From assembly GCA_977020255.1 (NCBI GenBank), contig CDROCS010000152.1, positions 310,001 through 374,000 of the forward strand: DNA of 64,000 bases. Direction: 5' to 3'. This stretch comes from Obrimoposthia wandeli. Its lineage: Eukaryota. The translations under genes and the position numbers were made by a program. Below are positions 1 through 64,000 of the stretch, in pieces; position 1 is the stretch's first letter; each line of letters starts with the position of its first letter. The notes beneath the pieces were generated by a model. It was not told the origin of the DNA. It worked only from the letters and a program-made list of their open reading frames with translations, and did no database searches.

Positions 1-751
1 TTTTTTAAACAAATTAATTAATAAAATTTATTTAAATTTATGAAATTCTTAGTATGATTTTTACAACAATTTACCCTTTACCCATAGATATTTCTTCGTC
101 TTTTATCTCTTTGTTCAAAATCTGCTAAATTGATAGAAACTTAGCTGGGGTGGGTATTAAAATTGTTGAAGTCCAGAAATAATAACTCATTTATTTTACT
201 TTGCATCAACTTAGTCTCGTTGAGCCTAAGTAATTTGAAATATTTCAATCTCGATTTTTAATTAAAAATGACAAACCATTGAAGATGTAAATAATTAATA
301 CACATACTCATATTGTGTTCACAACTAGTGTTTCTCCATTTAATAAACTGACAAAATTGACTCTCACTATCAGCTATGTTATAAATATTTATAAGATATC
401 CTTCAGTATTTCTATTTTTAGAATATATATTATGTAGATTTCCAATAAAATCTAAATGTTGTTTTTATTGTAAAGTAGAACCTCAATTATCAAGATTAAT
501 TTTAAAGTTCTTAATATGAATTACATATAAATGTCGCACTTTCTTTAGAAAGTGGAAGTATACTTTAAATATGAAACTTTTAAAACTATTTCATCTAACT
601 CTAAAATGAATTATTGGTTGTTCTCCATAATCGCTAAATATGGAGTTCGGTCAATAATTTAGTAATCGAGCCTTCAATTTTTGGTAATTCGAAATATAAT
701 TTTAGTATTTCAGATTTATAGGCAAATATTTTACGTGACGTTTTGCGAAAT

Positions 752-1075
752 TTATCTACCACTTCTAAGTAATTTATGTTTGGTTACTGATGACATAGTA
801 TAAATTAGATAAAAATAAAACAAAAGCTTGTTGAATCGCAACATGATCAGTTGTTGGATACTTTCCTCACCCAGACTACATCTGTGATCTGTCAAAATGT
901 TCTTGTAAGATGAAAATGTCCTCTCAACTTCCACTGAATTAATTGTCGAGGTCAACATTGCAGGAAATTTAGTTCTGGTTTCTTGTTTAATATAGTGACC
1001 GGATTAGCTGCCATTTCAGCGTCAAAGTTACTCTTCATGTTAGTCAAATCAGCAATGGCATTAGCAACTCGCTAC
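752..1075 (-). mobile_element. Decayed hAT-like transposase C-terminal fragment
   Basis: Translation SVEVERTFSSYKNILTDHRCSLGEESIQQLIML resembles the hAT dimerisation motif (ERxFSxxKxILTDxRxxL). It is fragmentary. Confidence 0.5.
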
Positions 1076-1436
1076 TCTCACACAACTCACATTTGATGAA
1101 TGTATTACTACTCGATGGTGATTTTCTAAATACTTTCAACTTCAAATGGAATGGTAAAACACTCGACAACAAGGTCTTATTTGTTCACATACTGAGCATA
1201 TTATGCAGAATTAGTTTCACAGCCAATACAGTTCGAATATGTATTCCAATTAAATGCAAATTGACCAAACCGAAATTGGTATGGCACTATATTGACAAGG
1301 CGGGAAATAAAAACATGTAATCCCGCTTTCAGTTCTTCTGGTAGGGTTCCATCAAATTAAAAACCAACTCCTGATCCATAAATAAATTTATTTCCTTTCA
1401 AATTCAAATCAATAAGAATCAAGAAATCAATGTTAT

Positions 1437-1511
1437 AAGTAGGGGGATGTGTCCGGTCTAATCCACATCCTCCCCCTGGGGGTGGATTAGACCGGACATT
1501 TCCACCTACTT
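1437..1511. repeat. 75-bp hairpin / collapsed inverted repeat
   Basis: 1437-1466 and 1482-1511 are reverse complements at 27 of 30 positions (core tgtccggtctaatccac / gtggattagaccggaca) around a 15-nt loop. Confidence 0.9.
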
Positions 1512-3149
1512 TTATCGATTTGCATATTTGAATATACAGTTATAAATTACACATACACATACGTACACGCAACTCACACAGTTCACGAAACAAAGCCCTC
1601 TTTTTATATCCTCAGTCATTCTTTACCCTTCTTCTCTGAAACATCTGACCTCACTCAGAACAGGCACTGTTGCGTACTTTGGGTTTGAATACTATATTTA
1701 TAAAGGATGTACGTGCTTCTCCCGAAAACCAGGTAATGGAGTGCCACATGTAATGATTCATTACACCTATGATGAAATTTCCTCAAATCACAACACATAT
1801 CCAGATTCAATTGGGAATAAATATCAAAGCAATTTTACCTTAACAACAAATTTACGAACTTTAGTAAACCCCCTTTCGTTCTGTCTAATTTCACAGCCCA
1901 CGGTTGATTGGCCATCAATTAAGACACACCAAACCAACCGAGGTCACAGGCAAATGGGGAAATGGAAATTGATTATATCAACTTTGGCTGTTTGGTCTTT
2001 GTTCGTACGCCATTGTACACAAAGAACTCCGGTACTGAATCTGCGGGTGAAATATTAAATACATTAATCAACATTTTTCTTTCATTTTGTCGGCTAAAAA
2101 CTAAGTTTTCTTCAGTGTAGAGATGAATTAAAAGAAACTTTTCACAGCTCGAGGTGCGGCTTCATTCGTGACACATTGCGGAGTTAAACCTTTGGCACAT
2201 CACGATGTTTGGTTATGAAATAAGACAACAATTTTCGAGAGCACAATTTTACACTGATTTCAAATATTAAAGAATTTTGTAAAAATCAAAATGGAGATTT
2301 TCAAATTATTATACATATATGACATAAGTGCCATGTCGTGGCTGATAACTACTGAACTTAAAAAGGTGCTCCAATAAAACTACAATATGCTATCAAATAA
2401 GAATTATTTTACTATTATTTTAAGTAAATAATTTGTGGACAATTTGTGAGAAAAGTAGGAGCAGATTAAAATATATTTTAGTGCGAATCGACATAAAAAC
2501 GATCTAGAAACTCAATTTTATAAAAAGGAAAAAAATCTATTTTGTTGTACTGTGTTTTATCATGTGAATATCTGCAAAATCCCGTTTCTACTTCAATTGA
2601 AACCGCTCCGTTTTATTACGACAAAACTCGAGAGATTTTCGTACAATTCACAAAAAGTATCTTATTATAAAATGTTAATTTAATTCCCCAAAACATTCAC
2701 ATAATGTTGGAATTTTCACCTAAGGTTATCACAATTGAAATTGTTTATAGAATTCATCGAAGTTATTTCTTTTACAGTAACATTTGATTGTTGAAAAGCA
2801 AGGCAAGTGTTCAGTGCTAAGTTCAATATGCATCCACTGCATCATAGTGAAAGGAGGATTTCCAACAAATAAAACCTTTACTGATAATCCTTACACATTT
2901 CAAAGTCAAGTAAGCTGAGCAGTTGATTTTTCTGTTTCCTCTATTAACAAAACGCGTGAACTTTTGCCAACGTATACTTGCAAACGCAACATTGTTCCAT
3001 TTAAATGGATTTGTTAATAAACACGGTAGATTCATGCAGAGCAGATAAAACCCACATGGCATAGATGAGAAATCATTGAAATCTCCAACAATCACGTGTT
3101 CGGGCATGATCTCTCTTATTGTTGAAAGTCACCTGGCATGCTGATGCAG

Positions 3150-3326
3150 ATGAATAATTTTGTGGAAACAGTTATTAAAACAGTCAACTTTATCCGTGAA
3201 AGAGCGCTAAACTATCACAAATTTGTACACCTTTTAAAGAAGTTGGAAGTGAAGGTTGAATATATTTGGTCATAATAATGACATAGGTTACGTCGAGGAG
3301 GTATTCTACAACGTTTATTTATTAAA
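3150..3326 (+). mobile_element. hAT (Charlie/SPIN, GTF2IRD2-like) transposase fragment
   Basis: MNNFVETVIKTVNFIRERALNYHKFVHLL...HRLRRGGILQRLF matches the family pattern VVKTVNFIRxRALNHRQF...RWLSRGKVLxRF; contains in-frame stops. Confidence 0.75.
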
Positions 3327-4559
3327 ATTTCATTAAACGATTTTAAGAACCCTCGGATGAGCACCCGATCCACTTATGGTTCGAGTTTGAGGCACGTTTA
3401 TGTCATAAATGTGGTCAAAGATTATTTCATAAGCGCTCCCAAATTCCTGCATCAGTAATGTAGAAAACGTCAGGAAAGTTGTGGGACAATTAACTGATTC
3501 CATCTCTGTTAACTTGGCTGGTTGTTGGTCAGTCTCGTGTAACAAAGATCATCCGGCTTCAATTAGCTAGTGTGAAACAACATTGTGGAGGACATGTACG
3601 CTCCCCTAACAAGTCATTAGGCATCTTAAGCTTTTTTGGAACTTTCAAGATTTATTAAAACAGAGGAAATTTCCAATACAGGTTTTTGTTTTTAATCATT
3701 TTTTTGTTAATTAAAAGTTGTTCACTATTTCAACTATAAACAATCAATAATATGGGTACATAAAAAAGTAAAGTTATGTTCTATGAGACCACGGAAGGGA
3801 TTTATTTTTAATTACAAATAAACATACATGTAATAAACACTAAAATACACACACAGGCTGTAATACCAATAAATGTATACATTAGTATAGTTACAATGAC
3901 TTGTTTTCAATCTATTAACTCATTATAATGAAGTGAAACTGATGTGTTTTGATTTTCTTTTTTATTTGGCACCAGAGAGAGAGACACCAAAGTAGTTAGC
4001 CGAGTCCAGCTTCCCGGATAACATTACTCGATTGAAGCTATATCTTAGTGAAACATTTTCACAGTTTTGAGGAAGGAACTCATTTTAACAGAAAAAGACC
4101 ATTTAGATACTTTTTTACAGAACGTTAGATGTGATAGCAAAAATAGTTTTGAAATCAGATCTAAAGTGATTATTGAATATTATATTGATTTTATCGGACA
4201 AATGGCTGATTATAAATATAGAAACTTGTATTACACCGACAAAAATACCAAATTAGTATGCTATTTGCACTGTATTGTTGCAAGATACTCGACATAAAAT
4301 TTAGACTTTTGTAATCAAAAAGTTATCAAATACTCGCTAATTTAACAATTTCTTGACAATATTTAATTGTACTGTATTTGTCGGGGTTTTCTATCGAAAT
4401 TTAGAATCCTCGGATGGAGGCCTCCAACGTGAGTTCTGTAGTGATAGGGCTTACATATGGATGTGGCTTACCTGTTCTAATATCTGAAGGTTTGTTGTGT
4501 TGTGTTCAGTATAACTCGACCATCTCTTAAACTATTGTTGTGTTGTGTTGAGCTGATTC

Positions 4560-5333
4560 AATAATACTTCTACATTGACTACTGGAAGATGCTCTAAATT
4601 CTCTGAGGTGCCACTCGCGCAAATGACACTACCTTTCAGTTTTTTGCAAACTTGTTATCAATATTAATTTTCTTTGGGAATGCCGGTGACAAATAACCAA
4701 CTTCATCGCAAATATAGCACTTTTGACATTCAGATACAGTGCATTCTTGACTACCGTGACCTTTGCCAGACCAATAACATTTCATTTGTTTTCTGTTACT
4801 GGAAACTTCGCAAACGTGTTATTAGGAAATTTATTGCGACTTGTCGACAGCAAGCATACTTCTGCATATATTTTAACAAGACATCTTGCGTGACATACCA
4901 CCTCACTCAACTTACAAATTTTCCACTGAACACGCTGCCCTTATTTGTGACTTGATCTTCTCAGGTAATCCAGCAATGAAATCCCACTTCATCAAGCAAT
5001 CGTTGACTAAATAATTATATATCAACTTTACCAATTGATTTAGGTCTGCGAAGTACATATTGACAGATTTACCAACCTTCTTCTCGTTAGTTCTTCATAT
5101 GCAGAGCAAGAAACCACAGAAAATGCATTTGTCAGTACTTATTTGACATTTTCATAATCCTCTCGGCCGCTTTCTTTCATTCCCATATACCAACCACCAC
5201 ATAGAAATAACGACACCAAATTCGCCACATTCTTCACCTTCTGCAGACGGGACACCAATACTAATTTCTGTAGCTACTCGGAAATATCCCCAGTTCCGTC
5301 GTATTGTTTCGGCATGTCTGAAACTTTCATCAT
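4560..5333 (-). mobile_element. Ty3/Gypsy gag remnant with two zinc knuckles
   Basis: Manual translation gives MKVSDMPKQYDGTGDISE*LQKLVLVSRLQKVKNVANLVSLFL, then FIAGLPEKIKSQIRAACSVENL, then KCYWSGKGHGSQEC and KCYICDEVGYLSPAFP (degenerate CCHC knuckles). Stops and frameshifts are present. Confidence 0.75.
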
Positions 5334-5929
5334 ACTTAGCGTTCATCTTGAAGTCTACTTGCCGAAGTATTCACTTCACTTTCGCCGTAATGGCTTGTAA
5401 TGAGTAAAAACAACTAAAGCTTCTAACAATTTGTTATTTGAATTTCAGCCCATATATTAAAACAACTGACACAAAATGTCGAATTACATATTTTACCACA
5501 CGATTTTCAATATTACAGTATATACAATTTTATAAATAGTCAAATAAAATTTAACTAAAATTTCGATATCTCGTTAAGACTAATTGGACGTCGATCAAAT
5601 GAAAATAATTACAAGAAAAAAAATACACGTAGTAAATTTAAGCTTAATTTAATTCAAATAAAAAATCGTTTAAAATGGGGTAGGAATCATTCCATGTGGA
5701 GAGAAACATAATTGATCAAAAATATTTTGGTCAAATGACGTCTATTAATAACTTTAGGCTAGACCAGGCGAGGAGGTTCACAGTAATGGTGGCAAATAAA
5801 CGATATTAATTACAATCAGGATTGGTGGTTGAAGTAACTTATATATTATTGAACAGACTATGAATTCAGAAAGACACATTGAGTTGTTGAAAAATTACAT
5901 TTACCCAATATCATTGGAAAATGGCGATT

Positions 5930-6239
5930 CTAAAATAGATTGGTTATGTAAGAACAATAAAGCACCTAGGCATAAGAGTAACTTAACACAACCTTTCAAA
6001 GATCAAATGGGATCATGAACAATCATGTGGACTCAAAATTCCCCTTATCAGAATCCAATGGAAATTTTTAGTTTTTGAAAGCAAAAAAACAAACAAAAAT
6101 ATAATATAATGACAATTTCGAATGTTGAGGAAAATGTGCGATAGAAAGTTGGGATAAAATACCACAAGAATTTATGTACAGCATGACAAATAGAGTGAGG
6201 AAAGTTTTAGAGAACAAAGGAAAAAATATTAAATATTAG
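5930..6239 (+). mobile_element. Tc1-like transposase C-terminal remnant
   Basis: WTQNSPYQNPMEIF resembles WPxxSPDLNPIE, and the end SMTNRVRKVLENKGKNIKY* resembles the Tc1 C-terminus SMPxRxxAVIxAKGxxTKY*. Confidence 0.7.
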
Positions 6240-6839
6240 CCGTGTTACAAATATATATTTTTTATTGTTTAATTATTTTATTGATCTACCAGTTACAATT
6301 TTTCAGATGTATATTTTTATAACCAATACTAAAAATGTATATAATCATTCCTACTTCTTAAAAGTAGTATATTTTCAAAGAAATAATAATATTTTTACAT
6401 AATGTTTAATATTTTCTGAAATCAGTGCACACAAACATATGTAAATAGCAAGTATGTGCTTTATCGAAAACAAGATTCTGCACACAGGTCTAAGTTCTAA
6501 TAAGTACGTGTGATGTTCAATTCTGTAGAAGAATATGAATTATGATAGTTCAAGGTCCTTAAAAATTTCATTTTGGAATTAGTTTAACTTTGACAATTGT
6601 TACATATTCTTTACTCTTGAAACCATTGGGGGATACAAGTTATGACTAGATGATTTCTCCGTCACACCCTTGCCATCATTGTCTCGTAAGTTTTACGACA
6701 ACTGAAACTAATTAATGCGAGTTTACTTATTCAATGCAAAATTAATTAAACGACATAAACAATGACATATTTAATATAGCGATCATATCTAATAAATCAA
6801 TGATTTATTGCTCAAAGGTGCTTTCTGTTTTCCATTATT

Positions 6840-7330
6840 CTTTGTAATATTTTCTGAATAGTAAAGTCTTTAATAGCTTCTTGAATTTTAGCACATTGTT
6901 AAAGTTTCTTATATTCACTGGTAGATGTTTGTAAAGATTCAGAGCATAAATTTCAAATATTCCCTCACTCTGTTTGTTAATTGAAATTTTCTTAACTTAT
7001 CTACAGTCATCATCATTGCTCCTAAGATGCATATACGTTCACTGCACCAGGTGTGGGAAAGTCATATAAAGATTTGAGATTTTTTGAGAGAATACAATTT
7101 TTCTAAAATGTAGGATTTCGAATTCAATTCTTGTAATTATCGGTAGCCAATGGAGCTCTAGCTCACTTGTTCTATCACTTTTTTAATTGAGAAATATTTC
7201 TGGCTGTTTTGCTTTATATTTTTAGCAAGCGATTTAATTGATGAACTGGAATATTAAAAAGTAAAGAATTTTGAAAATCAAGTCCTGAGGTAATAATTAC
7301 ATGCGTTAGCATTGTAGTTATTTAAGTAGT
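6840..7330 (-). mobile_element. L2/CR1-type LINE ORF2 3-prime remnant
   Basis: Fragments ITSGLDFQNSLLFNIP (cf. ISSRLDYCNSLL), ELHWLPIITRIEFEIL (cf. ELHWLPxxxRIxFKIL) and LNLYKHLPVNIRNFNNVLKFKKLLKTLLF. Confidence 0.75.
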
Positions 7331-9499
7331 AAGTTTAAATAAGTTAACCTTAGTTTTATTTTTCTTCATCTTAGATTGTCTAGATTTCATTAATCGAGCT
7401 ATTTCATTACAAATTACAAACTTACTGGAAAATTCTGTTTGTCAGTTAACTAATTTTAACAACTTTGGAGCTTTCAGAATATGTGCTACTTATTGATAAA
7501 TTTATTTTATGTATGTTTAGCATATTTCATACTCAGTTTTAATTCTTGTAGAAATAACATTCGTTGGTAATCTTATCTTTTTATGTTTTGGAGTAAAGAT
7601 ATTGAACTGTAATTCTCGAAAAGTGCAGAATTCTTGTAATTTGGCATTAAGAATCATGTTAAACCGTTCAAAAGTAGTAATGAAAAAAATGTTCCTTGAC
7701 TTAAATTTAATTTAAAAATCACTATATTTTAATATACTCCCTTTATTAGATTTTATAAATCCAAATTGCCCAATTAATTATTAATGACTATTGTCAGTAG
7801 TTTACATTTCTATATTTGAATATTTATATTATTCAAAATTTTAATTTAGAAAATTTTGATTTGATAAACAGTTTGGTTCACACAATATTTTAATTTTTTA
7901 CAAAAATTTCATCGACCTTTTTTATTGTTTTAAAATAATTTATTTTTTAAAACGTAATAAATAAAATGTTTTGTATTTTATAGAAAAACTCCTATAAACA
8001 TTTAATAAACTAATGAATGGTATTTTATAAGTAACGATCTATAGAATGCTTAATATTAAAAGTAGTACAAAGATACTTAAACTCTTCACAACTATATTTA
8101 AAAGAAATAATTTCAACTTCACTTTTATAATTTAATATATAAGTAAAAATATATTCGTGTTGTTTCGTGGTTGTATTGTTGCCTTTTATAACTTGAAAAT
8201 TGATAAAGTTATTTGAAATATTGAAGCTACTTGGTATGGATAAAATATATCGTGATTCGTAAAAAGAAAAAATATTTGAATACAAATTGTTATATTTCGG
8301 TAACACTTGTATTTCTCCACATAGCATCCTTTGTTTTCCACATATTTTCAAGGCAATGCATAGTAGCCTTTTTGAAGAATTTGTTCACTTCATTTTTGTT
8401 GGGAAGTGTGTAGCTCGTATATGTTTATCTTTAAGTCTTCTAAAACGCAGGAATTATTGAGATACGATCTGGGCTGTATAGGATACGTTGCAATATATTC
8501 AATACTTTGACTCAATTACTGAGGTTGGGGTATTTGTTATTTTCGTATTAATATTCTTGTTTCACTCACAAGTCTTGAATAATATTCGGAATTAATTGCT
8601 GCAGTCATGGAATTCAGTTTCATTATTAGAGATCCGGTTCAGAATACACTCAAGTTCAACTATGGAATAAAGAAATTAATTTATTTTTGTCTTATGTAAT
8701 AATGCTATCTAAAAACTTTACCCCGAATCATCAAAGAGTCTCAAATTTGAGAAATACTGTATGCAGACTAAGAAAATCTAAATATGTTCTGAAATGTCTT
8801 CTTAGATAATAACGTTTTATTGTAAGCTATCTTTGGGTTACTTTCCTTTTTTTGAATGATTTTTGTGAGATATTCATTTTTCCTGTCATAAACACTTTGT
8901 AGTCATGTAGTTCGGTAGGTATGTGGAAGGATGGATTCTAGATCACTTGACTCCCCTGTATGCGCACACAATGTTTAAGGGTGTCACACCATAAGGGTGC
9001 ATCGCCATAAGGGTCTGGCTCAGAAAGGTTATGAAGGTTTAGAGGTATGGTCGTGACAGTATATGGTTGGCCAACATACCCAAGGAATTGTGGTCGTCCA
9101 TAGATGAAAGGGTTGGGCTCAGTTATGACTTGAAGTTTTGAAGGTATGGTTATGACCATTTATAGTTGACCAACACATCTATAGTATTCAATCAATTACG
9201 CTATGTGAAAATTTAGGTCAAAGTTTTCGAAAGGCTTACGCATCTAAAGGATTAAGGTAAAATTTATTTATATAACTTAAATTATCTATAAAAAATAAAA
9301 ATAAAATAATATCATTAATAAATATATTTATATACAATTTATATAATCACTAAATAGAGAAAAATAAAATATAAAATAAGAAAGATGTCAGAGAATAATA
9401 CAAAATTAAACACATGTATTATGTAATTTCTAAATGTTCATAAGCGCGGCTTCTATTTTTCTCGATCTAATAGCGTTTGTCGTCTGTTGAGCTGAGAGC

Positions 9500-11010
9500 A
9501 GTCTTTTGTATTATGATTGTGTATAGTTGATGATTTATTGTTCCAAACTTCTTTTGTGGTATAGTATATGCAATACTGTTTTCTCACACGTCCAAATATG
9601 TTTGATGTACAACCGTTGACCCCTTAAGATTTACTCCTTTTGCTTTATTATTTTCAAATTCATCTTCAAACTTAAGTGAGTAACATTTACAAAGTAAGAA
9701 AATCGATTCTTTATACATTCTTCCTTCCGATTCTTCCTTCCGATTCATCTTTAAATAATCCTTTTTTATTATTAAATTCATTAGAATACAATGGATCATT
9801 CACATTATAATTTAACGTATCTATTGCTCCATCTGCAATCATTTAAGGCAACAACTGATTTTTTAAATTAACATCTTTACATTCTAAAAAGAATGAATCA
9901 GTATATCCGGCAATTATATTAATAGTGATCTGCAATTTTGTAAATCCTGATACTGAAGAGTATACATTCGTAATTTGCTAAGATCTAGTACAGCTTGGCC
10001 AATGTAGTTTGGTCAATCGATACAAAAAATTATTTTCTTAATAAAACAGCTATTAAATTATCATGAATTTCAATTGTTCGTCGAAACATAGGTTTGCTAG
10101 TATATGTGATTACTTTTGTAGAACTAGTACAGATGCGAAGATTCAACCGTTTCTTAACATTTTCAACCGTCATTCCATACAAACTAACATTTTTAAGTTT
10201 ATAAAAATCTTTGTCACATTTATTCGTTGCTTGAGATCTCATTTCGGAATTATATTCTATATATTCTGCGAATATCTTAGTCTGAGAGAACTTTACTGCT
10301 CAATGAATAATTGATACCACTGCTCCTAAACTAACATACATCTGCAATAGTCTCCAATGAATAACGTAATGACATTTTGGTGAATGTGCCATATAAAGTT
10401 TTTCAACTTTTTTACCAGGAGGACATTTATTTTCTGGAGCTATAGGAAGATCGTCTTAAACGTCATGAAGGTTTTCAGGTATTACCAAGTCTACCTCCAT
10501 AACATAACCATATTCGATATGTTCCATGTCCACATTTTTTATTTCATTGAATATTTCGTTTAATTTTATATCATCAAGAATCCATTCAAAATCTCCTTTT
10601 GGTTAAGGTTAATCAAGAGCCCATCCATATAAATTATTAACATCTATATATAAAAGACTCGTTTCTTCATCAGCAACTATATGATGCTTATTGAAAAATG
10701 TTATTCCTTCGCGTATACCCGAAGAAATCATGTTGTACATTTCAGGATCCTGCATCAGTTCAACCTTATGTTTTAACATTTTCAGAGCACTTGCCCAGCT
10801 CAACCCAGGAATGCTAAAAAGTTAAGTGGTTCTAAACCATCTTCGATGAGAGCTTTCCTTCTGAATGTTTAAAATACGTCAGCTAATAAATATACATCAA
10901 TCTTTAAGTAAACTAACATATAGTCCACCATATTTCTACAATTTGTTATTATGCAAACATCTTGTGCTTTTCGATATTCAGTGTCTGTGATTTTATCATT
11001 CCATTGTAAA
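9500..11010 (-). pseudogene. Polinton/Maverick-type protein-primed DNA polymerase B pseudogene
   Basis: Collinear motifs: YLKIDVYLLADVF; SIPGLSWASALKM; LLYIDVNNLYGWAL (motif A); KDFYKLKNVSLYGMTVENVKKR (motif B); GYTDSFFLE (degenerate YxDTDS motif C); NKAKGV. Broken by frameshifts and stops. Confidence 0.9.
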
Positions 11011-11040
11011 CTTGATTTTTTTTAAAAATCTGATGAATTT

Positions 11041-12207
11041 GAATTCTTTATTTTCAAAGAACATGGCTAAAGAAATATTTATTTATATAATTTGAGTATT
11101 AATAATATCCTATTTCCACTTTAAATATTGGAAAATATATTTAAAACATTTTATTTTTAAAACTGCAAAAATTAATTTTATACATGTTTTCTATTTGTAT
11201 CGAATATTGAAAAACAATATGCAAAACATATTTTTCAAAGTTACTGAATATTTTGTTTATACATTAGAATACCAAATCTTTAATTATATTATTTTATATG
11301 TAAATAAATCAAAGTATGTACATATTCGATTATCAACTTAATAGTAATACTTATATTTATTATTCGACTTTCTAAAATATTAAAAATCTCTTGTGAGAAC
11401 AAAAAAATTAATTATCGATTGTATGAATTAATACAAGTGTAAATGTAAATAAAATCTAGTACAATTAACAATGAATGCAAGTACAAGTATGAATGAATGT
11501 AGCTACAAGTACAAGTAAGAATGAAAATTAGTTAAAATATTAATGACTTTGAATGTTAGTTTGAATAAATGAGAGTTAGAATGAATATAAATGAATGCAA
11601 GTTATTGCGAATACAAGTAAGAGAGCAAGTGAATATAAAACTGCAAGTGAGTACTAGCTAATTATTAAATTAATAATATCAATCAATGAAGATGATTTAA
11701 CAATCTGATGAAAATTATAATAAAAAGATGTGAATTTTTACATTTTATTTTACCATCATATACTTTCTCTAAAGTTAACGGTTCATACACACTCACGTAA
11801 TTAAATAATTAAAATTTCTTATCTCGTTTGATAACATTTCTTAATTGAAATATTTTTTAAATAATTTGAATTCTTTATTTTCAAATAACTTGGTTAAAAA
11901 AAATATTCATAAATATAATTTGAAAATTATCATTATTCGTTTCTCTTTTTAAATATTCGAAAATATATTTATATATATATACAAATTTAGTAAATTAACT
12001 CAACAAAACAATTTTATTCTCTGTGTATCGAATATTGCAAAATTATTTCCAAATACATGAAAATAATAGAAAACAAACTGAAAGCTTTGTCAATAAATTA
12101 TAATACCAAATCTTTAATCACATTGTTTAATATGTAAATAAAACAAATTGTTCAAACAAATTAGATTATCATCTTAATACCTCAAAATATTATTCAACTT
12201 TCTAAAT
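11041..12207. repeat. Diverged direct duplication, about 340-bp units, 827-bp period
   Basis: 11041-11378 and 11868-12207 share ordered anchors such as gaattctttattttcaaa, tatcgaatattg, aataccaaatctttaat, tatgtaaataaa and ctttctaaa. Confidence 0.75.
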
Positions 12208-13799
12208 AATTTTTTAAAAATTATTTTATAAAATAGTAAAATTAAGAGTCTCAAGTGAATGAGAGTTTATAATAGTTAGAGTGTATGGTTTAAAGTGATA
12301 CTAAAAACAAGAATAAGTAAAAATAGTTAGTAATATCGAATGTGTAAATGAACTAGAGTTGTAGAGTATAACTGAGAACATTAATGAGTGTAATAATAAT
12401 ATTCACAAAATATATATATAAATTTAAATTACTTGATATTTTTACCATTGTTTTATTAATATAATATGAATATTAAATTTATTTCTTTAAAAAAAAAATT
12501 TATATATTAAACAATATTTATTTATTAAATTTTTTTATCAAGTGATTTAATCTTTAACCTATAAAAATATTTTAATTATAAAGTTAGTAGCTGTACCGCG
12601 CCGACTTCATATAATATAAATTTTAAATAGAAGTTACTATTAAGTTTATTCTTTTAAAGATTAAAAGTTCTTTCGTGTTATTTAATTTTAATTTATTAAA
12701 TATTCGAAAAATTATTTGTAAACATAATATATTTTGGCATCTATTTAGTTTAATATGTTGTAATTTATTACTGTAATATTTCATTACATAAAAAGTAATG
12801 ATAGTTTACTGTCGTTTACAATAAGTTGAATATATATACATTAGTTGTAAGCAAATCAGTATTAATTGATTTAAACTACATTAACCTTGTTTAATCTCCA
12901 GTATATTATATTCTTTGACTTCAATAAATGTAGATTTAAAATTTATTTTGTGTTAATGAATGGTAAATTTGTTTTTTCAATTATAAGTTGAATGATTTCT
13001 CTTTTGACATAACAATGATTACACAATATATAGATTAACAACATTACATTATTTTATTAGTTTCACAACGAGATGTAAACTTTTACAAACCTTAGAAAAA
13101 TGTTTTTGTTACCGAGAGAAAGCTTCAGAGATACTTTTATTATTCTTTCACAATAGTATCAAAGCTTAATAGGGACCTTTGCAAAAATAAGATTATTATA
13201 ATTACTAAAACAAAAAGTTTGCGGAAGAAAAAATGTTGGATTTTTGCGTGTTTAGAGAATGTGTTTCGAAATATATACATTTTTGTATGTTGTAAAACAA
13301 TCCAGCTTCATTTTTAACACTAAATGTCAACATAAAATTAATACAGGGTGTAACATAAAAATAAAGAAAAGTTTTCAAACCAAAAATAATAAACACAATA
13401 CTTTTATTTAATTGTTTGGGTTAGAGTTGTGAGTTCTTAAGAGAGTATGTCTTTCTGAAGTTATCAAAAGGTCTTGTGTACGTTACTCAACTTTTCTTAG
13501 ACACTTCTAAACGTATAAGGAGGATTTGAGACAATCGAACTTAAAGTTCTTCATATTAGTTCTTATTCTATTCAAAATCTCAGTGATTCAAAAGACAATA
13601 TAATAATATAAATAAATTTATTAGATCAGAAACATATAGTGCAATAATTCAAGAATACTATTGATAATAAAACGGCTATTAGCGTACGTTAAATTTTTTT
13701 ATATTATAAAGAAAATGAAAAATTCTTGTTGTTTACGTGTCTTGAGGAAATCTGAGTCAATTGGAGTTTTATCTAGGACTTGAATATATTGTCGCTCTT

Positions 13800-14400
13800 C
13801 CTATCAATCCCTGTGATAATCGAGATGGAATGCCTTCGTCCTCCTTTCTTATCGTTTTCTGTTGTTCAAAAGAGTTCGTTAGGCTCTGGAAATTCCAAAA
13901 TTTTCTATAGGCGCTAATTCGGATTTTCTTCACTTGCCCTGGAAACTTTACCAGGACCCTAAATATTAGCCATTAAATTCTCAACAATACAATTGTATTT
14001 GTTCTTTTGAGACGCCAGCATAAAAATATCGTAAATAGCAAACCCTTAAAAAGAAACCAAGAGTGTTTCTCAGTACCATAAGCATTTCTTACATCATTTG
14101 AACGACAAGGCAATGATTAAAAATGACGATGTATATGTTGTTGCTTATTATCCATATCTCGCAGTACATCATCTAAGATAAGTTTTATCGGTTAAATCCT
14201 CCTTTTCCATTTCAGTTCTTCTTTCTCGTAACAACTGATGACTTTAAAAAGCCCTCCATGACATTTATGACGAAAGATACAACCTTCAAGCTTGCCATCC
14301 TTCGTATATTGGATTGTTTTGTAGAACATTGTAGAACATCATATTCCTCTCACTAAGAAAAATATACCAAGATCGTTTACACTTACATATCATATACCAA
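13800..14400 (-). mobile_element. IS630/Tc1-like transposase remnant
   Basis: SELAPIENF resembles SPELNPIE; the rest is heavily decayed. Confidence 0.4.
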
Positions 14401-14969
14401 CCAAATTTAATAAAAAAAAATTAGAATTTTTAATATAAATTTCCTGAAGTATTACATATTGAATTTTCTGCAGAGATTGTTACACCTGTCAGAAGTATGT
14501 AATTTAATTAATTTCCTCAAAAATTTTACAGCAATCGAATAACACCAATTTAAAATATTAACAGAACCATACTATTTACAATAAGTAGTAAAACGTTTTA
14601 CTCTATTATGTTAAATATTTCTGTTTTTTTCTAATTTTGGACAAAGCTGTTCTTTATTTTAACATGGAATATATACACCATTACTTTAGCTATTTCAATA
14701 TTTATTTACAATAAAAAATATGCTGTTTGCTTAGACATGTTTTTCAGTACAGAGTATTTTTATATTGATTCTTATATAATTTGACGTCCAACTACAAATC
14801 AAAGAACTGTACAACTAATAAAGAAGTACAATATATATTTTTTCTCGTTTGTTGTCTTTTAAACCACGTCCTATAAGAATTTTAAAAAGTATACTTCTAT
14901 GCTGAGATTAAGATTGGAATCAGAACATCTCGAGAACAGTTATTTTTCGTTCAAATAATCTGCTGTTTA

Positions 14970-15148
14970 CAGTAATTATTCACCTGTAAGGGTATTCATT
15001 AAAACATGTTTTTGAGAGAGACCGACACCGAATCACTTATAGATGCATTATTTAAAAGCTTGGAAAGGTACTATTATAGGTGAAGCGTGAAATTTTCGGT
15101 GACCGGACACCCTTATAGGTGGGACCCCTTATATGTGAATAACTACTG
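14970..15148. mobile_element. 179-bp MITE, pogo/Tigger-type (TA target-site duplication)
   Basis: 23-bp terminal inverted repeats cagtaattattcacctgtaaggg / cccttatatgtgaataactactg match at 20 of 23 positions; TA at 14968-14969 and 15149-15150. Confidence 0.8.
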
Positions 15149-15319
15149 TATAACTCACACACAAAACTGTAATCAAAATATATATGTGCTATAATTTCTT
15201 TTTGTGGTCATGCGTTAAAGGGTTTTTTGATGGAGATAGATACACAGTTAAAAGATCTTTCTATTTCGAATTGCTCCAAATGATGCACCAGAAGTTTGTT
15301 CACCTTTCTCAGAGTAATG

Positions 15320-15480
15320 ATTGAAATAATTCGGTCTTGATTCATGACAACACTCAGCCGCATGTCTCACAATTAGTGATTGAATTTATTTCTCGGAAGT
15401 CACAAAAGGTTGGTCGTCAGGAACCTTGGTCCCCTGAATGTAATCAATGGCATTATAGCTTTTTTCTGAGCAGAATTTTC
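15320..15480 (+). mobile_element. mariner transposase fragment
   Basis: VLIHDNTQPHVSQLVIEFI...EPWSPECNQWHYSFF matches LLHDNARPH and PPYSPDLAPSDFxLF. Confidence 0.7.
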
Positions 15481-16209
15481 AAGACCAGAGTGTGTTTTTT
15501 GTCATAAAGAAAAACACTTATCAGTAGTTTGGTGTAATTTTTATTTTAGAAGAAGTGCTTAATTGTTAAAAAGTAACTCAAAAAGCTTCATTTCAAATTC
15601 CAAACGTGTATACATTGATTGACTATCAAAAAAGTACTTTTAAAGGACTTGTTGAGGCGGAGAATCGATGTGGAATGGTGCACATCAGAATCCAGACAAT
15701 TATACAAGAAGGATAACTTGATTCCAGGCAGCTGGCAAGTAGAAGTGAATCCAAACATCACATAGGCAGAGTAACAAATCATTTTGAACAACCACGACAA
15801 CAACAACACTGTCATGTTTATTTTCCAACTTTCCAGCAGACTCTTATTGATGGTAAAAGAAAAAGTAGCAGAAAGCCAGTGAATAAAAAGTTTGCCTTCT
15901 CTTCGAGTCAGCACAAGGGGGAAATTGAATTTTGTTTCCCCCCTTCACTTTAGTCGAAAATGGAGACTATCGGCAAATCAAACTGGCTGATATAGAGCCA
16001 ACGAAGGTAATTATCTACTAAGATCCATCTGAGTTGCATAAAAGGGTGAGAGTCTGCTTCATCTTTGTCGTCGTGCTGTATGTTGATATAATTAAAACGA
16101 GGATATATTCAGATTCAGTCAGACAAACGACAACTAAAATGAATCAAATCATACTTCAGTTTCGCTCCCCCACACGCACCGTATTTTGATGGTCTAGATT
16201 GCGTCCCAG

Positions 16210-16274
16210 TTCATCAAATTCATCCGCACACTGCCCCTTCGGTATCTACATTCCCTCCCATCGCAACATTGGTT
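16210..16274 (+). CDS. Candidate upstream exon of the LNS-domain gene (possible EGF-like end)
   Basis: C-ending codon bias (SSNSSAHCPFGIYIPSHRNIG) and a GTAAGT donor at 16275 in phase 1. The leftover T plus GC of exon 31838 makes TGC (Cys). The acceptor could be the AG ending at 16197 or 16209. Linkage is inferred only. Confidence 0.35.
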
Positions 16275-16899
16275 GTAAGTACTCGTTAGAATTTAATTCT
16301 ATTTTTAGAATCAATTTGACATTGAGCTTCTCTTATGTATTTCTGCTTTCTCTTGGGTTTTATTGTTTTCACACTTTTAGGATGAAAAGGGTCTACAAAA
16401 TAATGTATCAGTCTGCAACATTGGAGAAATGTTCCTAATGTCAAATTTCCATAAGTAAATATTCCGAAAATTCCGCTGTCGAAGCATCAATTCAATTCTC
16501 ATTCTATAACAATGTAAACAACTCTACATAAAATATTGATTTAAACACCATTTCATTAGTGATAGTAATCTAATGCAGGCAAATATTTAAAATATTCATA
16601 TTGGGGTTGAAAAATCGTAAAATAATTTACTAAGCTTTTAGGCAATCTGAACCGTGAAAATATTATGTAAAATTCATATTCTAGGTTTTCAAGATACGTA
16701 AATAAAATTTCTTTAAAATTTAATAATTTAATACATATTTGATATTTACTTTATTTTTCATTGATTATATATTTCCATAATTTTATGGATTGTTCGACCA
16801 GAAAGGAAATATTGACGCACTTTCAAAATCATGCAATTATCACTTTAACCATTTGGAGTTATGATCGGATTCACAAAGTTTTGTATTTTTTTCGGAATT

Positions 16900-17010
16900 T
16901 TTCGTATAATAGCGTAAAAATTGATTACTCAACTTAAAGAAACGGGATCAATATTAGATAAACCAATTTCTGAACGACCATCAGTTTTAGAAGCTCGCGA
17001 ATATGTTGCA
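16900..17010 (+). mobile_element. Tc1/mariner N-terminal HTH fragment
   Basis: LKETGSILDKPISERPS resembles FxETGSVxDxPRSGRP. Confidence 0.4.
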
Positions 17011-17690
17011 TAAATTGTTACTGAATGCAAAGATGAAACATCAACCCAAACAATTGCAGAAAAAGAATATTTCTAAGGTGAGTGTGTGACGTATTACCAA
17101 ATCTATTATCTTTTGTTGGAACTGTAGTGGTGAAATCTTTCTCCATATGCTTCTAACACACGGCAAACCTCAAATCGATTCACAGGGTTTAATACATCAC
17201 CTAGCAATTCAACAAGATAAAGGTCTTCTTTATTTTTTCAAAAGTTGAAACAGAATATCTTTGAAATGTTTTTGCAGAAAGAATCATTAGTGAACGATTC
17301 AGAAGCAAATGTCCTCTTGTCTTATTTGGATTTATTCCTTCAAAGACAAAGTGTGGTCAAAATGGCCACCTATAGAAGAATCAAAAAACCGTATTGAAAC
17401 AGAAATTTCAGGATTAATTCAGAATACTTTTGAAAATTCTGAATTCAACATATCTGAATTGATTGAGTCAAATTTTGATGTATTTGTCTTTTGTCTTTTT
17501 TCTTTTTTTCGTATTTTTTAATTGAAATTGAATCTCCAACTTTTTAAACACTTTATACTATTAAATTGATAATCGTGTAAATTTTACTTTTTCGTGTCAA
17601 GAAGAACATCCTAATTACACATCCCATTATTTCCAGTTTAACAATACTTTTGCATGTTTTGTTGTGTGCTGAATTCCGAATATGATATCA

Positions 17691-17691
17691 A

Positions 17692-17731
<40 letters not shown>
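17691..17731. repeat. (TA)n microsatellite
   Basis: A run of TA repeats with one interruption is read directly from the sequence. Confidence 0.95.
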
Positions 17732-17734
<3 letters not shown>

Positions 17735-19030
17735 ATAATAGTCGATGGTTATTGATAAAAATTTGTACCATATTTATAGATTCCAAACCCCATTTAGAGA
17801 TAGAGTTTGTGAAATCTATTTTGATAATTTATTTTATCTAAAAACAATTACTTCAGTTCAAATTTCGTTGATATATACATTCAGGTAGACCTTATCCCTT
17901 GGTTGCTTCAGATTTAAATACATATTTTGCATACGAGAAAAATATTGATTTTATTGATTTGAAAACTTTTATTCATTGGTTTTACAGGGTTGGGATTTTT
18001 TTATATTGTTCCTCATGTCATTTCTTCAGAATTTTTCTTCATAACTTTTTATCATTTTTCTATATTCTTATTACAATTTTACCATTTCAGTAACTTCTTA
18101 TTTCGGTTACATGAAAACTGCATTGTGTAAGCCATAAAAATCTTCATATCTCAGTGGTCTCAACTAACAATAACAAAATAACAACTCAACGAGAATGATT
18201 TTTCTTGTCTTACAGAAAAAAGCAATGACCGATGTTGCAAATTTTAAAATAAAATAACTATAGAAAAAGCAGTTTACATTCCACGAAGATCCAAATACTT
18301 CATCCAAATCCATCGTTGCTGTCTTCTCTAACAGATATCATTAAAACTACTTCGTTGGTAAGTCGAGGGATTTTCCAAAAATGCAAATGGCCTGAGATAA
18401 TCTCATGTGTGTTATGTATATATGAAAGTGTAAAAGAGCTGGACCAATGAGCCGCTCATTTTACATACTGGAACTAAGTGCACTGAAGGAACATTCCACA
18501 TAGTAAGTTGGCATTATCAAAGTCGATAGAACTCTTTCTAAATGCACTTGGCAAACCACTTAAAAATAAAAGGCAAAACATCAAAGAGGAATGAAACAGG
18601 CTCAAAACCAAATGGATATTTTTGTAATCGTCTTAATTCTAATATGATTTGAAAATATATACTAAAAATGTCTACTTAATTATGTCTTTTATATATATCA
18701 CAAACTAAATTGACTAAACCACGATTTTTTTATCATCAAATAGTTACCTGAATTAACTAATTGGGGATTTTAATTGGACATTAAGCAATGTAATAGCCGC
18801 AAGAAAAAATACTCTCAAATACAGATAGATGATATTATTTAAAGAAGATTAATGAAAATTTCTAAAAGCGTAAGATGTGGAAACCAAATAAATAATAATA
18901 CATGAACAGGTACCTAGCGATCTTTTAAACTGGGAAGTAAACAAAATGTCCCAAAAAATGAAAACAATAAAAATTGTAAACATATAAAATTCACAAAAAT
19001 CATGGATGCAAATATTTATTGAAACTGATA

Positions 19031-20101
19031 CTAAACCATGGTGTAGATTTGTATATAGTTGCTTTCACGAGCGTCTTCAAGAACATTTTTAATCGTGATC
19101 TGGGAAATACAGACGTCGTCTGCACAATACCACTGGCCATCGTATTCTACATATGCCATATAGTGTCCTCCATGCAAATTTCCTATTTGACGAACAATCG
19201 CTTTCAGACGGTACGGCAGCATTTCTATCAAACTTCCGTCGTTCTCCTGCAATGGCAACTCAATTTCTGTCTCGATCGTCATTGGATCGCGGTTCTTCTT
19301 CATCCGGAACGTTTCTGTATCATACCTAAATCTCTTCACACCGACAATGAAGTTCCGAGGAAGCTTCTTCACAATCATTCGTTTCTCCCCAGAACAGGGT
19401 CCACATTTCTCACACTTAAACTCCTCCACAAACTCTGGCTTGAAGATGTCGGTGATATTTTGGCCGGGCTGCATGAACAAATTGTTCTCTGTCACCACGG
19501 CTTCCTGGTCCTCGTCGCTGTTCTCGCCACATCGGCTACAGAAGTACTGCACCTTCATCTGGGTCTGGAAGTACTTGGTAATAGGGTTGCAGATGAGCCC
19601 CAACTCCTCGTCGCCATTCTCAGATTTCTCCTTCTTGACAGCGGCCTTGAACTCCTCGTCAAGTCGATCAAGCAAATAGATCATGAACTCCTGGGCGTCT
19701 TCCATGTTGTTCCACTCAAAATACGAGCAGTAGTACTGGAGCCCACCGAATTTAGTCAATGCCTTCCTGGTGTCGACCTTACTTTCTCCTAAAGCGGACC
19801 TGATCAAGTTATCGATTAGGCCAAAAGCTTTGTTGTTCTCGTTCTCCAACAAATCCCTGATCAAGTCAAAGAACTCTTCATCGAGACATGCTAAAATAGC
19901 CTGAAATACGGAGTTTGCGTAACAGATGCTGCTCTCATTTACTAGCTGCGGAGGACTTGAAATGAAGCAGTCTTCTTCAGCTTCCAATAAGGCAAACTCT
20001 CTCGCTTCGTCACTATCAACTTCTGCTATTTCAGCACTGGATTTGGGGTTGAACCGGCCCATTAAGAACGTACTTTCATCAATGGTGTCCTGGTAGTTCA
20101 T
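19031..20101 (-). CDS. Intronless ubiquitin-specific protease (USP / peptidase C19), 356 aa
   Basis: Cys box LVNESSICYANSVFQ (N55, C60); EDAQEF; zinc pairs C188xxC191 and C230xxC233; LPRNFIVGVKRF; His box YRLKAIVRQIGNLHGGHY (H313); WYCADD (D328/D329). Intact ORF, with AATAAA about 10 nt past the stop (plus-strand 19015-19020) and TATAAAT about 31-37 nt upstream of the ATG. Confidence 0.95.
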   Translation of the reverse strand: MNYQDTIDESTFLMGRFNPKSSAEIAEVDSDEAREFALLEAEEDCFISSPPQLVNESSICYANSVFQAILACLDEEFFDLIRDLLENENNKAFGLIDNLIRSALGESKVDTRKALTKFGGLQYYCSYFEWNNMEDAQEFMIYLLDRLDEEFKAAVKKEKSENGDEELGLICNPITKYFQTQMKVQYFCSRCGENSDEDQEAVVTENNLFMQPGQNITDIFKPEFVEEFKCEKCGPCSGEKRMIVKKLPRNFIVGVKRFRYDTETFRMKKNRDPMTIETEIELPLQENDGSLIEMLPYRLKAIVRQIGNLHGGHYMAYVEYDGQWYCADDVCISQITIKNVLEDARESNYIQIYTMV

Positions 20102-20899
20102 CTTTTCGAGAAGATGCTATTTAAAGGAGAGATTTATAAACAAATTAAGAAAATTAATTAAAGATAGCGCAAAACTGATTTAATCAATAAAAGCTTTGTT
20201 AGATAAATATTTATTTATATTCTCTATATCAGGGACAGACAAATTCTTTTGATGAAGCCCCATGTTTATTTGGATTCTGTGGGCCAAGTTAACCATTATA
20301 AAAAAGGCCTATAAGAGGCTTTTTAATTACCATAAATTTTACTGAAATAGTAATTTATGAGTTTTCATATTATTAGTTGACCAAAATCACATATGGTCTG
20401 TGAATAGGAGCTGTTAGCGGGCTTTGTGTATTGATTTCTCATGAAACGCTAGGCGGGAAACAACTGGACTACACGCCGATTTTGCCAGCCTCTGCTTTAG
20501 AGGATATGGTCAATTATAATCTCTGGATAAGAGTGTTTTAAACTTACTTGGTAACATAATTTGATCGAAAACTCTATTATATATTTTGAAAATCAAATTA
20601 TCTCCATAACCCTCCAGACGAATTTTACAAAATGAAACAATGATCCAGAAATGTTCCATGAGCAGACGGATATTTTAAGTATTTCTTAACTGCTTCGTAA
20701 CTTCTTTTGTTATTGTAATGAATCTTTGTATTTGAAAACGTTTCTTAAATTATCTTTATTTAGCTTTTCTTTGCGGCTTAAATAAATTTATTTAAAATTG
20801 ACAATGTATAATAAGATATATCCTTTATTTGTTCAACAGTGTATAACTAAGTAAAGTAAAACCCAAAAAGCACATGTATAATTGTCTATTTACATACAT

Positions 20900-21130
20900 G
20901 TATCGAATATTTGAAGGCAATGTTACAATCCCTCTATGACCAGTGTCATCAAGATGCTTAGTAACTTCTTCAATGTCAGTTCTTCGATTTATGTGTACGT
21001 GTGTGAGTGCTAAATCTTTGTATCTCTGAGCGGCCATATTTTTGAATGAAAATCGTCTAAATAAATCCAAAAGATATTTTGTAGTCTTTGCGTTTTTCTC
21101 AAATTCTCTTTATCTTTCTGCCACGATATT
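20900..21130 (-). mobile_element. hAT dimerisation-domain remnant
   Basis: KNMAAQRYKDLALTHVHINRRTDIEEV resembles STMxQERLxxLALLHIHRDxxIDIEEV. Confidence 0.4.
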
Positions 21131-22519
21131 TTCCCAGCCACTATTTTTCTGCATTATATTGTTCATAATTTGGCAAATAAAATAATTTTAATTTGAAATA
21201 CAAATCAAATGTGTAATTGCAAATATTTAAGATCTTCAGAAGAAGAAGTTGATAAAAAAATTTATTTAACCTTAAATCTTGAACCATTATAATCTATTAT
21301 CACATAAAAATATGTATTATATTTAAATTCATTTGTACTATAAAACTTTTGATGTTTGTATTTCATATTCCAATATATTATTTGTAGATTGTTTCTCACT
21401 TTAAACGTTGTGATAAGCACCAATGATCTCCATAGTTATGTTATTGAACTGTAATAGGATGCAAAAGCAGCGTTCTACGGCGATGTGTTATCTTATCTGT
21501 AGATTTTGAAGAAATGTAAAGGCATTTTGTTAGAATAAGAAGTTTGGTAAAGCTTTGGAGATCGAAAGGGAAATTGTTTACTGAGAAACGAAAATGATTG
21601 AATAAAAGTAAGTTAGCAGCCTGAAAATTAGTAGTATAGCAGCGAAATACTAAAACAAAAGGTAGACCAAAGTTCAAATTTAATATGCGCCAAACATTGA
21701 GTATCGAAAAAGAAGTTTGGAAATCTGAGAGTTTATTGAATGAAATTGATAAAATCTCTGGATATGAATATTTTTAAAAAGACTACTCAAAGGTATAGTT
21801 AAACTAGAAAAATATGTTGTTTCTACGAAACCTGGCTTAGAATGGATATAATTTGCTAGGAATTGTTTGCAAGTCAATGGAGACATAAATAATGCTCTTT
21901 TCTCTGGTGAAATAATGGCTAGTGGTACCCGTCATGATCATAGGTTCCTAGATTGTGTACGGTAAAATGTCAAATTTTGACTCTATAAGTTATGTTTATT
22001 TAGAATTATGATATTTTAGATTTAAATAAATTTTCAAACGAATATTGTAATCAAATAGTGGAATACATTTTTATTAGATTTAACTATAATATGTAATTCA
22101 GTTAAATTAAGTTCTTAATTAACTAAAAAAGCGGCCTACAAACGGGAGCGACTATAAATCGAGAAACAGGGTAATAAATGTATCAAAAAGCATGCACCTT
22201 TATTACATTAAGATTTAAATTAAGTGTATGAGTAAGAAACATTCAATTTCAATAAAATCTGGTAATAATACAAATATCGTCAAAAATGTAATGAGTAAAA
22301 AGTTGCAACCAATATCTTTTGACTAAACTAAGGATGTATATCCTGTACACCTTTTAATTTGATATTTTTATTACAATCATCAGAATAATATTTTTTAAAA
22401 TTTGATATGATTATTTAAATTTAAAGATGGACATTATTCATTTTACACATTTAAAAATGAAATATTGCGTCATCAGAATTATAACGTGCCATAATAATGC
22501 GTACACAAAATCAATCCTT

Positions 22520-23000
22520 TTTTTATAATCATGCTATTTTTTCTCGAAGGTACACACTCTTGTAGTCATTGATGAGTATAAGTTCGATACGTAATTTTTG
22601 TTCTTTTCCTGCAATATTCTTCAGTTCTTTAAGATTTGAAGCTGGTTCTTCTTTATAAACATCGTGGCTATTTCTGGACCATACAAATTCAATCATGTTA
22701 ATGACAGGACAGTATGGAACCATTCGACAACCTCAAAATTTACTTATACAATAAATTCTTTAGTAAACCTTGACGTGTGTACCCTGCAATTGTCGTCCTG
22801 GAACAAAATCGGTTTGGTTAAATTTAACTTCCTGGGGCCATCTACATATTGCGACGAGTTTATTGATCCCGATACGATCCTTATTGACAGTATTTCCTAG
22901 AGAACAAAAGACTTCACACAATTTACAGAGGGCATGCAAAAATCGCTTGTAAAAATTAGAACCTTTAGCTAACCAACTGTAATAACCAATACTAGTGATT
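22520..23000 (-). mobile_element. Tc1-like transposase remnant
   Basis: ILFQDDNCRVHTSRFTKEFI and PYCPVINMIEFVW correspond to the second Asp and Glu motifs of the DDE triad; frameshifted. Confidence 0.75.
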
Positions 23001-24029
23001 AATGTATATATACTTCATTCACTAAAGTGACAACTTTATTATCTTCTTTGGGCATACCTGCGCATGCTACTCCAATGTATTTGGGTTTGATATTTCTGTA
23101 ATGATTTTATCTGCAAAATATCTGCCATGTAAATTTTCTAAACTTTTAAGACTTCTCTAAACCATCAGAATTGACACATTTAAGTTTTGCTCTCAGAATT
23201 CCAGCTGTCCCTGGAATATCTGACTTTTCATATTATTTTTTGAACGATATCAATTCATTTTTCTAAAATTTTCTTTTGTACCTCGTTTCTATTTTTTTAT
23301 TAAATAAATTTACAACTCTTTCGAGGCTTGATCTCGGTTTTTATATTTGAGTGCTAATGCACCATTCGACAGTTCTTACTTCCTCTCTTTGATAAAATCT
23401 ATTTTAAATTAACATTTCTTGCTTATCTTATCTAATTCTAAGTGATTATTCACATGAAAAACTTACGTTCATTGAAATTGACGTCTAAATTATTTGAATT
23501 TTAAACTTTTGAATTTTACGCAAAATTATGTCTGAATATATTCAAACAAACCTGATGTTTCTTTTACTCAATAATTTCATTTCACATTTTTAATTACGCT
23601 ATTTCGACTTTTTTTTAATATAATTAATAAAAATAAAGAAATGTTTTGTAAATATATTCAGCTGCCCGCAAAATTATGTCGCAGGTTGTATAATATTGCT
23701 ATTTGACTTGTTATTTCTTATATTATCAAATATACTAAGTGTAACATTGAGAGTATGATAGATATTCTGGCATAAAAATAGACGAATGTGAATTAAAAGG
23801 TATTTATTTTTGGAATATACTTTTTATTGATGTAATTTTAAATTTTATCACCACTGATTAGCTCTAGTGCTTCTAATATTACGGGAATACTTTGCACAAC
23901 TTCCACAGCCAATTCAAGTGCATCTCTTGAATTATCCTGCAAATTCTCTTTGTCAAATATTTTAGTGTTAAAAGTTTTATTCCTAAATTCTGGACTTTAA
24001 ATAATCTCAAAGAAACAAGTTCAGGGCAG

Positions 24030-24377
24030 TTAAGGGGGTAAAGTCAAAGTAGCAAAATCACCTTCTTGTGTGGTATTGAAAACTATTTCCCCGATAATCA
24101 ATGTGTGGAGAGGCCTGTTGTGCTGAAACACCGTAGATCTTGTAGCCCTATGACGCCTTAAGTAGGGAATCACATATCTCTCTATAATATTGAGACTTTG
24201 CTCCCTAATAAGAGTTGGTGACAATTTGATTATTTGGCCATCGATTGAAAAACAGACTTCGTCACACAACAAAACACTATAAAAGACGCAATCAACCAGC
24301 TTGCATTCGACAATGTCTACGCGATTTTCCACATGGGTACAGCTCTGAAAATTTATTGATTTCTTTTTTAATCTCAT
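24030..24377 (-). mobile_element. Internally deleted Tc1/mariner transposase remnant
   Basis: VLLCDEVCFSIDGQI (first Asp motif) and LNIIERYVIPYL...VFQHNRPLH (degenerate FQQDGAPPH). Confidence 0.55.
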
Positions 24378-24433
24378 GCGTTAACTTTTTTTTGAAACCT
24401 GAATTCAACTTAAATGAGCTATGGATTTTTAAT

Positions 24434-24791
24434 TAATCAATTAATTAAAGTTCTGGTAGCAGACCATGATCGATGTTCAACTATATACATGGTTTGGGGA
24501 ATATTTAGTGGGATATTTGTCGAGTTGGCAATTCACCAAAATTCACCAATATTCGCATATTCGCAATTAATTTATTATTATTATACATATAAATTTTATA
24601 TAAATGTATTCTACTTACATGTCAGAAAGTGAAATAAATAAATTTCATTATGAAAAAATGTAATCTAATTTTTTTTAATTTATAGATTTTTTTAGCATTT
24701 TATCAATATGACAAAATATATCTACTATTGATTGAGTTGTAAATAATCAATTAATTAAAGTTCTGGTAGCAGACTATGATCAATGTTCAAC
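24434..24791. repeat. 48-bp direct repeat, 310-bp period
   Basis: 24434-24481 and 24744-24791 (taatcaattaattaaagttctggtagcagac...) differ at 2 positions. Confidence 0.9.
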
Positions 24792-26324
24792 CGGGCCATC
24801 AACAGGAAAGAGTTTACCAATGTGACATCTAGGAGATTGAAGAATAAAGATACAGGCCAACGTCTGCATTTCCTCTTTGTGGAGTAATGACGCACCATTT
24901 TATCCATAACGTCTCCTCCCGACTTGGTTTTGTTGTAATGCACAATGGATGTAGCTTTGTTGGAAATGGGATCTACTTCCCCAACTCTGACAAAGCTGTC
25001 AACCACTAACACAGGTTTCTTTTCTTGTTCCAGCATGACACCAGTACAGTGCCATTGGCTTCGTAGTAGAACTTAGTATCACCTTTTATACGACCTCACG
25101 CTTATTTGACCGCATTGTTCCCAAGCACGTGTCTGGTGGGCTCTCAGCTTATCAACCAAAGCTGAAGAAGAAACCCAATTGTTAGCCACCAAATTGTAGC
25201 CTTTATCCAAATGAGGGGTAATCCCCTATGTGACCACAGCTTCAGGTACTGAATCACATTGTTGGAGAATTGCTTCTCTTACAGAATGTTGGCCAATGTA
25301 AGCTAAACCTGTGGATTGGGGCCAAGGGATCAATTCGGTTTTTTCTTCTAGGATCATCAAACCGGAGGGCAGTTCGTAGAACTGGGCTTTATATGCTCCA
25401 GAAATTATGTGTAGACCTATAAAGGCACATAACTCATCGTAATTTACTTTGTGTCAAACTTTACGATTGTTGATTGGGTCGTTCTGATTATACGTATACC
25501 TGGAACATTGTTAAACTACAGTGTTTCTTCGAAGACCTTTTCAGTAAACATTATGAAACACTCCAAAGAAGATGCTGGGTTAACTCCACAGTTAATTCGT
25601 GGAGTAGCATGTAGCACATTCATACGTGGCTGCTGTCCTTGACCTTGCTGTATTCAGGCTTATTCTTACAACTCAATTCCAGAGGGAGAAATGAGATCCC
25701 ATCTGACACCTTCCACTTCATCACCATCGTCACTACTACTCGAATCGTCCTCACTATCCGTCATCAACACTAACTGATTTTCTTGCAATTCTTCATCGCT
25801 ATCAATGCTATTATTACTCTCAGAATCATCATTTATATGCTGTGCTTCACGTAGATTATATTTTTTCATCGTCATTTTCGGGAAATATGTCTTCAATAGT
25901 TGCAGGGTCGTCATTCATGAGTTCTTCAAATATTGCAGCATTATCTTCTAGAAACGCTTGTCGCCGTTTACTATTCATTTCTAACAATGAATGTATGTAA
26001 TTATCTAAACTACTGCTTTACGTTAATATTATGTAACTAAATCATAGAGTTCCTCAAAATGGGCACTGATAAAAAATCTATTTTAATAAATTAACATTCT
26101 AAACCTCAGATTCAGTAAAATAAATTTCATTTTCGGACAAAATTTGTCATGACTTTGGTGTGAGTCTGAGAGTACCCATGTCACAGTTAACACACTACGT
26201 TCCCTAGAATGTTGATGCAAGGTTATACATTGTCGTAATTTTGGTTTTATATAGGAAATAATCTGACGAACAAAGTCAATAAAATTTAGAACGATCGAAG
26301 TTGTACATTTTTTAAAACAAAGGG
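24790..26324 (-). mobile_element. piggyBac (PGBD-like) element with decayed transposase
   Basis: HYNKTKSGGDVMDKMVRHYSTKRKCRRWPVSLFFNLLDV, a degenerate DN motif (VANNWVSS) and an acidic N-terminus. Candidate 5-prime end TTAA|CCCTTTG at 26324; no convincing 3-prime end. Confidence 0.88.
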
Positions 26325-26559
26325 TTAAATATTGGTATGGGTCTGGGAGATACATGATATAGGATAACGGTTAACAACCGATGACAAACTTAAGATATTT
26401 GACAAGATTAAAAAAGGTTACAGCTATGGACAAATTTCTTAAAAGTATGAAGTTTGGTGAAGTGAAATTTGCGATATAAAAGCTTTAGCAGGAAAAGGAA
26501 CAATTATAAAACCTCTACTTTAAACTCGAAGGTTACGTCAACAATAGTTGCGAAACAAG

Positions 26560-26960
26560 AAGCAGTATTGTTAAAAAAATCCTGAACAAAGCAAGTTCCG
26601 AGTTCTTTACAAGATTCTTCAAACACCATGACATGAAATCTGATGCTGCTTCTTCAGATTGTTTTTCGAAAGAATTTCCATTGTGAGTCGATACTTTTCC
26701 TAAAAATTTGGTATTTAATGCGGACAAAACATGTATTTAATCAAAAAGCCTATTTCTTCTTTTCTTGCTTAGGGCTATATATGAACCTGATGCCAAATCG
26801 TATTTAAAAAATACATTTTGAGAAGATTATTATGGGAAAAAGAACTGCAAAGACTACGTAACAAATGCCTCTGGAACAGTCATATTGTTCATTTATTTAA
26901 CAGTAAAGTCTCATCAACTTCGATGCTTTAAAGGTATAAATAAGTTGTCAGTCAAGAATT
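26560..26960 (+). mobile_element. pogo/Tigger DDE_1 transposase remnant
   Basis: FFTRFFKHHDMKSDAASSD, LVFNADKT (cf. IFNADETGL) and NASGT...KSHQLRCFKGINKLSV (cf. NASGTxKL...KSKKPRCFK). Confidence 0.75.
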
Positions 26961-27216
26961 CTTCACATTTATCTGCTTATCAGTAAAAATATGTACTTCA
27001 TTACTCTTTTCTGGTTCATAAATATTTTGAAGGATTAGTCGAGAATTTGTTATATTTCTACAATTTCGGATTGATTATGATTATTTCCAGTTCTTGTAAA
27101 CCCGAGATATTTGTGTGATAAATCATCAGATATTTTGGATTTCAAGCTCCATTTTGGATTATTTCCTACTTCATTTTCACTTCATGATCATACGTATTAA
27201 AATCCGATTGGACAAA

Positions 27217-27408
27217 TTAACGTAGATCAACATGGATACCATTATTGTAAGCTCTGTGCTTTTTCAAAGAACCTTGGTAACGTCTATCAATAATGAGGTC
27301 AACTCTTGAAAATTCTAAAATATAGCATTCATCCGCTGAAAGCCTTTTTCTGTCTTCCTTCTCCCAATTAGTAAAAATAATGATTCTGTGTTTGTATTTA
27401 TATCCCAA
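27217..27408 (-). mobile_element. Tc1-like fragment
   Basis: NWEKEDRKRLSADECYI resembles WTxEDWKxVLFSDES. Confidence 0.4.
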
Positions 27409-29519
27409 ATTCCAAAAAGTAATAGCGTCTTACATTTATAAAAAATGATCATAAAACAATGAATATAATCACCAGATACATCATCTACATATAATAATCT
27501 TTACGAATACTTTCTTTTTGAACTATTTTTTATTAAGGAATCAAACCCTGCGCTTCCAAAAGAAAATCAATTAATTCGCTTTTCTCTAAGAAATTCTGCT
27601 GAAATAGATTAATTGGAAAATAGTTAGAAATCTTCCCGATTAAATTCAATTGAATAGAGTGCCTAATAAAACGCTTTTGTGTCTATCCAATGAAAAATTC
27701 CGTAACTATTGATGAGAAATGTTGAGTGTTGTTTTGAATCAAGTCAAACCTTTTCTACCCAATATTCGGAGATTTACTCTTTGAAGAAACTCAATTCTTG
27801 ACCTTTAGGAGAAATATCATAATATGTATCTCCTCCAAAACGAGCTGCCATTTCCACATTACTTATTGAATCACCCTATGAATTTCGAAGTACTTTTTTT
27901 CTTCACGCATCTTCTAAGCATTATGTTCATTAAAAGTTGTAACTGGTTGCCTCTGCGAGAAGAAACATCGAATGATTTCTTGTTACCATCTTACATTTCC
28001 CACATAACCGTTTGCACCGTATTTAGTGAAGAATCTTCCACTGGACATGTATTATATGTCAAACAAAAATCCGAATTTAATCGTTATAAAAAAACAAATC
28101 AAATAATCGACCATTTTCTGAAAATTCGTCCATTTGAAATACAAAGCCCTGATACTGGTGAATAGCTGGACATTATTACTTAGGCCCAGTAAAAACCCTG
28201 ATCCATTCCAGGTTTGTTACTTTATCTACAACTGGGTACCAGTATTTAACCCATGTTAAGCCCAGATAAATTCCTGTTTCAAACCTTGGGCCCATGTGGG
28301 ACTCAGCTGAATAACAGTAAGAACTCCAGTTACATTTTCAACCCTTATTTTCATAATTGGGTTTAGGGTCACTTATCACCAATGTTCTTGATCCAGTGTA
28401 TATTTGATGCATATGGAATATATAACACCGATTTTGCATTAATTTACCTTTTTTAATTTGAGGTGGATGAAATTGGTGGGACGTGAAAAATATCCTTTAT
28501 TCCCAATTTCCCAATTTAAAAATTTCCCAATAATTCAATATTAGAAAAGACAAAAATGAAAATAATTACTTAAAATGAAACAAATATTTGGCTAAAATAT
28601 TACAATCATCACAAAGTACAGTAGAAAATCCACAAAACCACAAAACCACAAGTGTACAATTTCAATTTTCTCATGAGAAAATCAATAGATAAAAATTAAT
28701 TGATTTTACTCTGAACCTTAGAGTGATAAACTAAATAATCTAGTTAAGAGTAAATTAAAAATATGCCCACTGATGCTCAAAATCCCACATTTAGAGCAAT
28801 GTCTAAACAAATTTGTATATGGGTATACGCGCACATATATAGTATAGTATATCCATGTAGCCCAGTAATGGACTGATAGTAGTTAACTGGTGGTTGATGC
28901 TCAATGGATAACTCACTTTGCAACTCCACCACAGAACTGTATAAGATATTAAATAGCAATGTTTGTTTTTAAAGCAAAATAACGCGATTTAGTAGAGAAA
29001 TCATTGCTATCATTTGATTGGTCTGCAATACATATATGGGCAAACATATCGCATAGTTATTAGTTGGTTGACTCTTCTACTTCTATCAAATCTGTACTTC
29101 TACAACTAGAAGAAACTTTATTAGAAATTTTCTGTGTTTAAAACTCAGGAGTACTAATTTATAAAGACCCCTCGAATTTCATGCTCTAATGTTGATCTTC
29201 TTCTACTAACTTATTTCTGGAAATATACGGTTCCTTGTTGAAATGGAAATCGAGCAATTTTACCATCAGATCGTCTTCCTTCTCCTACTTCTCGGCTGTC
29301 AAGGTTAACTAATTGTAATTAACACTAGAAAATATAAACAGGTTACAAAACTAATGAACGCAAATATTATAATGTATGTTACCAACAACTAACAGTCATT
29401 GATAAACAGACAGAAAATTAATCAATGAAACCAGTGGGAAAAGATGCAAATTGTGTTGCGATATGTAGCGAGTCCAGATTTTCAAATTGAAGTTGTGGAG
29501 TTGCTCTAGAGCCCGATAA

Positions 29520-30017
29520 TTTTCATTTACTATTGATGCGATTGATTTTACCCATGTTTTTATCGACAAATTCGCTGCTGAATTCGAGGATGAGTATAAA
29601 AACTGAAAAATAGTATTCCTTTCATAAATGTACATGCCACATGTAATAAGAAGCATGTGCTTACCATGTGCTGACAATTCAGACTTGTAGTGCTATTTTA
29701 CGACATTGTGCACTTCATCTATCATATTGGCCAATGTAGGCTGTAGTGTGTATCCTTTCTTAATGACACCATTAAAAATACCTCATGGTTATGTTCAAAT
29801 AAATTACAATAAGTTTCATACCCAGCAACGTGTGGTAATTGAACAATCATTTGGTCATCTGAAGCAACGGTTTCCAGCACTGCGATACGCACTGCAAATC
29901 ACTTTACACAGGACTACTAAGCTTATTCAAGCGTGTTTCATTTTGCATAATATTGCTAAACATTTTAATGAAGAAGGACATATTGACGAATTTTGTGATG
30001 TAGAACCAAAATTTTAA
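29520..30017 (+). mobile_element. PIF/Harbinger (HARBI1-like) DDE nuclease pseudogene
   Basis: TIDAIDFTHVFI (cf. GAIDGTH), INVHATCN (cf. SINVQxVCD), then YPFLMTP...YNKFHTQQRVVIEQSFGHLKQRFPAL...IQACFILHN. Confidence 0.9.
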
Positions 30018-30111
30018 ATTGATATTTTCAGGTTTTGCGTCGAAGAAACGAGTTTACTAATATGTTGTATGGCCAACGAAACTTGTAGACAATTTTATAA
30101 GTGCAGCCAGC

Positions 30112-30400
30112 CAGGGCTCCCGCTAATTCTTTTTACTCGTGTGCGGAAAACTTGAGATTTGTGCGCTGTTTTCAAAAAATTTAAATTTTTGTGCGCTATA
30201 TTTTATAAAATTTTGGACACCAATTTTTAATATTACTAATATAACTACATACTTTAATATAACAGAAATAAACATTATCCAATTTATATTTAAAAAACAT
30301 TTTTCTTAGTTCTTTTCTCGTCGATCTTTCCTACTTATCCACGCTTTCTAAACTTTTGCCTTGTCTACTGAGCCAGCTAAATGTATAGTGTTGTGTACAT
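30112..30400 (-). mobile_element. hAT-type terminus with possible C-terminal coding remnant
   Basis: CAGGGCTCCCGCTAATT at 30112 has a hAT-like CAGGG terminus; minus-strand KAWISRKDRR resembles a hAT C-terminal tail. No partner end was found. Confidence 0.4.
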
Positions 30401-30479
30401 ATGTACTTATATATACCTGTAACTATACTCAGATATAAGTGTTATGTAAAGACATGTTTTGGTTTATTGTCTCTAATTC

Positions 30480-31232
30480 TACAATTCAGCTATATTTTCT
30501 TGTGTAACAACTGCTGTATGTGACCTGGCATTATCCTACAAAAAGTGGAAATTTTGATAACCACTGTTAGCAGTTCTTCTTTTCTTAGAGATAATCTTTA
30601 AGATGATCAAGTAATTGACACAGATATTCAGCAATAATACTTTGGTTAGCCGAAAAGGTTTTCAAGAGAATTACGACATTTACATACTAAAAGATATAAG
30701 CTAAATATTTTCTTTTTGTCATAAATGTTTGCTTGACAACCATTCCTAGTTCATCTTCATACCATCTTCCATTTCCATGACCTTTATTCTCCCAATACAT
30801 ACACAACTCCTCAACAGTAATCAACTGATTCAAACAATTATTGCAGTTCATCTTTTTCAACAGTTTTTGTATTCTCCTGACAATTTGTGTAGCATCCATT
30901 GGAAAGAAAGAAACTCTTTTCTCATTGGCACCAAATGGCTCCAGCACAGTGTTGTGACTGACCTTTAGTTATGTTGTCATATCTATGCTTTTGTTGAGCC
31001 TGTTTACGCTTTAAATTCTTTCATTTTCATTATCAATATCAAAAAAATGACGGTTTTTCAGATCTTCCAGGATCATTAAAGTCGCCATTCTGAAATTTAT
31101 AAACCCAGTTTTGACACATCCATATACTGTTTCAAAATTTTGCATAATTTCTTTAACTATATCAGGAAGTAGACAGTCTTTTTTTACAAAAGAAATAAAT
31201 TACTTTTTGAATATCCTCTTTTTGAAGTTCAT
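30480..31232 (-). mobile_element. mariner (Mos1/SETMAR-like) transposase pseudogene
   Basis: WVYKFQNGDFNDPGRSEKP; LNQLITVEELCMYWEN (cf. LDRIVTGDEKW); IIAEYLCQLLDHLK; L*DNARSHTAVVTQENIAEL. Confidence 0.85.
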
Positions 31233-31837
31233 TGGAGGTCACATGAAATGCAAATCACAATATAATGTATAAAAGCACCTGACAAAAATAGGATAATATA
31301 TGTGTTTGATGTTACAGTATTTTTATAGCGACAAAGACTTCTGACTCACCCTGGATATTTAAAAGAATTACATTGGTTACCAACATAAGCAAGAATTCAC
31401 TTGAAAATATTAAAACTGGATCAAAAATATTTTAATATTTTAAGAAGATACTCTATCTAAAATATTCCTAGAGAGATATATAACATATTAATTCCATATA
31501 AAACATTCGAAAAAAACTAATTAAATAAAATTAACTTTTAAAGACAATCGAAAGGCATAATCCAAGAATCTACTCCGCCATTCGAAGCTTGATAAAAGGA
31601 AATATTAAAAGAAATAATTAATGCTATATATGTTATGTTAGTTTAAATATACACTTCTTAGTAGTTTTTGGTGTGAATTATAGGTTTATTCAAATTTTAT
31701 GGTAACTACTATATTTTATTATAATATTGTCAGATGGTAAAGCCTAGGCAGCTTTTTTAAACGTTTAGTGTATTAGATTTTAATTTGAGTCTCCACACGT
31801 GGTTGCTTTCTGATTGTATATTTCAACAAAATTCCAG

Positions 31838-31978
31838 GCACAGATTACAAAGACGTAACCATGGACAACAACGCAGAGATCTCCTACTCATTTCCAGCAG
31901 AGATCCTCAAAAACACAAATCGATCTATCTCTCTTCAGTTCAAGACAAAGCAACGCGACACATTTCTGCTGTTCCTAG
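31838..31978 (+). CDS. Internal exon A of a laminin-G/LNS (neurexin-like) gene
   Basis: ttccag|GC ACA GAT...CTA G|gtgggg, 141 bp, phase 1/1, encoding TDYKDVTMDNNAEISYSFPAEILKNTNRSISLQFKTKQRDTFLLFL(G). This is a typical LNS start (ISLxFKTxQRxxLL). Confidence 0.8.
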
Positions 31979-34099
31979 GTGGGGCTAATTGAGCAGTTTT
32001 TTCTCTCTTTTTATGATTACAAAAGCTTAATTAACAAAATCAATAATGCCTCTATAACTATGACAATTTGGAAAGTAAAAACATAATTATGAGTGCTAGT
32101 GTTACATTTCACTTGAAAATGAGGGTCGAACTAGTTGGAAAAAGTTTCTTTTTCTAAATTAAATCAATGTGCAGTAAGTCAAAAATATTTCAGTATTTGT
32201 AAATTATTTTTCTTCTAACTACAGTCCAATTAATAAACTAAGACTTTGTTTGTCATGAAAATAAAATTATTTACGCAAAGGTTTGAATTGAAAAATATCA
32301 AGTTAAGTAAGTTTATACATTTGACATTAATATGTCATATTTAACAAAAAAATTGAACAATTCAAATATCTACATTAATTAGTGAGAAACATTTACCTAC
32401 ATGGAATGTTTGGAAAGATAAGTTTGATAATTTCATACTTAATAGTAAAATTATTTTTAGGATTATTGTGAGCTAATTATGCCACACAAAAAGTTGTATT
32501 TATCTATCGATAAAAGGCAAAAAAAATTGATGACTTTAAAAATTTAGGAAAGAATCAAGTCGTTATTGTTAGGAGTTAACAAATACTTCTGTCCTGATTG
32601 ACGTAAAGACGTAATTCGATATTTTAATGAACAGGCGTGGTTTAAAAGTAATGATTAGGTAGATATTTAATATCGAAAAAGATTGATCATAACGTTCTAA
32701 TTCAATCGAATAATTTCTGAAGTTTATCAAAATATACTCGAGGATTAATTAGTTGTGATATTATTTGAAGAATTCTCAGTGTGCCAATAAGCTAATGCAC
32801 TAAAGTTATTCGTCTCTACTTACCAGGGTATACACAACTATAATTACTTTATAAATACTTCATCAGTTTAATTTTAATTTTTTTTCATTTTTCAATATAA
32901 ATAAGTTTTATTTTTATTCTTTAGTTTATGGTTTTAAATATTTCTAAATAAGTAGAGGTTCCAATATTTTAAATATTACCAAAGGGTCTAGATATATGTA
33001 TACACTATTAGAAAATTTCCACGAAAACGTGTTTGCTTTGATTTGATCTTGTTCATTGTGTGATGTACAACCTCTAAGTTAATTTTTAATGAACGTTGGA
33101 GATGTGACTGGAGCTGTTCCAAGGTGTCATTTATATACAATTGCTTTCAGAATTCCTCAAAAGTCTTCAAAATGCTGCAAACTAGAATAAGCTGGTGGAA
33201 AGTTAAATTTAAAAGAACATTAAAATAATAAATACTTAAATAACTATCCTTAAAAAAATATAAGGCAAATAAATAACAATAGTTTAAGTTATACATAAAG
33301 TTTATACCAAAATACTTATTAAAATGTTATGTAGTGACCCACAATAAAGAATAATAGTTTTAAAATATTAATTAATTTAATGTAAAATTCACCTTTTTAC
33401 GAATAACTTTTTTAAAGAAAGACCTTAGTTCAAAATCTGAACTACACATAAATAAGTAATGAAATATCGAATTATTTCATGTATGCTCGAAAGTTTTTCA
33501 ACTTTCGTTTTAAGAAACATCCACAAAAGTGTCATTTTTGTTAATTAAAACGTTAATTAATAAAACTTTAAAGAATAATTTCTAGACATCTAAAAGTCAC
33601 ACATAAATGAACAAAACATCATTTTAAAGCATAAATTATTTCCAATTGAAAAAGGTACGGCTCATCAAGATCACATCTTTGGTGAAAAAAGTCCTACAGT
33701 ATAAGAAGTACATAAAACTTTGCAATACTAGCAGGCAGACACACCTACTAACGGGTTACCCGATGGAACCCAAGTAGACAATAAATCAAATAAAGTAAAC
33801 CCCATTTAGATTATCTAATCTGAATCAAAAGCCCCGACAGGAAGACCCGGGCACTACATATGGATTAAAAGAATATAAAACCAGGGTTTTTGGAAATTAG
33901 ACATAATAAAATTTACTGGACATCGTGACTGACCTCCAACGAATAATATTACAGGTCATATGTTTCTTTTTATGTTAACGTGTTAAAATTTTACAAAATT
34001 TAGAGAACTCTCACAATTGTTGGCACCCTGGTTATTTGTAATATATTGTTATTTTTATCAGTTTTGATGATCTTAATAAAGTAGTATATACAATTTTGA

Positions 34100-34811
34100 T
34101 TAATTTTTAATTTTAGCCCAACAGTTCCTTGGGCACAAAGTTGATGTCATGTAATTCACAAGATAATTTCGCAAAGTGAGCTGAACTAATAATTGCCATC
34201 TGAATGATGTTGATTTATGAAGAGAACCAAGCACTGCTTCAGATATTTCTCAATGTATACCTTTTTGCCAACAGCCAGAAAAGACTGTTGAAATTCCAAT
34301 TTTTGCCCAAACGAGCTTTTTTTCTCAAACTTGATAACCAAGCTGTACTTCTTATCAGGAGGTTCATCACCTCTTTCACGTTCGTAGTAGAAAGAATTGC
34401 CAGCTAATCTAGGATTTACCCTGATGACATCAGTAATTCTACATGCGAACAGCTCCCTGTGCAACGGATCAATTCACTTTTTTTATTTAGAAAGCTGCTT
34501 GACATTGGTGAGGGCAATCTTTGACATTTTTACCGAAAGGGATATTCTATCCTACAGTCCTTTTTTGAAACTCTTTTACTTCTATGGCTTTGAGATGTTT
34601 GACAATCTCAGACTTGACCTTGTGCATGTTGTGTTCACAAAACTTCGCAATCAAATTTCTTTTATGTTTCCCAGACCACTTATTCCTGATAAATATTGAC
34701 CTGAAACTAAATGTTATACTTAATTGAACTGATCTTACTGATTTGAAAAAACAAAAGTGAACAAAAAATACTCCTACTAAAAATATGTTTGATTTTTTCC
34801 CGATCACCCGT
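34100..34811 (-). mobile_element. maT/DD37D-like Tc1/mariner element, copy 1 (decayed)
   Basis: GNSFYY...KFEKK...YIEKYLKQCLVLFINQHHSDGNY and INFVPKE; terminal TA|ACGGGTG at 34811. Confidence 0.7.
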
Positions 34812-35439
34812 TAATGAAAATTCACAAATTATTTAGTTACTAATACTTGACGATTAAAATTGTCTATGATTTCTAAAACTAATCACGATGAAACTTTCGT
34901 TGGTTTAAAATTGTTTCCAAATTTAGGTGTAACAATATAAAATGTGAGTCTCATTTCACAATTGTAGAAAATAAATGGTAAAAATTTGTTTCATGGAATG
35001 TAACGTATTTTGTTTCGTGTTCAACAACAAAAGGGGGCTGTTGTTCTGCTGATTTTTTTTCCGGAAAACGTAGTTGACAAAATGAAGTGTGAAACAGCTG
35101 AGCATCAAATATGCACAGAAGTTCTCACAATATCTTGTAGAGCAGTAAGAAAAGGAAAAGAAGCAGAAATATTGTCATATTATGCTATTAAAAATGTATG
35201 GAGTTTAGAAATTTGAACGAAAATTATAATTTATCATTCATTATTTATTCGTTCTTTATTATTTCAATTATCAGGTTTTCGATTGGTTATTAGTATAAAT
35301 GATTTTAACTATTGGGTTATTTTAATTTTTGACTAAATTTTGTCATTTTAAATAACTACTGTCATTCAGAAAAGGACGCTGACATTCTTAGGGGAGACAG
35401 GTACGAAAACGGTTAAGGCTGATAAAAATAATATACATG

Positions 35440-35930
35440 CAGAAGAGCTATTTTCAAGAAACTGGAAATGGAAGACGATGGCAGCGTTAAAAAGAAATGT
35501 AAAATTGTCATAGAAGTAACTAAATTGTTCATGAAAGAACATCACCATGGAAAAATACATTAGATCAATATCATGCAGTAGAGAAATTAGTAAGTCATCG
35601 GTATATCGAACTTTGCAAGAAAATTAGTATAGATCTTACATGTCTACATAAGTGCAAGAGATATCTCCTTCCGATTATAAATTTCTAAATGAATTTGCCA
35701 ATTAAGCATTGAATGGATTATTCTTTTGTGCAATCTCATAGTCTGATGAAGTCCGCTTTAAGGTTCCAGTTTGTCTGCATCTAATCTCCATGTTGAAAGT
35801 CCTCTTCATCCAGAAAAACGTTTAACCTGTTACTGCTACATTAATCCTTTATCGAAGAAGGAACAATATCCTAGCAAGATGGAACTCCACCGAATATTAT
35901 AAAACATGCAACAACTTTTTAAAGAAATCT
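35440..35930 (+). mobile_element. Tc1/mariner transposase remnant
   Basis: SREISKSSVYRTLQEN, VQEISPSDY, SDEVRF, ESPLHPEK and *QDGTPP in the expected order. Confidence 0.7.
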
Positions 35931-36009
35931 TTCATATCTAATTGAAATGTTGGTCAACATTTTGTTATTTCCTGGCTTCGATGATCCCCAGATTTCACTC
36001 CTTTAGATT

Positions 36010-36260
36010 TAGATAGATAATTACGTCATCAGAGTGGGTAATATGTCTAAACGCGTTGTGGATACTCTAATTATATATTTGCCAACCACCAAATTAGTCA
36101 GATATGAAAGTCACTGTCGAGAAGTAAGCTGAAGCGGCAATCTGTTGAATGAGCTCGCTTCAAATATGACCTATCATGACGTCAATTAATCATCTGCTTA
36201 CTTAAAAGTGACTCGCGCTTAAGGATACTCATATCGATACATCTTGATTTCTATTGTCAG
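36010..36260 (-). mobile_element. Possible Gypsy reverse-transcriptase fragment
   Basis: ELIQQIAASAYFSTV (cf. ELVxKIAxxxYFSTxD) and SDDVIIY (cf. YLDDVII), with an internal deletion. Confidence 0.35.
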
Positions 36261-37578
36261 ATAGACAACTCCACAAACATCGATCCAACAAAAATGCTAA
36301 AGTGTTTCTAACTATATTACGGATATTTGAAAAAAGGAATTTAACCCATAAATTGTAAGCAATATAAAAAATAAAGTTGCAGAAAAAATCAAGTAACGTT
36401 TTATCTTATTAATTTTTGTCGTTAAAATTTGAAGCGTTTCTTTGTAGTCGGACATTGTTTATCAATTTTAAAATCTTTCTACCATTTCTGTAAATGAAAC
36501 AAATTCAGATAATAAAAATGTAAGTCTACAGCTATTGTTAGAAAGTAAAAAAAATACTTATCACATTACATAGAACGGAATTAAATTAGGATAAAAATAG
36601 CACTAAAAAACTTTCACTTTTCTTGTCGAAAGTGAGAATAAAAATGTCCAAGAATTGTTCCTTGTATGACACTTAATTTTGAAAAAACAAGCAACTGATT
36701 TGATTTCCTGTTTAGATTAGTTAAAAATAAATGCTTACATTTATCATGTCTAAAAATAAACTACAAGTATTTAAATATTTAAAATTATATTATTCAACAC
36801 AATAAGTGGGGAAAATCTCAAAATAAATATTTGTAATGAAGAATATATCATTCATTTTTAAATTTCTCAAAATAATTTTAAAAATGGTATCCATGAATCA
36901 TTTTCGTCATTATGTTTAAATAAAAGAGATTCCCATTTTTAAGCTGTGTATTGTTAATGTTAATCCATTTCATTGGTATATGATTCTGAAGTTTACCCAA
37001 AGAATCTTCAATTACGTCTTTTTGTTCCTAATCATGTTTTATATCATTACAATATTGCCAAAGTTGGTTATAAAACGTTGCTAAAAATAAACAAAACTGT
37101 TGAAGAAGACGCTGTTTTTCTGTAGATAATGATTTAAACTCTGCGGGGAAATATGAACGAAGTGTAATAATTTCTCTGTACAACTACCGAGCTTTGTTCA
37201 AAACAATAACTATTCTAATACATAACTGGTTCCCGCAATCCAAGAAAAATTTACTCAAGTAATCAAATTCGTTATGATATCCGGGCAAATGCACTTTATC
37301 TAAAATAATACTTCAATGAAAATATTACTAATTTTAAAAAATTTCTACTGTCAATATTATTTTGAAAGTCAAATCATTTTACTCCATCATACATTGACTG
37401 AAATTTATTCGCAATCCAGCCATCTAATGAATGATACTGATAGGGCACACTCCACCAATTCAGTTTTTTACTGAGTAATACTCCCATTCCATTTATTCCT
37501 CCAACCATGACTACATGTGTCACATGCTAATCCAATAATTTTATTTTTAATTCAATATAATCCATTTTTTGTTCAATA

Positions 37579-37736
37579 CAGTCAGACCTCTACATAACGA
37601 ACACTCTACATAACGTATTGTCTTATTGTAGTTTATTTTGTTTTATAAATAAAAGTTTATTAAATTGTTCGTTCCTTTTTTTAACGAACATGGAATTTTT
37701 TGAAAAGTTGGTGTTCGTTATGTAGAGGTCTGACTG
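37579..37736. mobile_element. 158-bp MITE with perfect 26-bp TIRs (pogo/Tigger-type)
   Basis: cagtcagacctctacataacgaacac (37579-37604) is the exact reverse complement of 37711-37736; TA at 37577-37578 and 37737-37738. Confidence 0.95.
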
Positions 37737-40259
37737 TATTTGGTATTATTTCATATTGAACCTCTCTCTTAATTCGAACTACACCGAAAATTACCTATAT
37801 ATTTTGATTTTTTTAATACACTTCATGATCTTCCGTCTATGTTCACTTCAGCTACTCGATAAGTACAAACTTACCATTATAATGCTTATTATAAGAAAAA
37901 GTGTTCAAATTTATCCTGAATCTCTTTATTCATTCTGTAATGGAATGTAATTTTGGAAAAATTTGCCAATCCACATTGATATTTACTAGGTATATTTACT
38001 TTTTTTGTAATTTAATGTAATCATCATTAGAATAATCATCTGTATTATTATAAATTACGCGTATTTTAGATTTATAAGAAATTGTAGACTTCTTATACAG
38101 ATTTGAATCCGGATGCAAAAGACAAGGTTTAAAAACGAACTTTCTCTTACCTCTTTTTCGTTTTTGATAATCCAATCATTCTTAAGTTATAACCATCGTT
38201 AAAATTTAAATAATTTTTGTCTTCCTCTAACATTTTACATTTGTCATGTTTAATTCCATAAAACATTTTGAACATACATAATTTACATTCTGCTATTAAT
38301 AAAGATGAATCATTTGAGTGATTGAGCGGTATTAATTCTTTTTTAAAGTTTCTTCTGATATTTCTATAAGCTTTTTAATTTTGACTTTTAAGTCTTTATT
38401 GTTATTTATTGACTCCAACTTTGCTACATAAATCTTGTAATTATATTCAAATATTATTAATAGCTTCTTCTTTCGACGAATGATTCCTCAACGATAAAAG
38501 TCTTTTAATAACCTCTAATAAGAATAGTATTTTATTTCCAAAATGAAATTCTAAAACGGTTCCATCTATTTGAATTTTTGTTGTTGATTAAATTCCCTTA
38601 TTTTAAAATAAGTAAAATAATACGTCATAAATATTTAGTTTTTTTCATACTTTAGTTATTATCATGCATGAAATAAGACTGGCAATATTTATAAAACATA
38701 AACCATTCATATCACGCCTGGAATCCGTAGATGGTAGGCTGAGAGTGATGTGACTGATCCATATATAGACACAAGAGTGCTAAAAGGTCAAAGTGGACAA
38801 GACATAAAAACATGAGAAAGAGTCTAAAAAAGAAAATTAAACATGTTGTACACGATAAATTTTTAAAGTAACATAGATAATATAAATATACACGCTCAAT
38901 GATTTTAGAGACCCATTTATAAATGACATTGAAGTAACCATTAAAAAATATATATAAAACATAATTATAAATAAATGATTTCCTTATTTTCTTTTTAGAC
39001 AAAATATTATAGCATGTTTTGTGTTTCAAATTCAAATATATTTATTTCTTTTTAAAAATTTTCTGAAAATTATTTCTTCGATTTTAACAAAAGGAACATG
39101 AAAAGAATCTATATTTAGTTTTTCCTTCAGAAATGTCTTTGAAATGAATAATGCAATTTTATATTTTTTCTGATTTTTGTGAAATTAATTGTTACTTTCT
39201 TATGATATATTTTAAAGAAATTATTAGAAATACTTTTACATTCATATTTATGTACTTTTGGATTTCGTATTTTTCTATTTGTTAAGAATATTATACTATT
39301 GCTTTTTTAAACTATGCGAATCTGAAGGTTGATTACATTTGAACGATTATATAAATAGTTATTTATTAATACAAATTTATGTAAATATGAATTTTATAAA
39401 ATAGTTTCCAAAATTGTAGCTCTTAACAATATTGGGATAAAACTGTTTTAAGCCCATACACACATTTTGTAGGAAGCTTGACAATTTTATACTTTAATGA
39501 ATTGAAATTTACGCATGTTAGAAATAATACAAATGTCAATTTTTATAAAAATACATATTTTGTTCTAAAGTATTAATAAAAATAGATATTTCAAAAATTA
39601 CATTGTCCACAAACTCAGGACTCAAATTTTTACTGACAACTTTTTGATGTGAAATCGGTCATATTAAAATTAATACAAAAAAATCATTTATCATATGAAT
39701 ATTATTTTATTAAATTTTATAAAGTTGACATATATTTAAAATATCTAATATACAAATGTAACTATTGTTAATCAAAAAAAAAGTATAATTTAAATATTTA
39801 TTTTAAACAAAAATTGAGATATAATTAAGCAAATAAACAAAGTTTTATTATAAATAAAATATATAATAAATTAGCAAACATTATTAAATTAAAATTAAAC
39901 TTTGAATATATTTTCATATAATAGTACGTCTGTAATCTAACCTATAAAAATAAATAAAAATCATTCTGAACTAAATAGTTTACTTTTCCTGATATTCATA
40001 CATAAATACAGTGTATTGTTCAAAACATGTAAACACCATCAGAAGCCATTTCTAAAATTATTGAAAGATGATTTATTGATTCAATTTAAGATTAGATTTA
40101 TAGACAATGTCTGATAGCTGATATAACAATATGTTTTCTTGATGTTTTCTTAAAAATTATTTTGACTTTTACTTCAGTTGTTATTAGAACTTAAAATTAA
40201 ACTCTATATTCAATAAAATATATTTTTTCGAACGTCACTTTATTTTATCTGCGTCACTA

Positions 40260-41000
40260 TATGCCTCTGCGCGTGTTGAAACCACGACTTGGAAACTTTA
40301 CTTTATTGTGGTAGTCGACGCAATTCGAATTTGTTGATATCTTCCGCTGATAAGTAATTAATTAGCGCGAGGTTAGAGATTTTTGATTCTGCGGCTGTTT
40401 ATCCAACTCTTGTTGCACTGTACAGCATTCCAATTCTTGTGGCAATCTGGAGCTGAGCAGCTTCAAGGAGTACATCTCCGATGTACTCGCTGAGTTTGTA
40501 CAGGTTCTCTGCCTCATATCTTTTGTCTTTTTCGGCGAGAATTTAAGTCTTTCCTGTTTGCTATCATCTTGCTACAGTTGTAATTTAACATTGGCATATC
40601 TTGGTTGTTCAGATAGTAACGGAGGAGTAAGGGCACGACTCTCTGCATGACGTTGAACGTCCATACCCCGTAGAAATTGTAGAATATTTCTCAGAGCGGG
40701 ATCAGGTGCTCTGCCATGTTTCTGCGTTCGTATGTTGACTTGCTACGCGTATAATATCCAGATTGCTCGTCTGGTTCCAGATTAAACGAGGGAGGTGGTT
40801 CTGAGCTATTACTGAGGTCTTGATCGTCGTTAATATCGTGCCAAGCAACTAGTGCTGAATTGTATTTGACTAAAAACTTGTTGTTTTCTAATAATTGAAC
40901 AACGGAACGATCGCCGTGTTTTGATTGAAAGTAGATTGTATCTTCTGTTTTGTCAATTTTGAGGGCTTCGCAAAATTCACAAGATTGTTGTAAAAAGAAT
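40260..41000 (-). pseudogene. Disrupted GC-richer reading frame, possibly retroelement gag-like
   Basis: About 100 stop-free codons (FFLQQSCEFCEALKID...MAEHLIPL*), then frameshifted segments such as PDPALRNILQFLRGMD and RYEAENLYKLSEYIGDVLLEAAQLQIATRIGMLYS. The family is uncertain. Confidence 0.3.
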
Positions 41001-41049
41001 TTAAACTTTCTCCTCTAAACCTAACAAAAACGAGACTGTCCTAATCTAG

Positions 41050-41439
41050 AAATCTATATAATAAAAATTTAGAAATTATATTTTATTTTAGGTAAAATAA
41101 AGGATAAAGTCTACTTTGGAACGGAATATCTCCTTAAGGTTTCTGTTATATCAAATGCAAATAGTTTTATTAGAATTGGCTAGTATGGGACAAGTGTTTC
41201 TGAGCATTATATGTTTTAAATGTGTTTATTTATAAAGATATTTATAAATCTATATAATGAAAATTAAGAAAATATATATTATTTTAGGTAAAATAAATGG
41301 TAAAGTTCACTTTGGAACGGAATATTTCCTTAAGGTTTCTGTTATATCAAATGCAAATAGTTTTATTAGAATTGGCTAGTATGGGACAAGTGTTTCTGAG
41401 CATTATATGTTTTAAATGTGTTTATTTATAAAGATATTT
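41050..41439. repeat. Near-identical tandem duplication, 194-bp units, 196-bp period
   Basis: 41050-41243 and 41246-41439 share long identical runs, for example aggtttctgttatatcaaatgcaaatagttttattagaattggctagtatgggacaagtgtttctgagc. Confidence 0.95.
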
Positions 41440-42069
41440 GTATATGTATATCTAGTTTATCTATATTATCATGTGGTTTTAATTTAGACTAATCCTTTTT
41501 TCCAGTGAAAACTCGATTCCTGCACAAACTATAAAAAGTGACATTTTATTACAACTAAACAAAACAAAGGTCAAAATAATAAACATAACATTTTTTTAAT
41601 CAAAAATTATCCATTCTTTTGGAAGTTAGAATTCTTTGGCTTTTAGCATTGTTAATATGGCTTTGTTAATAAATTATTTCCCCCTATTTAGATTTTTATT
41701 GATTAATGATATTGTCATTTTCCAGAATTTAATATCATCTCCCATTTCATTACACATTTCAAGAATATTCTGCATATTTTGTCGTTCCAATAATAATTAT
41801 ATCCTTCTGGCCTTTCCAAGCCAAATCTAGACAAATTAGTATTTTACAGTATGTTTAATAATTTCTGATCTATTTTTACTTTAAACATTTATATATTTTT
41901 AATTTCTTCTTATAAACGTTTCTTTCTAAATTATATTACTTATAATAAATTCAATATAATACTAATACTAATACTAATGAAATTTATAAATAATAATACT
42001 AAGAATATATTTTTTGGACAATTTAAACTAAAACAAAACTTCAGAAAAGTAATTTAAGAAATATTTAAA

Positions 42070-42340
42070 TCCTACTACGGTTCTTTCACATAGAATGTGG
42101 CCAATTGTTTTCTAACATCAGCGAATTTGATATGTGCAGAAGAAAAATTCTCATTTTGAAGTTACTCCAACCTTTCTCAAACACTTCCGTTCCTAAATAT
42201 TTAAAGATGTTCTCGATAAGTCTAACTTCTGGAAAATCTTTAAGATGATTTCTTTTGGTACGAAGGCGATGTTATAGTTTTAAAAAAAGTTTTTTATTGA
42301 AATTGCGTAGTGAAAGCAGGCTTTATCAGGTCAGAAAATG
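42070..42340 (-). mobile_element. maT/DD37D-like transposase C-terminal fragment
   Basis: PDKACFHYA, NIAFVPKE and FPEVRLIENIFKYLGTEVFEKGW (cf. WPDxASxHYA...PxxRPIE...VYxxGW). Confidence 0.65.
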
Positions 42341-43188
42341 AATAAGCTAGATTGATGATGTGAGTTGAGTAATTAAAAGAGTCTATTTTGCTAATTTACA
42401 CTTAGTTTTAAACATGATGAGCCATAAATTCTGTTACATAATAAAAAATCTTATAACTCTACAAATATTCATTATTTCAATTTGAAATTTGAACACAATA
42501 TAACTAATAAAACAGGAAAAATCAGGTATACAGTTTTATTCAAAATGGCTCCCTTTAGTCTTGACCACAGATATAAATAGGTGCAAAACATGTGGAGACC
42601 TCTCTCTGAAATGGCTGCCAAGAACTATTACTGATGCTGTTTTTGATTTCGTTGGCATTTTCCAGAAGCTGAAGGAATAGATTTCCGACTAGTGAAAAGA
42701 CTCTAATAAAAACCTTTCAGCCGTAAACATTATCTTAGCCTCTTTTTGATTGTGGCAGCTGAAAGAAGATATATCTTCAATATTTTATACGGAAACATCT
42801 TTACTCAATTACTCAATGTCCTTGACGTTAATAATATTATCAGATACTGGTCAGATAATATGGCTTAGTAGGTTTAATCTGATGTTCAAATATACATTTT
42901 ACAATAATAATTGAAGGGTTAATTTTAATTTAAAATTATGTAACATACACCCTGTAGATCTTGTAGAGTTGTGCAATGCGTATACGCAGTTCTTACTGTT
43001 TGATGTCCAAACTCTAATTGAAAACTGACACCCATCAAAATCAAACATAATAACTATTATCAGTACATCAGTTACATACAGCCACGCAATAAAACTGTCT
43101 GGATTTCTAGTTGCCACCTGTTATGTCCTATAGTTTGACTATTTTCAAGCCGAAACTAACGCAAACTAACAGTCACGCACGTACACAG

Positions 43189-43427
43189 GTCCTGCCTCCT
43201 CGGGTTCTGAGAAGCTGCAGGAGTTCCTGTCAGTGTACCTGGAAGCTGGCCAACTGAAGATTGTCACACATTCTCGTAGCGTCAACGGGGGTGGAGGTGA
43301 CGGGATCGAGACCGTCTCGGGAATGTTCATGTTCCACAACAAGGTGCTGAGCTGCCTGAGCCGCTTCTACGAGACCTGTGCAGACAACCGTTGGCACTCC
43401 CTATCCATCACCCAGATGGCCAATCAG
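43189..43427 (+). CDS. Internal exon B of the laminin-G/LNS (neurexin-like) gene
   Basis: Two ACTAAC branch-point-like motifs, then cacag|GT CCT...AAT CAG|gtgcgc, 239 bp, phase 1/0. Encodes (G)PASSGSEKLQEFLSVYLEAGQLKIVTH...CADNRWHSLSITQMANQ (LNS motifs xFLxLxLxxGxL and DNxWHxV); strong GC3 bias. Confidence 0.85.
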
Positions 43428-44819
43428 GTGCGCCAGGGCCGGCACTTCTGGTGCAGTAAAATTCAGAGTCAAAAAGTCCATATGTATTTCCAGTCATTCT
43501 TTAAATTATGGTCAATTTCACTGCCACACATCATGCATAAAACCTGTATATAATATTTTCAAAAATTGATCTCAATTAAGTGACAACACTTGAACTTTTG
43601 CATGTTAATGGAGAAATTGAAAAAGCCACCATAACGACCGTCATCATTATTTTATAAACTTATCTCGTATAATTTTTTTAAATTGGAAATTCATAGTTGC
43701 AATCTTAAATTTATAAATCTTAAAGGGCGTTCAGTCCCATTTCTAACAATATAAATCTCTTTGCATAATTTAGTTAAATAAATGTACTTTAAAAGGAAAT
43801 TGGAAGATACATAACTGCACGTTTTTCATAGAAAAGCACAAAATCAATAACTGTCACATAAAATATTAAAATAACAAAGCTAATAAAAAAAATTAAAAAT
43901 TTTATATAACTTAAAAAATTATTATTTTTAAATTTATTTAAATTTTGTTTCTTTTAGAAGGTGGGACCTGTCCATTAATCATTTTGACCATTTACTGTTG
44001 GAGTCAAGAAAAACATTATTCCTGATGATTTAAGTTTGGTTTATTAGTTTATTAGTTTCTGACCGAAAAACGTTTTGGCCATTGGAATTTGAGTGCACTT
44101 TAAATGGAAAAGTAAGGTTGTTACAATTAAATTTAAGGCTTTTGAAACTATAAATATGAAATCAGAAAAATCGTGAAATTTACAAGAAGCAATGGAAAAA
44201 TATAATCCCAGAAAGCGGAAGATTTGTATTTGACTCAAAATGAAATGTATGAACTTGGCCAATATAGTCGAAAAAGGGATTGGATGTTAGATCTATAGTG
44301 TTATAGTGTTAGGGTTCTAAATAAGGTATAAAAGAAACGTCTTTGTTGAAAAACGTTCAAACAAAATAGTTGGCAACTAATACTTGAAATTAAAATGTCT
44401 TGAAATGTCAAATTCAGAAAAGTAAATAAAATATAGTTTGTTATATCTAAAATATTCAATATTCGAAAGATTTGAAGACTTTAAAAATACTAATTAATAT
44501 TAATTAAATTTTATCTAAATATACAATTTTCTAAATAACTTTACGAAAAACAGATATATAGTAAATTTGATAATACTCAATGATGCCAGATAAAATATCA
44601 GATCAATACATATATCACGAGTCGAAAATGAATATAATAATAAAAAGTTATTTTAAAAAGATTCAGTTTATTAATTAAATCATAGATTAATTAACTTTCA
44701 TAATCGAATAACTTTTGTCAGGAACATTTGATAAAAATAACAAAACATCAAATTTATTCTCTAAAATTACCGAGTCGATGAAGACCGATTTTTGAGTGAA
44801 ACATATTTGAGTACAAATG

Positions 44820-45110
44820 GCTTATATTAGAGGATGCTATTAAAGTGAGAAATGGCATGATAAAATCAGACAAATTTCGGCATTTGGAGTACAATGACCA
44901 CAAGCTAGTAGAGTCGCATGTTGTAAAGAGTCCATGTTCTCAGTAAGTTCACCGTGGAATTGCAAAAAAATTAGGGTTACCAAATCCTAAATCTTTCACC
45001 GAATTTGATATGAGAAGATATGTTGCCAATGTTTTGGCTGAGCTGGTGCATCGACTGATATGACGGAGAAACACTTCAACTGGAAATCGGGAAAACTTCC
45101 AACACGACAA
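44820..45110 (+). mobile_element. Crypton-like tyrosine recombinase remnant
   Basis: GIAKKLGLPNPKSFTEFDMRRYVANVLAE and, after a frameshift, AGASTDMTEKHFNWKS match the pattern IAxxLGLPNPxxYTGHxxRRxxAxxLAxAGA...HxxWKS. Confidence 0.7.
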
Positions 45111-48100
45111 CAAAAAACAAAACTGTAAAAATTGAAAAAATTAGATTCAATAAATAATAAATACTTAGTGTATTTTTTTTAAATTCTGCTTGCATGGCGA
45201 TTTTTTTGTGTGTATAAAACGTAGACTTTCATTCAGCTCCGAGTCAAGTGTACGAAGAATCAATTACATTTATTCATGATGCACCGAAACGCAATATTAC
45301 CAATGGCTTCTTGAGTAAACCCACTTTTGTGATTTATAGGGGCGTGGAGTTCTCCAGGGCTAGCCTTTGTTCAAATATGAAGACAAAACAATATCGTAAT
45401 GAGAATTCAAAATTTCATATTATCCCACCAATGGCCTAATTTCAATTTCAAATAAAAAATTGCAAATGGCCATTTTCTGACAGTTGTTTCTTGAACACAG
45501 AAAGGTTGTTAACGTTTACTAATTCGACACATTTATCTAAACAGAAAGAAGAGAATACGAAAAATACCACAAGTTCTTAGAAACACACACATTGTTGTTA
45601 ATGTATTCAATTTTTAATTTAAATTTTCATTAATTAAGCATACTCAGAATGTGCTCAGGTAAATAAATATTTTCAAGGTCGAAAAATTGGGCTGTCAGTG
45701 GAAAATTGCACAGAGCAGAACATTCATTATTGAAGAGGACAATTTCCATGAGATATCTTGAGTGAGATTTCCAACAGACCGTGAAAGATGATATCAGTGA
45801 TGATTATTACGATGTCGTGGTGGTGGTGCTTGGAAAAACGCATCTTTGAGTGGATCAATGTCTTATTGTCGAGAAGAAGCGATTATTTAAAGGATTCATG
45901 AGAGGGAAATATTCAGTCTATGGGAGATAAGAAATAAGCGGTGTATATTGAATTATTTCTTTCATCACTATAAGCCCTTCAACACTTCTGCATCTCGAAA
46001 GTGTGCCTAATGATTTCGTTAAACGGAAGGGAATTTCATTTTGTTTACAAGTTGATGCTGTAGCTCATGGTATATGCTGAAACGTACTTTAAAAACGAGA
46101 GTTGTAGAACAAAGGGTTTCCTAAATTATCTGCTATATTCAAGTTCTATTCTTTCGGTTGTTGTTTACTCACTGTACCAAAATTCAGTTTCATTGTCGAT
46201 GTACAATGACATTATTTGGAATTGATTTGTAGATATACAAACCATCAATAGTTCATGGAATATAGAATGTGCAACAAAAAATTATTTGTCGTAATATTTT
46301 CTGATTAGTAAAGTATTCAGCTACTTTCTGAATTTTTACAACATCATTACGATTGTTATATTCAGCGGTATATTGTTGTAATGATTCAGATATTACATTT
46401 TAAATATTCCATCACTATGTTTGTTATTTGAGAATGTTTGACCAATTTGCTGTCACATTGTAACAGGCTAGAGAAGATCGTTTATAATAGGCAGATTCTT
46501 GAATTAGATTCTGATTTTGACCAGCAGTCAATGGAGCTTTAAAAAGCGTTCACTGGTACTAGCACTTTTTTTAATTTGAATATAATTTTGACAGTTTTGT
46601 TGGTATCAAATTATTTGAAAAGCTGGAATAATAAACAGTATGGCATTTTCTTATAATTTTATCTTTTTGATATTACTTTTCTATGTTCTTAAATCTTTAT
46701 TGATTTGACAATTCATTGTAATGATTTTATCAAGAACTCAAAGGATCAATATTGAGTTTTTTCATCGATTCTTAAGTTCTAACTATAATATAAATTGAGA
46801 ATCTACATAGAAGAAGTTATTTAAAATTAGCACTATCTATGAATATTATAACAAATACATTTTGTATAATTTTAATTACAGTATAATATTCTATGTCAAA
46901 AGATTTCTGTTTTATAAATTATGCTTTTTAACAAATTTATACAAAAATGATCTACTATCAGTGTAGCAATAGATTAATAAATAAAAGTGTTAACTTCGTT
47001 TCTATGTAATAAAGCGCCAATTTCTTAATATTTGAAAGACATATTATTCAAAGACTCTTTACAAATCAGCGACCTTGAGTAGTTAACTGGAGCATTTTTG
47101 AAAGCGTCTTCTCACATCTTCCATATTAATACCTTTTCTTGATGCTATTGACAAACTATTGAAAAGCATGTATGCATACACTTGGATACTTGAATGTAAT
47201 AAGAATAAGAAAAATAAACTTAATAGAAAATTTAACTGTATAATTTGTTGAATTGCATAATAAATCAAGTGAACAAAATGATCAAAAAATCAGACAACCC
47301 TTTTAAATAAAAGCTATTTAGGAAACAGGAAATTAGAAAATCAATAGATTCTCGATAAATTCTAGAGTGACAAATCTCAAGAAGAAACCCCAGTCCATAC
47401 AAATGAGACAGATTGGTTTCGTATCGTCCTGAGGTGATGTAATGAAACCAGAAAACAGATATTCGAATCGAAACGTTATATCAAATAACACCAAATTAAA
47501 TATTAGTAAAATTTGTATAAAAACAAACAGAAATTGTTAAATTGTAAAAAATTAAAGTAGAAGAAGCAACCATATTATATTTATATTTGCTTGTATAGTT
47601 GATCATTTCGATGTAATAAATTGAACTTATCGGTCGTTTACAAATTTGTTTACACAACATTCAGCCTGGTGGCAGTTTAATATATGAGTTAAAAGTATAA
47701 GTTTCTTTGAATCAAAATGTCAAAGGTTTGGAAGAAATAAAACAAATAACCTATCACAAAAAAGCTAGCGACTGAAGCAAAATATTTTGGAGGACCCCTA
47801 AATACCTGCTGTGAACCTCCAATTTCCTAATTTCTTATGTGGAAACCCAAGAATTTTCTATGGACCTTCATGGTCCACGACACGTTTGTTTATTCTTCTG
47901 TTTGTATAAAAGGGATTTTATATGAGCATGCTGTTAGTTATGGAGTACACAGTAGATGCGTAATTTTAATATGATTGATTCTGCACTTTGACATCGATTT
48001 GTTTTGCAAGACTGCTCAATCGAGCTTAATTTACCCCGTTGGGTGACAATTCCTTTTCAAGAATATGTAGCCGATCTAGATGTATGTTTTCAGGTATACA

Positions 48101-48479
48101 ATGAAAGACCAGAGTAGAAATGATATGTAGTTACACGATAATTTAGTTTTTGTGGATGAAGTTGCATTTTCTTTAGTTGGAACTCAACATTGCCTCTTTT
48201 AGAGCTAAATCCTCTCGAATTTCGCTACTTGTCAAAAACTCTTTGCACTAAATATTTTATATAAAATAAATATATCGGGAAATTATAAATAGTAAAATAA
48301 ATATATTGATACTATTAAGTTTTAAAAATAAGTTAACTTTATATTGAAATTTAAAACATAAACATGGAAATTACCATAAAATATTCGTTTTTATGGGTCA
48401 TGTTTAATTTTTTTTCCTGCACTGTTGAGATCCCTGAACTGTTTAATAACATGCAAGAACAATCGCATTTCCAAATTTG

Positions 48480-49290
48480 ACGGATAATAATATTTTAAGA
48501 TCTTTTAATATTAACGATACTTTGACAAAAACCGGGGATATTTAGTCGGTGCTATCTTTCTGCGTTTAGCCATCTATAACTAAAGCAAATTTGCTTGTAA
48601 TATCATTTGATCTTTTCCCCTCAACATATTTTGTTAGGAGTACCTTCTTCAAGGGGTTTACCGATAAGGACCCAGAACTGAATATTTTCCAATCACAAAA
48701 GTGAAAAGGAACAAAGTTTGGGTATAGATGTTACTGAAAACAACAGAAAGGTTGATCTTTTATGGTATGTATGTCGATTGTTTAGGCGTCCAATCCATTC
48801 CTTATTTTAGTCAACGGTCAATTTTGCAACATGACCATGCAACAATTCCCAGATCGAATATTACTAAGGCTGTCCATTGCCTCCATATAGCCCAGATTTG
48901 AAATTAAAATTATGAAAGATGCGATTTTTGGAGTGTGATTTTCCAACAAAGGAAGAGTCTTTTAATTCTTAATTATAATCAAAGGAATTTTTTGACATAT
49001 TTACTGGTTTATTAAACACATTAAGGTAAATGTTAACATCGTTTCCTTGTGAATTAAATATTATTTACCTATAAAATCAATATCTGTAAATTTGAAAAAT
49101 ATAGACAAACTGGCATTTTTAGAATCGATCGACACTTCGTCACACAAAAATAGTGAAAAGGGCTTTCCAGATAAAATGTTGAGAACTACTATTTGAAACA
49201 GTTTATAAACGACGCCCAAAGATAAATTATGTAATAAAATAAATGGCATACAAACTCTCTTAAACATTACTTTTGTACAGAATTTCAAAT
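48480..49290 (-). mobile_element. Possible second piggyBac transposase remnant
   Basis: CDEVSID (cf. xVSIDE) and FSVTSIPKL (cf. FFTSIPL); very decayed. Confidence 0.3.
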
Positions 49291-49599
49291 TGTTTGCAAA
49301 ATTTTGAAAATTTGTTTAAATAATCACTCAATTCAATTCATTCAGTTGTCTTTGACCTTATACTGTCAATGGCTTATAAGAATTTGATTCACGATTTCGT
49401 TGATAATTAATTTATATAAATCAATAAATAATTAATACAATGAATTTAGTTTACTTTATCCATCCCTCAAAACAACAGGATACGCCAACGATCACAAATC
49501 ATTTATTCGGTCTTTTATTATGTCTAAAAGTAAAATATGTCTTTGAAAATTGAGAATTTTGACAGATTCCTCTTTACTGCGCCAGTGAAAAGCATATTA

Positions 49600-50420
49600 A
49601 AAGACGATTAACATAATCAAAATGGGTATATGTGTGTCTACGAATGAGAGTGAGAGTGACGGGGGAGGGTGGACGACCGCAGCTAATTTGTTAATGGTTG
49701 ACCTCGTCGGAACTCTGATGGATGAGTACAGCAGCATCTGAGAATGGCCGGATGATTCGATTTTGGCGCGAGTTTCTCGACGTAATTCATCAAAGTTTAA
49801 TGAGGCATCAGAGTATAGTTTAGTTTCAGAATACACAACAATATTGGCATTACTGGCAATTGCTGCTCCATATGTCTATTTCCGCTGCTAGCTACTGCAG
49901 ACTGTATCACACGAATATTTTGTGGCCTTAAGATATTGTATTATTGGATATCACTGGAGACCTTGTATGGCATTGACACATGACAATAATATGCACCTCC
50001 TATTCGCGTATAGTGTTATATTTACATGTCTAACTTGTTTGCATTTTAGTCAACGTTCTTACATAGTGATAATTCGTATTTAGTAACGTTTTATCATGCA
50101 CCTTCAAATTTGAATATATCCAAACTGTATTCAACTGATTGACCTTCATTTTGAATGCAGGTCTTCAACCGAGCATGAAAAGAGAACGTTTCATTTAAGC
50201 AAATATGTGTCTATAATTGAGCACCCTAGCTCAATAAATGTATTTTAACGTACCAATTGAGTCGAAGCGTGCTTCCCAGTTACTTCTAAACATTCGCTTT
50301 ACCAGCTACCCCGAAGACATGTTTGGATATCAGAACCGCTTCAACCATCTACTAGAGTTTCTGCTGCGAACATTAAGGTCACTATCAGTTTTAAGCATAT
50401 TGCAACATAAATATACAGTG
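49600..50420 (-). mobile_element. Possible LINE reverse-transcriptase remnant
   Basis: LMFAAET (cf. LLFADDT) followed by TFIELGCSI (cf. FxYLGSxI) and LNFDELRRETRAK. Confidence 0.3.
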
Positions 50421-51169
50421 TGATGCAAAAGCAAATTTCCATATACATGTATACTATAATTTCCATTCAATTAGTTTTAAAATCGTATAGAAATATAATA
50501 ATATTAACTAATAGGTTTATTATCTTTAATAATACAGCAAAATAAGATATATACAAGTACATATAGAAAACAAGAATTTAGACTGATGCACACATTTAAA
50601 AAAACAAACTATAAATCAATAAATTTATTAAATAGGAATTAAATGTATTTTTTCATACATGCCTATGCAATCATGTTATTATCGAAATTAGTTAAAATAA
50701 TTATTTGATAATTAATTGAAATAAAAAAATCGATAGTGGTGAATAATATTACTTATTCACTCCCTATTAGCCGATAATGAACCGACAATTTATTGCTCCA
50801 TCTACTGAGTTGGAAGAAAAGTGAACTAGTGGTAATTGTTCCAATATATTGTAATTATTAATAATGATATGAAAGTTTAAATATTATAATGTTTTGCTGT
50901 GAGAAATATTCTTTACTTTTCCTTCAAAGATTGTTGAATTTTTGTAATATATGTGTCAAACAGAATAATTATATATTATCATACTTCAGTTGACAATTTT
51001 TTTTTTCATTGAAACAAGAAGGATTTTCCAATAAAAAAAATCCAGAATTCCTCGAAGTGAAGACCATCTAAGCCGAGTGCAACTGATATTCTCCGAGAAA
51101 CTGGATTATTTGATATTGTCTTATAGTGAACAAAAATGTGCTTATATGATAAAGTCACCAAAATAACAT

Positions 51170-51590
51170 CCAGTTTCTCAAAAATTCACAATATATTGAT
51201 CGATGGAAAAGTGTTTGTTTTTCTGGGAAAACGGTTATTTCATTGAGTCTAAATAGAAGAATTATATTAGAAGCCTTAAACAAATATCTTAATTGTACTA
51301 TGCAAAAGAGGATAGATTTTCTTAAGAGGTGTAATTTTGACTAGTGGAAAAATATTTTAAATCGCATTTAAAGCAATATAAACAGGTAATCATACATAGA
51401 AACCTTATCTGGTGTTATTGATGAAATTTGAGCAATTGGAACATTTCAACAAGATCCAGCCCCATCTAAAGTTTGTAGAGAAACAATGGGATTTTTCTAC
51501 CCGAGTCGTAGCCTGAACCATGACCCCAGTATCGCCAGTTGTAAATTCAATCGAGAATATATGGTTTATTCAAAAAAAGAAAATATCTAA
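51170..51590 (+). mobile_element. Tc1-like transposase remnant
   Basis: WKSVCFSGKT, FQQDPAPSKVCRETMGFF and SPVVNSIENIW occur in DDE order. Confidence 0.7.
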
Positions 51591-54032
51591 TGAAAGATAT
51601 GAAACTGTTTCAGAGTTATAAATAATTGCTTTTCAGTGTTTTAGTGTTTGTCTATCTATGAATAACACTATGAAAGAAGGTACTAAAGCTCGAGAATTTG
51701 GGTTTTTATAAGTTTATTTGTATTTTACAAGTCTTAATTTTTCATTGAAAAATTGAAAAATTGCCAACAAATTATTGTACCATCATATTTAGATTTTTAT
51801 TAATAAAATCATTGAAACCGTAAAAATATTACACGGATTTTGGACAATGGTTATAAAATTTAAATTAACATATTAAAAAGTCATCATTCAGTTTAATAAA
51901 ATATGTTGAATGGAAACTTATCGATGTCCTCCACTGTGACTTTGTTGGATGTTTCTTTATAAAATATTTTACAATTTTCTTTCATTTATAATTAATTCAT
52001 TCTCAAACATTTACTTAACCAAGCTATTTTTAAACGTACAGCTTCTTTCAGTGACATTTTAAAGAATTAAGTACGAGTGGATTTTGAATATCAGGTTTAG
52101 ATGATTTAGTACTTTGTGTAATGAATATGGTTGTTAGTTTTGACAAGTATTTTTGTATTTGGGATATTTCCCCCAGTTCTTAATTGTTGTTCTGTTTATT
52201 TGTAAAACCACAGTCAGATTTGAGTCAAGTACACATCCAATCTATTTTACAATGTTAAAAATTCAATTAACTGTTCGCCGACTTCGATACCTGATCTAAT
52301 GGCCTTAAGGTTGTCGTTTAAAATATATCTATATAAATTACATATTTTAAACCATCAGAACTGCAAATGTCGTCGATGAATCTTAAAACCGTCGTATCTC
52401 CATTAAATTAATAAAATAGCAGTACTTTATAAGTTTTTAAATATTTTTGTAACGAACTATAGCTAAAAATAATTTAATAACGGGAGAGTACAAATAACTT
52501 ATAATATATTGATGCTTTATTAATTTAAGGGAGATATGAAGATTTTTGGAATCAATGCGATAGGTTATAAGAATTTGGTTAGAAAATTTAAATCTATGTA
52601 TTTTACGGGAGTAAAATAAGAAACAAAGTAACCATTAAGTTTAAGAATATTTCTATATAGTCGAATGTAAACTGTAATTGTTTAAATAGTCGATGAACTT
52701 TTATGGAGAACCAATAATGTTTTGCTGGGGACTTTTGTATTCATCGAACTTGAAGAGGATGCAATTCGGAATAGTATACCAAGTTAAAATAATTAAATTG
52801 CTTTAAGAATGCCAAGAAAGATTCTTTGTAATAATTTAAGAAATCACTTCTATCAACTATGAGGCTCCAAAATCGAATATTTGATCAGAAAAGATTGGTT
52901 ACATTGATATTCGGGAGACGGAAAAGTCAACCGGATATTGTAACTTTATTGACTGGGCATTGGGAAACTGCTAAAATAAATGATGATGAGTGACATACTG
53001 GCCAGTCTTTGCATTGTACAGAGAAAATCGTTATGTTTTGTTGTTGTATTTGATCTTAATTTCGATCCATTTTTTCCATAAATAATTTAAATTTAGATTA
53101 AAAAATATTTTAGTTGACAAGGTCAGCATTGAAACACCTAATGTGCCTAATACATCGCAAAAAACCCAACAAAAAAATCACTGTTCCATATTTACTAGCC
53201 ATTGTTTTTTATCATATTTTTTATTCTTAGAAAGCAAACTAATAATATCGTTTAATCATATGTTTTTTAAGATGTTTCCATTTTCGTAAAATTTGCTGAT
53301 ATTTGGTTATGCAAAAAAGTAACCATTATTAATAGTTTTAACTAAATTCCAATTAACATCATCAATAAATATATGTAGAATAGATCTTTTTCTGCAACCA
53401 CAGACCAAAAAAATCAAGTAATATAGTTTTCATGTAATCAAACTGATAAGTTATCGATACAAAAATACTGTAATTTAATCAATTTTTTCAATTTTGTCTC
53501 AGATTTAGCAGTTCTGAATGGTAAAATTGATATCTTATAAATATTCACCTTTATTTAAAGTTGAGGATTTCACTAGTCAGTGGAGATTATTCTCTGGTAA
53601 ACATTGTAGTTAATAAATTACAATACCATTGTTTACTAAAATCCAATGATATTAGGATATTATGGGATACATGTATTTTATTTTTAATACGGCGATAGCA
53701 GAAAAAGTGTTTTCAATCATAATTGGCATGATGTCAGCTAAATCTGTTAAACAGAGCTTGGAACAAGTTCTGCATTTATTTGGAGGATAATAATACTGAG
53801 GATAATTTGTCGGCAGAATTTGCACAAAACGAAAAGAAATAGTGCGAGTTCTAACTAAAATTTTACTCAATGCTCAATACTTTCTAACGTCGACATGTAA
53901 AGGACTTTTTTCACTTACATTAACTAAAATTTGAATCCAAAAAAATTGAAAATATGTCTTTTAAAAGAAGCAAGTTTGCAATGTTGTACGACACTCCAGT
54001 TTCTACTTCTTAACTAACTCTTTTTGATTCAG

Positions 54033-54206
54033 ATCCTTGTACAGTTGGACAAAAAGACGATATATTTCTACAGCCTCAGCTTCAAGTTTGAGACGAAGAA
54101 TCTATTTCTGCGTTTGGCAAAACTCCCTACAGATATCGTTCCCCGTGACAAGATCTACCATGGATCACTGAAGATGCTCCCGACTTTCAGAGGCTGCCTA
54201 CAGAAT
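54033..54206 (+). CDS. Internal exon C of the laminin-G/LNS (neurexin-like) gene
   Basis: CTAAC branch motif and pyrimidine tract, ttcag|ATC...AAT|gtaagt, 174 bp, phase 0/0. Encodes ILVQLDKKTIYF...LFLRLAKLP...PTFRGCLQN, with the LNS C-terminal FxGCL motif. Confidence 0.9.
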
Positions 54207-57200
54207 GTAAGTTTTGTTTAGAATGTAATTCTGCATCTTCCATACCAATTAAAATGTCTACAATATCTGTACCACATGGAATTATTACTTTTAAGCAATG
54301 TGTAAAATTTCTTTGCTTTTACTTCTTTATTTGAAATTAAATATGAGCAGTAAATTGCGGATTTCTTGAATTTTTAATACTAAAATAATTAAAATAATCA
54401 AATATTCTCGAATTTACAGGCAGATTGATTACAGTTAGTTTTAAGTCTACCTATGCATTGTTTTCTGAAATGTTCATTCAGAATCGAATTGTATCTACTA
54501 AAAGGCATTGAAAGTTTCAAAATTTGTATTCTTCATTGTACTATCACACTAAAAACAAACTTTTACACGTCATCAAACAAAACAAATATACAGTACTGAA
54601 TCAAAATTCACAAAATCAGATATACAATCAGCACTTAGTCATCAACTGTCACTTTCATGTTTTTTCATCTCTTGAAAATGTTTTGTTTGGAGATTTCTTT
54701 TTATTGCAGAAGATCAAAAAAAAGCTCTAAATATAGAATTTTAAACTAAATAATTAAAATTTTAAAAATAATTTCATTTTTAAATATAACATTGCATTAA
54801 AGAAAATTTGATTTTAATAACAAGGTTTAGATAATTTTATCTACAAAATCAAAATTGCACTTTATTACACTGATTAAAATTTAATTTTTCTAATTTAAAT
54901 GTGATCTAATTACAAAAAAAACGTTCTTTTTTAAATTCCACCTCATTGCAATTTTGAGATATCACCATGGTTACAATCAAAATTTAATAACGATTCGACC
55001 TACAAATGAAACATTTAATAATTAGGTACGATCTGTTAGGAGCCACGTAATGGTAGTATTGGCTTCTAATATATTACCTTGTTGCAAACGTGAGTCATGT
55101 ACTTACGTAACTCATTAATAAAGGTTATCTAAACAACGGCATTTCATTATCTGTATCTGTAATACTATTTTTCCTGATAATCTAATGTACCTCCGCAATT
55201 GATAATATGTCAAATAAAGATAAAAATATCCAAACAGTCAGAAGAACTATTCCTAAATAACTTATTTTGATTATGGGGAAATTTTCATTTTGTACTATGT
55301 AATTAAAATATTATATTAATGAAATTACATGAATATTTTAATATATTGAACAAATACAATCTAATACATCAAAATATTTCAGAAGGAGCTCAGTTGACCA
55401 AACCAATGTGTATAACACGTAATCTTTGTATATTTAGTTTTTAGGAGCCACTTGTAGAATATTCAATGAATTCATCTTGTAACTAAATATGAAGTTAGCT
55501 TTACTATTATAAAACAAAGAAATATAATGAAGCCAAAATCATCAAAGGGTACGTTTCTAAAAATAACTTCTTTCACGTATGATGTTGTAGATCAGAGATT
55601 TCGGTTTTACAGCCTCGTGAGAACACAAAACTGAGTGACATAATATGTTCTCTAAACCCCCGTGGTGATATGTTCCTTTCTCTCAAAATTAATTGCAATA
55701 TAGTTATTATAATTCAATTTAATATATCACATCCCTGTCAATAACAGTCAATTATTAGAATAATCACTTTCTTATATTATATCGCTTGGAACTAAATATT
55801 AATATTAGTAAACTAACAAGTAAGGCAATCAACAACAAAATAATTAAACAAAAAATATTGATTAAGTTTTTTATTTATCGTACACATTTAAAATCGATCA
55901 ATTTGATAATTATTTCATTGATTCTACTTTAAACCCATTCCTGGCTGAAATTCACAATTCCAGCTTGTAATTTCTGTCGCAAATTTATACTGAACTGTGT
56001 GTTTAATTTCGATATTGTGTGGTGTGCAGGTTTTCGTTTGTGATACCAACATTTCTGGCCAATAAAAAATCGATTAACTTTTAAAATTATTAAAATTAAT
56101 AAAATTGTTTACATTAATTGTAAAAATAAACTAGGGAAAAGTAATTACATAATAAATGACAAATTTTGTGTACTTTTGTAATCTATTTATGCGCTTTCTG
56201 AATAATGGGTAGCAAGAAGCGATTGTATGATACATTTCAGTCACCTTTGAAATTCTGAGTCGAAGATTTGTCACTTGGTATAGCCGTGTATAAATTCGTC
56301 ACTTTCGACCAAATATTTTAACCCAGGTGGTTAGAACTACGGAATTTACCGACACCTTCGTAACAAACCAGTAAAAATATATAATTACAGACATTTTATT
56401 CTTTAATACACCGCAAGCATTTACAAGTCGATTTCGTCTTCTTCACAACCATAAAACAGTCTTCTTCGGTTTCCGAATGAAACATTGATATTCTTCATCG
56501 CTGGAATTTTCACTATATAGTAAGATTCTATATGTGAATACTTCAATATATCTGTGTAGAATAATAACAATTAAGTTAAGCTATTGTTTCTTGGTAATAT
56601 ATTTTGCGATGATAAATTCTATTAACAATTGAAATTGGACATTTAAAATTCAATGATAACTTTTCGATCTAAAATTTGATTTTATGGTTTCATAAAAAAG
56701 AAAGAATTTTTTATCCATTATGCCTTTTAATTGCTAAGCATTCAGACGAATTTCTTGTCCTCTTTGATGTTGTGTCTGGAGAATTTTATTTCGACCACGA
56801 TTAATTTGTTTCAATTTCTTTGAAGTAGATAAGTGTGATGCAATTCAACTTTTGATTCCAGCTTCAAGTTTCCGTTTTAGAAATTCCCAATTTCTTTTGA
56901 TTTAATCGGAATATCGAGTGGCTTATTTGGATATTCTAACAAAATGAGGTAAGATATTTTTTCTCTTTTTTGTCGCAGACTATCTAGAACCAAATTTCAA
57001 TACTATCTAGCTCACATCCCGTAACATGGTGCGACAGTTAACAGTCGTTTTTTTTTTCTTTACACAGTTTACGATGTAGTAGACTGTTCTAGGAAAAGCA
57101 ATTCATGAAATGTGTCGACTTTTATATATCTGGGTCTAAAAAAGGGAAATTTTATTAGTAGACATATAAACTTTTTTTATTTTTGAAATTCAATTTTTTT

Positions 57201-57363
57201 CATATAAATTATTTATATTTTAATTGCAATGTCCCATTGTAAAACTACTGGAAAAGAGCTCAATTGTGGCGAATTTGCTTAATCAGCAATGAATTCAAAT
57301 ATACCAATAAGAGGCCAATGTTGATTTGTATACTTTTAAGTGATTTTTCATCGCTCACACTTA

Positions 57364-57390
57364 TGTGTGTGTGTGTGTGTGTTTGTGTGT
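57364..57390. repeat. (TG)n microsatellite
   Basis: A run of TG repeats with one interruption is read directly from the sequence. Confidence 0.9.
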
Positions 57391-58695
57391 TTATGAATAT
57401 TTTATAAGGTTTGAATGAAGAAATATGAAATATTGTCATAATTAAGGTGGCATCATCGTAGTTATACCACGACATAGAATGTCAGTTAGCAGAAGCCGAG
57501 ATGCTTATGAAGATACAATGTTTGGTGCTGAAGCTCGTCCAGCTATGTTTATTGGAGTATATGTATTAGCAGATGTGGCAGTGTCCAAAGATATTGAATT
57601 GGGAGACATTTCAGAATATTAAAGCGAACTTAGTCCCAGATGATGCTATGATGGATGAGGACTATGTTGGTGGGTTATACATTTCTTAGATCCTTAGATG
57701 ACATATCCAACAAAAGATTATCCACGCAAAAATACAAACCCTCCAATGACATTTTCCAAATGGCATGAGATAAAACAAAAACAAAGATTTTATAATTCGA
57801 AATTTTTTGCTACGTGTCGTTTCTTCACCACATAAAAATATTATATAGCCAAACACTTATACACAGAAACAAGCAGTTGGTTAAAGTCTGAAGTCTAGGC
57901 CAAGACAAGTTATAAACTCCGAAGAGATTGTACAAGTAGCCACTATTTCTGACGTTATAAAGACAGTTGACAAATATGTAAAGTGACCGTTAATGATAAA
58001 AAAAACATTTATTGACAAACTGAAAGTTATTAAAGGACATATGTTTGTTCGTGGCTATGCCACACTTTTTTTGCATTTTTTGTTTACAGAAATGTTTTCA
58101 CCAAAAAGTAACTCACTAACAGAAACATCCTCTGCTAATTTTCCCTTGATGTAGAAAAAAACAGCTTCTGTTTTGAGTTGGTTAGAGTAATATCTTCACA
58201 TGTATGCAGTAAAAGCTGAAGTTTTTGGTGGTGATCGTTAAAACACAATGTAATAAAAGGCTATTATTACTGGTGACATATTTTTGATGATGAAGCAAAA
58301 TGTTTCAAGTTGGAAGAAGTTCAGTTTCAGGATTTAGGAAGAGTCCAAGAAACTGTTATAAAACGATAATAAGCTGAGATTCAAAGGAGAATTGACAAGA
58401 GAAAGATGAGAAGGTGATGAGTTTTGGTTCCCATCGTTTTAGATGTAAGTAAATAAAATCGTGCAAGTTGTGTAAAAATTTTTGATAGGAGTTTGAGTAA
58501 TATAGTTTGGATAGTGCTGATAAATGTTTGAAGAGCTTGGAAACAGTATTTGAATCAGAGACTAGACTAGAAATGAGAGTAAGTGTGAGCCGAATTGGGC
58601 TATTGATTGGAAAGAAATATGGTCTATTTGAAAGAGGAAAGCGGATAAAATAGAAGTAATATCGAGAACAGCAATGAATGCACAAAAGAAAAAGT

Positions 58696-58892
58696 AAGAC
58701 GATCACTTTAGAGGTCAAGTCAAATGATTATGTTGAAGATATCCGAGCAAATATTTATGACAGGGAAGATATTCCATCAGATAAACATAGACTTAATTTC
58801 GAAGGTAGGGTATTACAAGATGATCATGTGTGGACAAAATACGCAATCAAGAGAGTAAGCAACATCTATTTGGGTTGCAATTGAAAAGAGGA
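58696..58892 (+). pseudogene. Ubiquitin pseudogene / degenerate ubiquitin-like domain
   Basis: KTITLEVKSNDYVEDIRANIYDREDIPSDKHRLNFEGRVLQDDHVWTKYAIKRVSNIYL aligns without gaps to ubiquitin from K11 ([43 protein letters not shown]). A 1-nt deletion hides LQLKRG (cf. LRLRGG); residues 1-10 are not recognisable. Confidence 0.85.
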
Positions 58893-59379
58893 CTCAAGAT
58901 AAGGAGTTAATGAAAGGAATTCTGAGAAAGTGTTTATTAACAACGCAACTCAAGAGAAGGCGTACTTTAGCAATTCGTACATTTGGGAGATAAATAAGTT
59001 ATGATGACGATTGCGCAAAGGTAGAGGAAGAGCTAATTGGATTATGATGAAATGACTGCGGTAGGAATGAACAATGTAATAATGCATGTAAGAAAAACAG
59101 TACGATCGGGTTTGTGACGATTTTAAAAGTTGTAAAACAATCCTAAATTTAATCAAAAAATGTTTTTAAGTCTTTCAAACTGTGTTTTGGTGATTTTTTT
59201 CTGGTAATCATGAGGTGACGAATGATTTTTTTCTAATCAAGAAGTGCATATGTAAAATGATATTCAATTATTTTAACAGTTTGTTTATTAGTTTTATGAT
59301 TTTTTTTAAATCTTAAAATAAGATATGAAGAAAAAATTGCTCATTATCTGCATCTTCTCTGAAAGATGAGTTGCACTTT

Positions 59380-59720
59380 CAAAATTGATCGCAGAGAATC
59401 TTGTGATTTTAAATTAATCCTCGAAACATGATACGACAAAGGAACTATCTTTCCTCTCATTTGTGTGTTCATTTACATCACTAGATTCATGGAAAAATCA
59501 CCATAATTATTATTGAAAAAATTTCCTTTGATTTTCTTTTCATTAGATTTTTTAAAATATGTATGTTAACTTTCAATATTACATTTCGACCAAATTCAAG
59601 CTGATTGTCTAAAAATATATCAACCAATAACCATCGCTCTTCATAATGCTTCTTGAATGGGAAAGTCTTCAGCAAGCCTTAAGAGTTTTTTATTTTTATT
59701 TATCAGAGTCATGTAATTTG
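59380..59720 (-). mobile_element. Possible pogo/Tigger N-terminal remnant
   Basis: LRLAEDF, ERWL and HESSDVNEHTNE (cf. GESxxVNxxTVxEW). Confidence 0.35.
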
Positions 59721-62269
59721 AATTTTCCTTCAATATTAATATATGCTTTTCTAAATAATATTGACTTTAATTGATAATCAATGCATTTTTAATAGATTTA
59801 GTGTTTTTCTATCTATTTTCTTTAGTCGAAATACTAATCTTGCAGCTTTATTAAGGTATCTTTTATGATGACTTGTTGAATTCTATATATTTGAGTACAT
59901 TATTTTTATATGACCTATTTCATTAAATGCTTAACCAGTTACCCTTCTGCCTATTTTAATATATTCTATGTCCTTCTGCTTCTTTCATGTATACAATTTT
60001 ACAATACTTCCGATCTAGAGTTATATATTACTCTGTTTTGATATTTTGCAGATATCTAAGTTTACATTTTTTGCTTCCAAAATAATTTTTTGCTTAATAA
60101 AGAATATTGTTTGAGGGACCATTAAATTGGTAAAACATAGATTCTTTATTGATCATTACATTAACTTTCAAATTCAAAACTTTCCATAACAACTTCTTCA
60201 AATGACCAAGGTCACTTTTAACTCTTTTAAACAATTCCAAACTTTTAACATATTAAAAACTTTTATATATACCTTCATAGCTACTTTCATTACCCACCCT
60301 CACCGTCATCCTAATTATTACTATTTAATTTATTTTATTAATAATAATAAATTCTTCAACAAATATCAACAAGTTAAATGCTATTAAATCAATATTGATC
60401 GGATTTGTAGTTAACTCAATTCTTACTATGGTTTTACAAATAAACAATACAGTAAATATATGCAATTATGAACTGAAGAAAATACTTAACAATATAAATT
60501 ACACAAATTATTTTATCATCAAAACTAGATTTTCAAAATTCGTTCGTATACAATGCTACAGAATGACTGTTTTTAAATTCTATAAATGATTTATAACAGA
60601 GCAGCACTTTGAAATTAAAGAAATATGGAAAGTATAAATATTCAACTAAAAGATTATCTGTTAAAGAAATAATAAATTATAAAATAATGTCAATTGTACA
60701 ATAAGTATTTATTAAAGAAACCGCCGAGTATAAGAGAGAGACTGTGATAAGAATCAAATTGAGATGACTTTTTTAGCATTTGTCCTAAACCTTTTGTATA
60801 ACTCACTGCTCATAGAAATTCGTGAACAATCCAATATACAAAACTTCAAGAGGCATATAACATCTATTTTTGTTGATATATGGAGAAATAATGGCTGATC
60901 GTAATGATCATTAAGCTAGAGATCAAAATTTTAAAAGTCCTCTTATTGCTAAAAAATCAACAATTTGTTTTATTTTTATTTTTCTTCAAGCTTTTTGTCG
61001 TTACTTTTAAACGTGACAATATTTAAAGTAGTATATGTCAAAAAACTAAGAAGTATATGCTTATTTATGTTATTCGAAAATTTGATTCTAAAAGTTTGTT
61101 AAATAAATAAACGTTACAAAACTTAATTAAAAATATTATTATATTATTAACTCTATATTCATTCATGTGAAAAATAGCATAACTTATTCATTAATATAAC
61201 CTATATACATAATTGTAGAACATATTTATTTTAAATTCAGTTTCGTGTGAAATTTTGAATATTTAAGAAAATATAAAAGAAATCAAATTGAGGGTTTATT
61301 ACAAAATTCCTCAGTTTTATAGATATATAGCAGCAGAGAAGGAAAAAATATCTTAAAATTATTTAGCGTTATTTAAAATTGATTAATCAGGTTAATTCCC
61401 TTTGTTTACTTAAATAGAATAATTACTAAAGAAAATGTGTTGAATTCTAGAGAAAAATAACTAAAAATCAAGCGGCAAATTTAAAATTCACAAAGACTTG
61501 ATTATTATTTCAGTTAGAAATATCATTTATTTCATGTTTACACCAAAATATATGCACAAACATTAATTATGCACTAAAATATTTATTGATTTTAATATTT
61601 TCTGTTTGTATTCACAATATAAATAATTAAATGTCATTTTCTTCTGTGAGAGTCACTTGCAACAAAATGGAAAAAAGTGAGAGAGTAAAAATACAGAGAA
61701 AACTGGTGATAAATTTTGTCAGTAATTTTTTCTCCTGAAAATCAACTTACAATTCTCAGCCAATTTGAATTTCCAGTTCACACTTTTTCAGCTTGACGTT
61801 GTCTTGGTAACATGGCTGTGCATATCGACAACTACAACAGGCTGGGAGAAAAACGTAGTAGACGGCAGAAGTATAAATAGGGAAGGGGAGATAGCAGATT
61901 AATTTATACAATTCTAAAATTGATTGCTACAAAATATAATTTATCTAGTTTCACGTTTTAATAAAAATAAAAGCTTCAAGTCAATGATCAATCGTCAGAA
62001 ATGATTGAAACAAACATTTTCTCTTTTCATTTAGAAAATTAAAAGGACTTTACAAATTAATTTTTTTAATACTATTAATTTTGAGCACGGACATAGTACT
62101 CAACATATTGTATATTATTTTGTAAAATGTTTTATTTGTAAACTGTCATACTGATAATAAAACCGTCAGAATTATATTCAGATGAAATAAAAGAGCTAGT
62201 ACAATTCAACATTTAATGAAGCTCCATTGACTACCGATCAATGTCAAAATAAATCTGTCATAAAATCCC

Positions 62270-63008
62270 AAATATTTATTTGATCTTTTCGAGCCTTCTC
62301 CAAACTCAGAGATTCCTTGTTCACCGATGGCCACCCAAAAAGTTACCTTCTTTTCATATTTTTTAGCGTCAGAGAATCTGAGATTGTCAGGTACATCACC
62401 ACGAGCAGTAGCATAGTAATAACTATTACCAGGTAGTTTATCATGTCTGAGTGTAAAATACGACTCGTCATCCATGATAATGAAGGGGAATTTGTCTTTT
62501 CTTAGCTGCGTAAAAGGTTTAGAGGTTCTTTTGTGTTAGACTTCTCTCTGCTTTTCTTTTTTGAATGCATGTACACCATGTTCTTTGCAGATATTTGTCA
62601 CAATAATTTCATACTTTGATGTTACTTCACGCATTGACGAACAGCTTGACTGTATCTCTTTCAACAGATTCTTGACTTTTCTAACATTCACTCAGAAAAA
62701 TTTCGTTCTTTGAAGCGGTTAAGCATACTATAGACAGTTTGTCTAGCAATCATAAGCTCTTTGACGTAGACGACAACTGTATTAAATGATTCATCAGGAT
62801 GAGATAGGTGATATTGTATTATTACATCTCTTCGTTGTTGTTCATATAAATTATCCATTTTACGTTATAAATCGATAAGTTGATTAAAATGATGGGTTAA
62901 AATAATTTTTAAATTATTTATAATTTTTAACGTGTGTCTCAAATTTCAACATGATCTATCTAACTGTCGGATTTTTAACCCATGTACAGATTTCAAGTAT
63001 ACACCCGT
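62270..63008 (-). mobile_element. maT/DD37D-like Tc1/mariner element, copy 2 (5-prime part)
   Basis: IIMDDESYFTLRHDKLPGNSYYY...KKYEKKVTFWVAIGEQGIS, an HTH-like N-terminus (IARQTVYSMLNRFKE) and terminal TA|ACGGGTG at 63008. Confidence 0.8.
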
Positions 63009-64000
63009 TATTACAGATTGGCCATAAGTGAAGAATATGACCTATACAAAGGTATCAATATCATAAATTACAAATATTCCTAATTTTTCATTTATTTAGT
63101 TACAATTGTTAATACTTTTGATGTATGCTACATTTAAAAATGTTAAAAGAATCTTAGAATGTGCTGTTGAGAGAATTATGAGAAGCTTTGATTTACTATG
63201 CTTGTGGAGAACTTTAAAGATTGCAGAAATTCCAAGAATTTGCAGAGATGTCCAACACATGGATAACAAAGATTAATTGTTTCTTTCAAGATTCGAATTT
63301 GGGGTTTGAAATTATTTTTTTAATTCATTACCGAATGTTATAAGATAATAGCCGAGAAGAAATGCAACAAAAACAAGAAATATTTTTTAAAAATCTATAA
63401 ATGAATATGTGGTGTTTGCGCACACACGTTAATCATTCGTGATAATGAAACAGTCCCAGTATCTGTCGGACGATGTGATTGGCTATTCACAATTTGTCAT
63501 AAAATGCAAGTAAAAAGTGATCATTTTTTCCAGGTTTATCTAGAGTGAATTTCATCAAATTTTATTACATTTACAATAATATTGTAATTTTAAAATTGTT
63601 AATAATATGGACAAGTGTATTTAATACAAAATGGTACTTGTTACTCAGAATAAACTCCAACATATCAGAAAAGGATTTTCACATGATTAAATTAAAAGTG
63701 CTAACACCCTAGATAATAATTTGCCGGATGTTTTCAAGAAATATACAGTTCTAATTAATCGCTCCATAATTGAAATGTGTTTCAACTCTAATGTAGTTTT
63801 TATATTGTGAATTAACTTGCAGGAAAATCATATTTTCTCTATTCGCTTCGAAGCTGAAATAAAAAATTGCCTCAAATATAATTTTCTAATGCTCAATACC
63901 ATTAAAACATTATATCGATTTCTTCTTGTAATAAATTGTAAAGCTATTCACGACATAAATATGCTACATATATTGTCTGGACATTTTGTTCTTCATCTTG

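What the first reader, a model, noticed from the sequence alone, without database searches (positions are those of the whole stretch)
19031..20101. Intact, intronless, minimal USP deubiquitinase amid dead transposons, possibly nested antisense in the LNS gene
Seen: this is the only long ORF with an intact recognisable protein. It has the catalytic Cys60/His313/Asp328 and a four-Cys zinc ribbon, no accessory domains, no introns, GC-rich sequence confined to start-stop, AATAAA right after the stop and no poly(A) tail. Motifs are divergent: QLVNESSICY for GLxNxGNTCY, MEDAQEF, and Q305 where the His box usually has its first His. Exon A of the LNS gene is internal, so upstream exons must exist; if 16210-16274 is one, the USP sits antisense in a 15.6-kb intron. 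Inference: a retrogene or a member of a lineage-specific USP expansion. Viral or Polinton cargo is a weaker alternative, since a polB fossil lies 8 kb away.
Basis: partly seen in the sequence, partly recalled or inferred. Interest (0 to 1): 0.7.

Follow-up and report, generated by a model that had tools for sequence, protein, structure and literature searches.

The report
Intact single-exon ubiquitin protease gene
An ordinary-looking but very divergent gene for a small ubiquitin-removing enzyme sits intact and without introns among decayed transposons; it looks like a long-resident host gene, not a recent retrocopy or viral cargo.

Summary
Window 19031-20101 (minus strand) is an uninterrupted 356-codon ORF. 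It encodes a complete USP (peptidase C19) domain (Pfam PF00443, E=2.3e-35). All catalytic and zinc-ribbon residues are present, and the predicted fold is confident (pLDDT 88).

Its GC by codon position (0.47/0.31/0.59) matches the neighbouring host exons (0.47/0.36/0.64), against a 29% GC background. That is the composition of a long-resident, maintained gene.

Among 1.84 billion representative proteins the best relatives are only 27-31% identical. They form a small clade of short (348-429 aa) USPs, collinear end to end. One is a deposited Schmidtea mediterranea record; the others come from very AT-rich environmental contigs. The three whose DNA I could read are uninterrupted as well. The window protein is sister to that clade (179/200 NJ bootstraps).

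I found no poly(A) tail, no flanking repeats, no transposon domains nearby and no paralogue in the window. Giant-virus USPs score lower than generic cellular ones.

- A recent retrogene and viral or Polinton cargo are not supported.
- Membership of a narrowly distributed single-exon USP lineage is supported.
- Antisense nesting in the putative LNS gene cannot be decided from this window.

This is a new member of a known kind, of modest interest.

The parts
19031..20101 (-). Complete single-exon coding sequence of a 356-aa USP-type deubiquitinase (ATG 20099-20101, TAG 19031-19033)
   Evidence: ORF; Pfam PF00443 E=2.3e-35; collinear end to end with relatives of 348-429 aa, including the C-terminus; AF2 pLDDT 88.4
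19952..20101 (-). N-terminal about 50 residues: acidic, low-confidence, not conserved, with one predicted helix (residues 31-41)
   Evidence: pLDDT 45-72 over residues 1-50; N-termini of relatives are variable in length and sequence
19043..19945 (-). USP catalytic domain (residues 53-353)
   Evidence: Pfam envelope 53-353; Foldseek hits to USP35, USP46 and USP12
19922..19939 (-). Cys box: N55 to C60 (catalytic cysteine codon 19922-19924)
   Evidence: N55 and C60 invariant in 55 of 55 other USPs
19403..19540 (-). Zinc-ribbon cysteines C188, C191, C230 and C233 in the fingers region
   Evidence: Each conserved in 91-96% of the 55 other USPs and invariant in the short-USP clade
19115..19189 (-). 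His box: Q305 (usually H), G312, H313 (catalytic), D328, D329
   Evidence: H313 and D329 invariant; position 328 is N or D in relatives; Q305 shared with 4 of 55
19015..19020 (-). AATAAA polyadenylation-signal-like hexamer, 10 nt after the stop; no A-run follows
   Evidence: Read directly from the sequence; such hexamers are common in AT-rich DNA, so this alone is weak evidence
31838..31978 (+). Neighbour: exon A of the putative LNS gene (acceptor AG, donor GT; enters and leaves in phase 1)
   Evidence: GC3 0.54; no Pfam hit on its own
43189..43427 (+). Neighbour: exon B of the same gene (phase 1 in, phase 0 out)
   Evidence: GC3 0.73; Laminin_G_2 E=0.054, below threshold; no PDB sequence hit
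54033..54206 (+). Neighbour: exon C of the same gene (phase 0 in, phase 0 out, donor GTAAGT)
   Evidence: GC3 0.59

Best explanation
This is a resident, maintained, single-exon protein-coding gene of the host animal. It encodes a minimal ubiquitin-specific protease (peptidase family C19). The protein has a short disordered acidic N-terminus followed by a bare fingers-palm-thumb USP domain with a four-cysteine zinc ribbon.

Inferred mechanism: the fingers hold the ubiquitin globule and the ubiquitin C-terminal tail lies in the cleft. C60, activated by H313 and D328/D329 with N55 at the oxyanion hole, cleaves the (iso)peptide bond after ubiquitin Gly76.

In evolutionary terms it is a deep sister of a small, sparsely sampled clade of short single-exon USPs found in very AT-rich eukaryotic genomes. 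One deposited record in that clade is from the planarian Schmidtea mediterranea. It is not the orthologue of any widely conserved USP. If the intronless state arose by retroposition, that event was ancient.

Shown: ORF, domain, residues, fold, composition and relatives. Inferred: enzymatic activity, expression, substrate and age.
For: - **Intact ORF.** It is far longer than chance allows.
- **Domain and fold.** Full-length PF00443 match; confident USP fold.
- **Conserved positions.** 28 of 31 strongly conserved columns are kept, including every catalytic and zinc position, despite about 70% divergence from the nearest relative. That is hard to reconcile with long neutral decay.
- **Composition.** Codon-position GC is 0.47/0.31/0.59. 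The pooled neighbouring host exons are 0.47/0.36/0.64, and the background is 0.293.
- **Relatives.** The best are 27-31% identical, 348-429 aa, collinear to the last residues. The window protein is sister to them in 179 of 200 NJ bootstraps.
- **Intronless relatives.** Relatives sit as uninterrupted ORFs on contigs L001, L002 (a metagenome scaffold) and L003.
- **No mobile-element signs.** No transposon domains, long terminal or inverted repeats, or paralogues around it.
Against: - There is no expression evidence of any kind.
- No close orthologue exists, so dN/dS cannot be computed.
- The exact protein is not on record in the public gene collection.
- Three strongly conserved positions are changed: M133, F251 and Q305. 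This could mean altered activity.
- The sister relationship rests on a distance tree. Its outgroups were chosen as best hits to the query, and the query branch is long.
- The taxonomy of most relatives is unknown.
- A 5' UTR intron cannot be excluded.
Confidence: 0.72

Rival explanations
1. A processed retrogene: a reverse-transcribed mRNA copy of an intron-containing USP gene elsewhere in the same genome, kept functional after insertion.
For: - The coding sequence is uninterrupted, and AATAAA lies 10 nt after the stop.
- USP retrogenes are well documented in mammals: USP17, USP26, USP29, USP27X and USP51 (PMC5381560).
- The gene sits in a transposon-rich region.
Against: - No poly(A) remnant.
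- No flanking direct repeats of at least 20 nt.
- Composition is fully matched to host exons.
- The nearest relatives are also uninterrupted in DNA, so intron loss would predate this lineage.
- No candidate parent could be sought, because only this window is available.
Confidence: 0.15
2. A recently inactivated or never-expressed relic: the frame is still open but the gene is no longer under selection.
For: - It lies among decayed transposons.
- Three conserved positions are changed.
- The exact product is not on record anywhere.
- There are no expression data.
Against: - 356 open codons where shuffles give at most 161.
- Strong codon-position periodicity, with GC3 at 0.59 in a 29% GC background.
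- All catalytic and zinc residues are kept.
- The predicted fold is confident.
Confidence: 0.09
3. Cargo of a virus-like or transposable element, such as a Polinton/Maverick or a giant-virus insertion, that brought a USP gene into the genome.
For: - Giant viruses do encode USP-fold proteins: BFVD hits at E about 1e-20 and 16 loci in giant-virus MAGs.
- A weak polB-like piece lies about 9 kb away.
Against: - Viral USPs score 29-51 bits, against 58-75 for generic cellular USPs and 77-141 for the short-USP clade.
- No other element gene was detected in the pieces tested between 8 and 24 kb.
- There are no convincing terminal repeats. The only pair bracketing the ORF is 22 nt, 77% complementary and AT-rich, like nine other chance-level pairs in the same 12 kb.
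- Codon composition equals that of host exons.
Confidence: 0.04

Closest known systems
Unnamed clade of short single-exon USPs (P0003-P0007, P0011, P0013, P0015, P0017, P0153, P0161). It includes GenBank UZP64864.1, deposited as 'ubiquitin specific protease 8 [Schmidtea mediterranea]'.
   Same: - Same architecture: a variable N-terminus of about 50-120 aa followed by a bare USP domain ending 3-10 residues after the last strand.
- The same invariant residues and zinc ribbon.
- Collinear without large indels.
- Uninterrupted ORFs where the DNA could be read.
- Best scores of the whole 1.84-billion-protein library among single-domain hits: 77-141 bits.
- Sister relationship in 179 of 200 bootstraps.
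   Different: - Only 24-31% identical, whereas clade members are 28-52% identical to one another.
- The window gene has GC3 of 0.59, against 0.18-0.26 in the three relatives read.
- Q305, M133 and A62 replace the clade's H, Q and M.
- The depositor's name 'USP8' is not backed by architecture. From general knowledge, true USP8 is much longer and carries extra domains.
USP12 / USP46 (minimal cofactor-activated USPs)
   Same: - Similar size (about 350-370 aa) and a bare catalytic domain.
- Top PDB sequence hits for the single protein, at about 2e-13.
- Near the top for the clade profile, at about 2e-30.
- Among the best structural matches, target-normalised TM 0.77-0.80.
   Different: - Only 23-24% identity.
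- USP36 scores equally well with the profile (3e-31), so there is no specific orthology.
- Binding of WD40 cofactors, which defines USP12/46 function, was not testable.
USP17/DUB3-like multicopy genes and other mammalian USP retrogenes
   Same: - They are intronless USP genes of lineage-restricted distribution (PMC5381560).
- Vertebrate multi-domain USP17-like gene models rank high in the library search through summed domains.
   Different: - A single USP17-like domain scores only 32 bits (P0156).
- There is no tandem array or paralogue in the window.
- USP17 is a mammalian family.
Giant-virus (Nucleocytoviricota) USPs
   Same: Same fold and similar size.
   Different: - 14-29% identity and 29-51 bits, which is lower than generic cellular USPs.
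- There is no viral gene context here.

Membership tests
USP / peptidase C19 (Pfam PF00443) | Profile match above the curated threshold over the whole domain | tested here: met
   122.9 bits against a cut-off of 23.9; model positions 3-254 of 254
USP / peptidase C19 (Pfam PF00443) | Cys box with catalytic Cys and preceding Asn | tested here: met
   N55 and C60, invariant in 55 of 55 aligned USPs
USP / peptidase C19 (Pfam PF00443) | His box with catalytic His and Asp/Asn | tested here: met
   H313 invariant; D328 (N or D in relatives); D329 invariant. The first His of the box is Q305, as in 4 of 55 others.
USP / peptidase C19 (Pfam PF00443) | Fingers-palm-thumb fold | tested here: met
   AF2 pLDDT 88.4, pTM 0.85; Foldseek hits to USP35, USP46 and USP12 with probability 1.00 and target-normalised TM 0.77-0.80
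USP / peptidase C19 (Pfam PF00443) | Hydrolysis of ubiquitin conjugates | not testable with these tools
   Inferred from the residues and the fold only
Short single-exon USP clade (P0003 and others) | Groups with the clade to the exclusion of other USPs | tested here: met
   179 of 200 NJ bootstraps, with the clade itself at 200 of 200. Caveats: a distance method, outgroups chosen by similarity to the query, and a long query branch.
Short single-exon USP clade (P0003 and others) | Same architecture and uninterrupted coding sequence | tested here: met
   Collinear alignment to the C-terminus; uninterrupted ORFs in L001, L002 and L003
Processed retrogene | Poly(A) tract at the 3' end | tested here: not met
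   No A-run after AATAAA
Processed retrogene | Target-site duplications flanking the copy | tested here: inconclusive
   No flanking direct repeat of at least 20 nt. Shorter ones cannot be told from chance in AT-rich DNA.
Processed retrogene | Intron-containing parent gene in the same genome | not testable with these tools
   Only this 64-kb window is available; it holds no paralogue
USP12/46 orthologue | Specific best match and high identity to USP12/46 | tested here: not met
   23-24% identity; USP36 scores equally with the clade profile
USP17/DUB3-like | Close sequence similarity and a tandem multicopy arrangement | tested here: not met
   32 bits to a single USP17-like domain; no second copy in 64 kb
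Polinton/Maverick or other element cargo | Lies between element termini, together with element genes | tested here: not met
   No element domains in the 20 pieces tested between 8 and 24 kb. The polB-like piece is sub-threshold and isolated. No credible terminal repeats.
Gene nested antisense in an intron | Host-gene exons on both sides of the USP | tested here: inconclusive
Downstream exons A-C are phase-consistent.

The most novel reading that the evidence does not exclude
The window gene and the short AT-rich USPs together represent an undescribed, ancient clade of single-exon minimal deubiquitinases. Its patchy distribution (this animal, a planarian, unidentified very AT-rich eukaryotes) might reflect horizontal spread rather than vertical descent. 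Its altered Q305 and M133 positions might point to a modified specificity, for example for a ubiquitin-like modifier.
Probability: 0.1. Interest if true: 0.55.

Novelty: new member of a known kind. Interest (0 to 1): 0.25.

Why it matters
The main value is for annotation. This is very probably a real gene that automated pipelines may miss or mask, because it is intronless, has no close homologue and lies in a repeat-rich region.

It also adds a deep branch to a barely sampled group of minimal USPs. That could interest people who study how deubiquitinase repertoires diversify. It is another example, outside mammals, of an intronless USP gene.

Nothing here bears on a long-standing open question.

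Tried and rejected
- **Word-indexed protein searches.** The three searches recovered almost nothing, not even most members of the query alignment. All homology conclusions therefore rest on the full HMMER scan.
- **Exact look-up of the product.** Not on record.
- **IMG/VR with the single protein.** Nothing. With the alignment, only distant giant-virus USPs came back.
- **PHROGs and NCBIfam.** Nothing relevant.
- **Pfam on flanking pieces.** 20 stop-free pieces between 8 and 24 kb gave no transposon or virus domains.
- **Repeat search around the ORF.** There are no LTRs or TIRs. The 22-nt, 77%-complementary pair at 17949-17970 and 20171-20192 brackets the ORF. I judged it chance, because it is AT-rich and one of ten similar pairs in the same 12 kb.
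- **Rfam and tRNA scans.** Nothing.
- **Bacterial-type promoter and terminator scan.** Not informative for a eukaryote.
- **A TATAAAT at 20132-20138.** It lies 31-37 nt upstream of the ATG, but such strings are common in 25% GC DNA, so I gave it no weight.
- **Source organism.** I could not identify it. Low CpG depletion (observed/expected 0.82-0.88) and GC-rich exons in AT-rich introns argue against a planarian such as Schmidtea, whose relatives of this gene are AT-rich, but they name no taxon.
- **Taxonomy of the relatives.** It could not be obtained beyond one named record.
- **Literature.** I found no paper on this planarian USP record.

Full report
**1. The observation**

The minus strand of window 19031-20101 carries an ATG-to-TAG ORF of 356 codons. 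In the whole 64 kb only two other ORFs reach 120 codons. One is the antisense shadow of this ORF and the other is a 120-codon ORF at 58.4 kb. In 200 shuffles of the window the longest stop-free run averaged 117 codons and never passed 161. The chance of 356 open codons is about 2e-10 at the ORF's own composition and about 1e-13 at background composition. The ORF is therefore not a chance feature.

- The window contains no N.
- GC is 45.6% inside the ORF and 24-27% in the 100-bp bins immediately outside it.
- AATAAA lies at 19015-19020, 10 nt after the stop, and no A-run follows.

**2. What the protein is**

- Pfam gives a full-length match to UCH/USP: PF00443, E=2.3e-35, 122.9 bits against a cut-off of 23.9, model positions 3-254 of 254. 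No second domain is found.
- The best PDB sequence hits are USP46 and USP12, at about 2e-13, over residues 53-339.
- An AlphaFold2 model built on a 56-sequence alignment is confident: pLDDT 88.4, pTM 0.85. Only the first roughly 50 residues score poorly.
- Foldseek places the model with USP35, USP46, USP12, USP30, USP21 and USP2. The top hits, USP35, USP46 and USP12, reach target-normalised TM 0.77-0.80.
- In the 56-sequence alignment N55, C60, D135, E138, G312, H313 and D329 are invariant. The four zinc-ribbon cysteines C188, C191, C230 and C233 are conserved in 91-96% of the 55 other sequences.
- Position 328 is Asn or Asp in relatives (29 N, 24 D, 2 S) and Asp here. Position 329 is Asp in all.

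M133 replaces a 95% Gln, F251 an 87% Leu and Q305 a 93% His. Four of the 55 other USPs also have Gln at position 305. The window protein keeps 28 of the 31 strongly conserved columns. Other sequences in the alignment miss up to seven of those columns; the median is one.

On sequence and fold this is a catalytically complete minimal USP. Activity itself is inferred.

**3. Relatives**

The word-indexed searches were nearly blind here. The exhaustive HMMER scan of 1.84 billion representative proteins found 3891 hits at E of 1e-3 or better.

The best single-domain hits are ten proteins of 348-429 aa, 27-31% identical and scoring 77-141 bits: P0003-P0007, P0011, P0013, P0015 and P0017, plus P0153, which first turned up in the profile search and scored 117 bits in the later pairwise comparison. 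One search added an eleventh, P0161, which one search scored at 86 bits. It is not in the alignments or the tree. Generic cellular USPs score at most 75 bits.

The ten align with the window protein end to end. This includes a shared C-terminus a few residues after the last strand, and there are no large indels. Among themselves they are 28-52% identical and fall into three subgroups. The window protein lies outside all three.

In a neighbour-joining tree of 56 USPs the ten are monophyletic in 200 of 200 bootstraps, and the window protein is their sister in 179 of 200. There are caveats. It is a distance method, the outgroups were picked as best hits to the query, and the query branch is long.

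Only one of the ten carries an organism name: UZP64864.1, deposited as 'ubiquitin specific protease 8 [Schmidtea mediterranea]'. The others come from metagenome or SRA assemblies.

On the three contigs I could read (L001, L002, L003) the relatives are uninterrupted ORFs of 24-29% GC, in flanks of 6-26% GC and without poly(A) ends. L002 is labelled a metagenome scaffold. The single-exon state is therefore shared with at least part of the clade.

The high-ranking very long vertebrate hits are USP17-like multi-domain gene models from Thomomys, birds and fish. Their scores are sums over several domains. One USP17-like domain alone gives 32 bits.

A profile of the clade scores USP36 (3e-31) and USP46/12 (about 2e-30) almost equally in the PDB. 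No known USP subfamily can be named as the orthologue.

**4. Resident gene, foreign gene or decaying copy?**

GC by codon position is 0.47/0.31/0.59 for the USP. For the pooled three neighbouring plus-strand exons it is 0.47/0.36/0.64. The background is 0.293.

A gene that arrived recently from an AT-rich source would not look like this. Nor would a copy drifting neutrally in a 29% GC genome. Together with the retained active-site and zinc residues at about 70% divergence, this is the main argument for a long-maintained host gene.

The evidence against mobile or viral origin:
- tblastn finds no second copy or fragment in the window.
- No LTR, TIR or direct repeat brackets the ORF. The exception is a 22-nt, 77%-complementary AT-rich pair of chance quality.
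- Twenty stop-free pieces between 8 and 24 kb gave no transposon or virus domain.
- Giant-virus USPs exist and share the fold. They score only 29-51 bits, below generic cellular USPs.

**5. Retrogene?**

The classical marks are absent or untestable. There is no poly(A) remnant and no long target-site duplication. No parent could be sought.

Because the relatives are also uninterrupted, any retroposition would be old. Intronless USP genes are a known phenomenon in mammals: USP17, USP26, USP29, USP27X and USP51 (PMC5381560). The kind of thing is therefore not new.

**6. Nesting**

On the plus strand, three exons have AG/GT borders and mutually consistent phases:
- Exon A, 31838-31978: phase 1 in, phase 1 out.
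- Exon B, 43189-43427: phase 1 in, phase 0 out.
- Exon C, 54033-54206: phase 0 in, phase 0 out.

The introns between them are about 11.2 and 10.6 kb. Exon A starts mid-codon, so at least one exon lies upstream.

The LNS label is weakly backed by tools. Only exon B touches Laminin_G_2, at E=0.054, and it has no PDB sequence hit.

I ran a crude codon-usage scan of all phase-compatible AG...GT intervals in 1-31837. It found nothing comparable to the known exons, which score 23-66 bits. The best non-artefact candidate scored 11.7, inside a transposon-like stretch.

The USP lies 11.7 kb upstream of exon A, about one typical intron length away. Nesting can be neither affirmed nor refuted from this window.

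**7. Verdict**

This is a real, intact, very divergent minimal USP gene, most likely a maintained host gene. It belongs as an outlier to a sparsely sampled clade of single-exon short USPs. It is a new member of a known kind and of modest interest.

The most novel reading still open is an undescribed ancient clade with patchy, possibly horizontal, distribution and altered specificity. I put its probability at about 0.1.

**8. Slip**

Noticed in passing
window 31838-31978, 43189-43427, 54033-54206 (+): Three phase-consistent exons of a plus-strand gene with introns of about 11 kb and GC3 of 0.54-0.73. Together they read like one laminin-G/LNS-type domain, but only the middle exon gives a sub-threshold Pfam hit (Laminin_G_2, E=0.054).
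   Followed up: partly
window 18980-19789 (+): A 270-codon stop-free run antisense to the USP ORF. It also came top in my crude exon scan. It is best explained as a by-product of the sense-strand codon bias, not a second gene.
   Followed up: partly
window 20401-20500: A 100-bp patch of 48% GC, 300-400 bp upstream of the USP start codon, in otherwise 21-35% GC DNA. It is single-copy in the window and has no Rfam match. It could be a promoter element, a 5' exon or a small repeat.
   Followed up: partly
window about 24.8-25.1 kb (-), about 29.7-30.0 kb (+), about 10.1-10.3 kb (-): Decayed mobile-element coding pieces: piggyBac-type transposase (PF13843, E=3e-8), Harbinger-type DDE (PF13359, E=4e-10) and a sub-threshold type-B DNA polymerase piece (PF03175, E=0.003). 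I did not count their breaks or reconstruct them.
   Followed up: partly
whole window: CpG observed/expected is 0.82 for the window and 0.88 for the ORF, so there is little CpG depletion. Exons are much more GC-rich than introns (about 0.49 against 0.29). Both are clues to the unidentified source organism.
   Followed up: no
L001, L002, L003: The relatives of this USP lie in extremely AT-rich DNA (flanks 6-26% GC, ORFs 24-29% GC) from environmental or SRA assemblies. Apart from one planarian record, the organisms are unknown.
   Followed up: partly
L004-L019 (IMG/VR giant-virus MAG contigs): Sixteen giant-virus contigs encode USP-domain proteins; the twelve whose ORFs I extracted are about 290-380 aa. 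They are more distant from the window protein than ordinary cellular USPs.
   Followed up: partly
window 19981-20011 (-), residues 31-41: A predicted amphipathic acidic helix in the otherwise disordered N-terminus. It might be a protein-interaction motif. Nothing was tested.
   Followed up: no
window 17691-17737: An (AT)n microsatellite of about 23 units, 1.3 kb downstream of the USP stop.
   Followed up: no

What the first reader, a model, noticed from the sequence alone, without database searches (positions are those of the whole stretch)
31838..54206. Hidden neurexin-like LNS domain spliced across two introns of about 11 kb filled with transposon debris
Seen in sequence: three GC3-rich islands with GT-AG ends and matching phases. 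A ends in G and B starts with GT, giving GGT (Gly); B/C is phase 0. The spliced product reads ...ISLQFKTKQRDTFLLFLG-PASSGSEKLQEFLSVYLEAGQLKIV...DNRWHSLSITQMANQ-ILVQLD...FRGCLQN, a complete LNS domain. The ORF track shows only out-of-context pieces, and exon A in the wrong frame. Recalled knowledge: vertebrate neurexin LNS2 has [27 protein letters not shown] and FMGCLKE|, with phase-0 introns at those same two positions. Inference: a divergent neurexin-family (or related LNS) gene that kept ancient intron positions while its introns expanded through transposon insertion.
Basis: partly seen in the sequence, partly recalled or inferred. Interest (0 to 1): 0.8.

Follow-up and report, generated by a model that had tools for sequence, protein, structure and literature searches.

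The report
Spliced LNS2 exons of a neurexin gene
The three small coding islands are real, expressed exons that splice across two ~11-kb introns to encode the second LNS domain of a giant (>228 kb) alpha-neurexin-type synaptic adhesion gene of an unidentified AT-rich invertebrate; this is a correct reading of an ordinary, well-known kind of gene.

Summary
Exons A (31838-31978), B (43189-43427) and C (54033-54206) have AG/GT borders and compatible phases, and they join into one open frame.

A 1784-nt contig of run X3 (same sample) joins A to B and B to C at exactly the predicted bases. It has no intron flanks. The DNA-like runs X1 and X2 cover the introns and do not hold the joined form.

The joined peptide, together with the first 34 residues of a fourth exon 20 kb downstream and outside the window, scores 36 bits against a laminin-G profile built from this genome's other LNS exons. 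The best of 2000 shuffles scored 11 bits.

That fourth exon and five further exons on the same strand match neurexin-1-alpha in strict order: end of LNS2, LNS3, EGF2, LNS4, LNS5, EGF3, LNS6. A transmembrane segment with a DEGSY motif follows. The window therefore holds LNS2 of an alpha-neurexin-family gene.

- The domain is not complete in three exons.
- The introns hold several high-copy interspersed repeats, but I found no recognisable transposase remnants.
- Shared intron positions between invertebrate and human neurexins, including splice site 2, were already described for the honeybee.

A second, diverged paralogue lies on contig C806. Verdict: a new member of a known kind, of low to moderate interest.

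The parts
31838..31978 (+). Exon A: start of LNS2, from TDYKD to FKTKQRDTFLLFL plus the first base of a Gly codon. It needs one base from an upstream exon that was not found.
   Evidence: AG/GT borders and an open frame. Its last 32 bases are joined to exon B in the X3 contig. It aligns to own-genome LamG profile positions 26-85 together with the start of exon B.
31979..43188 (+). Intron 1: 11,210 nt, phase 1, GC 0.28.
   Evidence: Absent from the X3 contig and covered by the DNA-like runs. It holds dispersed repeat copies.
33201..34126 (.). Copy of an interspersed repeat family. Other copies in the genome are 82-91% identical.
   Evidence: 30 or more copies on other contigs match query positions 1223-2148.
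39612..41522 (.). Two adjoining segments of a younger interspersed repeat: 39612-40200 (copies 95-96% identical) and 40263-41522 (copies 90-93% identical). It contains a 196-nt tandem duplication at 41044-41435.
   Evidence: On contigs C1053, C968 and C3642 the two segments lie about 3 kb apart.
43189..43427 (+). Exon B: middle of LNS2, from PASSGSE to CADNRWHSLSITQMANQ. It carries a stretch about 20 residues longer than in neurexin-1 and two Cys that are kept in the paralogue.
   Evidence: Pfam Laminin_G_2, E 0.054, profile positions 16-64. The X3 contig covers exactly 43187-43427. The paralogous exon on C806 has the same intron phases at both ends, with the donor two codons later.
43428..54032 (+). 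Intron 2: 10,605 nt, phase 0, GC 0.29. On the protein it lies where vertebrate neurexins have splice site 2.
   Evidence: Absent from the X3 contig. The protein position follows. It holds a repeat copy.
44300..44886 (.). Copy of an older interspersed repeat family. Other copies in the genome are 77-83% identical, and some are tandem on C6458.
   Evidence: 39 scored copies out of 5825 first-look candidates.
54033..54206 (+). Exon C: from ILVQLDKK to FRGCLQN, the later strands of LNS2. It ends in phase 0.
   Evidence: AG/GT borders. Its first 30 bases follow exon B in the X3 contig. The alignment to single-exon LamG domains runs through it into exon D.

Best explanation
Exons A, B and C are three consecutive coding exons of an expressed alpha-neurexin-family gene on the + strand of contig C152. 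That gene spans at least C152:341838-570679, about 229 kb.

The three exons are spliced with canonical GT-AG introns of 11.2 and 10.6 kb. Together with the first 34 codons of the next exon (C152:384458-385322) they encode LNS2, a laminin-G/neurexin/SHBG beta-sandwich.

The rest of the gene encodes LNS3, EGF2, LNS4, LNS5, EGF3 and LNS6. A single transmembrane helix and a DEGSY juxtamembrane motif follow.

Shown here: exon borders, phases, both splice junctions in a transcript-like contig, laminin-G similarity of the joined peptide, and collinearity with neurexin-1-alpha.

Inferred by homology: the protein is a presynaptic or cell-surface adhesion receptor whose LNS2 binds extracellular ligands.
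For: - Borders and the open joined frame.
- Splicing: one X3 contig of 1784 nt, depth 22, covers only 43187-43427. It continues on one side into the end of exon A and on the other into the start of exon C. X1 and X2 cover the introns and do not show the joined form.
- Contig length: its 1402 nt beyond exon B equal C + D + two LNS4 exons + 30 nt.
- LNS identity:
  - Pfam hit on exon B and on the paralogous exon.
  - The joined 218-aa peptide scores 36.1 bits against the own-genome LamG profile. Shuffles gave mean -0.2, SD 1.5, maximum 11.0.
  - phmmer alignments to single-exon LamG domains cross both junctions.
- Neurexin identity, as best matches to 3qcw chain positions:
  - 386-655, E 2.6e-34
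  - 651-725
  - 871-939
  - 1023-1054, with the shared motif CDCSMTSF
  - 1131-1165
- Transmembrane segment plus DEGSY.
- Nearest Atlas clusters are named neurexin.
- In the whole 1.35-Gb assembly, exon B has one other match. It lies in a second neurexin-like gene on C806 and has the same intron phases.
Against: - Exons A and C alone hit nothing in Pfam or the PDB. Exon B alone is below Pfam's threshold.
- phmmer of exon B against 1.84 billion proteins found only two low-complexity false hits.
- LNS1, EGF1, a signal peptide and the C-terminal PDZ-binding end were not found in the 92 kb upstream or the 3 kb downstream that I could read.
- Run X3 is not on record as RNA. Its nature is inferred from its behaviour.
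- Only 30 letters on each side of exon B were shown, so the rest of the contig was not read.
Confidence: 0.9

Rival explanations
1. The exons belong to a multi-LNS protein of another family (Caspr/neurexin-IV, agrin, perlecan, laminin alpha, Crumbs, pikachurin) and not to an alpha-neurexin.
For: LNS domains are shared by all these families. Laminin, agrin and pikachurin appear as weaker hits. LNS1 and EGF1 were not found.
Against: - Every exon's best PDB hit is neurexin-1-alpha, at the collinear position.
- One exon carries the LNS4 end and the LNS5 start with nothing between them, as in neurexin. No fibrinogen-like or discoidin domain was seen.
- The EGF3 motif CDCSMTSF is identical to neurexin-1.
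- The nearest Atlas clusters are neurexins.
Confidence: 0.05
2. The joined form in X3 is a processed DNA copy (retrocopy) or an assembly chimera, not an mRNA, so expression is unproven.
For: X3's library type is not on record.
Against: - X3 has depth only on the exon and none on the flanks. X1 and X2 cover everything and lack the joined form.
- X3 holds only 49 Mb of contigs for a 1.35-Gb genome, yet it holds every sampled word of exon D.
Confidence: 0.04
3. The locus is a decaying pseudogene whose exons only look intact.
For: No upstream start exon was found. The sequence is strongly diverged from vertebrate neurexin.
Against: All eleven exons inspected are open and have canonical splice sites. 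A spliced contig of depth 22 exists.
Confidence: 0.02

Closest known systems
Vertebrate neurexin-1-alpha (PDB 3QCW, 3R05, 3POY)
   Same: - The order LNS2, LNS3, EGF2, LNS4, LNS5, EGF3, LNS6 is the same.
- LNS2 motifs correspond: FKT.QR, DN.WH......Q, and F.GCL.. followed by ..Y.N..V.L.
- The transmembrane segment is followed by DEGSY.
- The gene is very long, with large introns.
- The B|C intron falls at the protein position of splice site 2, just after the residue that aligns with the Q of NLRQ.
   Different: - Identity is only about 30% in LNS3, and LNS2 is too diverged for single exons to be recognised.
- The exon B stretch before DNRWH is about 20 residues longer and carries a Cys pair.
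- LNS1 and EGF1 were not located.
- Nothing is known here about alternative promoters or splice inserts.
Honeybee neurexin I (Biswas et al. 2008, PMC2570956)
   Same: - It is an invertebrate alpha-neurexin gene of 400 kb with 28 exons.
- 12 of its 26 intron sites are shared with human NRXN1-3.
[quoted passage not shown]

This is the same picture of ancient intron positions inside a greatly expanded gene.
   Different: The bee has one neurexin I gene. This genome has two diverged alpha-neurexin-like genes (C152 and C806). Bee-human identity is 30-33% overall, and this gene seems at least as diverged.
Paralogous gene on contig C806 of the same assembly
   Same: - The exon B homologue at C806:760434-760649 has the same phase-1 acceptor (G|GC, Gly), a phase-0 donor, the Cys pair and CADN.WH.
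- Its LNS5 exon is 50% identical and also best matches neurexin-1-alpha LNS5.
   Different: - Exon B is only 34% identical.
- The paralogue's insertion is shorter.
- Its donor lies two codons later.

Membership tests
LNS / laminin-G domain (Pfam PF02210, PF00054) | Match to the family profile above its curated threshold | tested here: inconclusive
   Exon B alone scores 14.4 bits (threshold 22.9), E 0.054, on profile positions 16-64. The paralogous exon scores 16.1 bits. Exons A and C alone give no hit. The joined peptide could not be given to the Pfam tool because it has no reference.
LNS / laminin-G domain (Pfam PF02210, PF00054) | The whole joined domain is significantly similar to bona fide LamG domains, in order along the fold | tested here: met
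   The joined peptide scores 36.1 bits against a profile of 13 LamG exons of this genome. The best of 2000 shuffles scored 11.0. After its own four exons, the top hits among 2855 decoy open frames are LamG exons, at E 1.5e-5, 2.4e-4 and 7.9e-4.
Alpha-neurexin | Three LNS-EGF-LNS cassettes in the order LNS1-EGF1-LNS2-LNS3-EGF2-LNS4-LNS5-EGF3-LNS6 | tested here: inconclusive
   LNS2 through LNS6, with EGF2 and EGF3, were found in the right order on one strand. LNS1 and EGF1 were not found in the 92 kb upstream.
Alpha-neurexin | Each domain is closer to the corresponding neurexin domain than to other LNS proteins | tested here: met
   The best PDB hit of every exon tested is neurexin-1-alpha, at collinear chain positions 386-655, 651-725, 871-939, 1023-1054 and 1131-1165. 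The nearest Atlas clusters are neurexin fragments, score 0.95-0.98. No tree was built because no reference sequences could be fetched.
Alpha-neurexin | Single transmembrane helix followed by a conserved juxtamembrane motif, and a C-terminal PDZ-binding end | tested here: inconclusive
   A transmembrane helix followed by YRCSTKDEGSYR lies at C152:570416-570679, with a weak Syndecan-profile hit at E 0.0021. No C-terminal exon was found in the 3.3 kb that I could read downstream.
Alpha-neurexin | Ancient intron positions shared with vertebrate NRXN genes, including splice site 2 in LNS2 | not testable with these tools
   On the protein, B|C falls after the residue aligned with the Q of NLRQ, and C|D falls after the residue aligned with the E of FMGCLKE. 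Vertebrate exon maps were not available. PMC2570956 states that human site 2 coincides with a bee exon junction. PMC6856630 numbers the SS2 insert from residue 379 and says it extends strand beta-9 of LNS2.

The most novel reading that the evidence does not exclude
This invertebrate lineage has two anciently duplicated alpha-neurexin genes. Both keep the intron at the splice-site-2 position. Both carry a lineage-specific Cys-pair loop in LNS2.

The transcript contig starts 2 nt before exon A, which is the splice-site-1 position between EGF1 and LNS2. It stops 30 nt past an exon end inside LNS4. These ends might mark vertebrate-like alternative splicing in an animal outside the vertebrates.
Probability: 0.12. 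Interest if true: 0.5.

Novelty: new member of a known kind. Interest (0 to 1): 0.25.

Why it matters
The result adds a correctly spliced and apparently expressed alpha-neurexin gene to an unannotated invertebrate assembly. It shows that this animal has two diverged copies, whereas flies, worms and bees have one.

It gives one more data point for something already published: neurexin intron positions, including the one at splice site 2, are ancient and survive massive intron expansion.

For the scan it has a practical use. Run X3 behaves like a transcriptome of this organism, so other predicted splicing events in this genome can be tested against it.

It does not reveal a new kind of gene or mechanism.

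Tried and rejected
- phmmer of exon B against 1.84 billion representative proteins gave only two hits. Both are low-complexity, unrelated proteins: a MAG 'hypothetical protein' and an ENA protein. They are false positives.
- The search for homologous proteins found nothing with the 292-aa LNS3-EGF2 exon or with the USP ORF. The word prefilter and the length window do not suit such diverged exon pieces. As a result no reference neurexin sequences could be obtained and no phylogeny was built.
- PDB searches with exons A, B and C alone gave no neurexin hit. A two-sequence profile of exon B and its paralogue gave neurexin-1-alpha as top hit only at E 0.12, with the best stretch at [16 protein letters not shown] of LNS2.
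- Pfam on eleven intron ORFs found no transposase or reverse transcriptase. Self-comparison within 324 kb of C152 covered only about 8% of each intron.
- Searches for LNS1, EGF1 and a C-terminal exon gave nothing convincing. The one weak hit, at C152:304102, is a simple repeat.
- Organism identification failed. The sequencing runs are coded. Earlier notes say only 'unidentified invertebrate'.
- Folding the joined peptide, or scanning it with Pfam, was left out.
Full report
**1. Observation**

The window is G000:C152:310001-374000, + strand, in a 1.35-Gb assembly of 6912 contigs. It is AT-rich throughout, with GC mostly 0.25-0.35.

- Exon A, 31838-31978: ttccAG| ... |GTgggg.
- Exon B, 43189-43427: acacAG| ... 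|GTgcgc.
- Exon C, 54033-54206: attcAG| ... |GTaagt.

Exon A ends with a single G, which the first two bases of exon B complete to GGT (Gly).

Third-position GC is 0.54, 0.73 and 0.59 in A, B and C. The two introns (11,210 and 10,605 nt) have GC 0.28 and 0.29.

**2. Direct evidence of splicing**

No run is on record as RNA. Four runs of one sample hold the exons, and they behave differently.
- X1 and X2 cover window:42800-43800 continuously.
- X3 has only 49 Mb of contigs. Its single contig here (1784 nt, depth 22.4) aligns only to 43187-43427.

The 30 letters of that contig before 43187 are unique in the window and equal 31947-31976. The two letters AG that follow are shared by the end of exon A and the end of intron 1. 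The 30 letters behind 43427 equal 54033-54062, the start of exon C.

The contig therefore joins 31978 to 43189 and 43427 to 54033, exactly as predicted. The joined form is absent from X1 and X2.

A six-frame search of the whole assembly finds exon B only at this locus and, at 34% identity, in a paralogue. No retrocopy has been assembled. X3 is most simply a cDNA library, but this is an inference.

The contig runs 1402 nt past exon B. That equals exon C (174) + the next exon (865) + two LNS4 exons (224 + 109) + 30 nt. This fits the gene model given below, but those parts of the contig were not shown to me.

**3. Is it an LNS domain?**

Taken singly, the exons are barely recognisable.
- Exon B gives Laminin_G_2 at 14.4 bits, E 0.054, on profile positions 16-64.
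- Exons A and C give nothing in Pfam or the PDB.
- Exon B finds nothing real among 1.84 billion proteins.

I then joined A + B + C and the first 34 codons of the next exon in a script. I compared the resulting 218-residue peptide with what could be fetched.
- Among 2855 open frames from 324 kb of C152 plus other LamG loci, the best non-self hits are all LamG exons. They are the paralogous exon on C806 (E 1.5e-5), a single-exon LamG on C1456 (2.4e-4), and this gene's own LNS4 exon (7.9e-4).
- Those alignments run without a break across the B|C junction. For the C1456 domain they also cross the C|D junction...ADGMWHSVKLALDVNQIIITADN...FQGCLRNIILN against ...ADNRWHSLSITQMANQ|ILVQLDK...FRGCLQN|IYLN.
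- Against a profile built from 13 animal-type LamG exons of this genome, the joined peptide scores 36.1 bits. Two thousand shuffles gave mean -0.2, SD 1.5 and maximum 11.0.

The domain is an LNS domain. However, it needs four exons, not three, and the fourth lies outside the window.

**4. Which gene?**

The next exon is C152:384458-385322. It has an atttcAG| acceptor in phase 0 and a G|GTgagt donor.

It matches neurexin-1-alpha (3QCW) at chain 386-655 with E 2.6e-34. The match covers the last strands of LNS2 (KNNDVRLELSRL...VVAFKCEN), then LNS3, then EGF2.

Further exons on the same strand follow in strict order:

| C152 position | Match in 3QCW | Domain |
|---|---|---|
| 398356-398579 | 651-725 | EGF2 end / LNS4 start |
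| 403760-403868 | (no PDB search; Laminin_G_2 profile 47-75) | LNS4 core |
| open frame 426688-427191 | (no PDB search) | LNS4 end and LNS5 start, with nothing between |
| 438405-438731 | 871-939 | LNS5 |
| 464640-465122 | 1023-1054 | EGF3, with FRGCIAS and the shared motif CDCSMTSF |
| 509783-510016 | 1131-1165 | LNS6 |
| 570416-570679 | (Syndecan profile, E 0.0021) | transmembrane helix, then YRCSTKDEGSYR |

All the ends I inspected have canonical splice sites. The nearest ESM Atlas clusters of the LNS3-EGF2 exon are named neurexin-3a, neurexin-2 and neurexin-1.

The gene is thus an alpha-neurexin-type gene of at least 229 kb, and the window carries its LNS2. I did not find LNS1, EGF1 or a signal-peptide exon within 92 kb upstream. 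I did not find the C-terminal end either.

**5. Intron positions**

- ...[25 protein letters not shown]...
- ...[24 protein letters not shown]
- ...[16 protein letters not shown]

Exon B ends at the residue aligned with the Q of NLRQ. Exon C ends at the residue aligned with the E of FMGCLKE, since residue 6 of the exon D open frame aligns with chain residue 386.

Splice site 2 of vertebrate neurexins inserts HSGIGHAM(VNKLHCS) in LNS2 (PMC2150755). The insert starts at residue 379 of mouse Nrxn1 and extends strand beta-9 (PMC6856630). That it sits directly after NLRQ is my recollection, not something I tested.

For the honeybee gene (400 kb, 28 exons), Biswas et al. report the following (PMC2570956):
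- 12 of 26 intron sites are shared with human NRXN1-3.

It is also already described for another invertebrate. I could not inspect vertebrate exon tables.

**6. Paralogue**

Exon B's only other match in the assembly is C806:760449-760634, + strand. It lies 44 kb upstream of a series of LamG exons on that strand.

The full exon (C806:760434-760649) resembles exon B in several ways:
- a phase-1 acceptor that also completes a Gly codon (G|GC);
- a phase-0 donor, two codons later;
- the conserved YL..GQL, the Cys pair and CADN.WH.

It hits Laminin_G_2 on the same profile positions. The LNS5 exon of the C806 gene is 50% identical to the C152 one and also best matches neurexin-1-alpha LNS5.

This animal therefore has two diverged alpha-neurexin-like genes. 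The conservation of exon B between them supports that it is a real coding exon.

**7. Intron content**

Genome-wide DNA searches gave 5,800-9,000 first-look candidates per intron. Of these only about 40 each were scored.

The clear dispersed families are:
- window 33201-34126, copies 82-91% identical;
- window 39612-40200 (95-96%) and 40263-41522 (90-93%), apparently two parts of one longer element, with an internal 196-nt tandem duplication;
- window 44300-44886, copies 77-83% identical.

These cover at least 25% of intron 1 and 5.5% of intron 2. Both figures are lower bounds.

Eleven intron ORFs have no transposase or reverse-transcriptase domain. 'Transposon debris' is therefore partly confirmed, as non-coding interspersed repeats.

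**8. Verdict**

The observation and the interpretation hold. What is there is an ordinary, if very long and diverged, metazoan gene. It looked 'hidden' only because a bacterial-style ORF list cannot show spliced genes. It is a new member of a known kind, of low to moderate interest.

Three leads deserve a look if RNA data become accessible:
- the two-copy state;
- the Cys-pair insertion in LNS2, shared by both copies;
- the transcript contig's ends at or near exon boundaries that correspond to vertebrate splice-site regions.

Noticed in passing
runs X1-X4: Run X3 has 49 Mb of contigs and no recorded library type, and it behaves like a transcriptome of this organism. It holds the exons without their intron flanks, and it holds a spliced contig. 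Earlier follow-ups on this genome stated that no RNA data exist, so X3 could be used to test their splicing predictions.
   Followed up: partly
window 19031-20101 (-): An intronless 356-aa ORF has a full ubiquitin C-terminal hydrolase (UCH/USP) domain, Pfam E 2.3e-35. A word-based homologue search found nothing at E <= 1e-10. It lies 11.7 kb upstream of exon A on the opposite strand. Whether it sits inside the neurexin gene depends on where the upstream exons are.
   Followed up: partly
window 29706-30017 (+): An ORF fragment carries the C-terminal part of a DDE_Tnp_4 (Harbinger/PIF-type) transposase domain, E 4.7e-10. It lies just upstream of exon A.
   Followed up: no
G000:C806:760434-914299 (+); L048, L029: A second alpha-neurexin-like gene. 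It has an exon B homologue with the same intron phases, and LamG exons at 804892, 826252, 840783, 876163 and 914096. Its LNS5 exon is 50% identical to the C152 copy.
   Followed up: partly
window 43260-43400 (exon B) and L048:1486-1701: In both paralogues the LNS2 stretch before the DN.WH strand is longer than in neurexin-1 and carries two conserved Cys (C-x7/8-C). This may be a lineage-specific disulfide loop.
   Followed up: no
X3 contig ends: 2 nt before window 31838, and 30 nt past C152:403868: The transcript contig begins almost exactly at the exon A acceptor, which is the vertebrate splice-site-1 position between EGF1 and LNS2. It ends 30 nt after an exon end inside LNS4. Such ends can mark branch points from alternative splicing, or simply drops in coverage.
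   Followed up: no
G000 contigs C506, C253, C372, C665, C336, C493, C3952, C5118 and others: The assembly holds many bacterial contigs. Dozens carry intact bacterial-type COX1 genes. Several carry uninterrupted open frames of 1400-2700 aa around Laminin_G_3-like 'IDEVRIWN' domains. C506 is 3.78 Mb. The 1.35 Gb is a host-plus-microbes assembly.
   Followed up: partly
G000 contigs C109, C652, C736, C2590, C2533, C3456, C5570, C626 and others: At least eight near-equal full-length COX1 copies each have 4 in-frame TGA codons (mitochondrial code). Many broken ones sit on large contigs. These are mitochondrial haplotypes or nuclear mitochondrial insertions.
   Followed up: no
window 41044-41435: A 196-nt unit is duplicated in tandem at 94% identity, inside the young interspersed repeat of intron 1.
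   Followed up: no
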